A stretch of 63,343 nucleotides of DNA, counting the filler, from Hausera hauseri (Eukaryota), in NCBI GenBank assembly GCA_046269625.1. It is 12 parts of 12 records of this genome, joined end to end, with 100 filler letters (N's around TTAATTAATTAA, not from the genome) between each part and the next. Parts side by side here need not be neighbours in the genome. Positions count along the whole stretch, not along the records: positions 1 to 4,653 come from JBJURY010488686.1; positions 4,754 to 8,954 come from JBJURY010704215.1; positions 9,055 to 15,273 come from JBJURY010123984.1; positions 15,374 to 21,121 come from JBJURY010195748.1; positions 21,222 to 25,364 come from JBJURY010737321.1; positions 25,465 to 30,332 come from JBJURY010409366.1; positions 30,433 to 34,462 come from JBJURY010807865.1; positions 34,563 to 41,768 come from JBJURY010030892.1; 4 more parts are not named here. The stretch is one strand, 5' to 3'. Shown piece by piece: positions 1 to 63,343 of the stretch. The position numbers and the translations under genes are program-made. Below the pieces are notes generated by a model, which worked only from the letters and a program-made list of their open reading frames with translations, was not told where the DNA came from and did no database searches. Within the stretch, counting starts at the first letter, position 1. Each line of letters opens with the position of its first letter.

Positions 1-106
1 AACTATATATAGATCAAATTCCGAAACTAGAGATAAAGTAGTTAACGGTAGATTTAAAATTCCTCAGTTTAAAGATATACCCAGTAAGAATAAAGTAAAC
101 GATAAT

Positions 107-1000
107 ATGGCAGCAAATAACCCACCAGTAGCGCAGAAACTGGACATCTTTACCTCTGACTCTCTGAACCTGCCAGCATACGATGGTGATCTGGACGGAT
201 TAAATGAATTCTTGAGAACCTATAAATTGCACGCAGAAGGTGCTAGTCTTACTCCTGAAGTTATGATTAAACGTTTATCATTGTATCTAAAAAATCTAGC
301 GACTGACGCCTATAGTGAGCTTACTAATGATGAAAAGAAATCTTGGTCTTCCCTAGTAGGAGACCTAAACCGTAAATTATTGCCGACAGTAACACCGCAA
401 CAGAAACTTAAGACTTTTAAAAATAGAGTGCAACAGAAAAGTGAATCGGTAACTCAGTTAGCATTTGCATTGAAGAAACTTGCTAATAGTTATGTGAGCA
501 CCCTAAGAATAGCCAATGTAGCAAAAGCTCAATCAGACGCAGAACGTAATGCGGTGAATAAGACAACTCCGCCAGATCTAGACGTCATAATGACGACTCA
601 GTTAATTAATTGTATCTGGTCCCAAGATTTAGTTAAACAGTTGATTTTGGCCAGACCTGAAAATTTCGAGAGAACTTTGCAATTGGCCCAATATTTAGAA
701 ATGGCACTGGATAAATACGCCAGGTACAGCGATAGGAACGATAGAAATAACGATCGAAATAATCGTAATGACAGGAATCGGAAGGACAATCGTGGAAGAG
801 ATGATAGACGATTTAATAATAATAGGAATTATGGAAATAGAAATAGCAATGACTATAGACACGGCCGAGACAAAAATTATGGTAATGAACGAAGTATAAG
901 TCGAATCTTAATGCGCATAGGAATGGAGGAAATTACAAAAGTTTTAACTATTCAAACCGTTATGATGGAGACCGATATAATGATAGTCGACGGAACGTAG
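107..1000 (+). pseudogene. gag: Gag capsid region (Gypsy family A), frameshifted in the N/R/D-rich linker
   Basis: LPAYDGD..LNEFL...YLKNLATDAY..L..EKKSW and FKNRVQQKSESVTQLAFALKKLA (R.Q...ESV major-homology-like motif). Confidence 0.8.
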
Positions 1001-1063
1001 AGAGTACACAAGGCTCGTCGAACCAGTACAACAGAAACATAAACAGGTCTAAGTCACCCGTGA

Positions 1064-3928
1064 ATGAAGACGGTCCAAAGAGTCGGCAGAAATGGAAATT
1101 TAGTTTGCTTCACCTGCGGTAAAGAAGGACACATTGCACGGTCATGTCCGAACCAAAGTAGCGTTTCATTTACCGAACCTCATAGGACTGGTATGATAAA
1201 AGTCAACGAGAACTTAGAAGCAAAATATGTTGTTCGCGGAGATACGGGTACTATTCTCGACATACAAGATTTGAGAAAATTTCTAGATGCTCAACCTGAA
1301 ACCACTAATCTACAGGTTTTGACGGCCAGAAAAGAATATGGAGATAAATTAAGATTGTTAGAGGTGTATCATGGTTTAGCAGAACCGAAAACTGAATACG
1401 AGTACGCAATCGCACCTGAGCGAATTGAGATGATGCGAAAAAAGAGTATTCCGACAAGTAATAAAATAGCAGATGAACCAAGAACTTCGACAGAAGTCGA
1501 CTTAGATGTAGAACCTGAGTTCACGGTTGAAAGGGTAGATAAGACTACTAAAGAGGATATAATTGAAAAAGAATTCATGGAGCCATTAATACTTAAAAAT
1601 AGAGGCCGCAGCTCTTTACTTAAAACGAAACGTAGAAGTGGTTCACGTTCGCAAGTGACTACAGAGAAAATAGAAAAAACGAAAAATGCTCACATTGCTG
1701 TAGAAAGCGATGTAGAACCTAACTTAAATACACCAGAAATTGGCCCATTCACACCTATTAAGGTAGAAGAACCGGTAGAGTCAATTAATGAAATTAACGA
1801 GATTTGCCCACTTCCAACCAGTGAGGAAGAAACGCAAAATATTGATGATTTTGATCCAAGTAAGTGGAAAGTCCGACGTTCGTGGGAAAATGCCAATGAG
1901 TTAAAGAAAATGAGAATTAGATGTCACAACCCAGAAATATTACAACGTAACTTGGAAAGGCTTAAGCAAATCAGGGAACAAGTAGATATATCCGGTAAAG
2001 AACAACAATTTACTGAGAGATTATATAAAAGTTTAAAATTATGTAGTGAAGGAAAATTCGATGATGCAATCGATTTAGGACAACCTGAGGAGCGGCCACC
2101 TGAAACATTAATAGAATGGAAACGTGAATTAGAATCATGGATTAAAAGTTGAATCAAATTTTCAGAAGGATGGAGCAAAAACAAAGAAAGTGTTGGTGAA
2201 AAACTTACTAAAGCTCGAACGCTATTGTCTACCTTAAAAACTAATCAAAAACTGAAAAGAGTAGTTTGTAATTTAGAGCGTATGGTGGATGAAATTCTCT
2301 GTGCAGTGATTAACCGGCTTACAGAAAAACCGGTTAGCAATCAAAGTGATATCGATCCAGAAATATTGGGTATAGACCCAGTAGACATTCACCCTTAATG
2401 GAGATGATAAAAATCGCTTTCGCTGTACTCAAACAATATACGAACCTAGAGAATCGTATCAAAATGGAAAATGAAAAGCGATAACAAATTTGAAGTTTGA
2501 GAAACCGAATTATGTTTCTCAATAACGAGGAAACCAAATACGTAATAAAAGCTTGTATCATAGAATTTGACGAATATAAGGATGAGTTTGATTATGTCAG
2601 CCGGATTATGAATTTCATAAAAGGTCCAGATGACGAACTAAAGGATGCATATAAGGTACTAGACAAGGCTATATTGGCAAAGCCAATAATCGCAAATCAA
2701 TTGTCGGAATGGTCCGAATTAATAATGTGACTAAGTAAATTAGTAGAAGACCGTAGGAAAGAATTTCCAGAAAGCGAGCCTTCTATAGCGAAACAATTAG
2801 AAGAAAACACACGTAAATTAGATACAATAAAAGCAGAAATAGATATTCGAACTCAATTTGAGACATTACGACGGTTAAATTTTATGAAGAAAAAGAAACA
2901 AGCGACGATATTGCAAGAGATTTATAAAATGATCGAAGAAACAAACTTTACAGAGAAGCGAAATATGATTTGCAATTTTTACCCAAAATTGAGGAATATT
3001 CGGCTAAAAGGAATCCAGTATCTAACAGCAAAAGCTATAGACGAGATTTCAACGCAAAATATCGAAACTCTAAATATTTGTGCCGAAAACAAAGCGGTTA
3101 TAGAAGAGGCAATAAGATACATACGAAAACCGCAAGAATGGATGGCCGGAACCGATCAGAACTACCAAACCGAGTTGACTAGAATTAGAAACGATCAACG
3201 TCTCAGTCTCGAAGAATCTCAGCTCGTAAAGAAACTGCTCGATACAATAGACCCCGACTCAAAAATCATAAATCAAATGTACGAATTAGCCTTCCTATTA
3301 GTAGAAATGGCAGAGATTAATGACGAGAAAATGAGGCAATTGATGCCCAAACTACAGCAAGTTGAAGAAACATGTATTAGAACCAAGCAAGGAGCAATGA
3401 GATTAGACGAACTGACAAAATAATTTGAAATCTACCGGAACAAATATGCTTTTACCGAATCAGAAATTAAAAATAAGCGAGAATTTGTACAAAGATGGCA
3501 GAGACGTAATTATTGAACTAACCGATTATCACCAAAAGGGATTCATTAAAACTAATGAATTAGGCGAACTGCTGAAAATGATTCAATATGCCTGTGGAAA
3601 CGGAATAGGATTTCGGACCACGCAAATGAAGGAAATACAGCCCATGCTAAAGGAAATTTGAGAGAATTCACAAAACGTAAGCACAACACTAGTGCACCAT
3701 GGACTTCCAGACATTGGAAATGAACCAGAATGGGATGCGTACTTAGATACATTAACAAGCGAGGATCTTGTAACTCCGGTACAACTAAATGAAATAGAGA
3801 CGTATCCGCAGAATAGAAGATTCAATGTGGAGATGCTCCTATATTCAGCGCTAACTGAAAAGGATCTCATCGAACTAATTGACGTGAACATTGCTGAAAG
3901 CAAACTTAGACAACTTATTCGACCTTAA
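1064..3928 (+). pseudogene. Gag CCHC knuckle followed by about 900 codons of unknown, helical-looking polypeptide broken by stops and frameshifts
   Basis: CFTCGKEGHIARSC at 1106-1147. Consecutive ORFs 1064-2152, 2497-2730, 2884-3423, 3425-3661 and 3692-3928 align with ORFs at 37792-38878 and following. Confidence 0.75.
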
Positions 3929-4002
3929 CAGTTTATATTGCAGTGCCGAAACTTTTGATGAGGAAGTACGCCAAAATCTTGAGAGCTAAACCTGAAGTGG
4001 CG

Positions 4003-4242
4003 ATGAAAGTAATGATATGATCCGAGTGGATGGAGGAAAAAGAATGTGAGCTAACTACTTATTCCTATGTAAGGGACGTAAAAGAATGGTTAATAAATAA
4101 TGGTGGAACAAACGAGTTAAATTATAGAATCTACTTTAGAGGTAGAATACTAGACGATTTAGAACAATTAATAGACATCGGGATAATCCCCGATGAAACA
4201 AATCGAATAGTAGTGATAATAGCCAATGAAAAGACAAAATAA
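4003..4242 (+). pseudogene. Ubiquitin-like domain inside the family A polyprotein (no C-terminal GG)
   Basis: MKVMI*SEWMEEKECELTTYSYVRDVKEWLINNGGTNELNYRIYFRGRILDDLEQLIDIGI resembles ubiquitin TIENVKAKIQ...[21 protein letters not shown]. Confidence 0.7.
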
Positions 4243-4653
4243 GAAACCACGCATAAGGCCAAGACGGAACAATGTGTAGGACAAATCATTGGAGTCCGAG
4301 ATGCTGAAATGTATTTCGAGTATTTACAAACGGATGACGACAAGGAACAGTACAAGAATTTAGTAACGCTGAGTGAATTAATAGCCAATATCCCAAGACA
4401 GAAACGCCCGGTCGGAAGGCCTAAGAAGACACGAGAAGTTGACTATAATGGAGAATTGATTAGAGTTGAGACAAATGTCAATTCCGACCCTTAGTACAGA
4501 CAATGAAGAATTAAGCGATTTAATGAAGAATTTAATATATATTGTAAATTACTCCGGCCTCCAAGGTGAAACATTAGACGATAAAGAAAAAGCACTATTT
4601 AATGCAGCTAGAACAATGAAAAGTTTTTATCAAAGAGTAACTTAAGCAATTCA

Positions 4654-4753
4654 NNNNNNNNNNNNNNNNNNNNNNNNNNNNNNNNNNNNNNNNNNNNTTA
4701 ATTAATTAANNNNNNNNNNNNNNNNNNNNNNNNNNNNNNNNNNNNNNNNNNNN
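4654..4753. other. Artificial contig-joining linker
   Basis: 44 N + TTAATTAATTAA + 44 N; stop codons in all six frames; repeated identically 11 times. Confidence 0.97.
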
Positions 4754-5008
4754 ACAAGAAGTCCAAATCTGGCGAATGAAACAATTTGTCTCTGAAATCC
4801 ATCAAATTTGAATATTTTATTTCAGCTGGTGGTGCTGTCATCCAAAATGAAGTAGCATCGTAGAGACTCTTTCCAGTTACACAGCTATATTCCGGCACGA
4901 CGGGATAAAACGACAAAGGTATATCAACTCGTCGGCAATTACAAAAACATATAACAACAGATGAAAAAACGATAACAGTGTATTTACAGGTGCTTGTTGT
5001 GCACAATA
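4754..5008 (-). repeat. Partial 3' LTR of family B copy 1
   Basis: Boundary gcacaata|tcactcccgtg matches gcacaaca|tcaccccccgtg (24160) and gacacaaca|tcaccccc (42734). Shares gtcg(g/a)caatt..aaaacat and gtatttaca with the 42319-42734 LTR. Confidence 0.6.
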
Positions 5009-5227
5009 TCACTCCCGTGACAATGAAGAGACTAGAATGTAAGAAAGTAGAAAATGTGTTAAAACAGTGCAGGCTGTCTAGAAGGTTTTTGTGTGAATAA
5101 GACGTTGTACCCCTGCAATGTTAATCTCCTTACTGTAAATACTAAATGTGACTGATTTTCGAACATTCAATGTCTTTGAATCTGGTTGCAGAGGAGATTG
5201 ATGTAAAACAATGTCAGATTTGGTCGT

Positions 5228-8200
5228 TCAAGGCAATATATCGTTTAGATGCGAGAAAGGGACTGGAGGAGAAAAAATAGGAGAGAAGGAAAGAAAAGTG
5301 GGAAGGTTAGTAGGAGGGTAGTTTGGAGTAGGTTTTGGTAAAGGAGTAGTTGTAGAGGCGGGAATGAAAAGGGGTGTAGGAGGTTTAGGGACTGAAAGGG
5401 GAAAAGGCGGAGAAGTCAAAAAGGAGGTACAAGATTTAATTTGAGATGTATCGTCTACAAAAAAAGAGGGCTTGACGATGTTGATATGACCGCTAGTTCC
5501 TTACCGTCTTTAGAAATAATGGCAGTGTGGGAGTGTAATTGGACGAGTTTGTAAGGCCTCAAATACCGTGGTTGAAAACCGCACGGCGTTTGATTTTTTA
5601 GCCAGACCAATTTTGCCGAATACAAGTCTTTAGGTAAATATGTTTTGTCTTTCTGAAGAAACCTGCAGAACGAATCTTCACTGATTGCAACGAAGTGATT
5701 TTGCACTGCCGTATCGTTTTATCTGTATGAGTGTCGTCTAGGGCAATAATTCGAATAATAACCGTACAGGGGGTGAACAGCCGGTAGAAGTAGACGGAGT
5801 GTTCCGTCAGCCAAGCAGAACAAACGGAAGAAGATTCGTCCAACTAGTGTTGGACTCTGCAAAGATTCTTAGTGACGTTTTCAATGTTCGGTGGAAACGT
5901 TCTAAAAGGCCTTTCGATTACGGGTGATAAGGCATTGTATGTATGTGCTGGATCCCCAATCGGTTAAAAAGGGATTTGAACAGGTTTGATTCAAACTGTG
6001 GACCCTGGTCCGTGATGATAAAGCGGAATGATCCAAACCTGCTAATCCATGTACGAATGACAACGTCAGCTATGGTGTCGGTATTTGTGCTCCGTAGAGG
6101 GATGGCTTCTGGCCATGGCGAAAAACGGTCCATCATGGTGCGAATGAATTGGTGACCGTTGTCCGGAGAAAGAGGGCCGACGATGTTGATATGCATGGAT
6201 TAGAAACGCGATGTGCATGGAAAGTGGAATAGGGGTGGCTTTAAAGGTTTAGTTGTTTTGTATTTTTGGCAGTCCACACACTCCTTAACCCAGGTTTGCA
6301 CATCGGAACGCATTCACGGCCAAACTACTTGTCGGTGGAGTAAACGAAAAGTGGCTTTAGCAACAGGGTGGTTTAGCGAATGTATACTGTTAAACGCTTG
6401 CCGTTGTAAAGGTGGTGCGAGAATTATTACGGAATGACTTGGTTTGGAAGTGTCTAAAGCCACGCAGTCAACAACTGTGTAAGACTTAAAAGAATTAAGC
6501 ATGTCCTGATGTGGCTGGTTCTGTTGAAGTTGTACTTGAGAGAAGATAGGTGAAAAATTAATCGATCCAACCGTCCTAGATAAGAAATCGGCAACCAAAT
6601 TATTAACCTCGTTAATATGTTTTATGTCAAAGTTAAATGTCAACAAATATGATATCTGTCGTTCTTGGCGTAAGGAAGTATGTTTCATAGCCATGATGTT
6701 TATCAAGGGCTTGTGATCGGTCTATAAGGTAAAATTGCGAGCTACAAGTAGGTGGGAGAAATGATTTAAAGCAAGAACAACGGTCAATAATTCTCGATCG
6801 AACGTTGAATATCTAGTTTCAGGGCATGTTAGCTTACGAGAGAAAAACTCCAGCGGTTGATTTTCTCCTTTTTGGATTTGCTGAAGCGCAGCACCTACCG
6901 CAGTGGTTGAAGCATCTGTAGTAAGGATTAGTTCCGCATCAGGCTTGGGGAAAGCGAGAATGTCGACGGTCTTGATTCCTTCGCGTAGCTTATCAAACTC
7001 ATCAACCAGTTCAGGTGTCCACTGGATTGGCTGATGTTTTCTGTCGCCCCTAAGTGAGCAAATGGTGCGGTGGGTTCACAGCTGTACGGCACATACTTGT
7101 GAACGAAGTGCAAAGTTCTTAAAAAGCTCCTCATTTCTGTTGTTGTTCGAGGTAGTTTCACATTTTTGGGGGCTTCAACACGCTCGGGCTGAGGCGAGTG
7201 ACCTTCAGCAGAAATAACGTGACCAAGGAAATTTATACGCTTCTGGAAAAGTGACATTTGGAGAAATTGATCTGCAGGTTATGCTGGTGTAAACGTTGAA
7301 AGATTGATCTGAGGTGTTCCTCGTGTTGTTGGGTCGAAGAGGAAACAATTAATATGTCATCCATATAGGGGTAAGCATATGGAAACTCAGAAAGTATAGC
7401 ATCAACGTGGAGTTGAAAGGTCTGCGCAGCATTCCCCAAGCCGAAAGGCATGAACAGATATTTATAAAAGCCAAATTGAGTAGTGACGGCTGTTTTTTCG
7501 ATATCCTCAGGTGCCACAGGAATTTGGTGATAGGTTTTGGATAAATCCATGGTAGAATAAATTGTAGTGGAATTGAGACGGTGTAAGATATCCTTAATGA
7601 GTGGCAGCGGGTATGCAACCATGATTGTCAAAGTGTTCAACTGACGATAATTACCATATGGTCTAAAAGTTCCATCCTTCTTTTGCACGACATGCCATTT
7701 CGACGACCACGGTGATTTGGAGCGACGTACAATGCCGGAGCGTTCGAGGTCTAGAAATTCGACTTCAACGGCCTGTCTACGACGAGGAGACAATGGCCGC
7801 ACTTTCTGGCCGATAGTTCTCTGATGTTGTGTTATAATGTGGTGAAAATTGGTATTTGCTGGTGTAAAAGACCTGTCTTTTTGAATAATTCTAGAACAAG
7901 ATACGTTGATGAATTGCTGCAGGCTTGCAGGTAATTGTGAATAGTTTGGTGGGAGCGAAGAGGTTTTGTCAGTAACTGTGGAAATTTAAGCGTTATTTGG
8001 TGATAGAAAAGGGAAGTGGTATTCGATGCAGGATGGTAGTATTGAAGATGGTATTGCAGATGGTAGTGTTATCTAGTGACTTGGCAGTGGTAACGGGATC
8101 ACGTTCATCACAGTTCAATCCCCAATCGTCAGTAATATCCTTGTTTAATAATTCATAAAACAAATTGCCATGGTTGTAAAAATGGTTTGTTCAACGTTTT

Positions 8201-8684
8201 TTTAATATCGGTTTTCGACTTGCATCCACCCGCACGACAGAGGAAATTGTATCGACGTGATCAAATCGGTCTTTATTGCAACCACTTGTTAAACAACGTT
8301 GTTTGAAATCGACAAGGAGATTATAGTTCGAAAGAAAGTCGGATTCTAAAATGGCTGTCTGGACATTTGCAACAGTAAACGTCCAGTGGAACGTTTGCGT
8401 AAATTTCGGAAGGGTAAAAGGAAGCCTACATGTACCGGAAACGTGTAGCGGTTGTCAAGAAGCTGTAAAAAGAGGTTTATTGTTGAATGAGGTGTGTCGA
8501 GTTGGAAAGGCGAGTGGGAGTAAAGAAATCGCTGCATCTGAATCGATGAGGAAATCTATGTGGCGAGTTCTTAGTAACGTAGTTACTGCTTTTACGGTAA
8601 ATACGGCGAAAGAAAGTTTTCGGCTGGTAAAAACTAAAGAATGACCTTCGCCAGGTCTAGCCTTAAGCTCTGGCGGCGGCATTA
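5228..8684 (-). pseudogene. pol: pol (protease, RT, RNase H, integrase), multiply frameshifted
   Basis: FLIDSDAAISLLP (protease site, degenerate); SPWSS, KTAVTT.FG..YLFMPFGL, YMDD (RT); TDAS, LEFFSRKL (RH); HINIVGPL, ITDQGPQFES, PYHP (IN). Confidence 0.92.
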
Positions 8685-8954
8685 GTTTTTGGCAGTGGTG
8701 AACATGGACGGCTTTTAGAAGGTAGGAGAGAACGTCCTACGTTCGTATGTTGAGTGTTGCTTCTACAAGTACAATCAGGGATACATTTATATGCATCATT
8801 CTTAAACTTTGCGTGGTAAATGCAAATAGGGTTGTTACTGTGATACTTTTGGGTGTAAAAGCGGCACCCGAGATGACATTTTTGCGCTTTATGAGCGAAT
8901 TTGTCATGTTAAAAACAGATCAGCTATCGCGCAGGAGAAGATGACCGACCTCTG

Positions 8955-9054
8955 NNNNNNNNNNNNNNNNNNNNNNNNNNNNNNNNNNNNNNNNNNNNTT
9001 AATTAATTAANNNNNNNNNNNNNNNNNNNNNNNNNNNNNNNNNNNNNNNNNNNN
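8955..9054. other. Artificial contig-joining linker
   Basis: 44 N + TTAATTAATTAA + 44 N. Confidence 0.97.
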
Positions 9055-9081
9055 TGTATTCAATATACATCTTCCATTTTA

Positions 9082-9099
9082 TGGTAGCAGAGCGCGGTT
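9082..9099 (+). promoter_or_regulatory. Primer-binding site, complementary to the 3' end of initiator tRNA-Met
   Basis: TGGTAGCAGAGCGCGGTT a few nt after a putative LTR end (..ttcca). Metazoan tRNAi-Met ends ...CUCUGCUACCA. Confidence 0.8.
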
Positions 9100-9112
9100 A
9101 GGGCTCCGCACC

Positions 9113-11248
9113 GTGATCCGCGTGTACAAACCACGTGATGTTTTGGTCTTTCGAGGTATTCTGTATGTCCGTCTTCTCGTTTTCGGAACTTGTTCACTCC
9201 GTTTTAATGTTAAAGCAAAGGCGAGAATCCTCTACAAAATATGCACGGTGAGGAGCTATGGGGAAATGAATAAAATGAAACGCCCTGACTATTTTGCAGA
9301 GGTTACGCTAAATTGGAGAGTCGTGAAATCTTGCGCCGAAGGCGATAAAAAATTAGAAGATATATCGAGGGTCTATGAACTTGAACAGCTAGAGAATAGA
9401 CCTCAGCGGATAGTTTCACCTGTAACAGATCACAAAGAAACATGTTGTAAACGGCTCGCGTTTGAGGCAAGTGACCGTATATTATTGAACAAATTACAAA
9501 AAGGCATTGGATGTCCAGAACTTCAAGTTGTGGAGAAGCAGTATGAAAAGCTAAGTGAAGAAGCACAAATTAATTATACAAATTCAAAGAAAATATCAAA
9601 TCTTTTTGAAGATAGGGAATTAGAAGGAGTAGAATTACCGTATCAAATAGGAAGAATAAATGGAAAGGCGGTAAACGAGATTTCCGAAAACAGAGTTGGA
9701 GAAATAAGAAAACAGGTAATCATACGTTGTGGCGGAGGTAATTCCGTTGTAGACTTAACGGAACCTAAATTATATTGGGACCTAATTGGGAATATAAAGA
9801 AAACCTTGAGGGTAACTGAGGAGTTCAGTCTATTACATGCCGGAAAACCGCTACAGTCCAATGGAGCAGTGAAAAGCCTAAAACACGGCACAACAATTCA
9901 CTTAACGTTCCAGCTAAGGAGAGGAAGCGAGATAACAACGGATAAACTCGAAGAACATATTGCCGAGCGACGAATACCCATAAATGAATTGCCTTTGATT
10001 TGAAGATTGATGGATGTGAATTTAAACGAACATGATTATAACGTATTCCATCAAAGTTATGTAATCTTTTCGAGTGTACAAGAGGAACTGTGTGTATTGA
10101 CAACTGCAGCCAGGAAATTAAAAACGAAGGAGAATGTAACATTAATAGAGAATGAAATAGAGAAATTAGACGAGCAGAACGAAAAGATCAACGCAGTTAT
10201 CTATGAGAGAAGCTTAAGGGAAAGCAAATTGGCAGTTAATACAATAAAAGGCGTAGACAGTGGTATAAAGGAAAAGGTCATACTGCCGAAGTTACAGAAG
10301 TTAGAACTCCCTAAGTTTGGCGGTGTAGTCACAGAGTATGATAAATGGAAGAGAACATTTGATACCTGCGTTCATAAGACATCAATGTCTGACATATACA
10401 AACAATTGCAATTAAACCAATGCCTGTACGGAGAACCGAAGAGATTAATTGAAAACTTCGACCTGTCTGAAGAAGGCTATAAGGCTGCAATGGGAAAACT
10501 TGACTCTTATTATGGGGGAGAACAACGGTGTTATGCTGCCTTCATGACCGAAGTGATGCGTTTTAAACCAATCAGGGAAGAGGACATCATAAGCCTAGAT
10601 CGATTTGTTGCTTTGTTGGATGGCATAACAATAAGATTGCAAAATTTTGGAAGGAAAGAAGAATTAGGTGGAGGATGATTATATCAAAGTCTTGTAGAGA
10701 AACTCCCAGAATCTATAGTATTATTATGGGAGATATGTCGCCGAAGAGGCTAAATCGAACGGTTGAAAATTTGAAAACTTGGGTGGAGTCGGAAGCGAGC
10801 ACACGGAGGAGCACCATTGAAAGAATTAGAGGTATCAACGTCTTTAATACGTTCGAGGCTAGATCGCCGTCAAGATTTGGAAATGAACATAAATTCGATC
10901 AAACAACTAACAATCGTTCCAGAGTTGAAAATGCAACGTTCGGAATCAGGAGACATGATAAAGAAACACGGAAGAGTTTTTACATAGATAGACAACCTAA
11001 TCAAAATGAGACCCGAGTTCAAGATAAGAAGAGGTAACAGCGTTAAAACAACAAATAAGAACGAGGAAATGCTTTATTGGGAATTTGAGGAGGGGACTTG
11101 TAAATTCGGGAATAATTGTAGATTCTTTCACAAGAAAGAAAAGAAAAATGAAACACGGATATGTAAATACTATCTGAACGGAAATTGTAGGTACGGAGAA
11201 AAATGTAACTTTACTCATAAATTACCGCTAAAAAGGATAATTTTATAA
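9113..11248 (+). pseudogene. gag: BEL/Pao Gag: N-terminal region, ubiquitin-like domain, coiled coil, DUF1759-like capsid, two CCCH fingers
   Basis: LPKLQKLELPKFGG...KWKRTF...LNQCLYGEPKRLIENF...GYKAAMGKLDSYYG; UBL at 9710-9925; CKYYLNGNCRYGEKCNFTH. Confidence 0.85.
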
Positions 11249-11379
11249 AACAAGAAAAAGCGTTCTATACACGAAATACAGAAGAATGAGTAAACAAAGA
11301 GGAAGACATGGGAGACGATATTGAACTACGGGTTAACACGTATGTAATTCAACGATCGGAAGGGAAAACGACAGGAAAA

Positions 11380-14300
11380 TAGCATTACGTACGGTGGACG
11401 TATGGTTGGAAGATGGAGAGCGAAAAATAAGTGTATGTTGTTAGATGATGCGAGTACAGAATGCTTCGTAAAACGTTCTGTCGCAGAGCAATTAAAATTA
11501 ATTGGTAGTCAGGAAAATGTGTCCGTCATGGTGGTAGGTGGAAAAACAACGAAGTCGAAAATGGAAAGAGTAAAAATAAAGTTACGAAGTAAGAACGGGA
11601 AGGTTGACATCCCATTTGAAGCGTTGGTCCTCCATGATCCAACTGGGAAAATAATGGCCGTAAATTGGGAGGTCGAGAAAAGCAAATGGCCACATTTGAG
11701 AGAAATAAAGTTCGCCGCTCAAAAATCGCCGAAATCGGTTGATGGAATAATTGGTGCGAACTATATGCATTTGCATAGGTCTATAAAGGAAATAGCAGGA
11801 AAAGAAATGAACCGGTAGCCAGAATGACTCCACTCGGATGGACGTGCGTTGGTGTGATCGGAGATGAAAGGAAAAAGGTAAGGACAAATTTCGTTGGAAC
11901 ATTTTAGACAAGAACCGTTGAAGTGAAAAAGGATTGGAACAGATTATGGGAAGCAGAACAGTGATTCCAGGAAAAGGCGGAGCTAAATAATTTGGAGATT
12001 GAACTGTTGAAAAAGTAACGAACGGAATAAAATATGAAAAAGATAGATTTTGTGTTAAACTACCCTGTAAGGAAGAAAGGCATCCAGATGTTAGTGGGTT
12101 TGACACATCATGGATGGCAAGGAGATGATTAGAGCTGCTAATAAAGAAATTAGATAAAGATAGTAGGGTAAAAGACGAATACAACAAAGTCATTAAAGAA
12201 TACGAAGAAAAATCATATACAAGAAAAATATCGAAGGAAGAAGAAGAAGAAACCAAATGGCTGTTGCCACATTTTCCTGTTGTCAAGTTTGACCGTGACA
12301 CCACAAAATGTCGTACAGTCTTTGATGCAGCCGCAAAAATCAAGGGAAAGTGTCTAAATGACTTCTTAGAAATCGGCCCAAAGTTACAACTCGACGTAAT
12401 TGACATCTTACTCCGAATGCGTCGTAACAAGTACGTCTTAGTTTGCGACATACACGAGATGTTCCTCCAAATTTCAGTGGATCCAGCAGATAAAAAATAC
12501 CTACGCTTTTTATGGAGGAAAGATGAAAAGGAAGTTTTTTACGAATTCAACAGACTGGTGTTTGGATTGAATAGTTCCCCGTTTTTAGCGCAGTTAGTAT
12601 CCAGAGTTAATGCAGAAGAGTTTAAAGAAGTATATCCGAGAGCAGTAGAAACCATAACGTGTTCAACATATATGGATGATTGTATAGACGCAGTACCCAC
12701 AGAAGATGCAGTAGTAGAATTATATCATGGACTGAATACGATATGGAATAGAGCAGGAATGGCTCCACATAAATGGGCAACTAACTCAGAACAACTTGTC
12801 GCTAAAATCCCACATGTAAAGAAATCGAAGGAATATAATATATTGGAGAAAAACACGATTATCACAAAGACATTGGGTATGAAGTGGGAAGTAGAAAAAG
12901 ACAAATACTCGTTCGATAAAAGGATTATAATTGAAAACACAATCACGAAGAGAACATTACTGAGTGCGGTAGCCAAAATATATGATCCGTTGGGATTCTT
13001 AAGTTGTTATACCATAACCGGAAAGATGATGATACAGGAGTTATGAATTGGGAATTATGGATGGGATCAAAAACTACCAGAGGAGACAACGAAAAGAATA
13101 GTCTTGGATGGAACAGGCCTACTTATTGAACGAAATAGAGATCGAGAGGTACCTGAAATTGGATAAAGATGAGGACTGGGAATTACATATTTTGTGACGC
13201 CTCAAGATTAGATTATGGCGCAGTGGGCTATGTTAGAACCAGGAAAAAGGACGGAGACTTCTCCACTGCATTGGTAGCAGCTAAAGCGAAAGTAACTCCA
13301 GTTAAATCGATAGCGATACCCAGGCTGGAGTTACTAGCGGCTTGCGTGGGAACTAAATTGAAAGAAAGACTAATAAAAGCTTTGGAAGGTAATAATGAAA
13401 AGGTTACACTCTGGACCGATAGCAAAAATGTGTTACATTGGATCCAAAATTGCAGTAAGCACTATAAAACATTCGTAGCAAATCGCATAGCTTACATACA
13501 GGAACATTCATCAAACGTTCAGTGAAAATATGTGAAAACAAGCGAAAATCCAGCAGACGGATTGTCAAGAGGCTAATCTATACAGGAAATAAAGGAGAAT
13601 CATAGTTGGTGGCACGGACCAAAGTTACTGTCTGAAGATGAACTTAGTTCGTCGAAACAACCCAAAGAATTTTCGAAGAAAACGGATGCAGAAAGAAGAA
13701 AAGAAACTGTTAATTTGTTTACATGGTCAGAAAACGGTCACAATCAATAGCTAGAAACAAGAAGTTTTTAATAAGTAATAAAGAGAACAAAACTACATTA
13801 ATGAACGAAAGATCTCGGTGGCAGAATTGTGTTGAATTAAAGGTAAATCAATTAGTACAACAAGAAGGAATAAGCACAATAGAGGTGGACCAATCATATC
13901 TTTTTAACAAGGCCGAAAAAGAACTTATAAAATCAGATCAAGAGCGAGAATTTCAAGCCGAAATAAAATTACTTAAAGAAAAAAGGCTATAAATAACAAA
14001 GGCCCAATATCCAAGGCAGACCCAATTTTAGACACTGAAGGCATCTTACGTTCTAACAGCCGATTAATCACGACACCACGGTTGAGTTGGGAATTCAAGT
14101 ACCCAATAATACTATCATCTAGAAGTCAAATCACAAAGTTGATAATAGAAGATACACATTTAAAACTGAAACATGCTGCGGGAATAAACCACCAGGTGGC
14201 TGAATTGTCTCAAAAGTTTTGGTTCCCAAAAATGCGGAAATTGGTAAAATCCTATCAAAATTATTGTAAAACGTGCCAGAGAGACAGAGCAAAAGTGACG

Positions 14301-15273
14301 AACGTTAAAATGGCTCCTATACCAACATTCAAACTTCAACTTCCTTTAAAGGCCTTCGACAAGATAGGCGTAGACTTTGCAGGACCGATAAATACCAAAC
14401 AAAAAAGAGGACATATCCAAGAAAAACGTTTTATCTGCCTTTTCACGTGTCTTGTTTGCAGAGGAATACATTTAGAATTAGCCTCGGGCCTGGATTCAGA
14501 TTCATTTATTCGAGCGTTTAAAAGATTCGTGTCAAGAAGGGGACGACCATTGATAGTCGTTTCTGATAATGGAACGAATTTTGTCGGAGCCGATAAATTT
14601 ATGAAACACAAGTGGATAGTTACTCAGCGAAATTGAACATGGAGAAAAATCATATTCGATGGATATCTAACCCTCCAGGCGCACCACATTTTGGTGGAGC
14701 CTATGAAGCACTAATAAAATCAGTTAAAAGAACACTGAATAAAATCCTGGGAAACGCTCGAGTCACCGATGAAGAACTATTAACTATTATGTGAGATTGA
14801 AGGAATAATAAATAGTAGACCACTCACATTTCCATCCGTTGACAGTAAAGACGACATAATTCTCACACCTAACCATTTCATTATAGCCGGTCACAACTCC
14901 GAAATCAATCCAAATGTCACAGGTACAACGAAGAGCAGCACAACTGCACGATGGCTATATGTACAGTCAATAAGTGATGAGTATTGGAAAAGATGGAGAA
15001 AGGAATTATTGATAACTTGGAGGACAAAGGAAAAATGGCAGAGTGGAAAAATCGACATTAACCCAGGAGATAGAGTTTGGATACTAGAAACAATAGAAAA
15101 AAGGAACCATTGGCCAGTAGCCGAGATAACTAAAATATTTCCTGGACAAGATGGGATCGTACGAGTTGTTGAAATCTCACAGAACGGTGAGGTCTATCGG
15201 CGACCCATCAATAAAGTTTGTAAAGTAGAAAAGGAATTAAGTGACTGGAATAATTTGGGAGCAATAGATAGTT
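11380..15273 (+). pseudogene. pol: BEL/Pao pol (aspartic protease, RT, RNase H, integrase)
   Basis: LLDDASTECFV; PHFPVV..TTKCRTVFDAAA, LND.LEIGP, DIHEMFLQI, FGLNSSPF, YMDD; FCDAS..YGAV, IPRLELLAA, WTDS; VDFAGP, CLFTCL..RGIHLEL, SDNGTNFVGA, PHFGGAYE. Confidence 0.93.
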
Positions 15274-15373
15274 NNNNNNNNNNNNNNNNNNNNNNNNNNN
15301 NNNNNNNNNNNNNNNNNTTAATTAATTAANNNNNNNNNNNNNNNNNNNNNNNNNNNNNNNNNNNNNNNNNNNN
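15274..15373. other. Artificial contig-joining linker
   Basis: 44 N + TTAATTAATTAA + 44 N. Confidence 0.97.
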
Positions 15374-17689
15374 GATGTCAATATGCACGGATTCGAAACG
15401 TAATGTGCAGGTAAAGTGGAATAAAGGTGGCTTTAAATGTTTAGTTGTTTTGTATTTTGGCATGCCACACATTCCTTAACCCATGCCTGCACATCAGAAC
15501 GCATTGACGGCCGTATTACTTGTAGATGAAGTAGACAAAAAGTGGCTTTAGCACCAAAATTGTGTAACGAATGTACGTTGTGAAAAGCTTGCCTTTGCAA
15601 CGATGGTGCTAGAATTATTACGGAATGGCCTGGTTTGTAGGTGTCTAAAGCCACACCGTCAACGATTGTGCAAGACTTAATAGACTTAGGCATGTCTTTA
15701 GCTGGCTGGTTCTGTTGAAGTTGATCTTGCGTAAAAATGGGGACAAAATTAATCGAAGTAACCGACCAAAATAAAAAATCAGCAACTAAATTGTTAACTC
15801 CGTTAATATGTTTAATATCGAAGTTTAATGTTGATAAGTATGATATTTGACGTTCTTGGCGTGTGGAAAAGTGTTTCATGACCATGATGTTAAGTAAGGG
15901 CTTGTTATGAGTTTGTAGAGTAAAATGATGAGCTACAAGTAGGTGTGAAAAGTGCTTTAAGGCGAGAACGATTGCCAATAATTCTCAATCAAAAGTGGAA
16001 TATTTGGTTTCAGGTGCTGTTAGTTTGCGAGAGAAAAATTCCAGTGGTTGGTTTTTTCCTTTGTAGATCTGGTGGAGTACAGCGCCTACTGCAGTGGTTG
16101 ACGCGTCTGTGGTGAGGATACGCTCTGCATGAGGCTTGGGAAAAGCAAGAATATCAACGGTTTTGATGCCTTCGCGTAGCTTGTCAAATTTGTAAACTAG
16201 TTTAGGTGCCCACTGAATTGTATGATGTTTTTTGCCGCCACTTAGTTGTGCGAATGGTGATGTCAATAACGAGCAATAGGGTACGTATTTATGCACGAAG
16301 TGTAGTGTGTTAAGGAAGATACGCATTTCAGTGGTTGTACGTGGCAATTGGATGCTTTAAGGGCTTCAACTCGGTCTGACTGGGGAGAATAACCGTCTGG
16401 TGTGATAATGTGGCCTAAGAAGTTAATTTGTTTTTTGAAAAAGTAGAATTTGTTTAAGTTAATCTGGAGATTACAGTGGTGAAGACGTTGGAATATTGCG
16501 CGAAGGTGTTCTTCGTGTAGTTTGGCGGAAAATAAAACGACTAAAATATCGTCGATATAAGGGTGTGCAAACGAGAAATCGAAAAAAAATGTAATCAATG
16601 TGTCGTTGAAAAGTTTGTACGGCATTCCGCAAACCGAATGGCATAAAGAGGTATTTATAAAGGCCAAAAGGAGTAGTTACAGCGGTTTTTTCTATGTCTT
16701 CGGGTGCTACCGGTATTTGATGGCATGCTTTAGTTAGATCAATGGTGGAATAGATGGTGGTTGAATTAAGGCGATGCAAGATATCCTTAATGAGTGGTAA
16801 AAGATATGCGTCCATGATAGTCAAGTTATTCAGCTGTCAGTAGTCACCGTATGGTCGAAAGTACCATCTTTTTTATGTACAACGTGTAACAGTAATGACC
16901 AAGGGGATTTGGAACGGCGTACTATGCCGAAACGTTCTAGTTTGACAAATTCGGATTCTACGGCTTGTCTACGGCGAGGTGACAGAGGCCGTACCTTTTG
17001 GCGTATTGGACGTTGATGCAGTGTGACTATATGGTGTAAAGTGCTGTTGGCGGGCGTAAAAGTACGATATTTTTTAAGTACGCGTGGACATGATTTGTTA
17101 ATGAATTGCTGTAACGTTTCAGGTAGCTGTAATAGATTCGGTGAAAGTGGTGCAACGTTTTGAGTGGTAGCAGATGCGATGTGTGAGTTGTTAGGTGACG
17201 TGCAGTCAAGTAATATTTGGTGTAAGATGGCTGAATTGAAAATGGTGTTGGTTAAGGTATTTTCGTCGAATAAGTTATCGTTGGTGGAAGTACCACAATT
17301 ATCGACATTGAACTTCGATCAAATGTCAGTATTATTTCAAATTTACGAATAGAATTATGAAAATTCGGATTATTGTTATAAAAAATTGAATTATTCGCCG
17401 ACTTTTTAAAGATTGATCTCCGCATTGCGTGTCGACTGCGCGGTAGTCGAAACGCTATTTACATGTCCAGAAATGTCGCCAACGGTGCCCTTCCTCAAAC
17501 AGCGCTGACTGCAGTCAACCAGTAAGTTGTATTGTGTGATAAAGTCAGATCCAAAAATTGACGACTAAACGTTAGCGACAGGGCAGTGATTGCTGCATTT
17601 AGCTTAAAGACTGCGAGAGATGTGTCGGCGTTCAGAATGTGAAAGAGTGCCTTCGTCAGAGTTTGCCGTGACCTCTGGCCGCGAACTTA
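15374..17689 (-). pseudogene. pol: pol, frameshifted, protease partly deleted
   Basis: ORFs 16471-16824, 16263-16667, 15985-16347 and 15433-15978 carry RT, RNase H and integrase zinc-binding (H..H..C..C) motifs. Confidence 0.9.
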
Positions 17690-19254
17690 GTTGTTTGGAA
17701 AAAGATCAACTGGGACAACTGTGAGAAGTAAGGGCAATATGTCCGTCGTTCGTGTTGGATTAGAAGGTACAGCCAGAGATACATTTACGTGCTTGATTTT
17801 TGAATCTCGCATAATAAATGGAAACAACGATATCCGAGGAAAACTTCTGGTTATAAAATTAGCAACCCAGGCAACATTTCTGAGCATTAGTTTTGCATCT
17901 GCTGCGGTAATAGCAGATCGACGAACGCGCAGGCAATAATGAGCGGTTTTGTGACGGAACGGGTACGGGAAGCGGCAAAACCCCCTAGTCGGGACAGAGA
18001 CAACTTGTTTAGCTTATTGTTAATGTTGTTGATTGTTGCATGTAATGCCATGTTTTCAGCACGTAGCTGATAAAGTTGTTGTTCTACGGATGTAGTGTTT
18101 GATTGTATGTCGTTAGTTGCGACTGCTGCTAAAACTAATGGTTGGGAATTGATAAGTAGGACATTGTGTGTCCTGTCAGCTAATTTGGCCAATTTTTCAA
18201 GCGGCGTAAAACCCCCACGACGGTAAGGAGGGCACAAATTTGAAAAGGTAGGGCATTAACAAAATAGTGGCGCAGAAGATCTGAGTTGTGCTGATTAGTG
18301 ACGCCGAGAGTACGTAAGTGTGCTAACGAGGTGCGTAAGAAGTCACTGGGTTTTTATATCCCCAATGCATTTTCGTTAAAGAAGCGTTGCATTATGGAAT
18401 CAATTGATGGTTTTGTCTGTTTTAATACAGCGTCGAATAATTGGGAAGAAGGGTCAAAGTGTTAAAATATGTCCAGTAAGTTATGGATTGAGGCTTTTAT
18501 AGAGTTTGGGAGAAGATAAAGTAGGCTATGGGCTTTGGATAAGAAGTCTGTGATACCGTTGGACTGCAACCAGAATTGATGGAAGTGGAGCCACGTTTTT
18601 CTGGACATTTCATTATCTATAAAGTAGTCAGTGCAATGTGGAGAAGTACTGATTGGATTTTTGTTTGAAGAATTTTCGTCGGTTGAAGTAAGTGGATGAT
18701 TTGTTCTGGTGTAGTAGAGAATGGGTATAACCTTTTTTGTGGTGGTTGTATCCGTGGTGTCAATAGTTGGTGGAGAGTTCATACCACCACGTATACGGAG
18801 ATGTATATGGAGGCAATTGTGGTTTGACAGAAGGTAAAGGTCCGATCAGGGGTATGATAGTGCCATTATGGGTGAAACAAAAGACAGGAGAATTGAGTAA
18901 AGTTCCAGTCAGGTGTATGATAGTGCAATTATGAGTGAAATAAAAGACAGAATTGAGTAAAAAAGAAAGAGTTACGAAGGGTTGGAATGTGTGGGTATGA
19001 TACATTGAGGGTATAGATGTTTATTGTTGAAAGAAAATAAATGTGGGAACAGTGGTGCGCTCTGGGAGCGTAATGTAGGGCCAACGCCGAAGGCGCCGTC
19101 CGACCGACCGGCGCAGGGTTGGCGGCCTCAACTTCCGCCCTGGCACGGCGGGCATGAAAATGCGGGGTAACCGAATCTTCCTCTTGAGGTGTGGTAAAAT
19201 ACGACTGAGAAGTGCCATCATCGCTGTAGATAATATGATCGTTAAATGGAACAT
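17687..19254 (-). pseudogene. gag: gag with N-terminal ubiquitin-like segment ending RIRGG
   Basis: Capsid motifs (NALGD.KPSDFLR, LLRHYF.NALP, LA.LAD) shared with 46425-47838; tandem CHCC-like motifs near the 3' end. Confidence 0.8.
18846..18962. repeat. Imperfect tandem duplication, about 63-bp period
   Basis: tcagg(g/t)gtatgatagtgc(c/a)attatg(g/a)gtgaaa(c/t)aaaagacag..aattgagtaaa occurs twice. Confidence 0.85.
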
Positions 19255-19506
19255 AAAAGCATAATGAGATTAATTTGGTAAGAATTAGGAGAAAGTGAGA
19301 AATGTATTTTGCATCACACTTTCGATCATCATATGGAGGTTATGGTTGTTTAGGAACATATTAGCAAAAACGATAAAAATATTGTAATCAGGACAACTTA
19401 CATTGGACCATATTGCGGAAGTTCCTTTGCTCAAGCTCAAGGATCGGACAGTTGGTTTGTCAGCGATGACAAGCCCAATAAATTTCCCAACGTATCGATT
19501 GATCTC

Positions 19507-19962
19507 TTAGTTCCAATCAAATAGAGTTTGTATCAGACTGAAGTAGACAGGCAACGGACAACAGCCATTACTAAGAATGCAAGCTAACTCGATAACGATA
19601 TGTAAGTTCGTACAGGCAGTGGCAACATCAGCAGCCTGTTTCTGTTGAATGGTAGAAAAAGCCAACCAGTGTCGAACGTCATCGTCCTCATCAGATTCTT
19701 CGGAACTTGAGGAAATTATTGGTTTTGACTTCAATTTTGTCACCCATTGTTTTTTATTATTCCAATCAACGTCTTCTTCAGATGACAAAGAATTATGTTT
19801 AGTTTTTAATTCAAGCTCATCAGACTTTGACTCAGTGGTTTTCTTCAATTCTCGGACGTTGCTTACGGAAGATGTATTGGAGGTATTTTTGAATTTATTA
19901 TCACGTGTTTCTGAAAAATACAATAGAGTCGAAAAATATTCTAAATCTACATAAATCTCCAC
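19507..19962 (-). CDS. Unassigned ORF with Ser/acidic tracts, possibly a host-gene fragment
   Basis: 151-codon ORF with SSEED and SSSSEESDEDDD tracts; no family recognised. Confidence 0.25.
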   Translation of the reverse strand: MEIYVDLEYFSTLLYFSETRDNKFKNTSNTSSVSNVRELKKTTESKSDELELKTKHNSLSSEEDVDWNNKKQWVTKLKSKPIISSSSEESDEDDDVRHWLAFSTIQQKQAADVATACTNLHIVIELACILSNGCCPLPVYFSLIQTLFDWN

Positions 19963-20887
19963 AATTTGAATATTTTCACTTGAGTTACATATTTACAAAT
20001 AAGAGTCACTGGTCTTGCCGAAAAGATTGTGATTGGTTTAACTGTTATAATTCTCACATACCATAGAGATTATTTTATTAAAAGCCTTTTACAGTGTGGA
20101 TTGACTATGATCGGTACACAGTTATGGCTAGCAGAGGTGATATTTTTAAACATCAAATCAAGAACGTTTGGTCAACCCTCGAAATGTTCGAAAATGGCAA
20201 TGGAATCATAATGATCTCAAAAGAAGAACAGAAGTGTATTAATAGTCAACTCTTCACATTAAGCCACATGTAGACAATTAAAAATCCGTGGTCATGGTAA
20301 ACTAAAATAAACCAAATAACACATACATAATGGATGGTGCCATAAGCACTAGATATATTCCGGGAAAGTTGACCCAAAAGCGAAAACCGTATGACGAATC
20401 AATTATTTTGATACAAACCCAACATTTATGGAATTTTTAACCCAAGAAACGTTAAGTCAGTGACTACCAAAAATCGACAATTTCATTCACAGAAGAGTCT
20501 ATCTTCTTGATTAAATAAACATTTAAAACATGGTTTCGTTTTAGACTAATGGTTAAAATGAGTAACAAGGAACAGCACCGTACTGACGTAACATTTAGAA
20601 GCCCATGTTGCATAATCTTAGTTTTGTTTGCAAAAATTCTGTCCATATTATTAATCATCATAACATTTTGTGCTTGTAGAATCTGTAGAAGTTTGTTGGT
20701 GCTATAAAACTTGCTAAATTAAGCACAACAAAATAACATTTAAGATTTTTGAAAAGCAAAGTTTTGATTTTTCGATGACAGTACGGCTAAATCTTGGATT
20801 TTTCAAACAAATCAATTTGTTAATCGTTTTAGAGATGAAGCTTCGAAAAAATTATCATCTGAATTAAAGTAATAATTCCTCATAGTA

Positions 20888-21121
20888 TTAGGGTGGTGCA
20901 TAAGCACCCGACTAGTCTATCAAAACGTTTTAATGAAGTAAAAACACCTTGTAACCACGTTTTTTATTTAACCGAATCATTCAACTATGGATCGCACAAA
21001 CAATCACATTCGAAATTGTATTTTATTTATGTTTAATCTTGGGAAATCTGACAAAGAAGCAAAAGAATGGATTTGTGAAGCGTATGGAAAAGACGTTATT
21101 GGACTCACTGAGGTTAAAGAC
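20888..21121 (+). mobile_element. Mariner (Tc1/mariner) transposon 5' end: TIR plus N-terminal HTH of the transposase
   Basis: TA|TTAGGGTGGTGCATAAG terminus; ORF from 20987 HIRNCILFMFNLGKS.KEA...ICEAYGKD matches the mariner HTH pattern; truncated by the contig end. Confidence 0.8.
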
Positions 21122-21221
21122 NNNNNNNNNNNNNNNNNNNNNNNNNNNNNNNNNNNNNNNNNNNNTTAATTAATTAANNNNNNNNNNNNNNNNNNNNNNN
21201 NNNNNNNNNNNNNNNNNNNNN
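21122..21221. other. Artificial contig-joining linker
   Basis: 44 N + TTAATTAATTAA + 44 N. Confidence 0.97.
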
Positions 21222-21850
21222 GGTGTTCCTGTCGCGAAATAGTAAAATAATATCCGCATTCTGATGAGAAACCAACGACAAACAATTTGTACGGATTTTA
21301 CAGAATTTCATATTATAGACTGGGGGTAAACCTCTGGAATATTGAGTAAGATCAATTTGTGCTAAACTGATTATCATTGACTTACGAAGTGAAATGGTTA
21401 TAAGTAGGAATCTTATTGTGGAATAAATAATGCCATGACCTAAGTCTTGTGATTCGGGTATTTCCTCACAGACAAAACCGGGGAAAAGTGATGCTGTGCC
21501 AACAATGATATTCACAGAAATGTGTTGGAAAAAAGGAGAACAGATATTATTAATAAAAAATGTAAAAAAATAACTGCCGGGAGAATAGCGCATAAATATC
21601 AATCTTACCCCACCGCGCGCCGGTTTCTCCTGTTCTTGTTTCTCTGCGTCCTGCTTAGGTTTCGAGGTTAGTAGAGTTCATATTGCATGGATTAGATTGT
21701 TAAATTTGTAGAAAAATTCGACGGAACAATGTTTTGCTGTTTTAGTGAGCAGAAAAATTTTAGTGAGTTTTCTAAAGAAAAAGAAAAAATGCGACACACG
21801 CAAGCGGCAAATTGGGGGGAAAATCCACTGACATTGCGTATGTTACATTG

Positions 21851-22700
21851 TTACAATCTTTGTCCCAAATCCTTACAGAGATCATGAAGTTCATCGGCAA
21901 ACACATAAGTCAGAATCCATGTTAGTGTCTCTTTCCAATGTTGAAGATTGCTTTTCAGGACTAATTCGTGCCAATTACGTTTTAGAGCAATGTGAAATAG
22001 ATAGTTTGATTGTTTGTTTTCTAGGTTATGCTCCGAAATTTTCGATTGCGCCATATCAAGCAAGTCTTGACGGCCCGAGTTAAATGTTAACAATGCAGCT
22101 TCGTCATGACTATTTTCAAGAAGCAGTGCATTGATAGCGGTTGTAAAATCTCCGGTCATTAAAGCAACAAACAACGTTATATCTTCATGATCATCATCAG
22201 GCAACAAGTCAATTTTATTAATACTCACATCATCAAATTCGCAATGAATTCTGTCAACTATATCACTATGATCAGTGTCGTTTACTAAAGAAACGTTATT
22301 CAAGTATGTGCCATGAATGTTTTCAGAATCTTCTGATGGCAATCTACCATATCCCAGATATTCTAAAAATGCCGATCGACTGTCTTCATAAAAGTGACAC
22401 TGAATGAATTTCCAAATGTTCAAGTCAAACTGCAGATCTTTTTGATTCGAAAAATCAGTTTCCTTTCGATGAGAAATATCGATAGTTCTCTGATGACAAA
22501 ATTCACGAAGAGACTCTGAATCCTTCATAGCATCGTCTAATTGCTTGGATTTATCAACAAGCAATCTATCGGTGGTCACTTGACTGATCAACACCTTAAT
22601 GTGACCTTCTATTTCAACCACCGAACCTGTCACATTTATACTGTTATTTCGAGATCGTGCGAATCCGTTCTATACAATTGTACAAATTTTCCACCATTGA
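21851..22700 (-). pseudogene. SEC31: Sec31 (COPII outer coat) internal fragment, end of WD40 region plus ACE1 solenoid, intronless
   Basis: GGKFVQL, VLISQVTT, IWKFIQCHFYEDSRSAFLEYLGY, ALMTGDFTTAI, NWHELV..SNLQHWKETL..ILTY...ELHDLCKDLGQRL resemble the recalled Sec31A VFISQVVT...SRGKYLELLGY...LKNWREALAAVLTY...LCDLLGTRL. Confidence 0.85.
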
Positions 22701-22739
22701 ATTCGTCGAAAATATTGGTCATTATTTCATAAATAGCGT

Positions 22740-23800
22740 TTACCTTTGATGTTTCGACATTCCTTAGTCTTTGGCCTTTATTATGCGAATATTCAAATAA
22801 AAAACACTCAACACCGTTCCCGATTTAAATTCGTACGGCTCTGGAAAGTAGTGGCTAATTTTCAATGTTTTCCCATATATAATGAAGGCGTGAAAGTATA
22901 TGGTCTGAAGCCACTCTTAGATAATTTCACAATTTGAACTTGGACAAATTCTCAGCTGGAAAAACCATGAATTGGGGTATTTCAACATGAGACAATTGTT
23001 CTTCCGTTCCCAATTTGAACAATATTTTCGCAATTTTCTCAACAAACGAAAAAAAACGGACAAAATATAGCTTTGAATTCCATCTTACTTATTGCAATGC
23101 CAAGGTCGATTCGTTTGGCTCGTCGAGTGACGAAGAGAGTTCGCAAGCAATAACGACAAAAGCCAATATTGTTACCGAATTGACTGAAATAGTTCAACGA
23201 CATACTACAATACTTTTCCACGTCATTTGTTGAAAATTCAGACCAGGTTTCTTCAAAAAATTTCCAGCAGTTATTGTCAAAGTAATGTTTTAGTCCTTTT
23301 GATTTCATTGCCTTTCTTAATACGTACTTCAATTTGTAATACGATTGAATAATATCAATATGGTGGCAAAAATCAGATGAATTCGGTACCTCATATTCGA
23401 CAACAGAAGACAAGCCTTCCTGTATAAACAAAGAATACATGCGTTTTCGAAGGGCCACCAATAAACTGTGTATGTCTTCTTTAGAGCTTGAAGAACTGGA
23501 TTCAACACAATTTCGCTGATAGGAAAATCCATGAAAAACTGTCAAAGCTGTATTGATTATATCGCCATTTACGTATCTTCTTTCGATATATTTCCACAGC
23601 TCTTCATTTTATTTTGGTGTAAAAGTTAACACACGTTCTGTAATGCTTTGTTTATAAAATTCTAGGCAAAACTGTAAATAATTTGTGATATCTGGCCGAT
23701 TAGTACAAAATTCTGCAAACTGACACCAATGTGGTTTATTGGTATATACCACAATTTTTAATAATTCCATGAGAGAACAAATGCATATCATAGTCAAGCA
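22740..23800 (-). pseudogene. FAM120/asteroid-like protein fragment, disrupted
   Basis: WKYIERRYVNGDIINTALTVFHG...NCVE...IHSLLVALRKRMYSLF...VVEYEV resembles the FAM120/ASTE1 region (H..G.M...L..G....E......L.RPVRQ..YG.L); in-frame stops present. Confidence 0.45.
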
Positions 23801-23869
23801 ACATTAACGATTTATTTCTATTCGAAATTCAATCACATTTTTTAAACTTATACAACAAAATCCATTGGT

Positions 23870-25364
23870 ATTGATGCTATTACCATAGCATATCAGTATA
23901 TTATCGTATAATGACTGTCAATTACAGGTCGTAAATCTGAGGCTATAGGCCGAATATCCGATGGACATTTTCATTTTGGTAGAACCTTTTGTAAAATTTT
24001 GGCAGTAGTACACGAGTTTGGTTTGTTCTGTTTTTGATGAGATACACAAGCGCGACGAAAAAATAAACAAAAATGCACCCATTCACCGGCAATTATTAAC
24101 AAAAGGAACAATTTAAAATAATAACAATGTATGAATTGAATCCAACTGTTAGGCACAACATCACCCCCCGTGGTGAAATATGGACTATACAGATAAGGTG
24201 AAATGCGGACTGAAAATGATGAAGTAGATGGTTTCTATTGCATTATTCAGTTTTTGTATGAACCAGGCGTTGAATACCTTCATTATTTTATTCTTTACTG
24301 TACTTACTGAAAGTAACAGTTTTGTGCAATCTCTGCTTTAGTCTCAAACTGCTGAAATTCTTTGGAAGAAAAGATATTATAATCTGTCGCGTTATATGTT
24401 GTGTCTTGTTGAAATAAACTCGGAGAAGGAAAACTAGTTGTTCGTAAGAAAGTGGGAGGAGAAAATGAAGGAGTGGTAGGGGTAGGAATAGTAGGTGGAG
24501 TGAATGTGTGAACAGAATCAGGAATAGGAGAAAATGTAGTAGAAGTAGAATCAGGAGTAGGAACAGAAGGAAATCTAGGAGTCGGAAAATTCGTCGAAGT
24601 TTCAGTTGGAGAGGTGTCATCCACAAAAAAGGCCGGTTTCACATTATTTATATGGACTGTTAGTTCTTTTCCATCTTTAAGGATTATAGCGTTGTGAGAA
24701 AATAGTTGAATTAGCTTATAAGGCCCGAGATACTGCGGTTGAAAGCCACACGGTGTTTGCTTACGCAGCCAAACGAACTGTGCAGAATACAAGTCGTAGG
24801 ATAAATATGTTTTATTGTTGTGTAATATTCTACAGAATAAGTCTTTACTGACTTCAATGAAACTGTCCTGTGCAGCTTTAATCTTTTCATCTGTAGGCGT
24901 ATTATCTAGTGCGGTTAACTCAAACAAGCAGCGAACAGGTGTTCCAAATAATGCTTTGGTAGGTGAGCATCCTGTGGAAGTGGATGGCGTGTTCCGCCAA
25001 CCGAGAAGAACCAGAGAAAGAAGAACAGTCCAATTACTGTTGGATTCAGCGAGAATTTCTAGCGACGTTTTCAGGGTTCTGTGAAATCTCTCAATAAGAC
25101 CGTTTGATTGTGGATAATAAGGCGTAGTATTTATATAACAAATTACCAATCTATTGGCGAGTGATTTAAATAGGTTGGACTCGAATTAGGGACCTTGGTC
25201 CGAAATGATAAATCTAAGTGAACCAAACCTGCTGATCCAAGTCGGCTATTGTGTCCGTGTTAGTGCTCCGTAGAGGGACAGCTTCTTGCCAACGTGAGGC
25301 GCGATCCATCATGGTCAAAATGAATTGATGACCGTTGTCAAGAGGAAGAGGACCGACGATATCT
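23870..25364 (-). mobile_element. Ty3/Gypsy family B copy 3: integrase, PPT (24161-24170) and 3' LTR (about 23870-24160)
   Basis: DIVGPLP, TTPYYPQSNGLIERFHRTLK, PQYLGPY; GGGGGGTGA|TGTTGTG on the minus strand. Distal LTR boundary is approximate. Confidence 0.88.
24304..25364 (-). pseudogene. pol: Integrase core, GPY/F region and Pro/Thr/Ser-rich tail
   Basis: ORF 24304-25149 plus frameshifted upstream part. Confidence 0.88.
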
Positions 25365-25464
25365 NNNNNNNNNNNNNNNNNNNNNNNNNNNNNNNNNNNN
25401 NNNNNNNNTTAATTAATTAANNNNNNNNNNNNNNNNNNNNNNNNNNNNNNNNNNNNNNNNNNNN
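25365..25464. other. Artificial contig-joining linker
   Basis: 44 N + TTAATTAATTAA + 44 N. Confidence 0.97.
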
Positions 25465-25578
25465 GATACACACCGTTATAAAGTGATACACACAAATACG
25501 TGTACTACATGGATTCAATGCCCAGATCATGCCATACAAAACCACCGTTAAGGACAACGGAAATTCTCCCCCACCAAT

Positions 25579-25757
25579 TTAATACCGCGGAGATTGATGG
25601 GCATTCGGCACCACCCCCCGGGGGGGCAAAAAGGCATATTTTGAAAAAAATGAGCTCGGAGATAGGAAATTAATACCGCGAAGGATAAAATGGGCATTCG
25701 GCAACACCGACCCCCCCCGGGGGTCGGGTGGTGCCGAATGCCCATTTTTACACTACT
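25579..25757. repeat. GC-rich direct repeat plus long hairpin, ending in ACTACT (possible transposon terminus)
   Basis: ttaataccgcg..atgggcattcggca twice; aaaatgggcattcggca...tgccgaatgcccatttt inverted pair at about 25687-25749. Confidence 0.75.
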
Positions 25758-26268
25758 AACCATTGTATAAGTACTTACAAATACAGCAAAATAATACATA
25801 TTTGTGATTAAATACTGTCAATAATCTTTTTCATTACAATACAAAAGAAAGCAGTAAATACAATTCCAATGATGAAATTAATACTTCGTATTCGTTTTCG
25901 TCTAATTTCAGCCTCGATACGTTTATCAAAGAGAGATCTGACTAGTAATTCAATATACTCTGGCCTGCTCATTATTCTCGTTTCTGTGAGCTCAGATAAA
26001 ACTGTACATCAAACACGTCCGGTCAGAATGTCATCGGTCAATCTCTGAATTTCACTTTTAATATACTCTTCCATTTAATTTACAGTAGTACTAGTAATAT
26101 TAATAAACGTTTATAATCAATTTAGGTGACATCTGGGACTGCAGTAAGGGACTAAGTTATGGTGTATTGTAGTTGAATTTATTTATTTATAACTGATATA
26201 TTTTTATTTGTTTTTAGTTTAACATTTACTTCAATTTGTTTACTTTTAAAAAATTTTCGCCATAGCCC

Positions 26269-26686
26269 ATGTATTGCATCTGACGCATAAATGAGAGTGG
26301 ACAATGCCACAAGGAAATGGCCAAATATTATTCAGTGGCCAAGGACACGTACCTGTGTCCCGTATGTTTTGTTCAAAACACATGCCCGTACGCCAATTTT
26401 TATGAGATGCACTAGCATCATCTCGGTCGGTTCACGAGGTCCAAGAAGACGATGCTTGTGCATTGCTCCACATACCCACGTTACTGTACTTGTAAGGTGC
26501 ATGACGTTGATGGTTGACAGTGCACTGGAGCAGTACTATAGTACAACGACAAAAACAACAACCACCACAACGGTGCACGGGAAACGGGCCTATTTATGTC
26601 TCGTTTGTTCTATAGTTGAGACGCAATTCAACTATGAACAATTTTACAACAACCATAAAGACCACTTGAACCAGTTTCAGAGGTAA
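26269..26686 (+). pseudogene. Unknown protein with two tandem Cys/His-rich repeats, directly upstream of polB
   Basis: MYCI*RINESGQCHKEMAKYY..YLCPVC..YANFYEMH*HHL and YCTCKVH..QC..YLCLVC..YEQFYNNHKDHL; homologue at 34563-34972. Confidence 0.65.
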
Positions 26687-26699
26687 AAAAGGAAATATA

Positions 26700-29600
26700 A
26701 TGGACGCAGCAAGAAGCAGCAGCAGGAAACGTCAAGCATTGCAAGCCTTGAGGAATACTTTTAAAACAACAGACATCAGAAACAGCAGCAGCAGCAGCAG
26801 GAACGTAAACCGCCCATTACTGTCAAGTACGACCTGAACAGATCGTACGTGGATATGAAGGTGGACATGTAGGCGAAAAGAGCAACACAATTTAAGGATG
26901 TACTCGCTAATGTGCGTAACCGGCTGGAATCAGAGGTGGTCAAATTCCAACATCACCACCACGGCAAAGTGCAATATTATGCATTTGCAGAATATGAAAA
27001 TCTTCAGGGTGACAGGAACCAATGGTACCTGTCACATCGAGCCGTACAATACTCTGAGAATTTTATTGCCGATGTAGGCGAAAAGCTTCACAAAAAATTG
27101 CCAACTACACAGAAAAAGGCACTGGTTGGAGAATTGTAAAGATTGTCACTCTCGGCTTTATTTTGATTAAGACGAGTGACATGATTTACCTGTCCGGACG
27201 TTCATTCATATCGACGCCAGAATCCTTGAAGCAGTCTGTGGCGGTAGAGAATGTACAAAATACTAAAGACGAAAATCGCTTTATTTACAGCATTCTTGTC
27301 ATATTGAAATATGATCAAGTGTCCAGACATCATGCAAATTGTCCAAAGCAGTACAGTATTTCTGTACGGGTTGGACTACGACAAGTGTTGGATGCCGATG
27401 AAAGTCAAAACAATTCCGGCTTTTAAACGGCGTAATCCGACACTGGCAATTAACGTGCTCCGGTTTAACACAATCGTACAGATACAGGTGGATGAGGAAA
27501 TTTACAAGAATCCTCAAGTGGACATAATTTTCCTCAGTCTAAATCCAATTGGACGCCTAGTAAATTTGTTGCTGTTGGAGAATGAGGAAAAGTTTCATTA
27601 CATGGTCGTGACCAATTTAGACAGATTGTTGAACATGGGGCATGACCAGTTCATCAAAAACCGTATACAGTGCAAATGGTGTCCCGTGTATCTGCATGGA
27701 TTCCGGTCAAATGAGACATGGGAAAAGCATGTGGTGCTGTGCAGGCAAACTTCGTCAGGAACCACAATGTATGTTATGTCAGTCAAAAAGGAGTTGAAGT
27801 TCAGTGCCTGATCAAAAAAGGACAGTCCTGCACATGTGGTGTATGCTGATATGGAAGCAATTCTACCACGGCACAATGTATACGATCAAAAGCACGTTCC
27901 GATTGCCGTCGGTATGTTGCTAGTATTAATAGAAGCCGCTGTATTACGTTTTCCGTGGTTACAACTATATACGTGATTTCTGCAGCAGTTGGAAACCATA
28001 GTGGAAACGGAAACCGTTGCTCTTCGCTGTCACCGATGAATGCTATTTGTGCCACAAAATAATACCGTTTGTGCACAAGAACGGCTCGTGCCGGATCGCG
28101 ACCATTTCACCGGTCGATACTAGGGAGCAGCATGCAATTCATGCAATTTAGCAAGGCGAAGCGACCATTCCGGCCGGTAATCTTTCATAATTTCCGAGGT
28201 TATGACTGTCAACATATTCTTAAGTGGGCCATTAACGGCTTTCCGCACTAAGACCTGTCCATAATCCCAACGACAACGGAGCAATACATATTTCTGTCAA
28301 CACGAGTAAACCGATACCGGGTACGCTTCTTTGATTCATTGCAATTTCCCAATGAATCATTGGCAAAGCTGGTAAATACCTTGCCAGATGTGCCGATAGC
28401 ACTGACGCAGTTCCCCACACATATTGTACGCAGCAAATGTATATTTCCATACGACTTTGCAACATCATATGAGCGACTCCAGACAGCAGAGGAATTACTG
28501 CCGCGATGGACAGGCGTTACAGAACTTAAATATCAAAGAGCACAAGAATCTTGGATAGAGCTCGGGTATAGAAACATGTTGGATTACATGCTCCAGTATC
28601 TTAAACTGGGCGTGTACTCATTAGCTGACGTGTTTCAAGCATTTCAAACCAAAGCGCTGGCGGAAGATAGGTTGGAGCCACTAAAATTTTATTCCATGCC
28701 GGGAATTAGTCGCTGGATCGAGACGCTGAGCTGCTACAAGGCCCGGAAATGTATCGAATGTTTGATGTTAGTATTCGCGGAAGCATGACATTTGTCAAAA
28801 AGCATCAGGTCAGTGCTACCAATATCACATAACTGCTGTATATTGATATTAATAACCTGTAAGGCTAGACGCTTTCGCAACCCTTGTCATACGGTTCGTT
28901 TGAATGAGCAGTCGACAGACAAGATATGGACGACACAATGATCAACCTACCACGAGCAGACATGGCACACTCAGTCGAATACCTGATTGAGGTCGATCTC
29001 GAGATACCAGATGAGTTGCATGATGTTTTGGACGATTTACTGGTCGCACCATTTGACCAATGCCCGCCAGGCTCAAAAGTGAAGAAACTGCTCATGACGA
29101 ATGAACCGAAGCTGAATTACGTGGACTATTGGCGTCTGCTACAGTTCTACATGCAGCTCGGTGTACGCGTCACACAGCTGCATCGTGCAATTCGATTTAC
29201 TCAGGCTCCAATTTTCAAAACGTACATAGAAGGAAATTCGGAGAAACGAGCTACAGCGTGTACAAAGTTCAAAAAGGACTACTACAAGCTGAAAAACAAT
29301 TCCCTGTACGGACAAACCGTAGAAAATTTGAAAAAGCGGTTCAATGTGTATCTATGTAACTCAGAAAAGAGGCTGATTAAGTATACCAGCAAGGCACAGT
29401 TTCGGCGGTCAATGCATATTGCCGATGGATTGGTTGCGTTGCTATTAAACAGGAAAGAAGTCGTTCTGGATCGGCCAAGTTACATCGAGCAAGTAGTATT
29501 GGACATGAGTAAGTTGCGGATGTATGAGCTGCAGTATCGCGACTTGGCCCGTTACCGGCAAATGTTTGACGGTGCAATATTGACATAATTGCCGGTGACA

Positions 29601-30086
29601 CATACAGTTTTATTCTGAGGCTGAAAAACGTCAATCGGGAACAGCTACAGCAGCAAATGCAGTCAAATGGATTATTGAACACATCTAACTACTCATCGGA
29701 TCATCCGTTGTACAGCAGTGCGATCACCAATAAAATCTGCTGCTTCAAGGATGAAAGTGAATGTCGTATCCAGAATCGGGAATGGATATTCCTACGCCCA
29801 AAGTGCTACAGCCGTCTGATGGCCTGAGGACCGAAAATTCGGGCAAAAGGAGACGAAATGAGACAGGCAGAAATCGGCCACGGAGATTATCGCCGTATGT
29901 ATAAAGCAGCAGCAACAGCAGCAGCAGAAGGAGGACAATCAGTGGCTGTTGTGTCTCATACGGTCATTAGATCAACTGAGCACCAGATGTATACAATAAC
30001 TAGTGCGAAAGTCGCTTTGTCATAATAAGCGAAAGTGATTGGGACGAAATAAGATTTGGGCGTATGGACATTGGAGGTTGAAATAA
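26700..30086 (+). pseudogene. polB: Protein-primed family B DNA polymerase of Polinton/Maverick/adintovirus type, with endonuclease VII-like insert; many stops and frameshifts
   Basis: VVYADMEAIL (ExoI), DRDHFTGRY*GAACNSCNL (EndoVII-like), PVIFHNFRGYD (ExoII), RFFDSLQF, FPYD, LADVF, YIDINNL*G, KLKNNSLYGQTVEN, GDTYSFI, LRPKCYS, C-terminal AYGH. Confidence 0.9.
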
Positions 30087-30332
30087 AACACGTTCAGTGG
30101 TGTCAGATCAGATCAGTTACAGACAATTCAATCTGGTCTGGATTTTGTGACAATTATTGACAAATATCTTTTGTACATTGTTTTATTTCAATGTTAATAA
30201 TGTACTTTGCTCAGTGTCTTTTGTGTTTTGTTTTCGGTTACTTATTTAAATTATTCTTATTAAGTAAGATATAAGTAAATGTAAAACAATGACCTTGTAC
30301 GAGAAAAAAAAATATGTGACATGCATACATTT

Positions 30333-30432
30333 NNNNNNNNNNNNNNNNNNNNNNNNNNNNNNNNNNNNNNNNNNNNTTAATTAATTAANNNNNNNNNNNN
30401 NNNNNNNNNNNNNNNNNNNNNNNNNNNNNNNN
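30333..30432. other. Artificial contig-joining linker
   Basis: 44 N + TTAATTAATTAA + 44 N. Confidence 0.97.
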
Positions 30433-30680
30433 ACATTGATGTCAGTGAGCCACAAATATTCTTCTAACGAGGAAGCATCCAGAAAAATCTGGGTTGAGTG
30501 TTCATACTGTCGCGCGGCAACAGGATCCGGCGCAAGAGGCCGGTACGGATCGAGGCCTGGGACGTCATTAAAGCGATGACAGGCGCCCGACGTCGTCCAA
30601 CCAACCGGCCTCGGGGCGTGCAAACGGTGGGCACCACAGTCACGATTTGCTAATTTCACGAATTCTTGTTTAAGATTCGC

Positions 30681-32851
30681 TTAATATACGGGGCATTCCA
30701 ATTCCTCTTCTTCTTTGTCGTCTAGGTCAACATCTGTCACAACTTTGATCCTCTCGAATATTAGACCATTTCGATTCTGATACAAGTATCCATATATCTT
30801 CTTTTGAACAGGGTCTATCGAACTCTTTTTTAGGTCGTCATTTACCGCGACGAACGTCCATTCAGTAATACTGTGTCTATCTAGGTCAGGGATTTCAGCT
30901 GCTTTCAGATATCTTTGATACTGCCTCTTAAGCCGAAGTTTTACATATGTATCAACATGTAAGTTAGTCACTGGGTTGCGGGTTTATAACAGAACACTGG
31001 GGGAAAATATTTTCCGATTTCGAAATTTTCCCATTCTTAAGCGTTTTCGTGCATTTCCCTTTTCTGTACTGTTTTGACATAAAATAGAGCCTCTTTTATT
31101 TTCTGGTGTCTACAATATTCTGGCATCATTAACATGTTGGGATATTTTTCTTTTTTGTCAATATCTTTTAACATCGTTTTTGTTTCGATTGGTGTCTTCT
31201 TCTCTCCTCACAAAACACTAACTTCGGTCATTCTTTCCTTGTTACTTGGAGTACTTGTGGCTTTTTCTAGGTTCGTTTTGTCATTTGGAGAGTTTCTTTC
31301 CTTTTTCCTTTTGCATTTGTCTTTTCTTCAGATGAGGTAGTTGAAGAGGGTCTTCCGTTTCTTTTCTTTGAGAGGTTCATCAACCTTCAGTTCCTTTGGT
31401 TTTGATTCCTGTTGAGTTCTTTTGACTTTCCTTGTTTTCTTTGGAATTTCTGGTATTTTGAATTGCTGTTTTTCTGACACGCGACTTATTGGAATCTCTA
31501 AAGTGAATCCATAGCTGATGCTTGGCCTATTTATTCCTACTGGTATAGTCCTTGAATTGTCGAACTGTTTTAGTTCCATCCGTGTGGGAATGGTAACTTG
31601 GAAATTGTTTCCCTCAATGGGATTAATATTTCGTATTGAGGAATGAGCACGGTAATTTCTTCGGTGTTTAAGGTTCAACGTTTCTGGGTTAGTTGTGCTT
31701 CGAAGATTTTTTGTCGAATTTTCTGGTAACCATTCATGGTTCCATTTTAACGTTACGTAGATATCTCTGAGATATTGGCTGCGTTGTCCTGCTGATAACA
31801 GCTTCTGTATACGGAAGTATTTACCGCTCATGACTTCTAGAATAAGTTTAAATCGGATGTCGACAGTTAGTGGCAAACAGCCGTTTCTTTGTTATAGTGT
31901 GACTCCTATTGGTTTGGTAACTAATGGGTGTATCTCCATCTCGCGTATTCCTGCTCTGTTCGCGAATCTAATGCCCATCTTCTCTATCATTTTCTGGACT
32001 CGATATCCAGCAATTATGTACCAGTATACGGAATGATGTATTTCTTCGTTAAGTATCTTCATATGTCTCCCTTCGATGAGATTTGCCATTTTTATTGCGG
32101 TAAGGTCTGGAAAAGTTTCCTTGACATTTTTCCCAGGTGCAATAATTTTGGAAAGTGTTTCGGTTCCGTTTATTTCTTGGATTGAAATTTCAATGGGAAC
32201 ATCGGAGCCTTCTTCGTCTTCTTCATAGTTTATCGCCATTATATGGACGTTTGGTCTATCTTGAACTAGCCGGTATGATCCTAGATGTTGTTCGACATCT
32301 TTTGTGATGGCAGTTGTTGATATTGTAGAGGAGGGCAAGATGACGAAAGGTATATCTTCGTACGTATTTTCAAACATAATTTTTGTTGGAATTGTATTAG
32401 TCTGATACTCTAGTTCGTACTTGTACAAACTACCACTGCACAGACTAAAGGTGTTAAATTTCCATTGTCTGCCTTGATTCAGGTCCCAAGACTGTCCGAC
32501 GATTCTATAATTAGTTCACCTTCTGCTGGGTGAATGCAAATTTGGTGGTAGGCTGTTTCGTAATTTATCAAACCCTTAAGTGCATGAGTACGAGCGTCTG
32601 AGTCACTTCTCATGGTATATAATCGGATAGTTCGACTCTCCTCTATAGTCCCTTTTAGCCCGTTTGATACTTTTATTTACTTTGATAATTTTCAAAAATG
32701 TTTTATTCTTTCACTGTATGTTAATCTTTCGGTATAAGTATTTGGAATTTTGCATTATTTCTGTTACATGTTCTCGGAAAAATTCTTCAATGTTGTGTCT
32801 CCTCTTCTGGTCTGAACTGATGATTTCGGCTTTTCCGCAATACTTACACTT
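30681..32851 (-). pseudogene. Long extra ORF ('ORF3') downstream of a Gypsy integrase, unknown function
   Basis: Chain of same-strand ORFs (32428-31892, 31876-31328, 30971-30681) plus upstream open stretches, preceded by a splice-acceptor-like site at 32852-32880. Confidence 0.5.
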
Positions 32852-33499
32852 CTAAAAATAAGGAAATAAAGGTTAATCCTAAAACAGACCATTATTTTTA
32901 AGTAAAAGCAATTCTCTGTTTGATGATGGAATAGCCTGACCTGTAGTTGTCAGGTGATTACATCGTAGGTTTTCTCTTGGGACTTTCCTCCGATTACTCT
33001 TCGTTTTATTTTAAATGACAGTTTTGGCAACTAAGAAAATAATTACTATTAACATGATCAGAGCAAATGTTGACAAACTAAAAATTGACTACCGGTAAGG
33101 TTGCTAGTTCGGTCGATTTTTCCATAGTAACTATATTTTCTGTACTAGTCTATATGGTTCTACACACGTTTCTGCATGAATTTCGCTCAGTGGTCATAAT
33201 GTAAAAGTTTTATCTCTTGTCGTCTGCCGAAATTTGATTTACATAGTCGTGTTGCGGCCGTAACAATTATCTTTCGATTTCATGACTATCCTTTTTAATA
33301 TTATTATCTGATTGGTATGACATTCAATTTTAATATCGTAGTTTAATTTTTCGTCAACGAAGAACACAATTTCACACTGGTGCGAGGGTTCTTTTCACCT
33401 AAGATATTGGTCTGGCCATTATTGAAGAAGTTTTCATTTTTCTTCTGCTCCGATTCTGACTTCTGTTATTAGAGCGTAAATTTTAGGGACAGTTGGACC

Positions 33500-34170
33500 T
33501 TATTTCCGTTTTGACAACTCTGTAGTGACAATTTCTTTTTTACCATTTTTTGTCAGTATAAGCTGTAGTAGGTGTGGTTCTGATAACTTTGTAATGTCCT
33601 CTTCCAGTACGAGTAAGTTTAGCGATGTGTCTTTCTTGGCGACTGGGTAGTATACATAAACCCGATTTCCTTTATCTAAATCGTGCGGTTTAGTTTTCTT
33701 ATCATACTGCATTTTATAGTGTTCTTGATATTCCTGGGATAATTCTTTTGCAATTTCCCAACACTTTTGTAATCTTGCCTGTATTACTTCGACAAAGTCC
33801 TGCTCTAAGTCTTCAGGATTTATCGCATACGGTGTCATTCCTAAGTCCGTTGGTAATATGGCCTTTTTTCCATACATCATAAAGAATAGTGTGAAAGAAG
33901 TTGCAGGATTTGGTGTCTTGTTAATAGCAAATTAAGTGCCTTCTAAAAATTCATCCCAATCTTTTTGGTCTTTTACTACTACTGTTGATAAAATTCGCAT
34001 ACAGTTGAGTTCATTCGTTCAACCACTCCGCCACACTAAAGGCGAAATTCTGCCGTAGTTAATTATTCAATATCATATATTTTGGTGATTTTATCAAATG
34101 GTTCGTTCGAAAAATTCCTTCCCCGATCTGTCAAAATCTGTTCAGAAAGTCCATATCTGCAAATTTTTCT
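33500..34170 (-). pseudogene. pol: Ty3/Gypsy integrase core and C-terminal region, decayed
   Basis: RYGLSEQILTDRGRNF, GVVERMN, QKDWDEFL...FAIN, FFMMYGKKAILPTD, KMQYDKK....L..G.RV. Confidence 0.85.
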
Positions 34171-34462
34171 TACTACGGCTTCTTCAGAGAGAATTTTTGT
34201 TGATTTTATGTTAACTTTATATGTTAATTTGGTTTTGGTTTTCTGTATGATCTTTTAAAGACTTACATCAGCGTTACTTTTGCTGTATTTCAACTGTCGT
34301 ATACATGAAAAAGCTGGCGTGAAATACACAGTTATACTCGTGCATAATTATTCTTACAAGGAACAGTACCTTACTGCTAATCGAGGTTTTACAGTCCCAC
34401 AGGTTCCACAAGTGCAAAATTTTATGTTGATTAATAATATGAAAAATATATTTGCAAACACA

Positions 34463-34562
34463 NNNNNNNNNNNNNNNNNNNNNNNNNNNNNNNNNNNNNN
34501 NNNNNNTTAATTAATTAANNNNNNNNNNNNNNNNNNNNNNNNNNNNNNNNNNNNNNNNNNNN
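34463..34562. other. Artificial contig-joining linker
   Basis: 44 N + TTAATTAATTAA + 44 N. Confidence 0.97.
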
Positions 34563-34972
34563 TCCTGGGCAAATATAATAGAGGATCCTATTGAATTTGT
34601 GGCCATAATAGCTCCTCATGGTATTGTGGCAATTCTCAGAGTTATGTATTGTACATGTGCAATACACATATGAATTGCACTTTTGGTTTTTCTTTGACAC
34701 AAAAGACGTTATTGGCATTGTTGTTTTGACTTGACGAAGGATATCAAGTGCTGTTTATGGACATTGTAAAATTCCTCGTACCTTGTCCTGCACAATACCT
34801 CACATGTAGAGCATATATAATACTGAACCCTGTTGAACATATTCCCAAAGTATTTCATCATAGTATTATGGCAAATTTCCGACTCATGGATTGGAACCAA
34901 GCACTCTCTGTAAAGTTTGTACATCTAAACAAAACAATTATTGGATAAACACAAATAGGAAAAACTTACCAT
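34563..34972 (-). CDS. Second locus of the tandem Cys/His-repeat protein; ATG separated by a 45-nt intron (34925-34969)
   Basis: ECLVPIHESEICHNTMMKYF..YYICSTC..YEEFYNVHKQHL, then YCTCTIHNSENCHNTMRSYY..YYICP; ATG|GTAAGT...TTTAG. Confidence 0.65.
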
Positions 34973-36579
34973 TTCGCAGAATTGAATTTGGAAATAATGA
35001 AAAATATAGTTATGTCAACTTAAACTGTCTAATTTTGATAATTGATGCAGTAAAGCAAAATAAATTTAAAAAAATTAATGGTTGGGTAAATTTGGCACTG
35101 CATATTGTATTGTCAATATCACACGTTTGTTTTAACGCATCACATGATTTAAATATACGGCGGCGCCACATTCTAATAGGTTTTCATATATGCGGAATCG
35201 ACTAAAGCCATCAGATTCTTTGAATAATGCTTACTTGACCGAATATTTGAGTTCAATTCGATATTTCTTCGAGTTCAAATAATTTTTCCCATCATCTGAC
35301 ATCAGATTCGGATTATCCACATAGGCTTTCCTATCCATGTACGCTTAAAGAATTATTGATTTCAGTGTGCTTCACCTTCAAAATCACCTCAATTTCTTCA
35401 TAAATATAAGAATTACTTTGCATTTATTGAGCAATTTTAGCATATTGAAAAAACCTTGTTTTTTATACACTGCACCGCACTAATATTCATTGCCATATAG
35501 ATTTTCGACAATGGGGAATCGAATGATGTCATTCGAATTGGCCGAGTTTTCGAGTTCGAATAGCCACGTATTCGACTTGTAAGCTCGAATTCGATTATAT
35601 AACACCATATTCCAGTTCCACATGCATAACTTCCTATCCAATTCCCGCTATTAGATTTATCGATTTCCTCTTCATTGGGCTTCAAATGCACATTTTGCAT
35701 ATTTCAAAATATTGATTTTATGCCTATATAGTATATTTTCATGGAATAATTTTTATGCACATGGGGGATTTCGAATATGAAGAATCGATTCCGCCGTTAG
35801 ATTTTTCGAAAAGTTTGATATTCGATATTCGAGCCAAAAAAATTTCGAATTTTGAGTTTTTGACTCGAGATTCGAGTTCGACATTGTCGATTTCCTATCT
35901 GTCTCCACTGAATGTTATATCGAATTTTGCTTTCTTAGAGCTTAAAAGCATAGGCTACATCGCCCATTTTTGCACGTTGTATCGATATTAATCGACAATT
36001 AATCAATAAATTAAAATTATAACTGCACGTTCACATACCACATCACGTTTCATTTCGAATGCATTGGGTCAAATGTACCAATCATCCATATGGGATTTAT
36101 CGGAAATTAAATATTATTGATTTTTGCACACATGCACACATGTTTTTGCACTGTACAGTACATATCAAGATGCATCTCGATGTGCTCTATCCATCTGCAC
36201 TTAACTCCGATCAATTCCATCACTGTTACGCTGCACAAACGCAAAAGTGTGCAAAGTGCAAAAGTGCCCTGGCAACCGTATCCAACAGCACACCACACTC
36301 GAGTTGTGCAATAAACCATATTACATAACGCACTGCACTTGAAAATATATGTGCCATTTTGATATTATTGATTTAGAATTTATAGCGGAAGGGCCTGCGG
36401 CGGTTCGGTCCCACTTGCGAATTATTCGAAAACCAATCAATCGATTTAAATTCTATCGTTACATTCACATAGCCAGTCATGTGCGCTACCGATTTCACCC
36501 GGTTCCGAGATATTCCTAAATTCACGTGTAACTATTGTTACATTGGGAAGTTGTCTATGGGCCCACAAACTAAAACATT

Positions 36580-36596
36580 TGGCGACCTTGCAGGAC
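36580..36596 (+). promoter_or_regulatory. Primer-binding site, probably tRNA-Arg type
   Basis: AAACA-TT-TGGCGACCTTGCAGGAC; the tRNA identity is inferred from typical tRNA-Arg 3' ends (...CCUG..AAGGUCGCCA). Confidence 0.6.
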
Positions 36597-39500
36597 AGGT
36601 GCCAATCTTACTTCTAAAGTGGTGATTAAACTTTTGTTATTATATCTGAACAATTTAGCTGCTGATGCTTACAGCGAGCTCACTAATTGTGAAAAGAAAT
36701 CTTAGTCCTCCCTAGTAGGATCATTAAGTCGTAAATTATTACAGACAGTAATGCCACAGTAGAAACTTATGGAATTTCAGAATAGTGTGCAACAGGGTGA
36801 ATCGGTAACCCACTATAAAAATGGAAATGTCAATAACGATTATAGAAATTGCCACAACAGTAATAGAAATTATTGTAATGATCGAAATTGGAATAAGTTA
36901 GGTTTAAATACGGATAGAAATCAAGAAGGCTACAAAAACCTCATCAATGGAAACCACTATAATGATAACCGTAATAATGATAGTCGTCAAAATATAGACA
37001 TTAAACAAGGTTCTTTGAACAAGTATAATAGAAATTCGAGACAAATCTAAATCAGCCTGAGACCACTACTCCACAAATTCTGATGGCCAGAAAAGAGTAC
37101 GGAGACAAGTTAACACTATTGGAAATATATCATGGATTAGCAGAACCAGAAACAGAATACGAATATACTGTAGAACCAAAATGAACTGTTATGATGCAAA
37201 AGGAAAGTGTTCCGGCAATTAATAAAATGCTAAATAAACGAGATAAACCAAGAACTTAAACAGAAGTCGATTTAGATGTAAAACTTAAGTATACACTCGG
37301 AAGAGTATATAAAATTACCGAGTATAATATAGACGAAAAAGAATTTATGAAATCATTAATACTTAAAATTACCAAAAATAGAGGCCGTAGTCCCTCAATT
37401 AAACGGAAGCGTAGAAGTTGTTCACGATCTCAAATAACTAAAGGAAAGCACCGAAATCGCTGCAGAAAGCGACACAGGATAATAAGATGAAATAAATGAA
37501 ATTTGCCCAATATCTACTAATGAAGAAGAACCAGAGCACACTAAGAAAATTGACCAGAAAAAGTAAAAGTTAGGCCGAATGAATTAAAAAAAAAGAGAAT
37601 TAACTGTCATGAAGTATTACAGCAGAATCTGGAAAAACTTAAACAAATCAGCGAGTAAGTAGATATTTCATGTAAAGAGCAACAACTTGTTGAGAGGTTG
37701 AATAAAAGTTTGAAGTTATGTAGTGAAGGAAAATTCGATGAAGCAATCGACTTAGAAGAACCTGAAGAAATGCCGCCAAAACGTTAACAAAATGGAAACA
37801 CGAATTAGAATAATGGATCAAACGTGGAGTGCAATTTTCAGAAGGATTGGCAAAAATACAAATAGTGCTGACGTAAAGGTAGCTCAAACTCAAACATTAT
37901 TGACTGCATTAGAAGCAAGTCCCAGATTGAAAAGAGTTGTCCCTAATTTAATATGCATAATGGATGGAATTAAATTTGCAGTGATTAATCGGCTTAGAGA
38001 AAAAGCGGTTAACGAACGAAACGAAATTGATTTATAAATACTGGGTATAGACCCAGTAGATATTCCTCCTTTAATGGATATGATAACGATTGCTTTCGCT
38101 ACATCTGAACAATATTCCAGCTTAAAGAATCGTCTTAAATTTGAGAATGAAAAGAGATCACAAATTTATAGTTTAAAAAACCGAATCATGTTTATGGATG
38201 ACGACGAAGCCAAAATTATAATAAAAGATTATATCGTGGAAATTGATGAGTATAAGGACGAATTTAATTATACCAACCATATTATGAATTTTATAAAAGG
38301 TCCAGATGACAAATTGAAGGACGCTTACAAAATGCTAGATTCAGCAATACTGGCAAAACCTGTAATAGCTAATCAACTAAATGAATGGTCCGAATTGATA
38401 TTGAGACTAAGTAAGCTGGTGAAAAGTCGTATAAAAGAATCTCCAGAAAGTGAGTCTATGATAAAGAAACAATTAAAAGAAAGTTCATGGAATTTAGATA
38501 TAATGAGAATGGAAATAGATACCCAAACGCAGTTCGACGTAACACGACAATTAAACCTTATTGAGTAAATATAAAGAGATGACAATAATTGAAGAGATGT
38601 ACAAAATGACCGAAGAAACAAGGTTTACAGAAAAACGAGATATCACTTGTAATTTCTATTCAAAATTAAGAAATATCCGTCTACAAGGAATTATACATCT
38701 GACAACCAAACTTATTTATGAGATTTCGATACAGGACGCGTTAAAGTTCTTACACAAACCACAGGAGTGGATGACAATAACGGATCATAATTGTCATTCC
38801 GAATTGATGGAAATAAGAAAGGATCATCATCGCAGTTTTGAGGAAACTAAGTTTGTAAAGAAATTGCTTGACGCATGAGATTCCGATTCAAAAATCCTTA
38901 ACGAGATGTAGGAGTTAACACTATTACTGGCAGAAATGGCAAAAATCAATGATGATAAGATGAGGCAATTGATGGTCCAAAACGACAGGCCAAAGAAACG
39001 CGCACTAGAAACAAACAGAGAACAATAAAGTTAGACGAACTAACCAAAGGGTTCGAAATCTACAGAAATAAATATACTTTTACTGAATCAGAAATTAATA
39101 AAAAGTTAGAATTTGTACCAAGGTGACAAAGAGATGTAATTAACGAACTGACTGATTATCGTCAAAAGGGACTTATCCATTCGAATGAACTAGGCGAACT
39201 ATTGAAAATGATCCAGTAGGCCTATGGAAACGGCGTAAGTTTTCGAATCACACAGATGGAAGAAATATAACCAAAATTGAAAGAAATTCGAGGAAACGTG
39301 AAAAAAACAAATACGACGCTAGTAGACTATGGACTTACAGAAATTGGAAATGAACCAGAATGGAATGCGTACTTAGACGCAATAACTGCCGAAAATCGGA
39401 TAACTCCATTATGACTAAATGAAACAGAAATGTGTCCGCAGAATAAAAGATTCAATGTGGAGATTCTCCTGGACGCAGTACTAACTGAAAAAGATTTAAT

Positions 39501-39619
39501 TGAATTAATTAACGTAAATATTACTGAAATTCGCTTAAGGCAACTTATTCCGACTTTAACTAAATTATCTAGCGAAAACACAATTTATAGTGTTTTGGCA
39601 CAGTAATAGAACAAAGACC

Positions 39620-41560
39620 TTTCTCCAAAGTCATTATTGAAAATTGGGAAGCTTACGCCCTAATTGACACAGGTTCTGAGATATCTTACATTAAAAACAA
39701 CTTGATTCCACAAACGTTAAGAGGACAGTTGTATCCGCCATGGACAAGAGATCCTGGAAGCAAAGGAGCCTTTGGTCAAATGTCGAAAGCGATTTTTAAG
39801 TGGAACCAGTAAGTTCATATCTTTGGACAATCTTTACGTCACGATTTTAAAATTATAAAACAATTAACTGACGATGCAGTTCTAGGTTGCCACTTACTGA
39901 AAAGACTACCAAATGTAGCAGTAGACTTGTAAGTAGGAAAAATAATAGAGAGTGAACCGAAAAAAGGGGTAAAGATTGCTAAATATAGAAAATTTGGAGG
40001 AGTATGGATTCCAGTCGATGGAAACATTTTATCAAGAATAGACATGATAATTTACTCGTAAATCTAACAAGATGATGACCAACCAGTGTATTTCGAACCA
40101 AAGTAAACATTAAATCAGAGCATAGTAATTTAATAATGTATTGACAAGAATAAACTTAAGTGCTGTAGCGAATAGTTTACAGAATGACGTATAATACACC
40201 AACCCCAGTCAAGCTATATGCTCATACTACCTTGAGGAATACTTATAGAGTGTCATCCAGAACTTTTGAAGAAAAAACCTTACAAATATGCTGAATTCGC
40301 GCCTTCCGTTGAGACTACGAACTACTATGCCGCTATAAATCATTTATTGCTAAAGAGGACAAAGATATTTGTAGAGCCAAAGCTATAAATTAACTATTCC
40401 ACTTAAGAAAAAGCCTGCTTCAAATGATGAGATAGACCTTGAAGATCAGAAGATGCCGAAATGATATTTTCCACCTCATTTTGCTAGACCCGAAATAACA
40501 AAAGAAGTTGAACACATGTTTAGAACAGACATAATTAAACCCAACTATAGATCTTGGTACTCACCAATCCTTATAGTTAAAAAGAAAGGTACTACAAACA
40601 TCGATTTTGCATCGATTTCAGAGCACTGAATAATCTTATTATAAAATTTTTTTTTCCGCTGCCATCAGTAAAAGAAGCTTTAGACAGGATCTCAGGAGCA
40701 AATTGTTTTAATGCTCTGGACTTACAGTCCGGATATTAGCAAATGGAAATTGAAGATGAAGATCGTTACAAAATGGCATTCAAAACACACGGTAGCGTTT
40801 ACGAATTTAACATGATACCGTTCGGCATTACAAGCGTATCGGCCATTTTTATACGAATGATGAATAAAATGTTATGGTATTAGATCACGCTTTTGCATAC
40901 TCAGACGATGTAATGACAGCGTCAAAAACAGAAACAGAACATTTAAAAGATATGCTAATGAGATTAGAAGAAACGGTATTAAAATTAAATCCCAGAAAAT
41001 CCAAATGGACTCAAAACGCCGTGTCCTACCTTGGCCATATATTTGTAGAAGGAGAATTGAAACCAGATAAATCGTTCTTGAATAAAATATCAGAAGGAGT
41101 TACGACATTGGCTAGGTTTATGTGGATATTACGCAACTTACGTGCCAGATAACTCAAAGATAAATGCACTGTTGTATCGCCTACTTAAGAAAGGAATTAA
41201 ATGGAAATAGACGGATGAAGAACAAAAAGCTTACGCCGAATTAAAGATCTTAACAAGCAAACCAATTTTACGACACCAGGACTTTAACTTGGTACTTATA
41301 ATTAAGACGGATGCCAGTATGGAAAATGTTGGGAATGAACTAGCTGTGAAACGAAAAGACGAAAAATTGAAACATCCAAATGCGTATGGAGGATGTTCGT
41401 TAAAGAAAGCCGAGACGAATTATTCCTTTACAGAATTGAAAATGCTAGCTGTAAAAGAAGCACTATGACACTTCAACGTATACGTTTGCGGACAGAAAAT
41501 CGTAGTCGTTACCGATCATAAAGCCGTCACGACCTTGAAAGGACAGGCAAGTAATCTATT
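39620..41560 (+). pseudogene. pol: pol (protease, RT, RNase H) of family A
   Basis: IDTGS; SPILIVKKK, CIDFRALN, LDLQSGY*Q, PFGI, FAYSDDV, VSYLGH; TDAS, YS.TELK.LAV, TDHK. Confidence 0.85.
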
Positions 41561-41768
41561 ATAGTAGGGAAAAAGGATGGTTTTGGACAAAGGGGGAGGT
41601 CCACCCACGCACCAATTGACCAATCACGTAAGGCTCGCATGCTGATTGGTCAATTTGACAACGGCGAATTCAATAGTGCGGTCGCTTTTTCCGTTTCACA
41701 AAGGACAAAGCCGGGAAATGCAAAAGAAAAATATAAACTTCTTCCAGAAGCAAAATTTGAGCAGTAAT

Positions 41769-41868
41769 NNNNNNNNNNNNNNNNNNNNNNNNNNNNNNNN
41801 NNNNNNNNNNNNTTAATTAATTAANNNNNNNNNNNNNNNNNNNNNNNNNNNNNNNNNNNNNNNNNNNN
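41769..41868. other. Artificial contig-joining linker
   Basis: 44 N + TTAATTAATTAA + 44 N. Confidence 0.97.
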
Positions 41869-42036
41869 TTTCAATGTCACCGGTGCGTAGGGAAAGTTAA
41901 ATTCCGTCAGTGCAACCTCCCATTGTCCAGCAGATAAATCCAAAGTATTGTTTCAATCTACAACGTATTCATTAGCGGAATTGTTTGGACAAGTCGTCGA
42001 ACAACTGCTGCTTGGCAACACCATGTAAATACTCAT
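41869..42036 (-). pseudogene. Polinton/adintovirus minor capsid (penton)-like protein, N-terminus
   Basis: MSIYMVLPSSSCSTTCPNNSANEYVVD*NNTLDLSAGQWEVALTEFNFP matches the Y..LPSN....P.N....F.......L.G.WEV.L.E...P penton N-terminal pattern. Confidence 0.75.
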
Positions 42037-42078
42037 GATCTCGATGATGATGATGATCGTGATAACACAGTTTGTTTA

Positions 42079-42178
42079 TTATGGAAGTTGACGATGTCGA
42101 AAATGTAACGTCAAATGTGTCGTTGACCCGAACAGAAATTTAATAGATTCCTGTTGTTTCATGGAAAATATATCCGTA
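42079..42178 (-). pseudogene. C-terminus of a preceding penton-like gene
   Basis: ESIKFLFGSTTHLTLHFRHRQLP* matches the typical penton C-terminal ..F..G....TLHFR. Confidence 0.55.
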
Positions 42179-42318
42179 ACAAATAGCAAACAATACTGTT
42201 GAACAAAAGATTATATTTAAAAATCAAAAAAATTCAATATTTATACATTCAATATTTACAATATTATATACAGTATTAATTTTATATCATTTCTTGTTTT
42301 TATCACTTATAGTTTAGT

Positions 42319-42734
42319 TGTAGGGGCAACTAGATAAATTTTGTTTAAGAGAAGATCAAACGGCCTTTTAAATATAAATTTGGAGATTATGTCCTAAATA
42401 TTCGGTGAATTATTTTGGTAGAAGAATAAAACAATTGGACTAAATTTCCGTTGACGTATCGATTAATCTGTTTATTTTTTCTTTGGACTCGTTTCGATTG
42501 TCGACTGTTACCATATTGCTAGAACGTTGTATCAGATCTCGAACAGGGATATGTAAACCCGAGCTACTGACGTCCTGACCAGACACTCCGACACGATGAG
42601 GCAAAATATCAAAATGTACCATTTGTCGACAATTGCAAAACATAACAATAAAAAAGGAAAACAAAAAAATTTGTATTTACAAGTAAAAAAACAATAAAAT
42701 AAATAAGTAAGCACGACCTCGTTTAGACACAACA
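42319..42734 (-). repeat. 3' LTR of family B copy 4
   Basis: Starts TGTTGTG right after the PPT; ends ..CCCCTACA (inferred boundary); shares blocks with 4754-5008 and 23870-24160. Confidence 0.65.
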
Positions 42735-42752
42735 TCACCCCCCCCTCCCCCC
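42735..42752 (-). promoter_or_regulatory. Polypurine tract
   Basis: G-rich tract ending GGGTGA immediately before TGTTG. Confidence 0.85.
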
Positions 42753-42883
42753 GGTGGCAAAGTGGGAAATATACAGATAAGGAGGGAAAACGAACACAAA
42801 ATGGAACAGTGTGAATTAACTATATGGTCTTCGTATGTACGAGACGTTGTATTCCTTCATTACTTAACACTCTACTGTAGGTA

Positions 42884-45800
42884 CTAAAAGTGACCGATTT
42901 GATTTTTTTGTGTCGTGGAATCTGGTTGGCAAGTTGATGTGGATAAAACTATGTCGGATATCATAGTTGAAGTTGGTATATTGCTCTGAGGCAAAAAATG
43001 GGCCGGAGATAAAAATGTAAGAGTAAAGGGAAGAAAGGTGGGAAAATTAATGGAAGGAGTTTGAGGGGTAGGTTCTAGTGACGCGGCAGGTGTAGAGTTT
43101 GGAGGAACAGAAATTGGAAAAGGTGGTGGCATCAGGGAAGGTATAAAATTTTTAGTTTGAGGTACATTATAAACGAGAAAGGCGGGCTTTACGTTGTTGA
43201 TGTGCACCGTTAGTTCTTTGCCATCTTTTAGAATAATGGCATTGTGGGAATGTAGCTGAACGACTTTGTAAGGTCCCAGGTACCGTGGTTGGAAACCGCA
43301 TGGTATTTGGTTTCTCAACCAGACGAATTTTGCCGATTATAAATCCTCCGGTAGGTACGTTTTATTATCATTTATTATCCTGCAGAATGAATCTTTGCTA
43401 ACTGAGAAAAAGTGATTTTGTGCCGTTCGAATAGCTTCGTCTCTAAGTGTGTCATCCAACGCAGTTAGTTCAAATAATAAACGTACACGTGTTCCGAATA
43501 ATGCCTCCATATGTGAACAACCTGTGGAAGTAGAAAGGGAGTTACGCCAACCCAGAATAACTAACGGGAGAAAAGCAGTCCAGTTGCTATTGGATTCTGC
43601 GAGGATTCTCATTGACGATTTTAGTGTTCTGTGGAATTTCTCTAGAAGACCATTTGATTGGAGGTGGTATGGTGTAGTGTGAATGTGATTGACTAATAAT
43701 TTGAATAAATTGGACTCAAAATGAGTACCTTGATCCGTAATAATGAACCTAGGAGATTTGTACCTGCTGATCCAAGTGCGTATGAAAACATCGGCTATTG
43801 TGTCAGTGTTAGTGCTCCGTAAAGGGACAGCTTCTGGCCAACGTGAGGCGCGATCCATCATGGTCAAAATGAATTGATGACCGTTGCCAAGAGGAAGAGG
43901 GCCGACGATATCTATATGTACGGACTCAAATCTTGATGTGTAGGGAAGTGATATAATGGTGGCTTTAGATGTTTGGTTTTTTTAAATTTTTGGCAAGCCA
44001 CGCACTCCTTAACCCACGCTTGCACATCAAAACGCATTGTCGGCCATATTACCTGCCGGTGGAATAGGCGAAAAGTTGCCTTCGCACCAGGATGATGTAG
44101 TAAATGTACGCTGTTAAACGCTTGCCTTTGTAAAGGTGGTGCGAGAATTATTACGGAATGACCTGGTTTGAAAGTGTCTAAAGCTACGCCGTCAATGATG
44201 TTGTAAGATCGGAAAGATTTAAGCATGTCTGGAGGTGGTTGGTTTTCTTGCAGCTGGTCTTGTGTGAGTATAAGTTTAAAATTGATGGAGCTAACGGATC
44301 TTGAAAGGAAATTGGCGACTAAGTTGTTTACACCGTTAATGTGTTTGATCTCGAAATTAAACGTCGAAAAATATGAGATCTGACGTTCTTGCATAGATGA
44401 TGGATGTTTCATGGTCATGATGTTAATTAAAGGTTTGTGATCGGTCTGTATGGTCAAACGTCGAGCAGTGAGTAAATGTGAAAAGTGTTTTAAAGGAAGA
44501 ACTGTCGCTAGTAGTTCTCGGTCGAACGTGGAGTATTGAATTTTGGGAGATGTTAACTTGCGTGAAAAAAATTCCAAAGGCTGGTTTTTGCCCTTATAGA
44601 TTTGATGAAGTACGGCGCCCACAGCGGTGGTGGAGGCGTCTGTAATGAAGATCAGCTGTGCATCATGCTTGGGAAAAGCTAATCTTTCGACAGTTTTTAA
44701 ACCTTCTCTTAGCTTTTTGAATTTGTTTACAAGTTCAGGAATCCATAGTATTGGTCGGTATTTTTTTCCACCACTAAGGTGAGCAATTGCTGCGGTAAGT
44801 TTAAAGCAGTACGGCACATACTTGTAAACGAAGTGTAAAGTGCACAAAAAACTCCTTATTTCTGTTGTTGTACGAGGTAGCTGCACGTTTTTTAAGGCTT
44901 CAACTCAGTCGGGCTGAAGCAAGTAACCTTCGGCAGAAATAACGTGGGCAAGAAAATGTATACGTTTCTGGAAAAAGTGACATTTGGCGAAATTAATCTG
45001 GAGGTTATGCTGGTATAAGCGTTGAAAGATTGATCTGAGGTGTTTTTCGTGTTGTTTGGTTGAGGAAGAAATAATTAATATGACATCAATATACGGATGA
45101 GCATTAGGAAAATCGGAAAGGATAGTATCGATGTGGCACTGAAAAGTCTGCGCAGCATTCCGTAAGCCAAAAGGCATGTACAGATATTTGTATGGGCCAA
45201 CAGAAGTAGTGACGGCTGTTTTTTCGATATCCTCGGGTGCCACAGGAATTTAATGGTAGGCTTTGGATAAATCAATGGTAGAATAAATTGCAGTCGAGTG
45301 GAGACGGTGTAAGATATCCTTAATGAGTGGCAACGGGTATGCATCCATTATTGTCAAAGTGTTCAACTGACGATAATCGCCACATGGTCGAAAAGTTCCG
45401 CCTTCTTTTGTACGACATGTAGTGGTGACGACCATGGGGATTTGGAGCGACGTACAATTCCGGAAAGTTCTAGTTCTAGAAATGTGGCTTCAATTGTCTG
45501 TCTACGACGAGGAGATAAAGGACGCACCTTTTAACGGATAGGTCTTTGATGTTGTGTCACAATGTGGTAAAAAGTGGTATTTTCTGGTGTAAAAGACCTA
45601 TCTTTTTGAATAATTCTAGAACAATATACGTGGTTGAATTGCTGCAGACTTGCAGGTAATTGTGAAAAGTTTGGTGGGAGCGAGGAGGTATTACCAGTAA
45701 CTTTGGCAGTATCAGTAACAGTAGCAATTCGGACGTTATTTGGCGGTCGAGATTGAAGTGGTATTCGATGCAGGATGGTAGTATTGAAGACGGTATTGTA

Positions 45801-46427
45801 GCTTGTAGTTTTATCGAAGGATTTGGCAGTGGTAAGAGAATAACTTTCATCGATGTTGAAAACCCAATCGTCAATAGCATTGTTCTTTAGTGATTTATAA
45901 AACAAGGTACCATTGTTGTAAGAAAAAGGTTTGTGTAACAATTTTTTTAATATCGGCTTTCGAGTTGCATTCATCCGTACGACAGCCGAATTTGTGTCGT
46001 CGTAATCGAATCTCTCCTTATTGCGACCAATTGTTAAACAGCGTTGTTTGCAATCGACAAGGAGATTGTGGTACGAAAGAAAATCGGATCCTAAAATAGT
46101 TGTTTGAACGTTTGCAACAGTAAAAGTCTAGTGGAACGTTTGAGTAGATTTAGGGAGGATAAAAGAAAGCCTACTTATACCGGAAACATATAGCGGTTGT
46201 CCGGAAGCTGTAAATAAAGGTTTACTTTTGGATTAAGTGTGTTGAGTTGGAAAGGTAAGCCGTAGTAAAGAAATCGCTGCGCATGAATCGGTAAGGAAAT
46301 CTGTGTTAAGGTGTAGGTATGATGGTGGAGGCTTTTAATGTGAACGCGGCGAAAGAAATTTTTCGGCTATTAAGAAGTAAAGAGTGATCTTCACCAGTGC
46401 TTGCCAAAAACTCTGGCGGCGAAGTTA
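42884..46427 (-). pseudogene. pol: pol (PR, RT, RH, IN), disrupted
   Basis: FRPCGDYRQLN, DAYPLP, IDLSKAYH, MPFGLRNAAQTFQ, TDAS, YSTFDRELLA, TDHKPL, RWPEAVPL, ITDQG, PRYLGPY. Confidence 0.93.
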
Positions 46428-46434
46428 GTTTTTT
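46389..46434 (-). promoter_or_regulatory. Putative -1 ribosomal frameshift signal at the gag-pol junction
   Basis: In-frame A_AAA_AAC then TAA, followed by a CGCCAG...CTGGTG stem; the -1 frame reads LTSPPEF..., homologous to LMPPPEL... of copy 1. Confidence 0.75.
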
Positions 46435-47838
46435 AAAAACGGAGAACCTGAGCGACTGTTATAAACGAAAGTTGTGCGTTTGTTATTTGCATGATGGGAT
46501 TTGTTTTTAAACGTGCAACATGGAATGCATTTGCATGCATTATGTCTGGATTTTGCATGATATATGCAAATGACATTGACCGTATGGTATCTTTGATTAT
46601 AAAATTTGCACCCTAGGTGGCATTTTTTGGCGTTGTTATCAAACTTACCGTGGTAATAGCAAATCAGTAATTGTCTAGGTGAAGGTGAACGACCACGAGA
46701 TACTGAACGGTTACGGTCACGTATGAAACCCTCACGTCGAGTCAATGAAATCTCGTTCAGTTTATTGTTGATATTATTTATTGTTATTTTTAGGGCCACA
46801 TTTTCGGCTCGTAGTTGATTTAACTGTTGTTTGAGTGTAATGTTGTTGGTAGTAATGGCTGCAGAAATGAATGGTTAAGTGTGTGCATTCAAAAGCTCGT
46901 ATGTTTTGTCCGCCAGTTCAGCCAATTTATCAAGTGTTGTCGATTCTTTGACGACAGTAAGTAAGGCTCTAATTTGTATAGGCAATGCGTTCAGGAAGTA
47001 GCGTCGCAAAAGATCAGCGTTGTGCTGTTTAGTCACGCCAAGCGTTTGAAGTATCACAAGTGAAGTTCTGAGGAAATCAGAGGTTTTTGCGTCCCCATAA
47101 CATTGTCGTTGAAGAAACTGTGAATTATTGACTCCATAGATAGTTCAGTAAGCTTTAAAACAGCATTGTAAAGATGGGTGTATGGATCTGCTGGCTGGAA
47201 GATATCTAACAAATCATGAATGGCCCTTTTTACAGTTGTCGGTAAAAGATAAAGCAGATTATAAGCTTTAGTTAGCGGTTCAGTGATGTTGTTAGACTGC
47301 AGCCAAAGTTTATGGTAGCTATGCCAGGTTTTTCTGGACTGTTCGTGGTCGATAAAATACGCCGTTTACTAAGACAAAGTGTATTTGGCTGGCGAGGTTG
47401 AAGAAGTAAAATTACTGAAAGAAGATGGCATGGTAACGGTCGACGATTTTTGGTTAAACCAAAATGTGATGTTTTGGAGGTAGTTTTGTCAGTGATGTTA
47501 ATGGTAGGTAAAGAGACCATTCCACCACGTATGCGAATATGTACGTAAATGGTGATGCAATGGGTTGAAGGTACAGAAAGGTTACGAAGGTTGGCATTAG
47601 TTACTGGAAGATTATTGTATGTAAGATAAAAGTCAGAGATGTTGGCGACGTGTAGTACGTAGTTGTGTAAGTAGGATGAGTTTATGAAATGTGTTATTCT
47701 GTATGTGAGTAAATGGTGATTATTTAAAAAGTATAAAAAGGAAAGAGTCGGTGGAGACCCAAGTGGTTGGTGTGGTATCGGAACACACCATGGCGTAGGA
47801 CTCATTGACTTAGGACAGACGGTTGGGTAGTTGGTCAC
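46425..47838 (-). pseudogene. gag: gag with N-terminal ubiquitin-like domain, capsid region and two CHCC-type motifs
   Basis: HIRIRGG|M; LLRRYFLNALP.QIRALL...LDKLAELADK; CYYHGKFDNNAKKCHLGC and CIYHAKSRHNACKCIPCC. Confidence 0.85.
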
Positions 47839-48374
47839 GCTGTGATGTACTCGGGACTCAACAGCTGTGTAATTCGAACTGTGCGGCAGTTTTGATAAAG
47901 AATCGGTATAACCTTTAATATTTAAATCGCTTTCAAGGATCTGGATAATACCAAATTGTGTTGGACATACAATTATGCTTGTAAGGTGAGGCCTGCTGTA
48001 TTTACGTCAATTTCCCTTAGATAGAGTTTGAAAAGTAGTAATGAATCGACAAGATAATCACCAATTGCTATCTCATTTTTGTATTGTAATATGAAACATG
48101 GTATACGTGCCTGCAGCAGTGGACGATAAGATAGCAAACTTTTTTGAAGTAAATGGACAGGAAAGGTGAAATGAAGAAAAAACTCTAAGTAAATTGACCT
48201 CAGATAGCAACCGCAAGGGAAAGCTAAATTTAAAAAGGGAGATGTTGTGCCAGACGTGTTGAGATCAAAAACGTAATAGAGAAACGGGAAAAAGAAATCG
48301 TTAAGAAGAAGGAAATTAAAAAAATGACTGTCCGACAAATAGGACGCAATGACTAATCCTACCTCATCGTGCGC

Positions 48375-49210
48375 CGGTTTCTCTGGATCTGGAGGAGTTG
48401 CATCCGATCTATGCTGAAAGAAAATCGCGGCGTAATCCATGATAGGCATGATGATGTGAGGGGATTGGTTTAGTTTTCGCACAGTTGCAATATCAGCCGG
48501 TTTGGTTATGTTCAGTGCTTCTTCTGCTTCATGAAGAGCAGGCTCCGCAGCTTCCAATTTTGATTTATTCAATTCCAATTTTTTGTTCCTGTATTCTAGG
48601 GATCCTTCGTTTTTGATCTCTTGATTTGTGAAAAGGAAAGAAATATCTTTTCCTTGTTGACCCGTTGTTCGATACAGTGATTTGAAATCTTCTAAAAAAT
48701 TAGACACATTGTATAATCTAGTAGATGTTATTTGAAATGTTTTGTAACCAGCAATGAATGACGCCAATTTGATCAAAATTTGTTTACCAGATTCACCTAC
48801 CTCTACTAGCAATGCATTCCCATGAGGAGTGCAAATGTTTCTTGATATTTTTAAAAGATGTATCCTGGCATCAACAAGGAAAACGACGTTCATATTCGTC
48901 CCGCGAAATACTTTATTATATTGATCATCAAACATTTTCAAGCGATTTCTCAGTTGATCAAAAGATGCGATAGATTCATAAAGTTTTGGTATTCCAAAAT
49001 CCTTTCCTTGCCATATTCTTCTGAGATTACGCAAAATGAATACGTAATGGTATTTGGCTGGAGTCGGAAGCATTTTAGCTTTTATTACTTGCCAAAGTCT
49101 CCTTGTAACCGTAATACGTTTTTCCACGAGATCTCGAACTTCTGACGTAAATCCGCGTTCAGCGCAGTAATGTCCAGTGCCAGTCATCTCATTTAAACAC
49201 TTGCCCAATG
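48375..49210 (-). pseudogene. DNAH5: Axonemal dynein heavy chain (DNAH5/DNAH8 type) fragments: AAA3 lid, AAA4 and stalk/MTBD pieces joined in frame
   Basis: [35 protein letters not shown]; [29 protein letters not shown]; [14 protein letters not shown]...[11 protein letters not shown]. The paralogue (5 vs 8) is not resolved. Confidence 0.88.
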
Positions 49211-49812
49211 TCGTTCCAATAACACATAGATTATTGTGTCCACTCAGCGGAAGCATTGTTTTCGACAGATGTAATCAACTGAAGTCTACAGACATCAAAT
49301 TTTCATCCTCCTTATTTATATAAACATTAAAAAACAAAGTTTAATATTTCGGGCAAAAGAAAATTTCTTTTATCATAAAATTGCCGTTTTGCTATTTCTG
49401 ATGTCATGTCTAAGTAGATAGATGTGAGCACACTGACACAACCCCCCTTCTGCGGAGAAAAAATATGTGGTTCGCAGATGAGTCATGGGGTATAAAAAAT
49501 TATACACACATACACAGTTAATAGGGCGGTGATAGGAGACACAGTTATGAAAGTGATGCACACAAGCACGCGTACTGCACGGATTTTATGTAGGTGTAAA
49601 ATTTTGAATTTCGCGCCAAAAATTTTTTTGTTTTAATTTTGGTTTTGGTGTAATGTGATTGGTTGATTTGGTTCAATTTTGTTAGTGAACAAAGTATTTT
49701 TTGATCTAATCATAGTTTCACTATTCCCACCCCTGAGAACAAAGCATCACAATTAGTCAAATATTAGATGCATATTAATTAAGTCTACAAAACATCAACA
49801 AAGCACAATTAG

Positions 49813-49912
49813 NNNNNNNNNNNNNNNNNNNNNNNNNNNNNNNNNNNNNNNNNNNNTTAATTAATTAANNNNNNNNNNNNNNNNNNNNNNNNNNNNNNNN
49901 NNNNNNNNNNNN
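49813..49912. other. Artificial contig-joining linker
   Basis: 44 N + TTAATTAATTAA + 44 N. Confidence 0.97.
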
Positions 49913-50279
49913 GCCCGCCCGCCTTGTTCCAGCCTTTACCCTATATAAAACACCACTAGAGTTTTTTCTTCTTTGCGCTATATAAATGCCAGCCGGTTTA
50001 CCTATAGCACCCCTACCCCTTGCCGACCACGCAACCCGCCCGGTAACCCCCAGTCCCCATCGTGACCCGATGACCTCGAGTCCGCCCGCCTTGCACCAGG
50101 GTTTTTTGCCCTATAGAAAGGCCGACCACATAACCGGGACCGATTATCTGCCCTTACTTTATATCGATCGGCCAAGCTTGCAGGAGCTTGCAGGATAATA
50201 TAGCTTATATAAGCAATCCTGCAAGGAAAGTATACCTATTAGCAACACCCCTTACTACTAACGTGAGTCCTGAATTAAC

Positions 50280-50520
50280 ATTTAGAAAGGTTTTAATTTT
50301 TGGAAGTTGATATAGCTTTTGGGATAGTTTCCTGGCGAGTGAGTTAACATGAAGTTTCCAACTTAATGATTGATCTGTAGTTACACCTCTTAAAGAGTGT
50401 TCTGAAACTTGAGCAATAGCTGAACCTTCCAATGTTATTTGCAGCTGTTGTGTTTGACAGCTTTGAAGTTTCTCACGTGTACTGATAATTATAGATTTAG
50501 TCTTATTGGGATTTATTGAC
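50280..50520 (-). mobile_element. CR1/L2-like LINE RT C-terminal fragment
   Basis: INPNKTKSIII...IAQVSEHSLRGVTTDQSLSWKLHVNSLARKLSQKLYQL. Confidence 0.7.
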
Positions 50521-51139
50521 CTTTTGTTCTCTATGGCAGAGATTTCGCTCCCAGGGTTATCAATGTCAACTTATGATTCCTACAGCATAAAAACAAAGAA
50601 GAACAAAATAGAAATATGTCAACAAATGCTAGGGATGGTGTTGCGCATGAAGATCACTTCAGTATGTTCTGTACGACGAGCCACTTTCTAAATACAGCGC
50701 CGGCTTGCGTTGATTAAAAATTGTTTTATAATCGACTTTTAGCTTTAGTCTCAAATTATTCGCCCTTCTCATTGAGGTTTACAGTAACGCCTGTTCACGT
50801 GCGCCATACAATGACTAGTTTTATTTTAGGCAATAGGATTACTCGTTCATACTGTAAATATTGTACAATTCTGAATTAATTTACTTATGCGTGGGCGTAT
50901 GTGTAATATTAGGGTTGGCTTTTGGAATTTTGGGAGCCCCGGAGACACGTAACATTGCGTATTTATTATGGAAACTAAAGTGTTTGTAATTTGTATGACA
51001 ACTGAACCCGTTAATGTCGCATACGTTTCTTTTGGATGTAGAAGGTCTGTTGCAGTCCTAAGAAGGACCGTGGAGGAGGGCAGCTGAGCTTTCCTGCTGT
51101 CCCGGTGAGAAGTGTATAAGCGAGGAAACAGGTATAATC

Positions 51140-52460
51140 CTCATGGTGGCGTTGGTGGCGTTAATATAGTGAAAATAAGAAAAAAACTATGGTGGCGTTA
51201 ATATAGCGCAAAGAAGAAAAACTCTGGTGGCGTTTCTATAGCGCAAAGAAGAAAAAACTTGGTGGCGTGTTCATCGGTATAACGAGGGACCAGAGGAGCT
51301 TGTTGGAGACGTAAAGAAGAAAAAAGGGGGAGCATGGGGGCACAAACCTGGAGCAAGATGGCGGGATAAAGGGGAGCATGGGAGCTTTGAGCAGCAGGCC
51401 TATAGCTCATCATCATTAACGCCCTAGACCTTCCGACGCTGTATGAGCTTTGAGTTGCAAACCGAGCGGTGGATCGTGATCAAGACCTTACAAAGCTGTA
51501 GGTGGAAAGTAGTGGTGGATCATCATCATTAGTGACCGAGACCTACCAAAGCTGTAGGAATATGAAAGGGGCCAGTGTCCATCATCATTAGGGCCCAAGA
51601 CCTTCCAACGTTGTAGGAGCTTTGAAAGGGGCCGAGCGGTGGATCATCATGAGTGCTCAAGACCGTCCGATGCTGTAAGAGCTTTGAGCGGCCGAGCGGC
51701 GAATCATCATCATTAGTGACCGAGACCTTCTGATGAAGGTGTATAGGAGCAGAGGAGCTTGTTGGAGACTATAACGTAAAGAAGAAAAAAGGGGGAGCAT
51801 TGGAGACCAAGTCTGGAGCAAGATGGCGGCAGTCTTGTCATGATCCACAGTCATCGAGCGTCAGCTCTTATTGAGATGGCGGCAGTAAAGGGTTGATAAG
51901 CAATGTAATGGGAGCATGGGAGCAGAGGAGCTTGGCGGTTTATATAGCGTAAAGAAGAAAAATGAGGGAGCAAGGGGACCAAGCCTGGACCAAGATGGTG
52001 GGTTAAAGGGGGTTCATATTCGATGTAACGTCATCAGTGAGCTAATCATTAGCACCATGTGCCGTGTCATATAAGGGTTTAGTGAACGGGTCTTTCCAAA
52101 ACTTTTAAGAGACATATTCAATAACAGCAAATGTCATATAGGGTTTTAAGACTATTTGTGACCGAGACTTTCATCATCATGCGGTAAGGCTTTAGTGATC
52201 ATCTATCATCATCATGTGCTGTATAGGCCTTCCAACAATTCTATTTTGGATGTGTGAGATAACTAAGTCTGGTGGGTGGAGGCGGGTTCCTTCTTAGGAT
52301 CAGCAATAGGGGGCTGCGGATCATCATTATGGCCTACGACCCTCCAATACCTCCATGAGATAATATAGCTTCTATAAGGAAATGTTGATTAGGGCACGCA
52401 TAGGGCGTATTGGTTCTTCTAAATCTGAGCGGCAAGCCATCTATAGATAGTAATCCCAAG
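51140..52460. repeat. Modular imperfect repeat region (ggtggcg..atagcg.aaagaagaaaa and ggatcatcat..gacc modules)
   Basis: Multiple visible copies; an inverted copy lies at about 49930-49995; 51290-51365 is repeated at about 51750-51830. Confidence 0.7.
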
Positions 52461-53096
52461 ACCTTAAGTGAGCGTATTTCATCATCATCATAAAATAGCA
52501 AACTAAAGATATGAGGACACCGAAATTACAACATAACACCGTTTTTTACTTTACAATTTTTATTTGCATTAGTACATAGGAGAAAAATGTTCTAATTTTA
52601 GTCTTTTGCTTGGTCTTTTTCGAAGGTTGATCAAAGGTATGTACTGAACAGAGGAGGAGGATGTTGCCGTTTCAATGTTCAAATCTGTAGTAATATTGGA
52701 CTTGGTACTTGTTTCCGGGATGTACGATTCGTTGCTTTCATTGTTCTTTTTCGAGGAGCTCTCAATTGTAGGGGCTCGGGTTCGTCTTTGCTTGATAACT
52801 TTTCATCAGACGTTGCGCAGAGCGATCAAACGACGAAACAAAGTTCTGAAAGTAAGGGTTCGATGGGCTTTGTGTAGTTTCGTCAAAGTTCTGTAACGGG
52901 TAGGGTTCTCTGGAAGTTTCAAGCAACACCTTAATAGTCTGTAAAGGTTTGGTTTCCATGGCTGCGTCGGTTAAACGGTTTTCGTACTGGAACATCCTTT
53001 GGCTCTGTCATTAGGTATTTGAAGGCAGATAAAACATCACTTTGGAAGGCGACAAGTTGTTCAAATTCTTCGTATGTGAGCGAGAGACATCCAGCA

Positions 53097-54056
53097 ACCT
53101 TAAGAAATGCAACCTTAAAAGAAAATATGTCCATTCCATGACCAGACTTGCTCTCATAAACATGAAACAGATGACCTAAACCACCTCCAGCATCCTTCCA
53201 TGACCCGTCTTGCGCCCATAACCATGCCCAACAGCATCCTTCCATGTCCAAATTTGGTCCCATACGCATGAAGATGACCTAAACCACTTCCAGTACCCTT
53301 AAGAAATGCTACTTTAACAGAAAATTCTCCTCTTCCATGTCCCGACTTGCTCTCAAAGACATCCTCAAACGTGATGAAGACGAAGTAAACCACCGCCAGC
53401 ACCATTAAGAAACGCGACCATAGCAGAAAATATCACCCTTCCATGATCCGACGTGCCCCTAAACATGAAGAAGACGCTATAAACCACCACCGTGCTCTTA
53501 AGAAACACGACTTTAACAGAAAATTTTCCTCTTCCATGACCCAACTTGCTCCCAAAGATATACTAAAGCCTGATGAAGACGACCTAAACCACCGCCAGCA
53601 CCCTTAAGATACCCAACATGCCCCTTCCATGACGCGCCTTGCTCCCATAAACATGAAGAAGACGACCAGCACCTTTAATATCCACCATGCCCCTTCCATG
53701 TCCCGTCTTGCTCCCAAAGACATGCTCAATCGTGATGAAGACGACCTAAACCTCGGCCAGCACCCTTAAGAAACGCGAATTTACTAGAAAATATGACCCT
53801 TCCATGACACAAAAGGCTCCCATATACATGTAGAAGATGACCTAAACCGTTTCCAATACCCTTAAGAAATGCGACTTTAATAGAAAATATCCCCCTTCCA
53901 TGACCAACTTGCTCTCATATACATGAAGAAGACGACATAAATCACCACCAGCACACTTAAGATATCCAACCTAACCAGAAAATATCCCCCTTCCATGACC
54001 AACTTGCTCCCATATACATGAAGAAGATGACCTAAACCACTTCCATTACCCTTAAG
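53097..54056. repeat. Degenerate tandem repeat, about 95-105 bp unit, about 10 copies
   Basis: Recurring cttaagaaa..gactttaa..agaaaat..ccttccatgacc..ttgctccc..catgaagaagacgacctaaaccac. Confidence 0.85.
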
Positions 54057-54156
54057 NNNNNNNNNNNNNNNNNNNNNNNNNNNNNNNNNNNNNNNNNNNN
54101 TTAATTAATTAANNNNNNNNNNNNNNNNNNNNNNNNNNNNNNNNNNNNNNNNNNNN
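54057..54156. other. Artificial contig-joining linker
   Basis: 44 N + TTAATTAATTAA + 44 N. Confidence 0.97.
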
Positions 54157-54715
54157 CAGCTATGCGAAGAGATTGGAAGACAGCGAGGCGATCATCAGGT
54201 CCTTGAGAGACAGGAATGTCGAGCTCGAGGATAGATTGGTGGAGGTTGAGCAGTACTCGCGAGTCAACTGTCTTGAAATCCATGGTGTGCCTTATTCGCC
54301 GACAGAGGACACTGAGGATATTGTTGTTTCGGTGGGCAGTGCACTTGGTACTGTAATCGATAGGATGTCGATAGAGGCGTCACATCGGCTGAAGAATGCT
54401 CGCAATGTTAATGGACCGTTTCCCATAATTGTTAAATTCACTAAGAGGAGCATTAAAGAAGACTTATTGAAGAGGAGAAGAATAAAACGGGATTTTTCAA
54501 CCCGGAACATGAATCTTCAAACCGATGTTCCAGTTTATTTGAATGAGTCGCTATGTCAGGCGCGCATGAGGGCTTTTGCTGCAGCAAGACAGGTGAAGAG
54601 GGAGAAGGATTACAAGTATTTATGAACTAGGGGTGGAAGGATTTTTTTGCGAAAGACGGATGGTGCACCAGTGAGGATCATAAGAAGTATCAGAGACGTT
54701 AATGAGTTAAACTAA
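54157..54715 (+). CDS. LINE ORF1 C-terminal part (coiled coil, RRM, CTD; L1/FP-like) with one TGA at 54623
   Basis: EQYSRVNCLEIHGVP, SHRL, PIIVKF, VYLNESL, YKYL*TRGGRIFLRK. Confidence 0.88.
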
Positions 54716-55126
54716 TGTGGACATGCTTCATTGCTTCATTCAGGGTTACCGATGCATCTTTAGAATTTTCTAATGCTTATCTAATCAATATACTGTTCAC
54801 TTTGATTCTTTGGGGTTTTTTTGTGCAACAATTTGAAACTGTTTTTCATTTACTTAATCTGTTAATTGGACTCATATTTAGCTATAATTTTTATGTTATT
54901 CTATTTAGTCAATTAAGATTATTGTTAATTATATCCTTTATTCTTGTTTTTCTTGGTTTTGGAGGTTCTTTGCTGCGGTCTGTTAATGGTTATTTCTGTT
55001 TATGGATCTTTTTGATGTTGAGCTACATTTATATGTATCTGTTTGCTTGCCTTTCATATGTCATTCACTTGCAGCTTCATTTCATTATTTGGTCAATTTC
55101 TTTGTCAAATGGTTGTTCTCTTTATC

Positions 55127-58095
55127 ATGAATAGAACTAGGATTTTGGACTCTGTTGAGGATTTTAATATCTTTTTTCATAATGCCCCCGATTTACTCTT
55201 ATATTGTCAGAATATAAGAAGTATTTACTCGAACTTTGATGTGTTCCTAACTTATATAAATGAACTTAAAGTCAAACCAAAAATTATTGTCCTTACTGAA
55301 GCTTGGTTGGGTGATGTTGATGAGGTGTCTCTTTTTAGTATTGAAGGATACTCGGCCTTCGGGGTTTGTAATAGCTCGGTTTCAAGGGCGAGTGGCATTG
55401 TGGCTTACCTGCACAGCTCCATCATTGCTAGACAATTGAACTGCACAATCACCAAGTGTGATGTGGTACTTATTGAGTGCACTTACAGTGGTTATTCTTT
55501 TTATTTATTGGGAGTTTATAGATTGCATGCTGGTAACCGTAACTTCTTTGTTGATGAATTAAGAAATGTTCTTATTAATCTAAAAAACAAGGATCTTTAT
55601 TCCGTAGGGGATTTCAACTTAGATTTGAATGTCATGGATAGTTGCATTGATGAGTACATGAATTGTCTAAGCAGCTTTGGTTTGGACCAACTGATTGATG
55701 TGGACACACGAATAGCTGGTACTTCAGCTTCATGCATCGATCATTTGTTTTATCGCTCTGCATCCAGGGTTATTAATAAAGTGGCTGTAGTCGATAACTT
55801 CATTACAGACCACCGTGCTGTTGCTTGCCTTTTGCCTGTTCCTCTCTGTAAGAATGGCTTATACGTGAAAGAATCTTTCAAAATTAATCATAGGATTTTG
55901 ACTGCTAGGTTTAAATCCCAAAATTGGGATCACATCTTCTCTGAAGAGGACACAAATCAGGCGTTTGATAATTTCTATCAAATAGTAAACGACCTTATAG
56001 ACAAATCTTCTGTTAAATTTAAGTATAAACCCAATTTGAAGCTTTTAAGACCTTGGATGACTCCAGGTTTGTCAAATAGCCTTGCCCTACGTGATAAACT
56101 TTTTAAAATCTGTAAAAATAATCCGAATGATGTATCAGCTAATAATAAATTTAAGATTTTAAAGAATAAAATAAAATTATGGGTAAGGGAAGCCAAATTA
56201 AAGTATTATTCGAGGCAACTGCAATTTCATGGTAAAGATTCCAAAGGGAGGTGGGATGTGCTTAACTCTTTACTATCTAATAGAAGTGTTAAATCTCGGG
56301 ATATATTTTTAAAACATAACAATGATATAGTATTTAACACAAAATCTATCACTGAAATTTTCAATAATTATTTTATACAGATCCCTGATAGCATTACTAA
56401 CCGACATTCCATTTTTTCGTATAATATAATACAAAATTACCATCAATGTTTCAAGAGCTTTAAAAATAATAAAACAATTTTTTTACCCCGGTCTCATCTG
56501 CGGAACTGTTTCGTTTAGTCAAATCCATGTCCCAACATAAAAGCTCTGGTTGTGATAAATTAACTTCTAAAATTTTAATAGACTATTGCGATTTTATAGT
56601 TCCTGTTTTAGTTTACTTATTCAATTTATCTATGTCAACAGGTATTTTCCCTACTGTGCTAAAAACAGCTACAGTGGTCCCTATTTTTAAAAAGGGTGAT
56701 AGGTGTTGCAAAGAAAATTATAGACCTGTCTCCTTGTTGCCAGCTTTGTCTAAGCTTTTAGAAAGAGTTATTAAAAGTAGATTAATTGATTTTCTTGATA
56801 AATGTAACTTTTTTTATAATGGTCAGTTTGGTTTTCGAAATAATTTAAACACTGAGATTGCTCTTCAGCACTTTTTGCAGAATATTTATTTAGGACTAAA
56901 TAATTATTGTGGTGGCAGAGCGGCCGGACTCTTTATTGATATAAGCAAGGCCTTTGACACAGTGGATCACTCTATTCTGATTGATAAGCTGGAGATGGCT
57001 GGTGTGAGAGGCCTTGCTCTAAAGTGGTTTCATTCATTTTTGACCGGTAGGGAGCAGTTTGTTAGGGTTAAGGATGTTAGAAGTGGGTTGCTTGATATCT
57101 CATGTGGGGTACCTCAAGGATCCGTCCTTGGTCCGATTTTGTTCTTAATTTTTATTAATGATCTCTTTAGTAGTAAATTTTATGGTCACATCACAGCATT
57201 CGCAGATGACATAGCTTTTTCATACAAATTAACAGAAATTACTGAACTAAAAAATTATTTACAGAGTGATCTTAACAAGATAGCTCTGTGGTTCACCATC
57301 AATAAATTGAAAATTAATGAATCTAAATCTAATTTCATGATTTTTAGCCTTTTTGGGGACCACGCACTTTGTGGTCCTTTGTATCTGCATTCTGTTTGCT
57401 GCCTGCGGACTGGTTGCAGCTGCCCTCTAATTAGGCAAGTTTCGTCGTATAAGTATCTGGGGGTTATTCTGGACGAGCATTTGAATTGGAAGCTTCATGT
57501 TCAACATATCACTAATTCACTTAGAATCTCCTTGCGCGTTTTGTACCAACTGAAACTTTTTTGCAATAGTCACATCTTAAAAGAAGTATACTTCTCGTTT
57601 GTGCACTCGAAAATTGATTATGGCATCTCTTGTTGGGGTAGTTCTTACTATACAAATATAGACCCAGTCATTAAATTACAAAAACATTTTATTAGACTTG
57701 TTGCACACAGCAACCGATCTGACCATTCATTTCCGCTATTCAGCCTCTATAGGGTACTTCCGGTTAGGCACATGTATGTTTTTAAAGTACTTAGACTGTT
57801 CTACCAGATAAGTGGCAACAATGGAGTAATGATTGATTACCATGACTTTGCTTCATCTGCAAGGAATACTAGACAAACCGCTGGTCTGCATGTTCGAGGT
57901 TTCAGACCTGGTAGCGGACTCTTTACTAAGTCTTTCTTGTTTCTGGCACCTAAATTTTTTAACGGTTTGCCCAACAATATTAAACAATTGTTTATTGGTA
58001 CACAGAATAAGTTTATTTTGATGAGGATACTAAAGGCCTGGCTGTTTGAGTTTGACGATGATAGTATTGAGGAACTGTTTGCGGTGATGGGATAG
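55127..58095 (+). CDS. LINE ORF2: apurinic endonuclease plus reverse transcriptase, single frameshift in a T run at 56478-56484
   Basis: QNIRS, LTEAWL, GDFN, SCIDH, TDH (APE); NYRPVSLL, QFGFR, DISKAFDTVDH, GVPQGSVLGP, FADD, YLG (RT). Confidence 0.95.
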
Positions 58096-59070
58096 TGTCT
58101 ATTGTTATTTTAATTTGTCTGTTTCTAGGAATTATTTCTTTTTCTTTTTTCAGACTTTATGTGTTAGTTAATTTGATTATCTGTTTAGTTATTCTGAATT
58201 CTTTTTTTTTCTTTCTTTTTTGTTGTTTTTGCTGGCTTTTTTTCTCTGGTTTGGTATTGTTCTTTTTCATTTTTAACTTATATTCTTAATTGGTACTCCT
58301 TTCAGCGAGCTGGAGAGTTAGTTATCTCTCCATGCTGGAAGTATTTTTTTTTCTCTCTCTTTTTCACGTTCTAAAGCTTGTTCTTTTAATTATTTGCTTT
58401 TATTAGCTTGTTTATTTTTATGCAATATTGTATGTATATGTTTTGTATATATATTTTTTTTCTTTAAGAGAGAATAAAAATCATTATTATTATTATATAT
58501 AAAAATCAAATCAATATATATTATTAATATTATTGAATTTCGAAAAAAAAGGCAAAGACAATCAACATTGTCGAGACGGCCTATATGAAGTTATTAATAA
58601 TTTAAATTCAAGAACACAAGCCGTAGATAATCACATGCGGATGTGTCAGAAACGGGTCAACTCATGATAAATGAGAATCAGTTTTACAGAATGACGTTGG
58701 TGGGTGAGGTGTACTGTAAGACGTTTTATCACTGTCTGGTCATAGGTGTTGTAGAAATGATTAGTTTGGAGTCCGGGTCGGGGGATAGGGATGGGCGGAA
58801 TAGGATGTAGTCACCGGCTAGCCAGGGGCCCCTAAAAGATATGCTGAGTGGTGAGTCAGTGCTGAGTGGGAGTAGACAAGCGAAAAATAGTAGGCGTAAA
58901 AGTCGCTGCGAATAAACAGATTCTAATTGAAATCAACTCAAGTCGCAGGGGAGGGGTCCTCCTCAGTGCTACGGATTCCCTACACCAATGGAAATCCTCC
59001 AGAAGGCAGGGAAAATAAAGCATTTATGCATAAACTCGTATATTCTTGTGCCACGAAAACATGATCCTTT

Positions 59071-59140
59071 TCATCATCATCAGGTGCTGTGCAGCGAAGC
59101 GTAGGCTGTCATGGATCTCCACCTCTCGCGATTCCTGGTA
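59071..59140 (-). mobile_element. 3' terminus of an RTE-clade LINE
   Basis: TRNRERWRSMTAYASLHST* followed by a (TGA)n tail. Confidence 0.6.
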
Positions 59141-59240
59141 NNNNNNNNNNNNNNNNNNNNNNNNNNNNNNNNNNNNNNNNNNNNTTAATTAATTAANNNN
59201 NNNNNNNNNNNNNNNNNNNNNNNNNNNNNNNNNNNNNNNN
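59141..59240. other. Artificial contig-joining linker
   Basis: 44 N + TTAATTAATTAA + 44 N. Confidence 0.97.
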
Positions 59241-60305
59241 GTGTTTCAATAGAGCTAAATCTCGTTAAGATATATGGAAAATTATTTTATTCAGCATGGA
59301 TCACAAAAATTCTCTAAAAAAAACTTAGAAAAATTATTTTGGTGGAGGATATTGAACAAGTGTATAAAATTTGTTAATGATAATTGCAGGTGGCTTGTAA
59401 ACTATACCATTCAATAAAGATCGTCAATATACATGAAACAAAAATCTGTAAGACTTATTTTTATAAAAATCCTAACTAGTTGTAATGTAATGTCCTCGGT
59501 AAGAAAAATGAGACGATACCTGACTGTAATCAATAACGATTCCAAAGTTTTAATGTGATTGCAGCAATGAAACAAATTTCTTACTGATTTTTTTATTTCC
59601 TTATTAACTAGGAAGTTATATTTAATCAAAATTGTTTACATTTGTAAACAATGCAAATATGTACATTTTTCAATCACTCTTCATTATTTATCATTTCAAT
59701 AACGAAAAAACATCATTAACTGGATTTAACTTGAATATGAAAAGTTTCGAATTAAATCCTCGTTTCAAATAATGAACTTCAATAGTTTATCTTGATTAAC
59801 AAATTCAATTAATTTTAATAAATTTCAAGTTGTACGAATCGCACACTAAAATTTATTTTTTTACAAATTATTTTACATATTGTATTATGATAGTTTTATG
59901 TATCTTTAGTGTTTGTCTGTGTGTATAGAAATAAAATTGAATTTACCAGTTCACAAACTAATGCGTAATAAAGTTGATATCGTATATCACGGATTTGTTT
60001 AACCATAAATAATTATAAACATTTGTCATCGTTTTACCACATCAATTTTCATTAACTTGTTACGATGTTTCAAACGGATACTGAAGTGGTTATAACTTCG
60101 ATGGAAATACTAAGATACCCTACTATATAATATGTAATATGGATTCAATTATGTTTTACGCAGAACTAACAGCAATTGCGGTTACGTAATATCGTGTTTG
60201 TCCGGATATTACATATTGTTATCTGTTTTGTGTGGAATAATTTTATCGTTTAAAGTTGTTTAAACAAACGAAAATATTCAATTATTGGAAGATTTTTTGT
60301 GAATT

Positions 60306-61941
60306 ATGGCATGTTTTCGAGGTAAAATTGTGGGAATTTTGTTTATTTAAGAATTAACATTGAAGGTAATTTATGCATTATTGTGTTGGTTCTGTGTGGG
60401 TTGGTTCTATCCGACGATGATCTGTCCGTTCATTTCGACAAGGGATTTCCCATAAAGAAAAATGATGATTTGGTAATTGCAATGAAACATGACGGAACAC
60501 CATTTCATAAGTATAGCTTTGTGGTGTTTGTTGTGGTGGATGGCGAGAAAATTAAAAATTATATTTACGATTATCCGGGGTTAAATCGAAGAAGAAGCTA
60601 CCCAATTGGGAATAGTCAGATAAAATTAAAATCTTTCGTCGTTGATAGCAAAAATGACATCCGGGCTGTTCTTTGGTTGGCGGATTCTCTTCGTAATTGC
60701 CGATTGGACATTTTCTATGTCCCGACTAGTAATGATAAAATGGATATTGGGGCAATGACGAATCCGTTAGACTATCCACAGTACCGCATTGCTTCTGCCA
60801 TAATCCACATCGTTGTTCCTTGGAAATTGAATTTGGTTCAAAAGACGATTTACGGTATTGACGGAGGAATTCTAGCAGGACAGCAGGGGTTCATTGAGTG
60901 CACGGCAACCGACGGTGAAGGCAATCATCGCGTGCAGATTGTTGGACTTGACAGTCTAAAGGTCGTTGATGAACAATTTGACGAACAGGCCAATCGGGTT
61001 ACTGCCAAAGTAGAAGGACGCATTGAAGACCACAATCGAGTGATTGGTTGTCGAATTTCCAGTGAGATCATACTGGATAAATTGCGGGTGTTCCGTTAGT
61101 TTTTGGACTAATTTCTTGCTGTCGAATACTGCGTGTAGATAACCCCAGTTCTGTGGAAATTACGCCCGTTGTTAGCGATTATGTCAGCAAAAACTCAACA
61201 TTGCACTGCAGACCGATTGGTGGCTATCCTGAACCAATAGCCCAGTGTAAATTCATCAGCGGACCGGCTGGTGCCGCAGAATATTTCCAAATTGATCAGG
61301 AGGGGGCGTTGCAATTTGTTGACAAAGTACCAGAGGGAACAAAATGGAGTTTCACATGTTCAGGAATGAATGGAGTATCGTATTCAATTGACAATGGACC
61401 AATTCAGAAGATTGACTTTTCGATTGGTGGTAAGTCATTTTGTATAGCGTAATTTAGGGTTATTTGTGTGTATATAAGAGATTTGTGATAATGAACGACT
61501 GGCAATAATTGTAAATAAATTTTACGTACTGCTGACAAATAATGAATAGAATAAAGTATTTTCTTCAATTGTTTTTATCCATGTTGCATCATAATTCACG
61601 ATTTCAATGTTGATAAAATTACAATACGAATATTGTGCAATTCTTTATCTCTATTTTCATTCCAGTTGAACCAATATCGACATTAGTCATTGCTGCATGC
61701 GTATTTGCCGGCATATTTTTTTGTGGCCACCATCGTCGTAATCGTTTTCATGGTTCGTCGACAATGCAAACGTGTCATCAATCTTGATGAGACATTTCAG
61801 AATGAACAAACAAAATGTACGACAATTATTTGCCGTGATGTACGTTTTAATGATTCATTGATTTTTCATTTGTTATAATTTCAATAGGATAATGATAAAT
61901 TCATAGGGAAATTCGAATTGTCCCATATCGATACCGTGTGA
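60306..61941 (+). CDS. Spliced type-I membrane protein with Ig-like domains; exons 60306-60321, 60366-61094, 61139-61429, 61666-61839, 61888-61941
   Basis: GT-AG introns of 44, 44, 236 and 48 nt join compatible frames; signal peptide MACFRGNLCIIVLVLCGLVLS; Ig-like C...C pairs (IECTAT..IGCRI; LHCRPIGGYPEP..FTCSGMN); TM segment interrupted by an extra T at 61716-61722. Confidence 0.75.
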
Positions 61942-63343
61942 ATGATATCCAGTTTGTTCATTAGTCCTACTGCACAGCTGCATTATTAAATGTGGTTGCG
62001 TGTGTTTTGTATGCGTGTATTATCTACATATATAGATTATTTTTATTTAATAATAAATCGTCCTTGTTTTTATTATTTATTTTTATTATAATGTTTTAAA
62101 TACACTTTATAATAATAAGTGATTAAGGTTTCATAAATATTTAAGTGAAGTTAACGTTTAGGCAAACTTCAAAATAAGTGTCGTTTTTGATATAATTTGT
62201 TTTCTATGAATAGTAACATTTCATATTTTAGTTGCTATAGATTCGACAATGAATCGATTTCAATATTTATCGGGCACGTCACGAAAATGGTAATAAAATT
62301 CCCGGACTGCATAAGGATGACCACTGCACAACTCAATGACGGATTCGTAGGTTGAGATGTACATTGACACACATCAATAATAATTACTCTGGCTTTGGTT
62401 ACAAATGATCACCAATCGTCGGTTATGCCGAATGAATAGCAAAGGTCCGTTAACGCCCACACTTTGCCACAACATTTCTTTAAAACTGAAATTATCCATT
62501 ACCATTGTCTCGTGCTTTATTAACTTTCTTTCATTTCCTTTGCTTCTTCTTAAAATTCAATTCAAACTCAAAAAAAAAATCAACTCGGTATCTGAATAAA
62601 ACTTTTATTTTGTAACTACATTACACGTTTTAAAACAAATAAAAAAGAGAAAAATTATTTTTTATCAGACAATAATAGACTGATAACTGGTGGGTCGCTG
62701 ATTCCGTTAAGGCTGAAATTGTAAAATATACAAATTTTGCATAGTCACTAATGTCATTGTTAAACATTAATTAAGTTTGTACAACAACAACGATCTGCAT
62801 TTCCAATGGAAAAAGACAGCATCAATATCATTAATTGATCAGCTGAAATGAGGAAAATTTTCACCAAACGTGAGCCTACGGCATTTACAGGCAAACCTGA
62901 GAGGGTAAATGCCAACGCAAAGTGAAACGCGACCATGAACGCCTGAGGCGAATTGTCATCAGGATCTAGTGATTAAAACGCAATTCTCCATTAAATCCTT
63001 CTTCGGTTTCCTCTGTGCTGCCTTCCGCTGATACAACAAAATATATATATCAACCAGCGAAGGGAAACTTCACATCAGGATGAGGAAAAGACCTGAAGGT
63101 TAAAGATGTCAAGTTTCCATTTGGTGAGGAAAAAGGAGACTCCTGCATTCCCAGACAATGGTTCACATTCCATAGCACCTCTCTGTGCCATGTGAATCAT
63201 ATGTGCTGAGACAGGCGGACTGAGGTTTATCTTCTCACACACACACACAGCCAAGAAAGTCTCAATGGAATACCGCCGAGGCTTTATACGCTGGACAAAA
63301 CTAGCTGGGGTTAAATCAAACACTCAATCAGTGGCCTAGAAGA

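What the first reader, a model, noticed from the sequence alone, without database searches (positions are those of the whole stretch)
4003..47748. Candidate new system: ubiquitin-like domains in the Gag region of three different LTR-retrotransposon families, two with a diglycine-type junction before the capsid
Seen in the sequence: (a) Gypsy family B has a 76-residue segment ending HIRIRGG|M (47521-47748) and, in a diverged copy, HLRIRGG|M (18780-18803). (b) The BEL/Pao Gag has a 72-residue segment with LLHAGKPLQ...TIHLTFQLRRG (9710-9925). (c) Gypsy family A has an internal UBL without GG (4003-4242). Established knowledge: cellular deubiquitinases cleave linear fusions after LRGG (Ub-ribosomal protein fusions; ubiquitin insertions in pestivirus polyproteins). 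Inference: these elements independently acquired UBLs so that a host DUB releases Gag with a defined N-terminus, without the element's own protease, and possibly frees a conjugatable or decoy UBL. The three UBLs look too different for one recent capture, which suggests convergence. I do not know of a description of this in Gypsy or BEL Gag, but I could not search the literature.
Basis: partly seen in the sequence, partly recalled or inferred. Interest (0 to 1): 0.9.

Follow-up and report, generated by a model that had tools for sequence, protein, structure and literature searches.

The report
Ubiquitin-fused Gag in two retrotransposon lineages
Two unrelated lineages of animal jumping genes carry a captured ubiquitin-like module ending in Gly-Gly just in front of their capsid protein, most likely so that a host enzyme cuts the capsid free from a long throw-away leader; I found no description of this arrangement, and the cutting itself has not been tested.

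Summary
Two of the three cases are real and extend beyond this window.

BEL/Pao: in one Gag clade, 6 of 9 relatives long enough to show the site carry an LxLxGG-type motif 112-121 residues before the Gag core, against 0 of 64 outside it. Five carry a Pfam ubiquitin domain. The window copy is decayed (RG).

Gypsy family B (a CsRn1-like subclade): all 5 members whose Gag start is visible end the module in GG. One is a clear ubiquitin domain; the others are weak beyond the tail.

New: the frame upstream of the module is open. In one relative it runs from an ATG inside the LTR through the primer-binding site into Gag. Leader peptides are not conserved, and most junctions have no Met after GG.

Best reading: a host deubiquitinase cuts a disposable leader off Gag (inferred, about 0.65). 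Family A's segment is ubiquitin-like but lacks GG, is in 1 of 2 copies and is not shown to be part of Gag. Three independent captures and conjugation are not supported. Ten paper searches found no description.

The parts
47521..47748 (-). Family B (CsRn1-like Gypsy) UBL module ending RIRGG; Met follows
   Evidence: homologous to the L006 module (hhalign 62%, E 7e-5); single-sequence fold has a ubiquitin-like strand/helix order but pLDDT 49.7; inside the repeated element by contig cover
47749..48006 (-). 86 open codons upstream of the UBL (leader, this copy)
   Evidence: other frames 18 and 21 codons; chance about 0.02, so weak alone
46529..47520 (-). Family B Gag (DUF7041-type capsid, two Cys/His knuckles), broken by frame shifts and stops in this copy
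43340..46298 (-). Family B pol (PR, RT, RNase H, integrase), decayed
18783..18845 (-). Second family B copy: C-terminal 21 residues of the UBL ending RIRGG, in frame with Gag
   Evidence: tail codons differ from the other copy at two silent sites
18932..19339 (-). Second copy: open leader (98 codons) and N-terminal strands of the UBL (18998-19045), cut off from the tail by a local tandem duplication (18834-18961) and a frame shift
   Evidence: another frame is open for 75 codons, so weak alone
18201..18782 (-). Second copy Gag capsid region (two stops)
9710..9925 (+). BEL/Pao ubiquitin-derived domain; this copy ends RG where relatives end GG
9056..9709 (+). Open leader in frame with the BEL UBL, running to the contig edge
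   Evidence: 214 open codons counted from a 76-residue UBL start, other frames 8 and 28, chance about 4e-7; no Pfam hit
9926..10675 (+). BEL Gag (helical linker, DUF1759 core), one stop
11348..15273 (+). BEL pol (PR, RT, Peptidase_A17, integrase, DUF5641), decayed
4003..4230 (+). Family A ubiquitin-like segment, no GG, stop at codon 6; probably a separate kind of domain
2..3929 (+). Family A Gag (capsid-like, CCHC knuckle, long extension), shared with the second copy
36597..41768 (+). Second family A copy: shared region followed directly by PR-RT-RNase H, no UBL
5078..8954 (-). Third family B copy; the contig starts at the knuckles, so the junction is not visible

Best explanation
One BEL/Pao clade and one CsRn1-like Gypsy clade each carry a ubiquitin-derived module fused in frame to the front of Gag (shown for BEL and for L003; for the other Gypsy members the GG tail and position are shown and the fold is likely). 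Ribosomes start far upstream, in the Gypsy clade at an ATG inside the LTR. They read through U5, the primer-binding site and the untranslated-looking leader, whose peptide is disposable (open frame shown; translation inferred). A host deubiquitinase or UBL protease then cuts after GG. This drops the leader-UBL piece and frees Gag with a small, stable first residue, needing neither its own start codon nor the element's aspartic protease (inferred from known linear-fusion processing). The module lets an RNA-constrained 5' region be translated without harming the capsid. Family A's GG-less segment is not part of this mechanism.
For: BEL: motif 112-121 residues before the Gag core in 6 of 9 clade rows long enough to show it, 0 of 64 outside. 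All 8 UBL-bearing rows fall in one 18-row set, SH-aLRT 98, quick tree. Pfam ubiquitin above cut-off in P0127, P0128, P0132, P0138 and P0146. UBL identity of 35-67% between Gags whose cores are only 25-43% alike. Gypsy: GG in 5 of 5 members with a visible Gag start, covering all three subclades of a 16-row RT clade with support 100. GG codons vary silently. The outgroup L012 has a closed upstream frame and a normal ATG after its primer-binding site. Over 13 junctions: G76 in 13, L/I73 in 13, hydrophobic 71 in 13, G75 in 11. Leader: L005 has an LTR from 3986, ATG at 4142, PBS at 4419, 185 open codons to the UBL at 28% GC, with 13 and 16 stops in the other frames (chance about 2e-5). L006 has an ATG at 4608 in its LTR and 174 open codons through the PBS at 4993. 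L003 has 350 open codons. L005 vs L006: leader 22% (z -0.5), UBL tail part 31% (z 9.5), capsid 60%, RT 79%. The residue after GG is S, T, G or M in 12 of 13 junctions and never Pro; M/G/A/S/T/V make up 0.275 of nearby residues (rows are related, so this counts as about 4-5 independent cases). In L005 and L006 the first Met after GG lies inside the capsid domain. Precedent: FUBI (36% identical to ubiquitin) and SDE2 are cut GG-dependently, and Pro after GG blocks the cut (passages).
Against: No cleavage, translation or start site was measured. The fold of the s9/L005/L006 module is unproven: the profile match to ubiquitin is confined to the tail (probability 2.5%, 20 columns; E 0.29 or worse; probability 0.6%), and searches with the low-confidence model gave nothing significant. 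Two of 13 junctions lack G75 (window BEL; P0128, which also has Asn after it), and tails such as NLYGG and QLLGG may be poor DUB substrates. In L006 the leader frame and the UBL frame are out of phase near 5080-5132 (decay, assembly error or programmed shift). Three of 13 junctions have Met right after GG and could start there. In four BEL rows the UBL is better conserved than Gag, which is more than a bare cut site needs and hints at a further role. The BEL search used a UBL-bearing query and showed 150 of 1267 hits.
Confidence: 0.65

Rival explanations
1. The module is cut, but its main job is to act as an in-cis chaperone or expression booster for Gag, as proposed for ubiquitin-ribosomal protein fusions; the open leader is secondary.
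For: UBL better conserved than the Gag core in four BEL rows; the in-cis chaperone role is stated for Ub-RP and FUBI fusions (passages).
Against: Does not explain why 174-350 codons of non-conserved leader are kept open; the Gypsy modules have drifted far from ubiquitin except in the tail.
Confidence: 0.15
2. The released leader-UBL is itself the functional product: a decoy for ubiquitin readers or DUBs, a conjugated modifier, or a membrane-anchored accessory protein akin to glyco-Gag of murine leukaemia virus (that analogy is recalled).
For: P0127, P0132 and P0146 keep K11, K27, K29, R42 and K48; the three Gypsy leaders have hydrophobic stretches (best 19-residue Kyte-Doolittle mean 1.8-2.2).
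Against: R72 and R74 are both kept in only 5 of 13 junctions (their role in E1 recognition is recalled). Leaders share no detectable sequence and have no Pfam family. Hydrophobicity is expected from AT-rich DNA.
Confidence: 0.1
3. The UBL stays on Gag (for ESCRT or proteasome targeting, or copy-number control), or is removed by the element's own protease; GG is a relic of capture. This may be the right reading for family A.
For: Two junctions lack G75; family A has no GG; an uncleavable ubiquitin fusion can drive HIV Gag release or UFD degradation (passages).
Against: GG outlasts the rest of the module over very long divergence, with silent codon changes. An uncut product would carry 75-350 residues of arbitrary leader. 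The residue after GG is restricted.
Confidence: 0.08
4. Artefact: chimeric assemblies or gene calls joining host ubiquitin pieces to retroelements.
For: Most relatives are short unnamed metagenome contigs; one hit, P0274, does look chimeric.
Against: The same junction position in 7 database BEL proteins from three sources and in 5 Gypsy copies; graded divergence from ubiquitin; restriction to clades.
Confidence: 0.02

Closest known systems
Ubiquitin and UBL insertions of cytopathic pestiviruses (BVDV) (PMC13517609, abstract and passages read)
   Same: Host ubiquitin sequence captured in frame into a selfish RNA's polyprotein, repeatedly and independently. That it creates a host-protease cut site is recalled; the passages I read did not state it.
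   Different: There the insertions are sporadic, strain-level and internal (before NS3). Here the module is fixed across old clades, has diverged, sits before Gag and follows a leader that starts in the LTR.
FUBI-eS30 (FAU) and Ub-eS31 / Ub-eL40 fusions (PMC8354635, abstract and passages read)
   Same: A diverged UBL (36% identity) with GG that is cut from its partner by a DUB (USP36); AA and GV mutants block the cut; an in-cis chaperone role is proposed.
   Different: Host genes whose UBL is at the very N-terminus; no leader; not mobile.
SDE2 (PMC6486553, passages read)
   Same: An N-terminal UBL cut after GG to define the partner's first residue.
   Different: SDE2 exposes a destabilising Lys, whereas these elements expose S, T, G or M.
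Ordinary BEL/Pao (Belpaoviridae) and CsRn1-type Ty3/Gypsy (Metaviridae) elements
   Same: DUF1759 or DUF7041 Gag, PR-RT-RNase H-integrase order, PBS, polypurine tract and LTRs.
   Different: In the ordinary relatives seen here Gag has no UBL, and in L012 it starts at an ATG after the PBS with a closed upstream frame.
Extra domains in LTR elements, e.g. AlkB in orchid Gypsy (PMC9289625, passages read); 2A StopGo peptides in non-LTR elements and retroviral glyco-Gag (both recalled, not read)
   Same: A captured host domain kept by a clade; a device that separates proteins made from one frame; N-terminally extended Gag.
   Different: None of these is a ubiquitin-type host-protease site at the Gag N-terminus.

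Membership tests
BEL/Pao LTR retrotransposon (9055-15273) | DUF1759 Gag, then PR, RT, Peptidase_A17, integrase, DUF5641 | tested here: met
BEL/Pao LTR retrotransposon (9055-15273) | LTRs and primer-binding site | tested here: inconclusive
   the contig begins inside the open leader; no PBS-like match there
CsRn1-type Ty3/Gypsy (family B) | RT groups with elements bearing DUF7041 (PF23055) Gag; PR-RT-RH-IN order | tested here: met
   the name CsRn1 is recalled, not from a call
CsRn1-type Ty3/Gypsy (family B) | Gag starts at an ATG downstream of the PBS with no extra N-terminal domain | tested here: not met
   true of outgroup L012, not of L005, L006 or L003: a derived subclade
Ubiquitin family (PF00240): BEL module | Profile match above cut-off | tested here: met
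   met by 5 database relatives; the window copy is below cut-off but matches their profile
Ubiquitin family (PF00240): family B module | Profile match above cut-off | tested here: inconclusive
   met by L003 only; no hit for the window copy, L005 or L006
Ubiquitin family (PF00240): family B module | Beta-grasp fold | tested here: inconclusive
   single-sequence model pLDDT 49.7 with order strand-helix-strand-strand-helix-strand; ISG15 heads the Foldseek list but at E 0.77 or worse; no significant VIA match
Cleavable linear UBL fusion (type I UBL precursor) | C-terminal GG preceded by hydrophobic-x-L/I-x, no Pro after it | tested here: met
   11 of 13 junctions have GG, none has Pro after it; the window BEL copy and P0128 lack G75
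Cleavable linear UBL fusion (type I UBL precursor) | GG-dependent cleavage by a DUB or ULP | not testable with these tools
   needs a bench assay
Conjugatable ubiquitin-type modifier | Conserved R72 and R74 and intact core surface (criterion recalled) | tested here: not met
   both arginines in 5 of 13 junctions; only P0127 and P0132 look compatible overall
Cleavable UBL fusion: family A segment | C-terminal GG | tested here: not met
   positions 72-76 carry no glycine
Ubiquitin family: family A segment | Profile or fold match | tested here: inconclusive
   Pfam E 0.0045 below cut-off; ungapped in-register match; model pLDDT 42; Foldseek E 2.2 or worse

The most novel reading that the evidence does not exclude
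Two LTR superfamilies independently evolved the same expression strategy: translation starts inside the LTR, runs through the primer-binding site and packaging leader, and a host deubiquitinase frees the capsid protein. A host DUB would then be a required cofactor for particle formation, a possible tissue or stage gate on transposition and a lever for host control, and the diverged modules would be natural probes of DUB specificity.
Probability: 0.45. Interest if true: 0.9.

Novelty: new variant of a known kind. Interest (0 to 1): 0.8.

Why it matters
Gag N-termini of LTR elements are normally set by a start codon after the primer-binding site or by the element's own protease (established knowledge, recalled). 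Here two clades appear to hand this step to the host ubiquitin system and to translate through their own cis-acting RNA signals. If true, this is a new host dependency of retrotransposons that a simple reporter can test. It would be a heritable, ancient counterpart of the sporadic ubiquitin captures in pestiviruses, and a natural series of ubiquitin variants, from near-canonical to barely recognisable, that keep only what a protease needs. It also warns annotators, because calling Gag from the first Met hides the module.

Tried and rejected
No host genome is held, so a genome-wide count of copies was not possible.

Protein searches: the family B Gag search in the 118-377 residue range found none of 53 candidates. 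The second gave 2 of 311 hits, one chimeric and one an ordinary outgroup Gag.

Locus scans: six viral-contig scans and one prokaryote-genome scan found nothing. No DNA loci were obtained for the BEL clade, because its alignment was too divergent for pattern search. Family A has no relative outside the window, so its status stays open.

Atlas and folds: BEL segment best score 0.79, a lead only; family B no hit. Both folds were single-sequence and low-confidence, and the fold searches were not significant. A profile of six database BEL UBLs scored the window segments only weakly (best E 0.5 in six frames).

Sequencing runs: one holder, possibly the source sample, and no RNA holder listed. The variant table was cut before the GG codons, so invariance across genomic copies was not tested.

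Rejected as chance: GG-like words at the start of two pol proteins (P0015, P0044) and in P0141 and P0238 at other distances. No complex prediction was run, since no host DUB sequence was available.

Earlier scan findings: nothing bearing on this.

Papers: searches (plus 72 for pestiviruses) gave no description of a UBL-Gag fusion in LTR elements. One search used a spelling that may miss the slash form of BEL/Pao. PMC11011659, PMC9289625 and PMC2774666 were searched for 'ubiquitin' and had only reference-list hits or none. Supplements were not opened. Repbase, Dfam, GyDB and subscription journals could not be searched and may hold a note on this.
Full report
Setting. The window is a string of 12 contigs of 4-8 kb joined by N-linkers; no whole genome is held. 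It is rich in decayed retroelements. The host is probably an animal, an inference from the BEL/Pao and CsRn1-type elements and a DNAH5-like dynein piece. The three families of the finding lie on different contigs, and copies within a family are about 65-75% alike.

Observation. On their own they are weak: Pfam ubiquitin E 0.035 for the BEL segment, E 0.0045 for family A and no hit for family B, all under the cut-off. The question therefore had to be settled with relatives.

BEL/Pao. A phmmer search of the window's UBL plus Gag over 1.84 billion representatives gave 1267 hits, of which 150 were shown. Seven have the module directly before Gag: P0127 (LRLRGG|S), P0132 (LRLRGG|S), P0146 (LNLYGG|S), P0138 (LKLRGG|G), P0131 (LRLKGG|M), P0124 (FKLKGG|S, the closest at 67%) and P0128 (MRLKEG|N). 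Five pass the Pfam ubiquitin cut-off, P0127 with 97 bits, and the best PDB matches of P0132 are ubiquitin itself. They come from ENA, JGI and MetaClust records.

On a quick tree of the 135-column Gag core, all 8 module-bearing rows fall in one 18-row set with SH-aLRT 98; the careful search did not finish. Of the 17 database rows in that set, 8 begin too late to show the site. Of the other 9, 6 have the motif 112-121 residues before the core, P0128 has the degenerate form, and two long-branch rows have none. Outside the set, 0 of 64 long-enough rows have it at that distance and 2 have a similar word elsewhere. The window's segment matches a profile of these database UBLs (probability 72%, 0 of 40 shuffles as high) but ends RG in a copy that also has stops. 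Among four rows the UBLs are 35-67% identical while the Gag cores are 25-43%. This means strong selection towards ubiquitin in part of the clade, or refreshing from host mRNA; the window lineage has drifted to 20 of 69 identities with P0127.

Gypsy family B. Its RT groups with DUF7041-Gag elements. One metagenome scan with a pol alignment gave 16 loci, three of which show the Gag start. L003 has a full ubiquitin domain above cut-off ending QLLGG|S. L006 ends LRIRGG|T and L005 ends LRLQGG|T. With the two window copies, that is GG in 5 of 5 visible junctions, spread over all three subclades of a 16-row RT clade with support 100 (FastTree); the other clade loci do not reach the junction. The outgroup loci L012 and L013 have no module, and seven outgroup proteins start at Met with none, though gene calls cannot show what lies upstream.

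The glycine codons differ silently among the five. The window module is homologous to L006's (probability 62%, E 7e-5). Contigs of the one run that holds this DNA cover the module far more deeply than the dynein flank (2279 and 736 against 42-98), so it is part of the repeated element; this is not a copy number, and the run may be the source sample. Against this, the core of the window, L005 and L006 modules is not shown to be ubiquitin-like: profile matches are confined to the tail, and the single-sequence model has the expected order of strands and helices but pLDDT 49.7 and no significant fold match.

L005 and L006 are circular contigs with collapsed LTRs, so the region upstream of Gag can be read. 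In L005 the LTR starts at 3986, an ATG lies at 4142 and the primer-binding site at 4419. The frame is open for 185 codons from that ATG to the UBL and on into Gag, at 28% GC, with 13 and 16 stops in the other frames. One 3-codon ORF precedes it. In L006 an ATG at 4608 inside the LTR opens 174 codons through the PBS at 4993, read in the same phase, but this frame is out of phase with the UBL frame near 5080-5132. L003 has 350 open codons to the contig edge and the window BEL element 214. The two window Gypsy copies have 86 and 98, which is weak alone. The outgroup L012 has a closed frame and an ATG after its PBS.

The leaders are not conserved: L005 against L006 gives 22% (z -0.5) for the leader, 31% (z 9.5) for the UBL tail part, 60% for capsid and 79% for RT. 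No leader has a Pfam family, and upstream of the P0146 module sits an Hsp90 fragment. So openness is kept and sequence is not. Transcription starts were not mapped.

Junction. Over 13 junctions, G76, L/I73 and a hydrophobic 71 are constant, G75 is in 11, and both R72 and R74 are in only 5. The next residue is S, T, G or M in 12 and never Pro. I left P0128 (degenerate tail, Asn next) out of the probability estimate. M/G/A/S/T/V make up 0.275 of nearby residues, so 4-5 independent cases give p of about 0.002-0.006 (that these residues are stabilising is recalled, and some can be acetylated). In L005 and L006 the first Met after GG is already inside the capsid domain, so Gag cannot simply start there.

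Mechanism. Shown: module, position, clade restriction, tail conservation, open non-conserved leader. Inferred: translation of the leader, cleavage after GG by a host enzyme, and release of Gag with a stable N-terminus. The precedents are direct. FUBI, 36% identical to ubiquitin, is cut from eS30 by USP36, and AA or GV blocks the cut. SDE2 is cut after GG to expose a chosen residue. Pro after GG blocks cleavage. BVDV strains capture ubiquitin in frame repeatedly. I put about 0.75 on GG-dependent cleavage and 0.65 on leader removal as the main purpose. The chaperone, decoy and uncleaved readings share the rest and are not exclusive.

Family A. The segment begins with a Met in exact register with ubiquitin and aligns without gaps over 49 residues, but the scores are weak, the model is poor and there is no GG. 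Likeness to the second copy ends near 3930-3940, where that copy goes on to protease and RT. The segment may be a C-terminal Gag extension of one subfamily, a separate ORF with an N-terminal UBL, or an unrelated insert. No relative was found. It is not evidence for the cleavage system.

Origins. One capture in each of two clades fits the trees; one capture followed by transfer between superfamilies cannot be excluded. The claim of three independent captures is not supported.

Novelty. Nine searches aimed at this arrangement found no description. Three papers on LTR element domains had no relevant mention in their main text. For the four precedent papers I read passages, plus the abstract for two; no supplements were opened. 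Repbase, Dfam, GyDB and subscription journals were out of reach. The chemistry is known; its fixed use at the Gag N-terminus, coupled to translation from within the LTR, appears new. Verdict: new variant of a known kind, interest 0.8.

Noticed in passing
whole window: Twelve contigs joined by N44-linker-N44 with stops in all frames; neighbourhood across linkers means nothing.
   Followed up: yes
window 10900-11250 (+); P0124 408-454: The window BEL element and its closest relative have two CCCH-type zinc fingers where a CCHC knuckle would be expected in Gag.
   Followed up: partly
window 46529-46661 (-); L003, L005, L006, L009, L010: The UBL-bearing Gypsy clade has a doubled Cys/His knuckle, whereas outgroup Gags seen here (L011, L012, P0275) have one.
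   Followed up: no
P0146 76-141; P0124 920-993: Host gene pieces in frame with BEL elements: an Hsp90 fragment upstream of the UBL, and a CFAP58 coil after the protease region. Capture or misassembly not distinguished.
   Followed up: no
window 47976-49274 (-): DNAH5-like axonemal dynein fragment abutting the family B leader; it seems to jump from the AAA4 region to the stalk in another frame, so it is probably a decayed or processed copy (the stalk assignment is recalled).
   Followed up: partly
window 4240-4651 (+): After the family A UBL: a helical stretch, an AT-hook-like GRP motif (label recalled) and a further short frame, with no convincing Pfam hit.
   Followed up: partly
window 21854-23608 (-): Long frames that resemble Sec31 by recall only; no Pfam or PDB support.
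   Followed up: partly
window 27058-29585 (+): Decayed DNA polymerase B (organellar/viral type) pieces, Polinton-like.
   Followed up: no
window 55022-58092 (+): Near-intact LINE with endonuclease and RT frames, and an ORF1-like frame at 54158-54622.
   Followed up: no
window 53087-54056: Diverged tandem array with a unit of about 95-105 bases.
   Followed up: no
window 30433-34462 (-): Integrase-tail-like frame (33503-33931) followed by unassigned frames (31331-32515) with no Pfam hit; possibly an extra ORF of another element.
   Followed up: no
L003 92-281: An 85-base tandem duplication inside the open leader that keeps the frame (spacing 105), consistent with selection for openness only.
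   Followed up: partly
P0274: A family B Gag C-terminal half joined to a bacterial-looking N-terminus; probably a chimeric assembly.
   Followed up: partly

Follow-up and report, generated by a model that had tools for sequence, protein, structure and literature searches.

Results

A ubiquitin-like spacer precedes Gag in two Ty3/Gypsy copies

The window, meaning the whole 63,343-nt stretch of Hausera hauseri DNA that was analysed, is a collage of 12 contigs with spacers between them, and it contains Gypsy, BEL/Pao and LINE fragments together with a piece of axonemal dynein closest to DNAH5, a content that points to a probable animal host. Minus-strand copies of one Gypsy family were found on four contigs, with 64–75% nucleotide identity. 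The copy bearing the motif HLRIRGG|M lies on contig 4, and the copy used for comparison, which the original prediction called copy 4, lies on contig 9; identity between the two is 64% for gag and 72% for pol. Their features are listed below, with UBL standing for ubiquitin-like domain.

Contig 4
15374..17579, minus strand: remains of pol with RT, RNase H and the integrase zinc domain, truncated where the contig ends
17750..18782, minus strand: Gag, decayed by stops and frame breaks
18780..18803, minus strand: UBL tail and Gag junction, H-L-R-I-R-G-G|M; the 21-residue tail beats 1000 of 1000 shuffles with two UBL profiles
18783..19048 (5′ edge approximate), minus strand: decayed ubiquitin-like spacer in three frames; profile support for the middle, not for the 5′ piece
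18834..18961, minus strand: in-frame tandem duplication (60 + 63 nt) in the middle of the UBL, from TRF and unit alignment
19046..19327, minus strand: open leader into the UBL, 98 codons back from 19045; 13 of 2000 shuffles as long
19510..19992, minus strand: 161-codon open frame farther upstream, with no family match; 8 of 2000 shuffles

Contig 9
42744–42735, minus strand: polypurine tract (PPT) after pol
42820..47520, minus strand: second copy, with Gag (two CX2HX9CX3C knuckles), a slippery A-run and PR-RT-RH-IN
47521..47748, minus strand: unbroken UBL ending H-I-R-I-R-G-G, then Met; top match (E=0.0032) when the six-frame window is searched with the sister-UBL profile
47749..48006, minus strand: 87-codon open leader frame ahead of the UBL; 47 of 2000 shuffles
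47973..49274, minus strand: 433-codon frame with a DNAH5 mosaic, which continues into the leader and overlaps the UBL frame

Assignment to Ty3/Gypsy is based on the order of protease, RT, RNase H and integrase after gag and on Pfam matches to RVT_1, RT_RNaseH, Integrase_H2C2 and rve. The contig-4 pol is collinear by tblastn with that of an intact relative, P0004, and the aligned pieces hold 16 stop symbols. Two CX2HX9CX3C motifs are present in the contig-9 Gag and in 15 of 15 sister Gags; they are degenerate in the contig-4 copy, where the CHCC-type knuckle region near 17915–17862 has Arg in place of His. The N-terminal piece of the contig-9 Gag matches Pfam DUF7041 with E=0.003, which is under the curated cut-off.

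The original prediction placed HLRIRGG|M on the minus strand in frame with Gag, and this reading proved correct: the 24 bases at 18803–18780 (−), CATCTCCGTATACGTGGTGGTATG, encode the motif in a frame that is stop-free from 18845 to about 18465 and that enters the Gag N-terminal domain. A single frameshift had been proposed upstream. A break does exist there, but the contig-4 UBL spans three frames with at least two breaks (~19020–18950 and ~18845–18810). The 63-bp tandem duplication described within the UBL was recovered by TRF as a period-63 repeat at 18834–18961 (2.1 copies, 85% matches), but one unit is 60 nt long; the units of 60 and 63 nt match at 53 of 60 aligned positions, and because of these lengths the reading frame is preserved. 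Translation gives FYFTHNCTII for the unit at 18945 and FCFTHNGTII for that at 18882, and the quoted flank FYFTHNGTII, a blend of the two, is absent from the sequence. The duplication is probably private to the contig-4 copy, because one run X1 contig is 58 nt shorter across it. With stops and frame breaks in the UBL, gag and pol, the contig-4 copy is a dead Ty3/Gypsy relic.

In the contig-9 copy the equivalent motif, HIRIRGGM, lies at 47541–47518. As originally claimed, RIRGG|M is identical between the two window copies, with two synonymous and no amino-acid changes. The Gag domain near the junction is identical at 33 of 52 residues (63%), and simple arithmetic then gives a chance of ~0.06 for six consecutive identical residues, such that the window pair alone offers only modest evidence suggestive of selection. 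Among the 40 of 547 variants listed for run X1, one falls within the motif; it is synonymous and is seen in 61 contigs. Summed run X1 depth, which is not copy number, is 16–437 in the UBL body versus 4117 in the junction bin. The low depth over the UBL body fits faster divergence, but the duplication also hinders alignment, and the depth was given no weight as evidence.

Sister loci carry a UBL ending in Gly-Gly immediately before Gag

A Pol search recovered three close relatives at 63–66% and a wider group at 39–45%. An RT motif of the wider group, blind to the GG, fetched 28 loci: three were non-RT, one was another Gypsy element, one repeated the L128 contig and 10 ended before the junction. 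In the remaining loci, all of which reach the junction, a UBL ending in GG stands immediately before Gag (13/13). Two of these loci, L126 and L127, represent one element, giving 12 distinct elements, and the rows are related by descent in four lineages, such that the counts are not independent. Almost all of the 52 Pol relatives consist of Pol alone, and the absence of a UBL match among them says little. Searches with the family pol-linker motifs yielded no loci in viral or metagenome contigs, and the RT motif yielded none in viral contigs.

In an RT tree of 64 rows, a 100/100 branch separates the window family and every UBL-GG locus from 26 other related Pols; the root of the tree rests on two long branches, and its rows include no named CsRn1 reference. 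The L128 locus consists of two identical element units in tandem that share one LTR with a period of 4965 nt, which is either a true array or an assembly collapse.

The UBLs themselves differ greatly among relatives. Loci L137, L142 and L149 carry near-canonical ubiquitin, and their close relatives carry a diverged F-Y-L type UBL; L143 and L149 are 80% identical in Gag and 17% in the UBL. This hints at fresh recapture of ubiquitin from host mRNA in L137, L142 and L149, but the Gag tree, which has no starred branch, speaks neither for nor against recapture in these loci.

The junction is conserved at the protein level

The original prediction suggested per-site conservation across a multiple alignment of the genomic copies as a check. 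When the 12 sister elements and the two window copies were aligned (14 rows), the only invariant columns were G75 and G76. The 10 full-length sister UBLs share on average 24% pairwise identity in the body and 66% in the last six residues, compared with 56% in Gag. Arg72 is present in 13 of 15 rows and was lost in two lineages (L135 and L144); position 73 is L, I or V in 15/15 and position 74 is R or K in 12/15. Within the body, core positions L43, L50, L56, K27 and I30 are retained, the K48 position is K or R in 9 of 11, and Ile44 is retained in three of 11 and lost in the other eight.

The position after the GG holds T, S, M, N or G, and Pro in 0 of 15 rows; the junction di-glycine is present in all 15. 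All four Gly codons are used at the GG, and ATG follows it in one of 13 sister loci (L135) as well as in both window copies. The comparisons show that the junction is conserved at the protein level and not as start-codon context, because the Gly codons vary and ATG is so rarely the next codon. Neither of the two outcomes named originally as counting against selection, other copies without GG or a nucleotide-level start signal, is found. The proposal of selection on the junction thus stands for the lineage; the window pair adds little to it, and the Met that follows the GG is not conserved. Selection acted on active ancestors, not on the dead contig-4 copy.

Primary destabilising residues follow the GG in 0 of 12 elements, versus a 33% background. 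We set aside an N-degron argument on this basis as weak: the rows are related, three of them have Asn, and all 20 residues can destabilise, according to an excerpt of PMC11441550.

Relationship of the spacer to ubiquitin

Pfam ubiquitin matches six of 12 sister UBLs, four of them above the curated cut-off, and fails to match the other six; the best three matches have E=3.7e-25, 2.1e-24 and 5.4e-20, and three more are weaker. Neither window UBL matches Pfam ubiquitin (PF00240), and the window UBLs alone found no match in the PDB. Ungapped identity to ubiquitin is as low as ~13%, and the spacers taken together range from 78% down to that value.

A sister-UBL profile built without window sequence ranked the contig-9 UBL first in the six-frame window, a BEL/Pao UBL (see below) second and the contig-4 tail third. 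For the contig-9 UBL, 0 of 1000 shuffles reach the score, or 5 of 1000 when the tail is removed. For the contig-4 UBL, 13–18 of 1000 shuffles reach the score of the middle piece, and the profile gives no support to the 5′ piece (754 and 849 of 1000). With a profile built from 96 viral ubiquitins, only the tail of the contig-9 UBL matches (21 of 1000 shuffles with the tail, 495 of 1000 without). Direct hhalign comparison of the window UBL with canonical ubiquitin gave 1.8%. A profile of seven diverged UBLs, the contig-9 copy included, matched the near-canonical set at 93.9% and, among the 60 PDB rows listed, hit only ubiquitin, ISG15, ubiquitin variants and an OAS chain.

A structural model of the UBL has strands and helices in the order anticipated for a beta-grasp fold, E-E-H-E-H-E (pLDDT 63); single-sequence AlphaFold prediction was uninformative (pLDDT 46). 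Foldseek placed ISG15 among its top eight rows (E 0.17–0.75, TM about 0.4), and VIA-align did not have a UBL among its best 50 listed, all with Z<5. At the profile level, the spacer is homologous to the ubiquitin family, because the profiles of its sister relatives, not direct searches, connect the two; support outside the tail is weak in the window copies.

Searches of the PDB, word-indexed proteins and phages with window UBL and Gag pieces gave no match. A TRAPPC13 lead from the ESM Atlas (0.78) for a window piece was discarded, and a further ESM Atlas query returned no match. Out of 1.84 billion proteins, phmmer matched a single one, a bacterial MBG-repeat protein, which was rejected because its score adds up weak repeats.

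An open leader runs from the LTR into the UBL

The UBL frame is open upstream for 102–350 codons in seven of seven long-leader loci, a length that 0 of 2000 dinucleotide shuffles reach in each case. The long-leader DNA is 54–82% AT, and its other frames hold 6–28 stops. Four further loci, in which the leader is cut by the contig end, are open throughout (11–113 of 2000 shuffles). A PPT, LTR start and primer-binding site (PBS) are visible in five sister loci, on contigs where an integrase end comes ahead of the LTR and which may reflect an assembly collapse or a tandem assembly; a PBS is visible in a sixth. In these sisters the open frame begins inside the LTR and passes through the PBS, whose sequence is TGGTGTCAGAAG, presumably that of tRNA-Leu. 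In all six loci where a PBS is visible, the first in-frame ATG is upstream of it, and 1–10 out-of-frame ATGs lie between that ATG and the UBL. Counting against the reading that translation starts there, other ATGs precede the in-frame one in four of the five loci with a visible LTR start.

Depending on the element, the PBS falls in any of the three reading frames. Of 78 pairs of leader peptides, two match, both at the PBS. The selected feature of the leader is thus the open frame, not the peptide. Membrane anchors in the leaders beat shuffles in one of 13 (the contig-4 copy, 2 of 300). The 161-codon frame at 19510..19992 (−), which has no Pfam match above cut-off, is possibly a remnant of a translated leader.

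A PPT and TG start are visible 3′ of three window copies; neither a PBS nor a pair of LTRs was located in the contig-4 and contig-9 copies. A GC-rich block at ~19060–19190 (−) in the contig-4 leader is found in far more run X1 contigs than are its flanks; it is missing from the contig-9 leader, and its fold is not significant (z −1.2).

UBLs in other elements of the window

A similar layout occurs in a second superfamily, on another contig:

9055..9928, plus strand: BEL/Pao element in which 218 open codons lead into a UBL with the tail ...QLRRGS, followed by a DUF1759 gag

The open frame is matched by 0 of 2000 shuffles. Its UBL matches Pfam ubiquitin with E=0.017–0.036, 0 of 1000 shuffles reach its score with the UBL profiles, and the element carries DUF1759 and Peptidase_A17 by Pfam. 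The copy is decayed, and its UBL tail is RRGS, not GG. Contigs 1 and 8 carry another LTR family, the third, whose long coiled-coil ORF1 has a UBL at its far end, at 4021–4239 (+); this UBL matches Pfam ubiquitin with E=0.0045, has no GG and is reminiscent of Burro.

Discussion

Comparison of these loci demonstrates that the predicted ORF1 of a Ty3/Gypsy lineage with CHCC-type Gag is arranged as leader-UBL-GG|Gag. We consider it probable that translation starts in the LTR and that host deubiquitinases cut after the GG, thereby freeing Gag. Translation would begin at an LTR AUG near the 5′ end of the transcript, and the ribosome would read through the cis-acting leader, whose peptide would be free to vary. 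Host deubiquitinases would then recognise the UBL and cut after Gly-Gly, so that Gag, and the Gag-Pol produced by −1 frameshifting, would both have a fixed N-terminus. Such a spacer could uncouple the start of translation from the start of Gag in AT-rich leaders that hold out-of-frame AUGs, and selection would retain the UBL fold and tail while the remainder drifts. An excerpt of PMC3692480 describes co-translational cleavage after Gly76 when ubiquitin links two polypeptides, except where the next residue is Pro.

Alternatively, the cut may take place for the sake of its other product: the released leader-UBL-GG might be charged by E1 and conjugated to proteins, or might divert the host ubiquitin system as a decoy. 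Activating enzymes also read the R72-x-R/K74-G-G tail, the K48 position is kept as K or R in most UBLs, and three elements carry near-canonical ubiquitin. However, such a role seems unlikely given the frequent loss of Ile44, a body of only 24% identity, N-terminal leaders that are unrelated to one another and the two lineages that lack R72. That the cut is made by the element's own aspartic protease or by a non-deubiquitinase host protease, with the UBL as a relic, is very improbable: processing of Gag-Pol by the element's protease is standard, but the residues after the GG vary while the UBL core is kept, and a short protease site needs no folded domain. We give hardly any credence to a nucleotide signal (start-codon context or an RNA element), or to chance between two copies, with Gag starting at Met. 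This explanation draws on the ATG after the GG in both window copies and L135 and on the ~0.06 chance for the pair, and it is at odds with the rarity of that ATG among the sisters, the use of four Gly codons and the one listed run X1 variant in the motif, which is synonymous.

The UBL could instead remain on Gag uncleaved and serve in folding, ESCRT or membrane targeting, or proteasome control. Internal UBLs in Burro and in the contig-1 family set a precedent, and non-cleavable ubiquitin on HIV Gag restores budding (PMC9703124, in the excerpt consulted). Yet the same excerpt describes removal of cleavable N-terminal fusions by deubiquitinases in cells (PMC9703124), and uncut Gag would bear 100–350 random residues. 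A retained domain also offers no reason for an invariant GG while the surface drifts, and the contig-1 UBL has no GG; we regard this alternative as quite unlikely.

The usual assumption for LTR retrotransposons is that the 5′ leader is not translated and that the element's own protease processes Gag. The lineage described here seems to translate the LTR end and the PBS and to leave the first cut to host deubiquitinases. If host deubiquitinases make that cut, the element would depend on the host ubiquitin system and be controllable through it, and its LTR would be freed to carry pieces of host genes without harm to Gag. The spacers, from 78% to ~13% ubiquitin identity, form a natural series in which the minimal requirements of deubiquitinases could be explored. 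A search of titles and abstracts in the open-access literature found no description of a natural ubiquitin-Gag retrotransposon, and a Repbase annotation is possible.

Host hydrolases free the N-terminus of BVDV NS3 behind a ubiquitin insert. Cytopathic BVDV carries captured ubiquitin or a UBL in frame before viral NS3, as before Gag here (PMC2850149 and PMC13517609, like the other sources compared below, from excerpts). The BVDV inserts are sporadic and recent, derive from host sequence and occur in an RNA virus, whereas the present spacer is fixed across a deep retrotransposon lineage, is far diverged and would remove a 5′ leader. The ubiquitin reference technique and natural ubiquitin precursors share the order of upstream polypeptide, ubiquitin, residue X and protein (PMC3692480); the technique is engineered and the precursors have ubiquitin as their product, whereas here the domain appears to be a linker in a mobile element.

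Among mobile elements, the closest counterparts are CsRn1-like Ty3/Gypsy elements (CsRn1, PwRn1, AgCR and Boudicca), with which the lineage shares the CX2HX9CX3C knuckle, a DUF7041-like capsid, a −1 frameshift gag/pol overlap and the PR-RT-RH-IN order (PMC2582038). Our elements differ in having two knuckles rather than one and in carrying the UBL-GG and a putatively translated leader before Gag; the word ubiquitin occurs 0 times in the main text of PMC2582038. The PBS of CsRn1 is that of tRNA-Trp (PMC2582038), which the sister PBS, if it is that of tRNA-Leu, would not fit. Since the PBS may differ and the tree has no named CsRn1 member, the element is filed as CsRn1-like and not as a CsRn1 member.

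The giant Gypsy element Burro of planarians likewise holds a Ubi2/SUMO-like domain in ORF1, but downstream of Gag among cargo domains, and the excerpt describes no Gag release (PMC6431247). Ginger, Helitron and other transposons with OTU or Ulp1 proteases share a link to ubiquitin; they encode a protease, whereas the lineage here encodes a ubiquitin-like substrate (PMC2836005). LTR-mediated capture of host mRNA fuses intron-less host pieces in frame, as in the dynein mosaic, and by analogy is a plausible route for the capture of ubiquitin. The reported chimeras interrupt the element, whereas here the captured sequence is upstream of an intact gag-pol order and appears to be co-translated (PMC5131818).

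A broader and doubtful extension of the deubiquitinase reading is that the LTR and leader form a translated cargo bay, in which captured host mosaics such as the dynein would be made with every Gag and released as cargo-UBL-GG, perhaps to be conjugated or to act as dominant-negative decoys. The Gypsy and BEL/Pao arrangements would then have arisen independently in the same hosts.

Additional observations

The contig-9 mosaic at 47973–49274 (−) contains three non-adjacent DNAH5 pieces (axonemal dynein heavy chain residues 2743–2804, 2889–3034 and 3274–3344) in one intron-less frame, just upstream of a shared 155-nt block. This block is common to 21485–21636 and 48235–48390 (score 92, best shuffle 39) and resembles an inverted PPT plus LTR start, and in three of six comparisons no more than 2 of 300 shuffles score as high. 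From these two examples, the block may indicate LTRs whose ends are long and inverted and after which an inverted PPT takes the position expected of the tRNA PBS. On contig 5, at 21851–23608 (−), two host-like open frames lie between an LTR start and the inverted block; neither matches Pfam or the PDB, and one of them looks Sec31-like. Elsewhere in the window are a fragment of a protein-primed-type DNA polymerase B at 27308–29588 (+), an endonuclease-RT LINE at 55022–58095 (+) and a 95-bp tandem array at 53087–54056.
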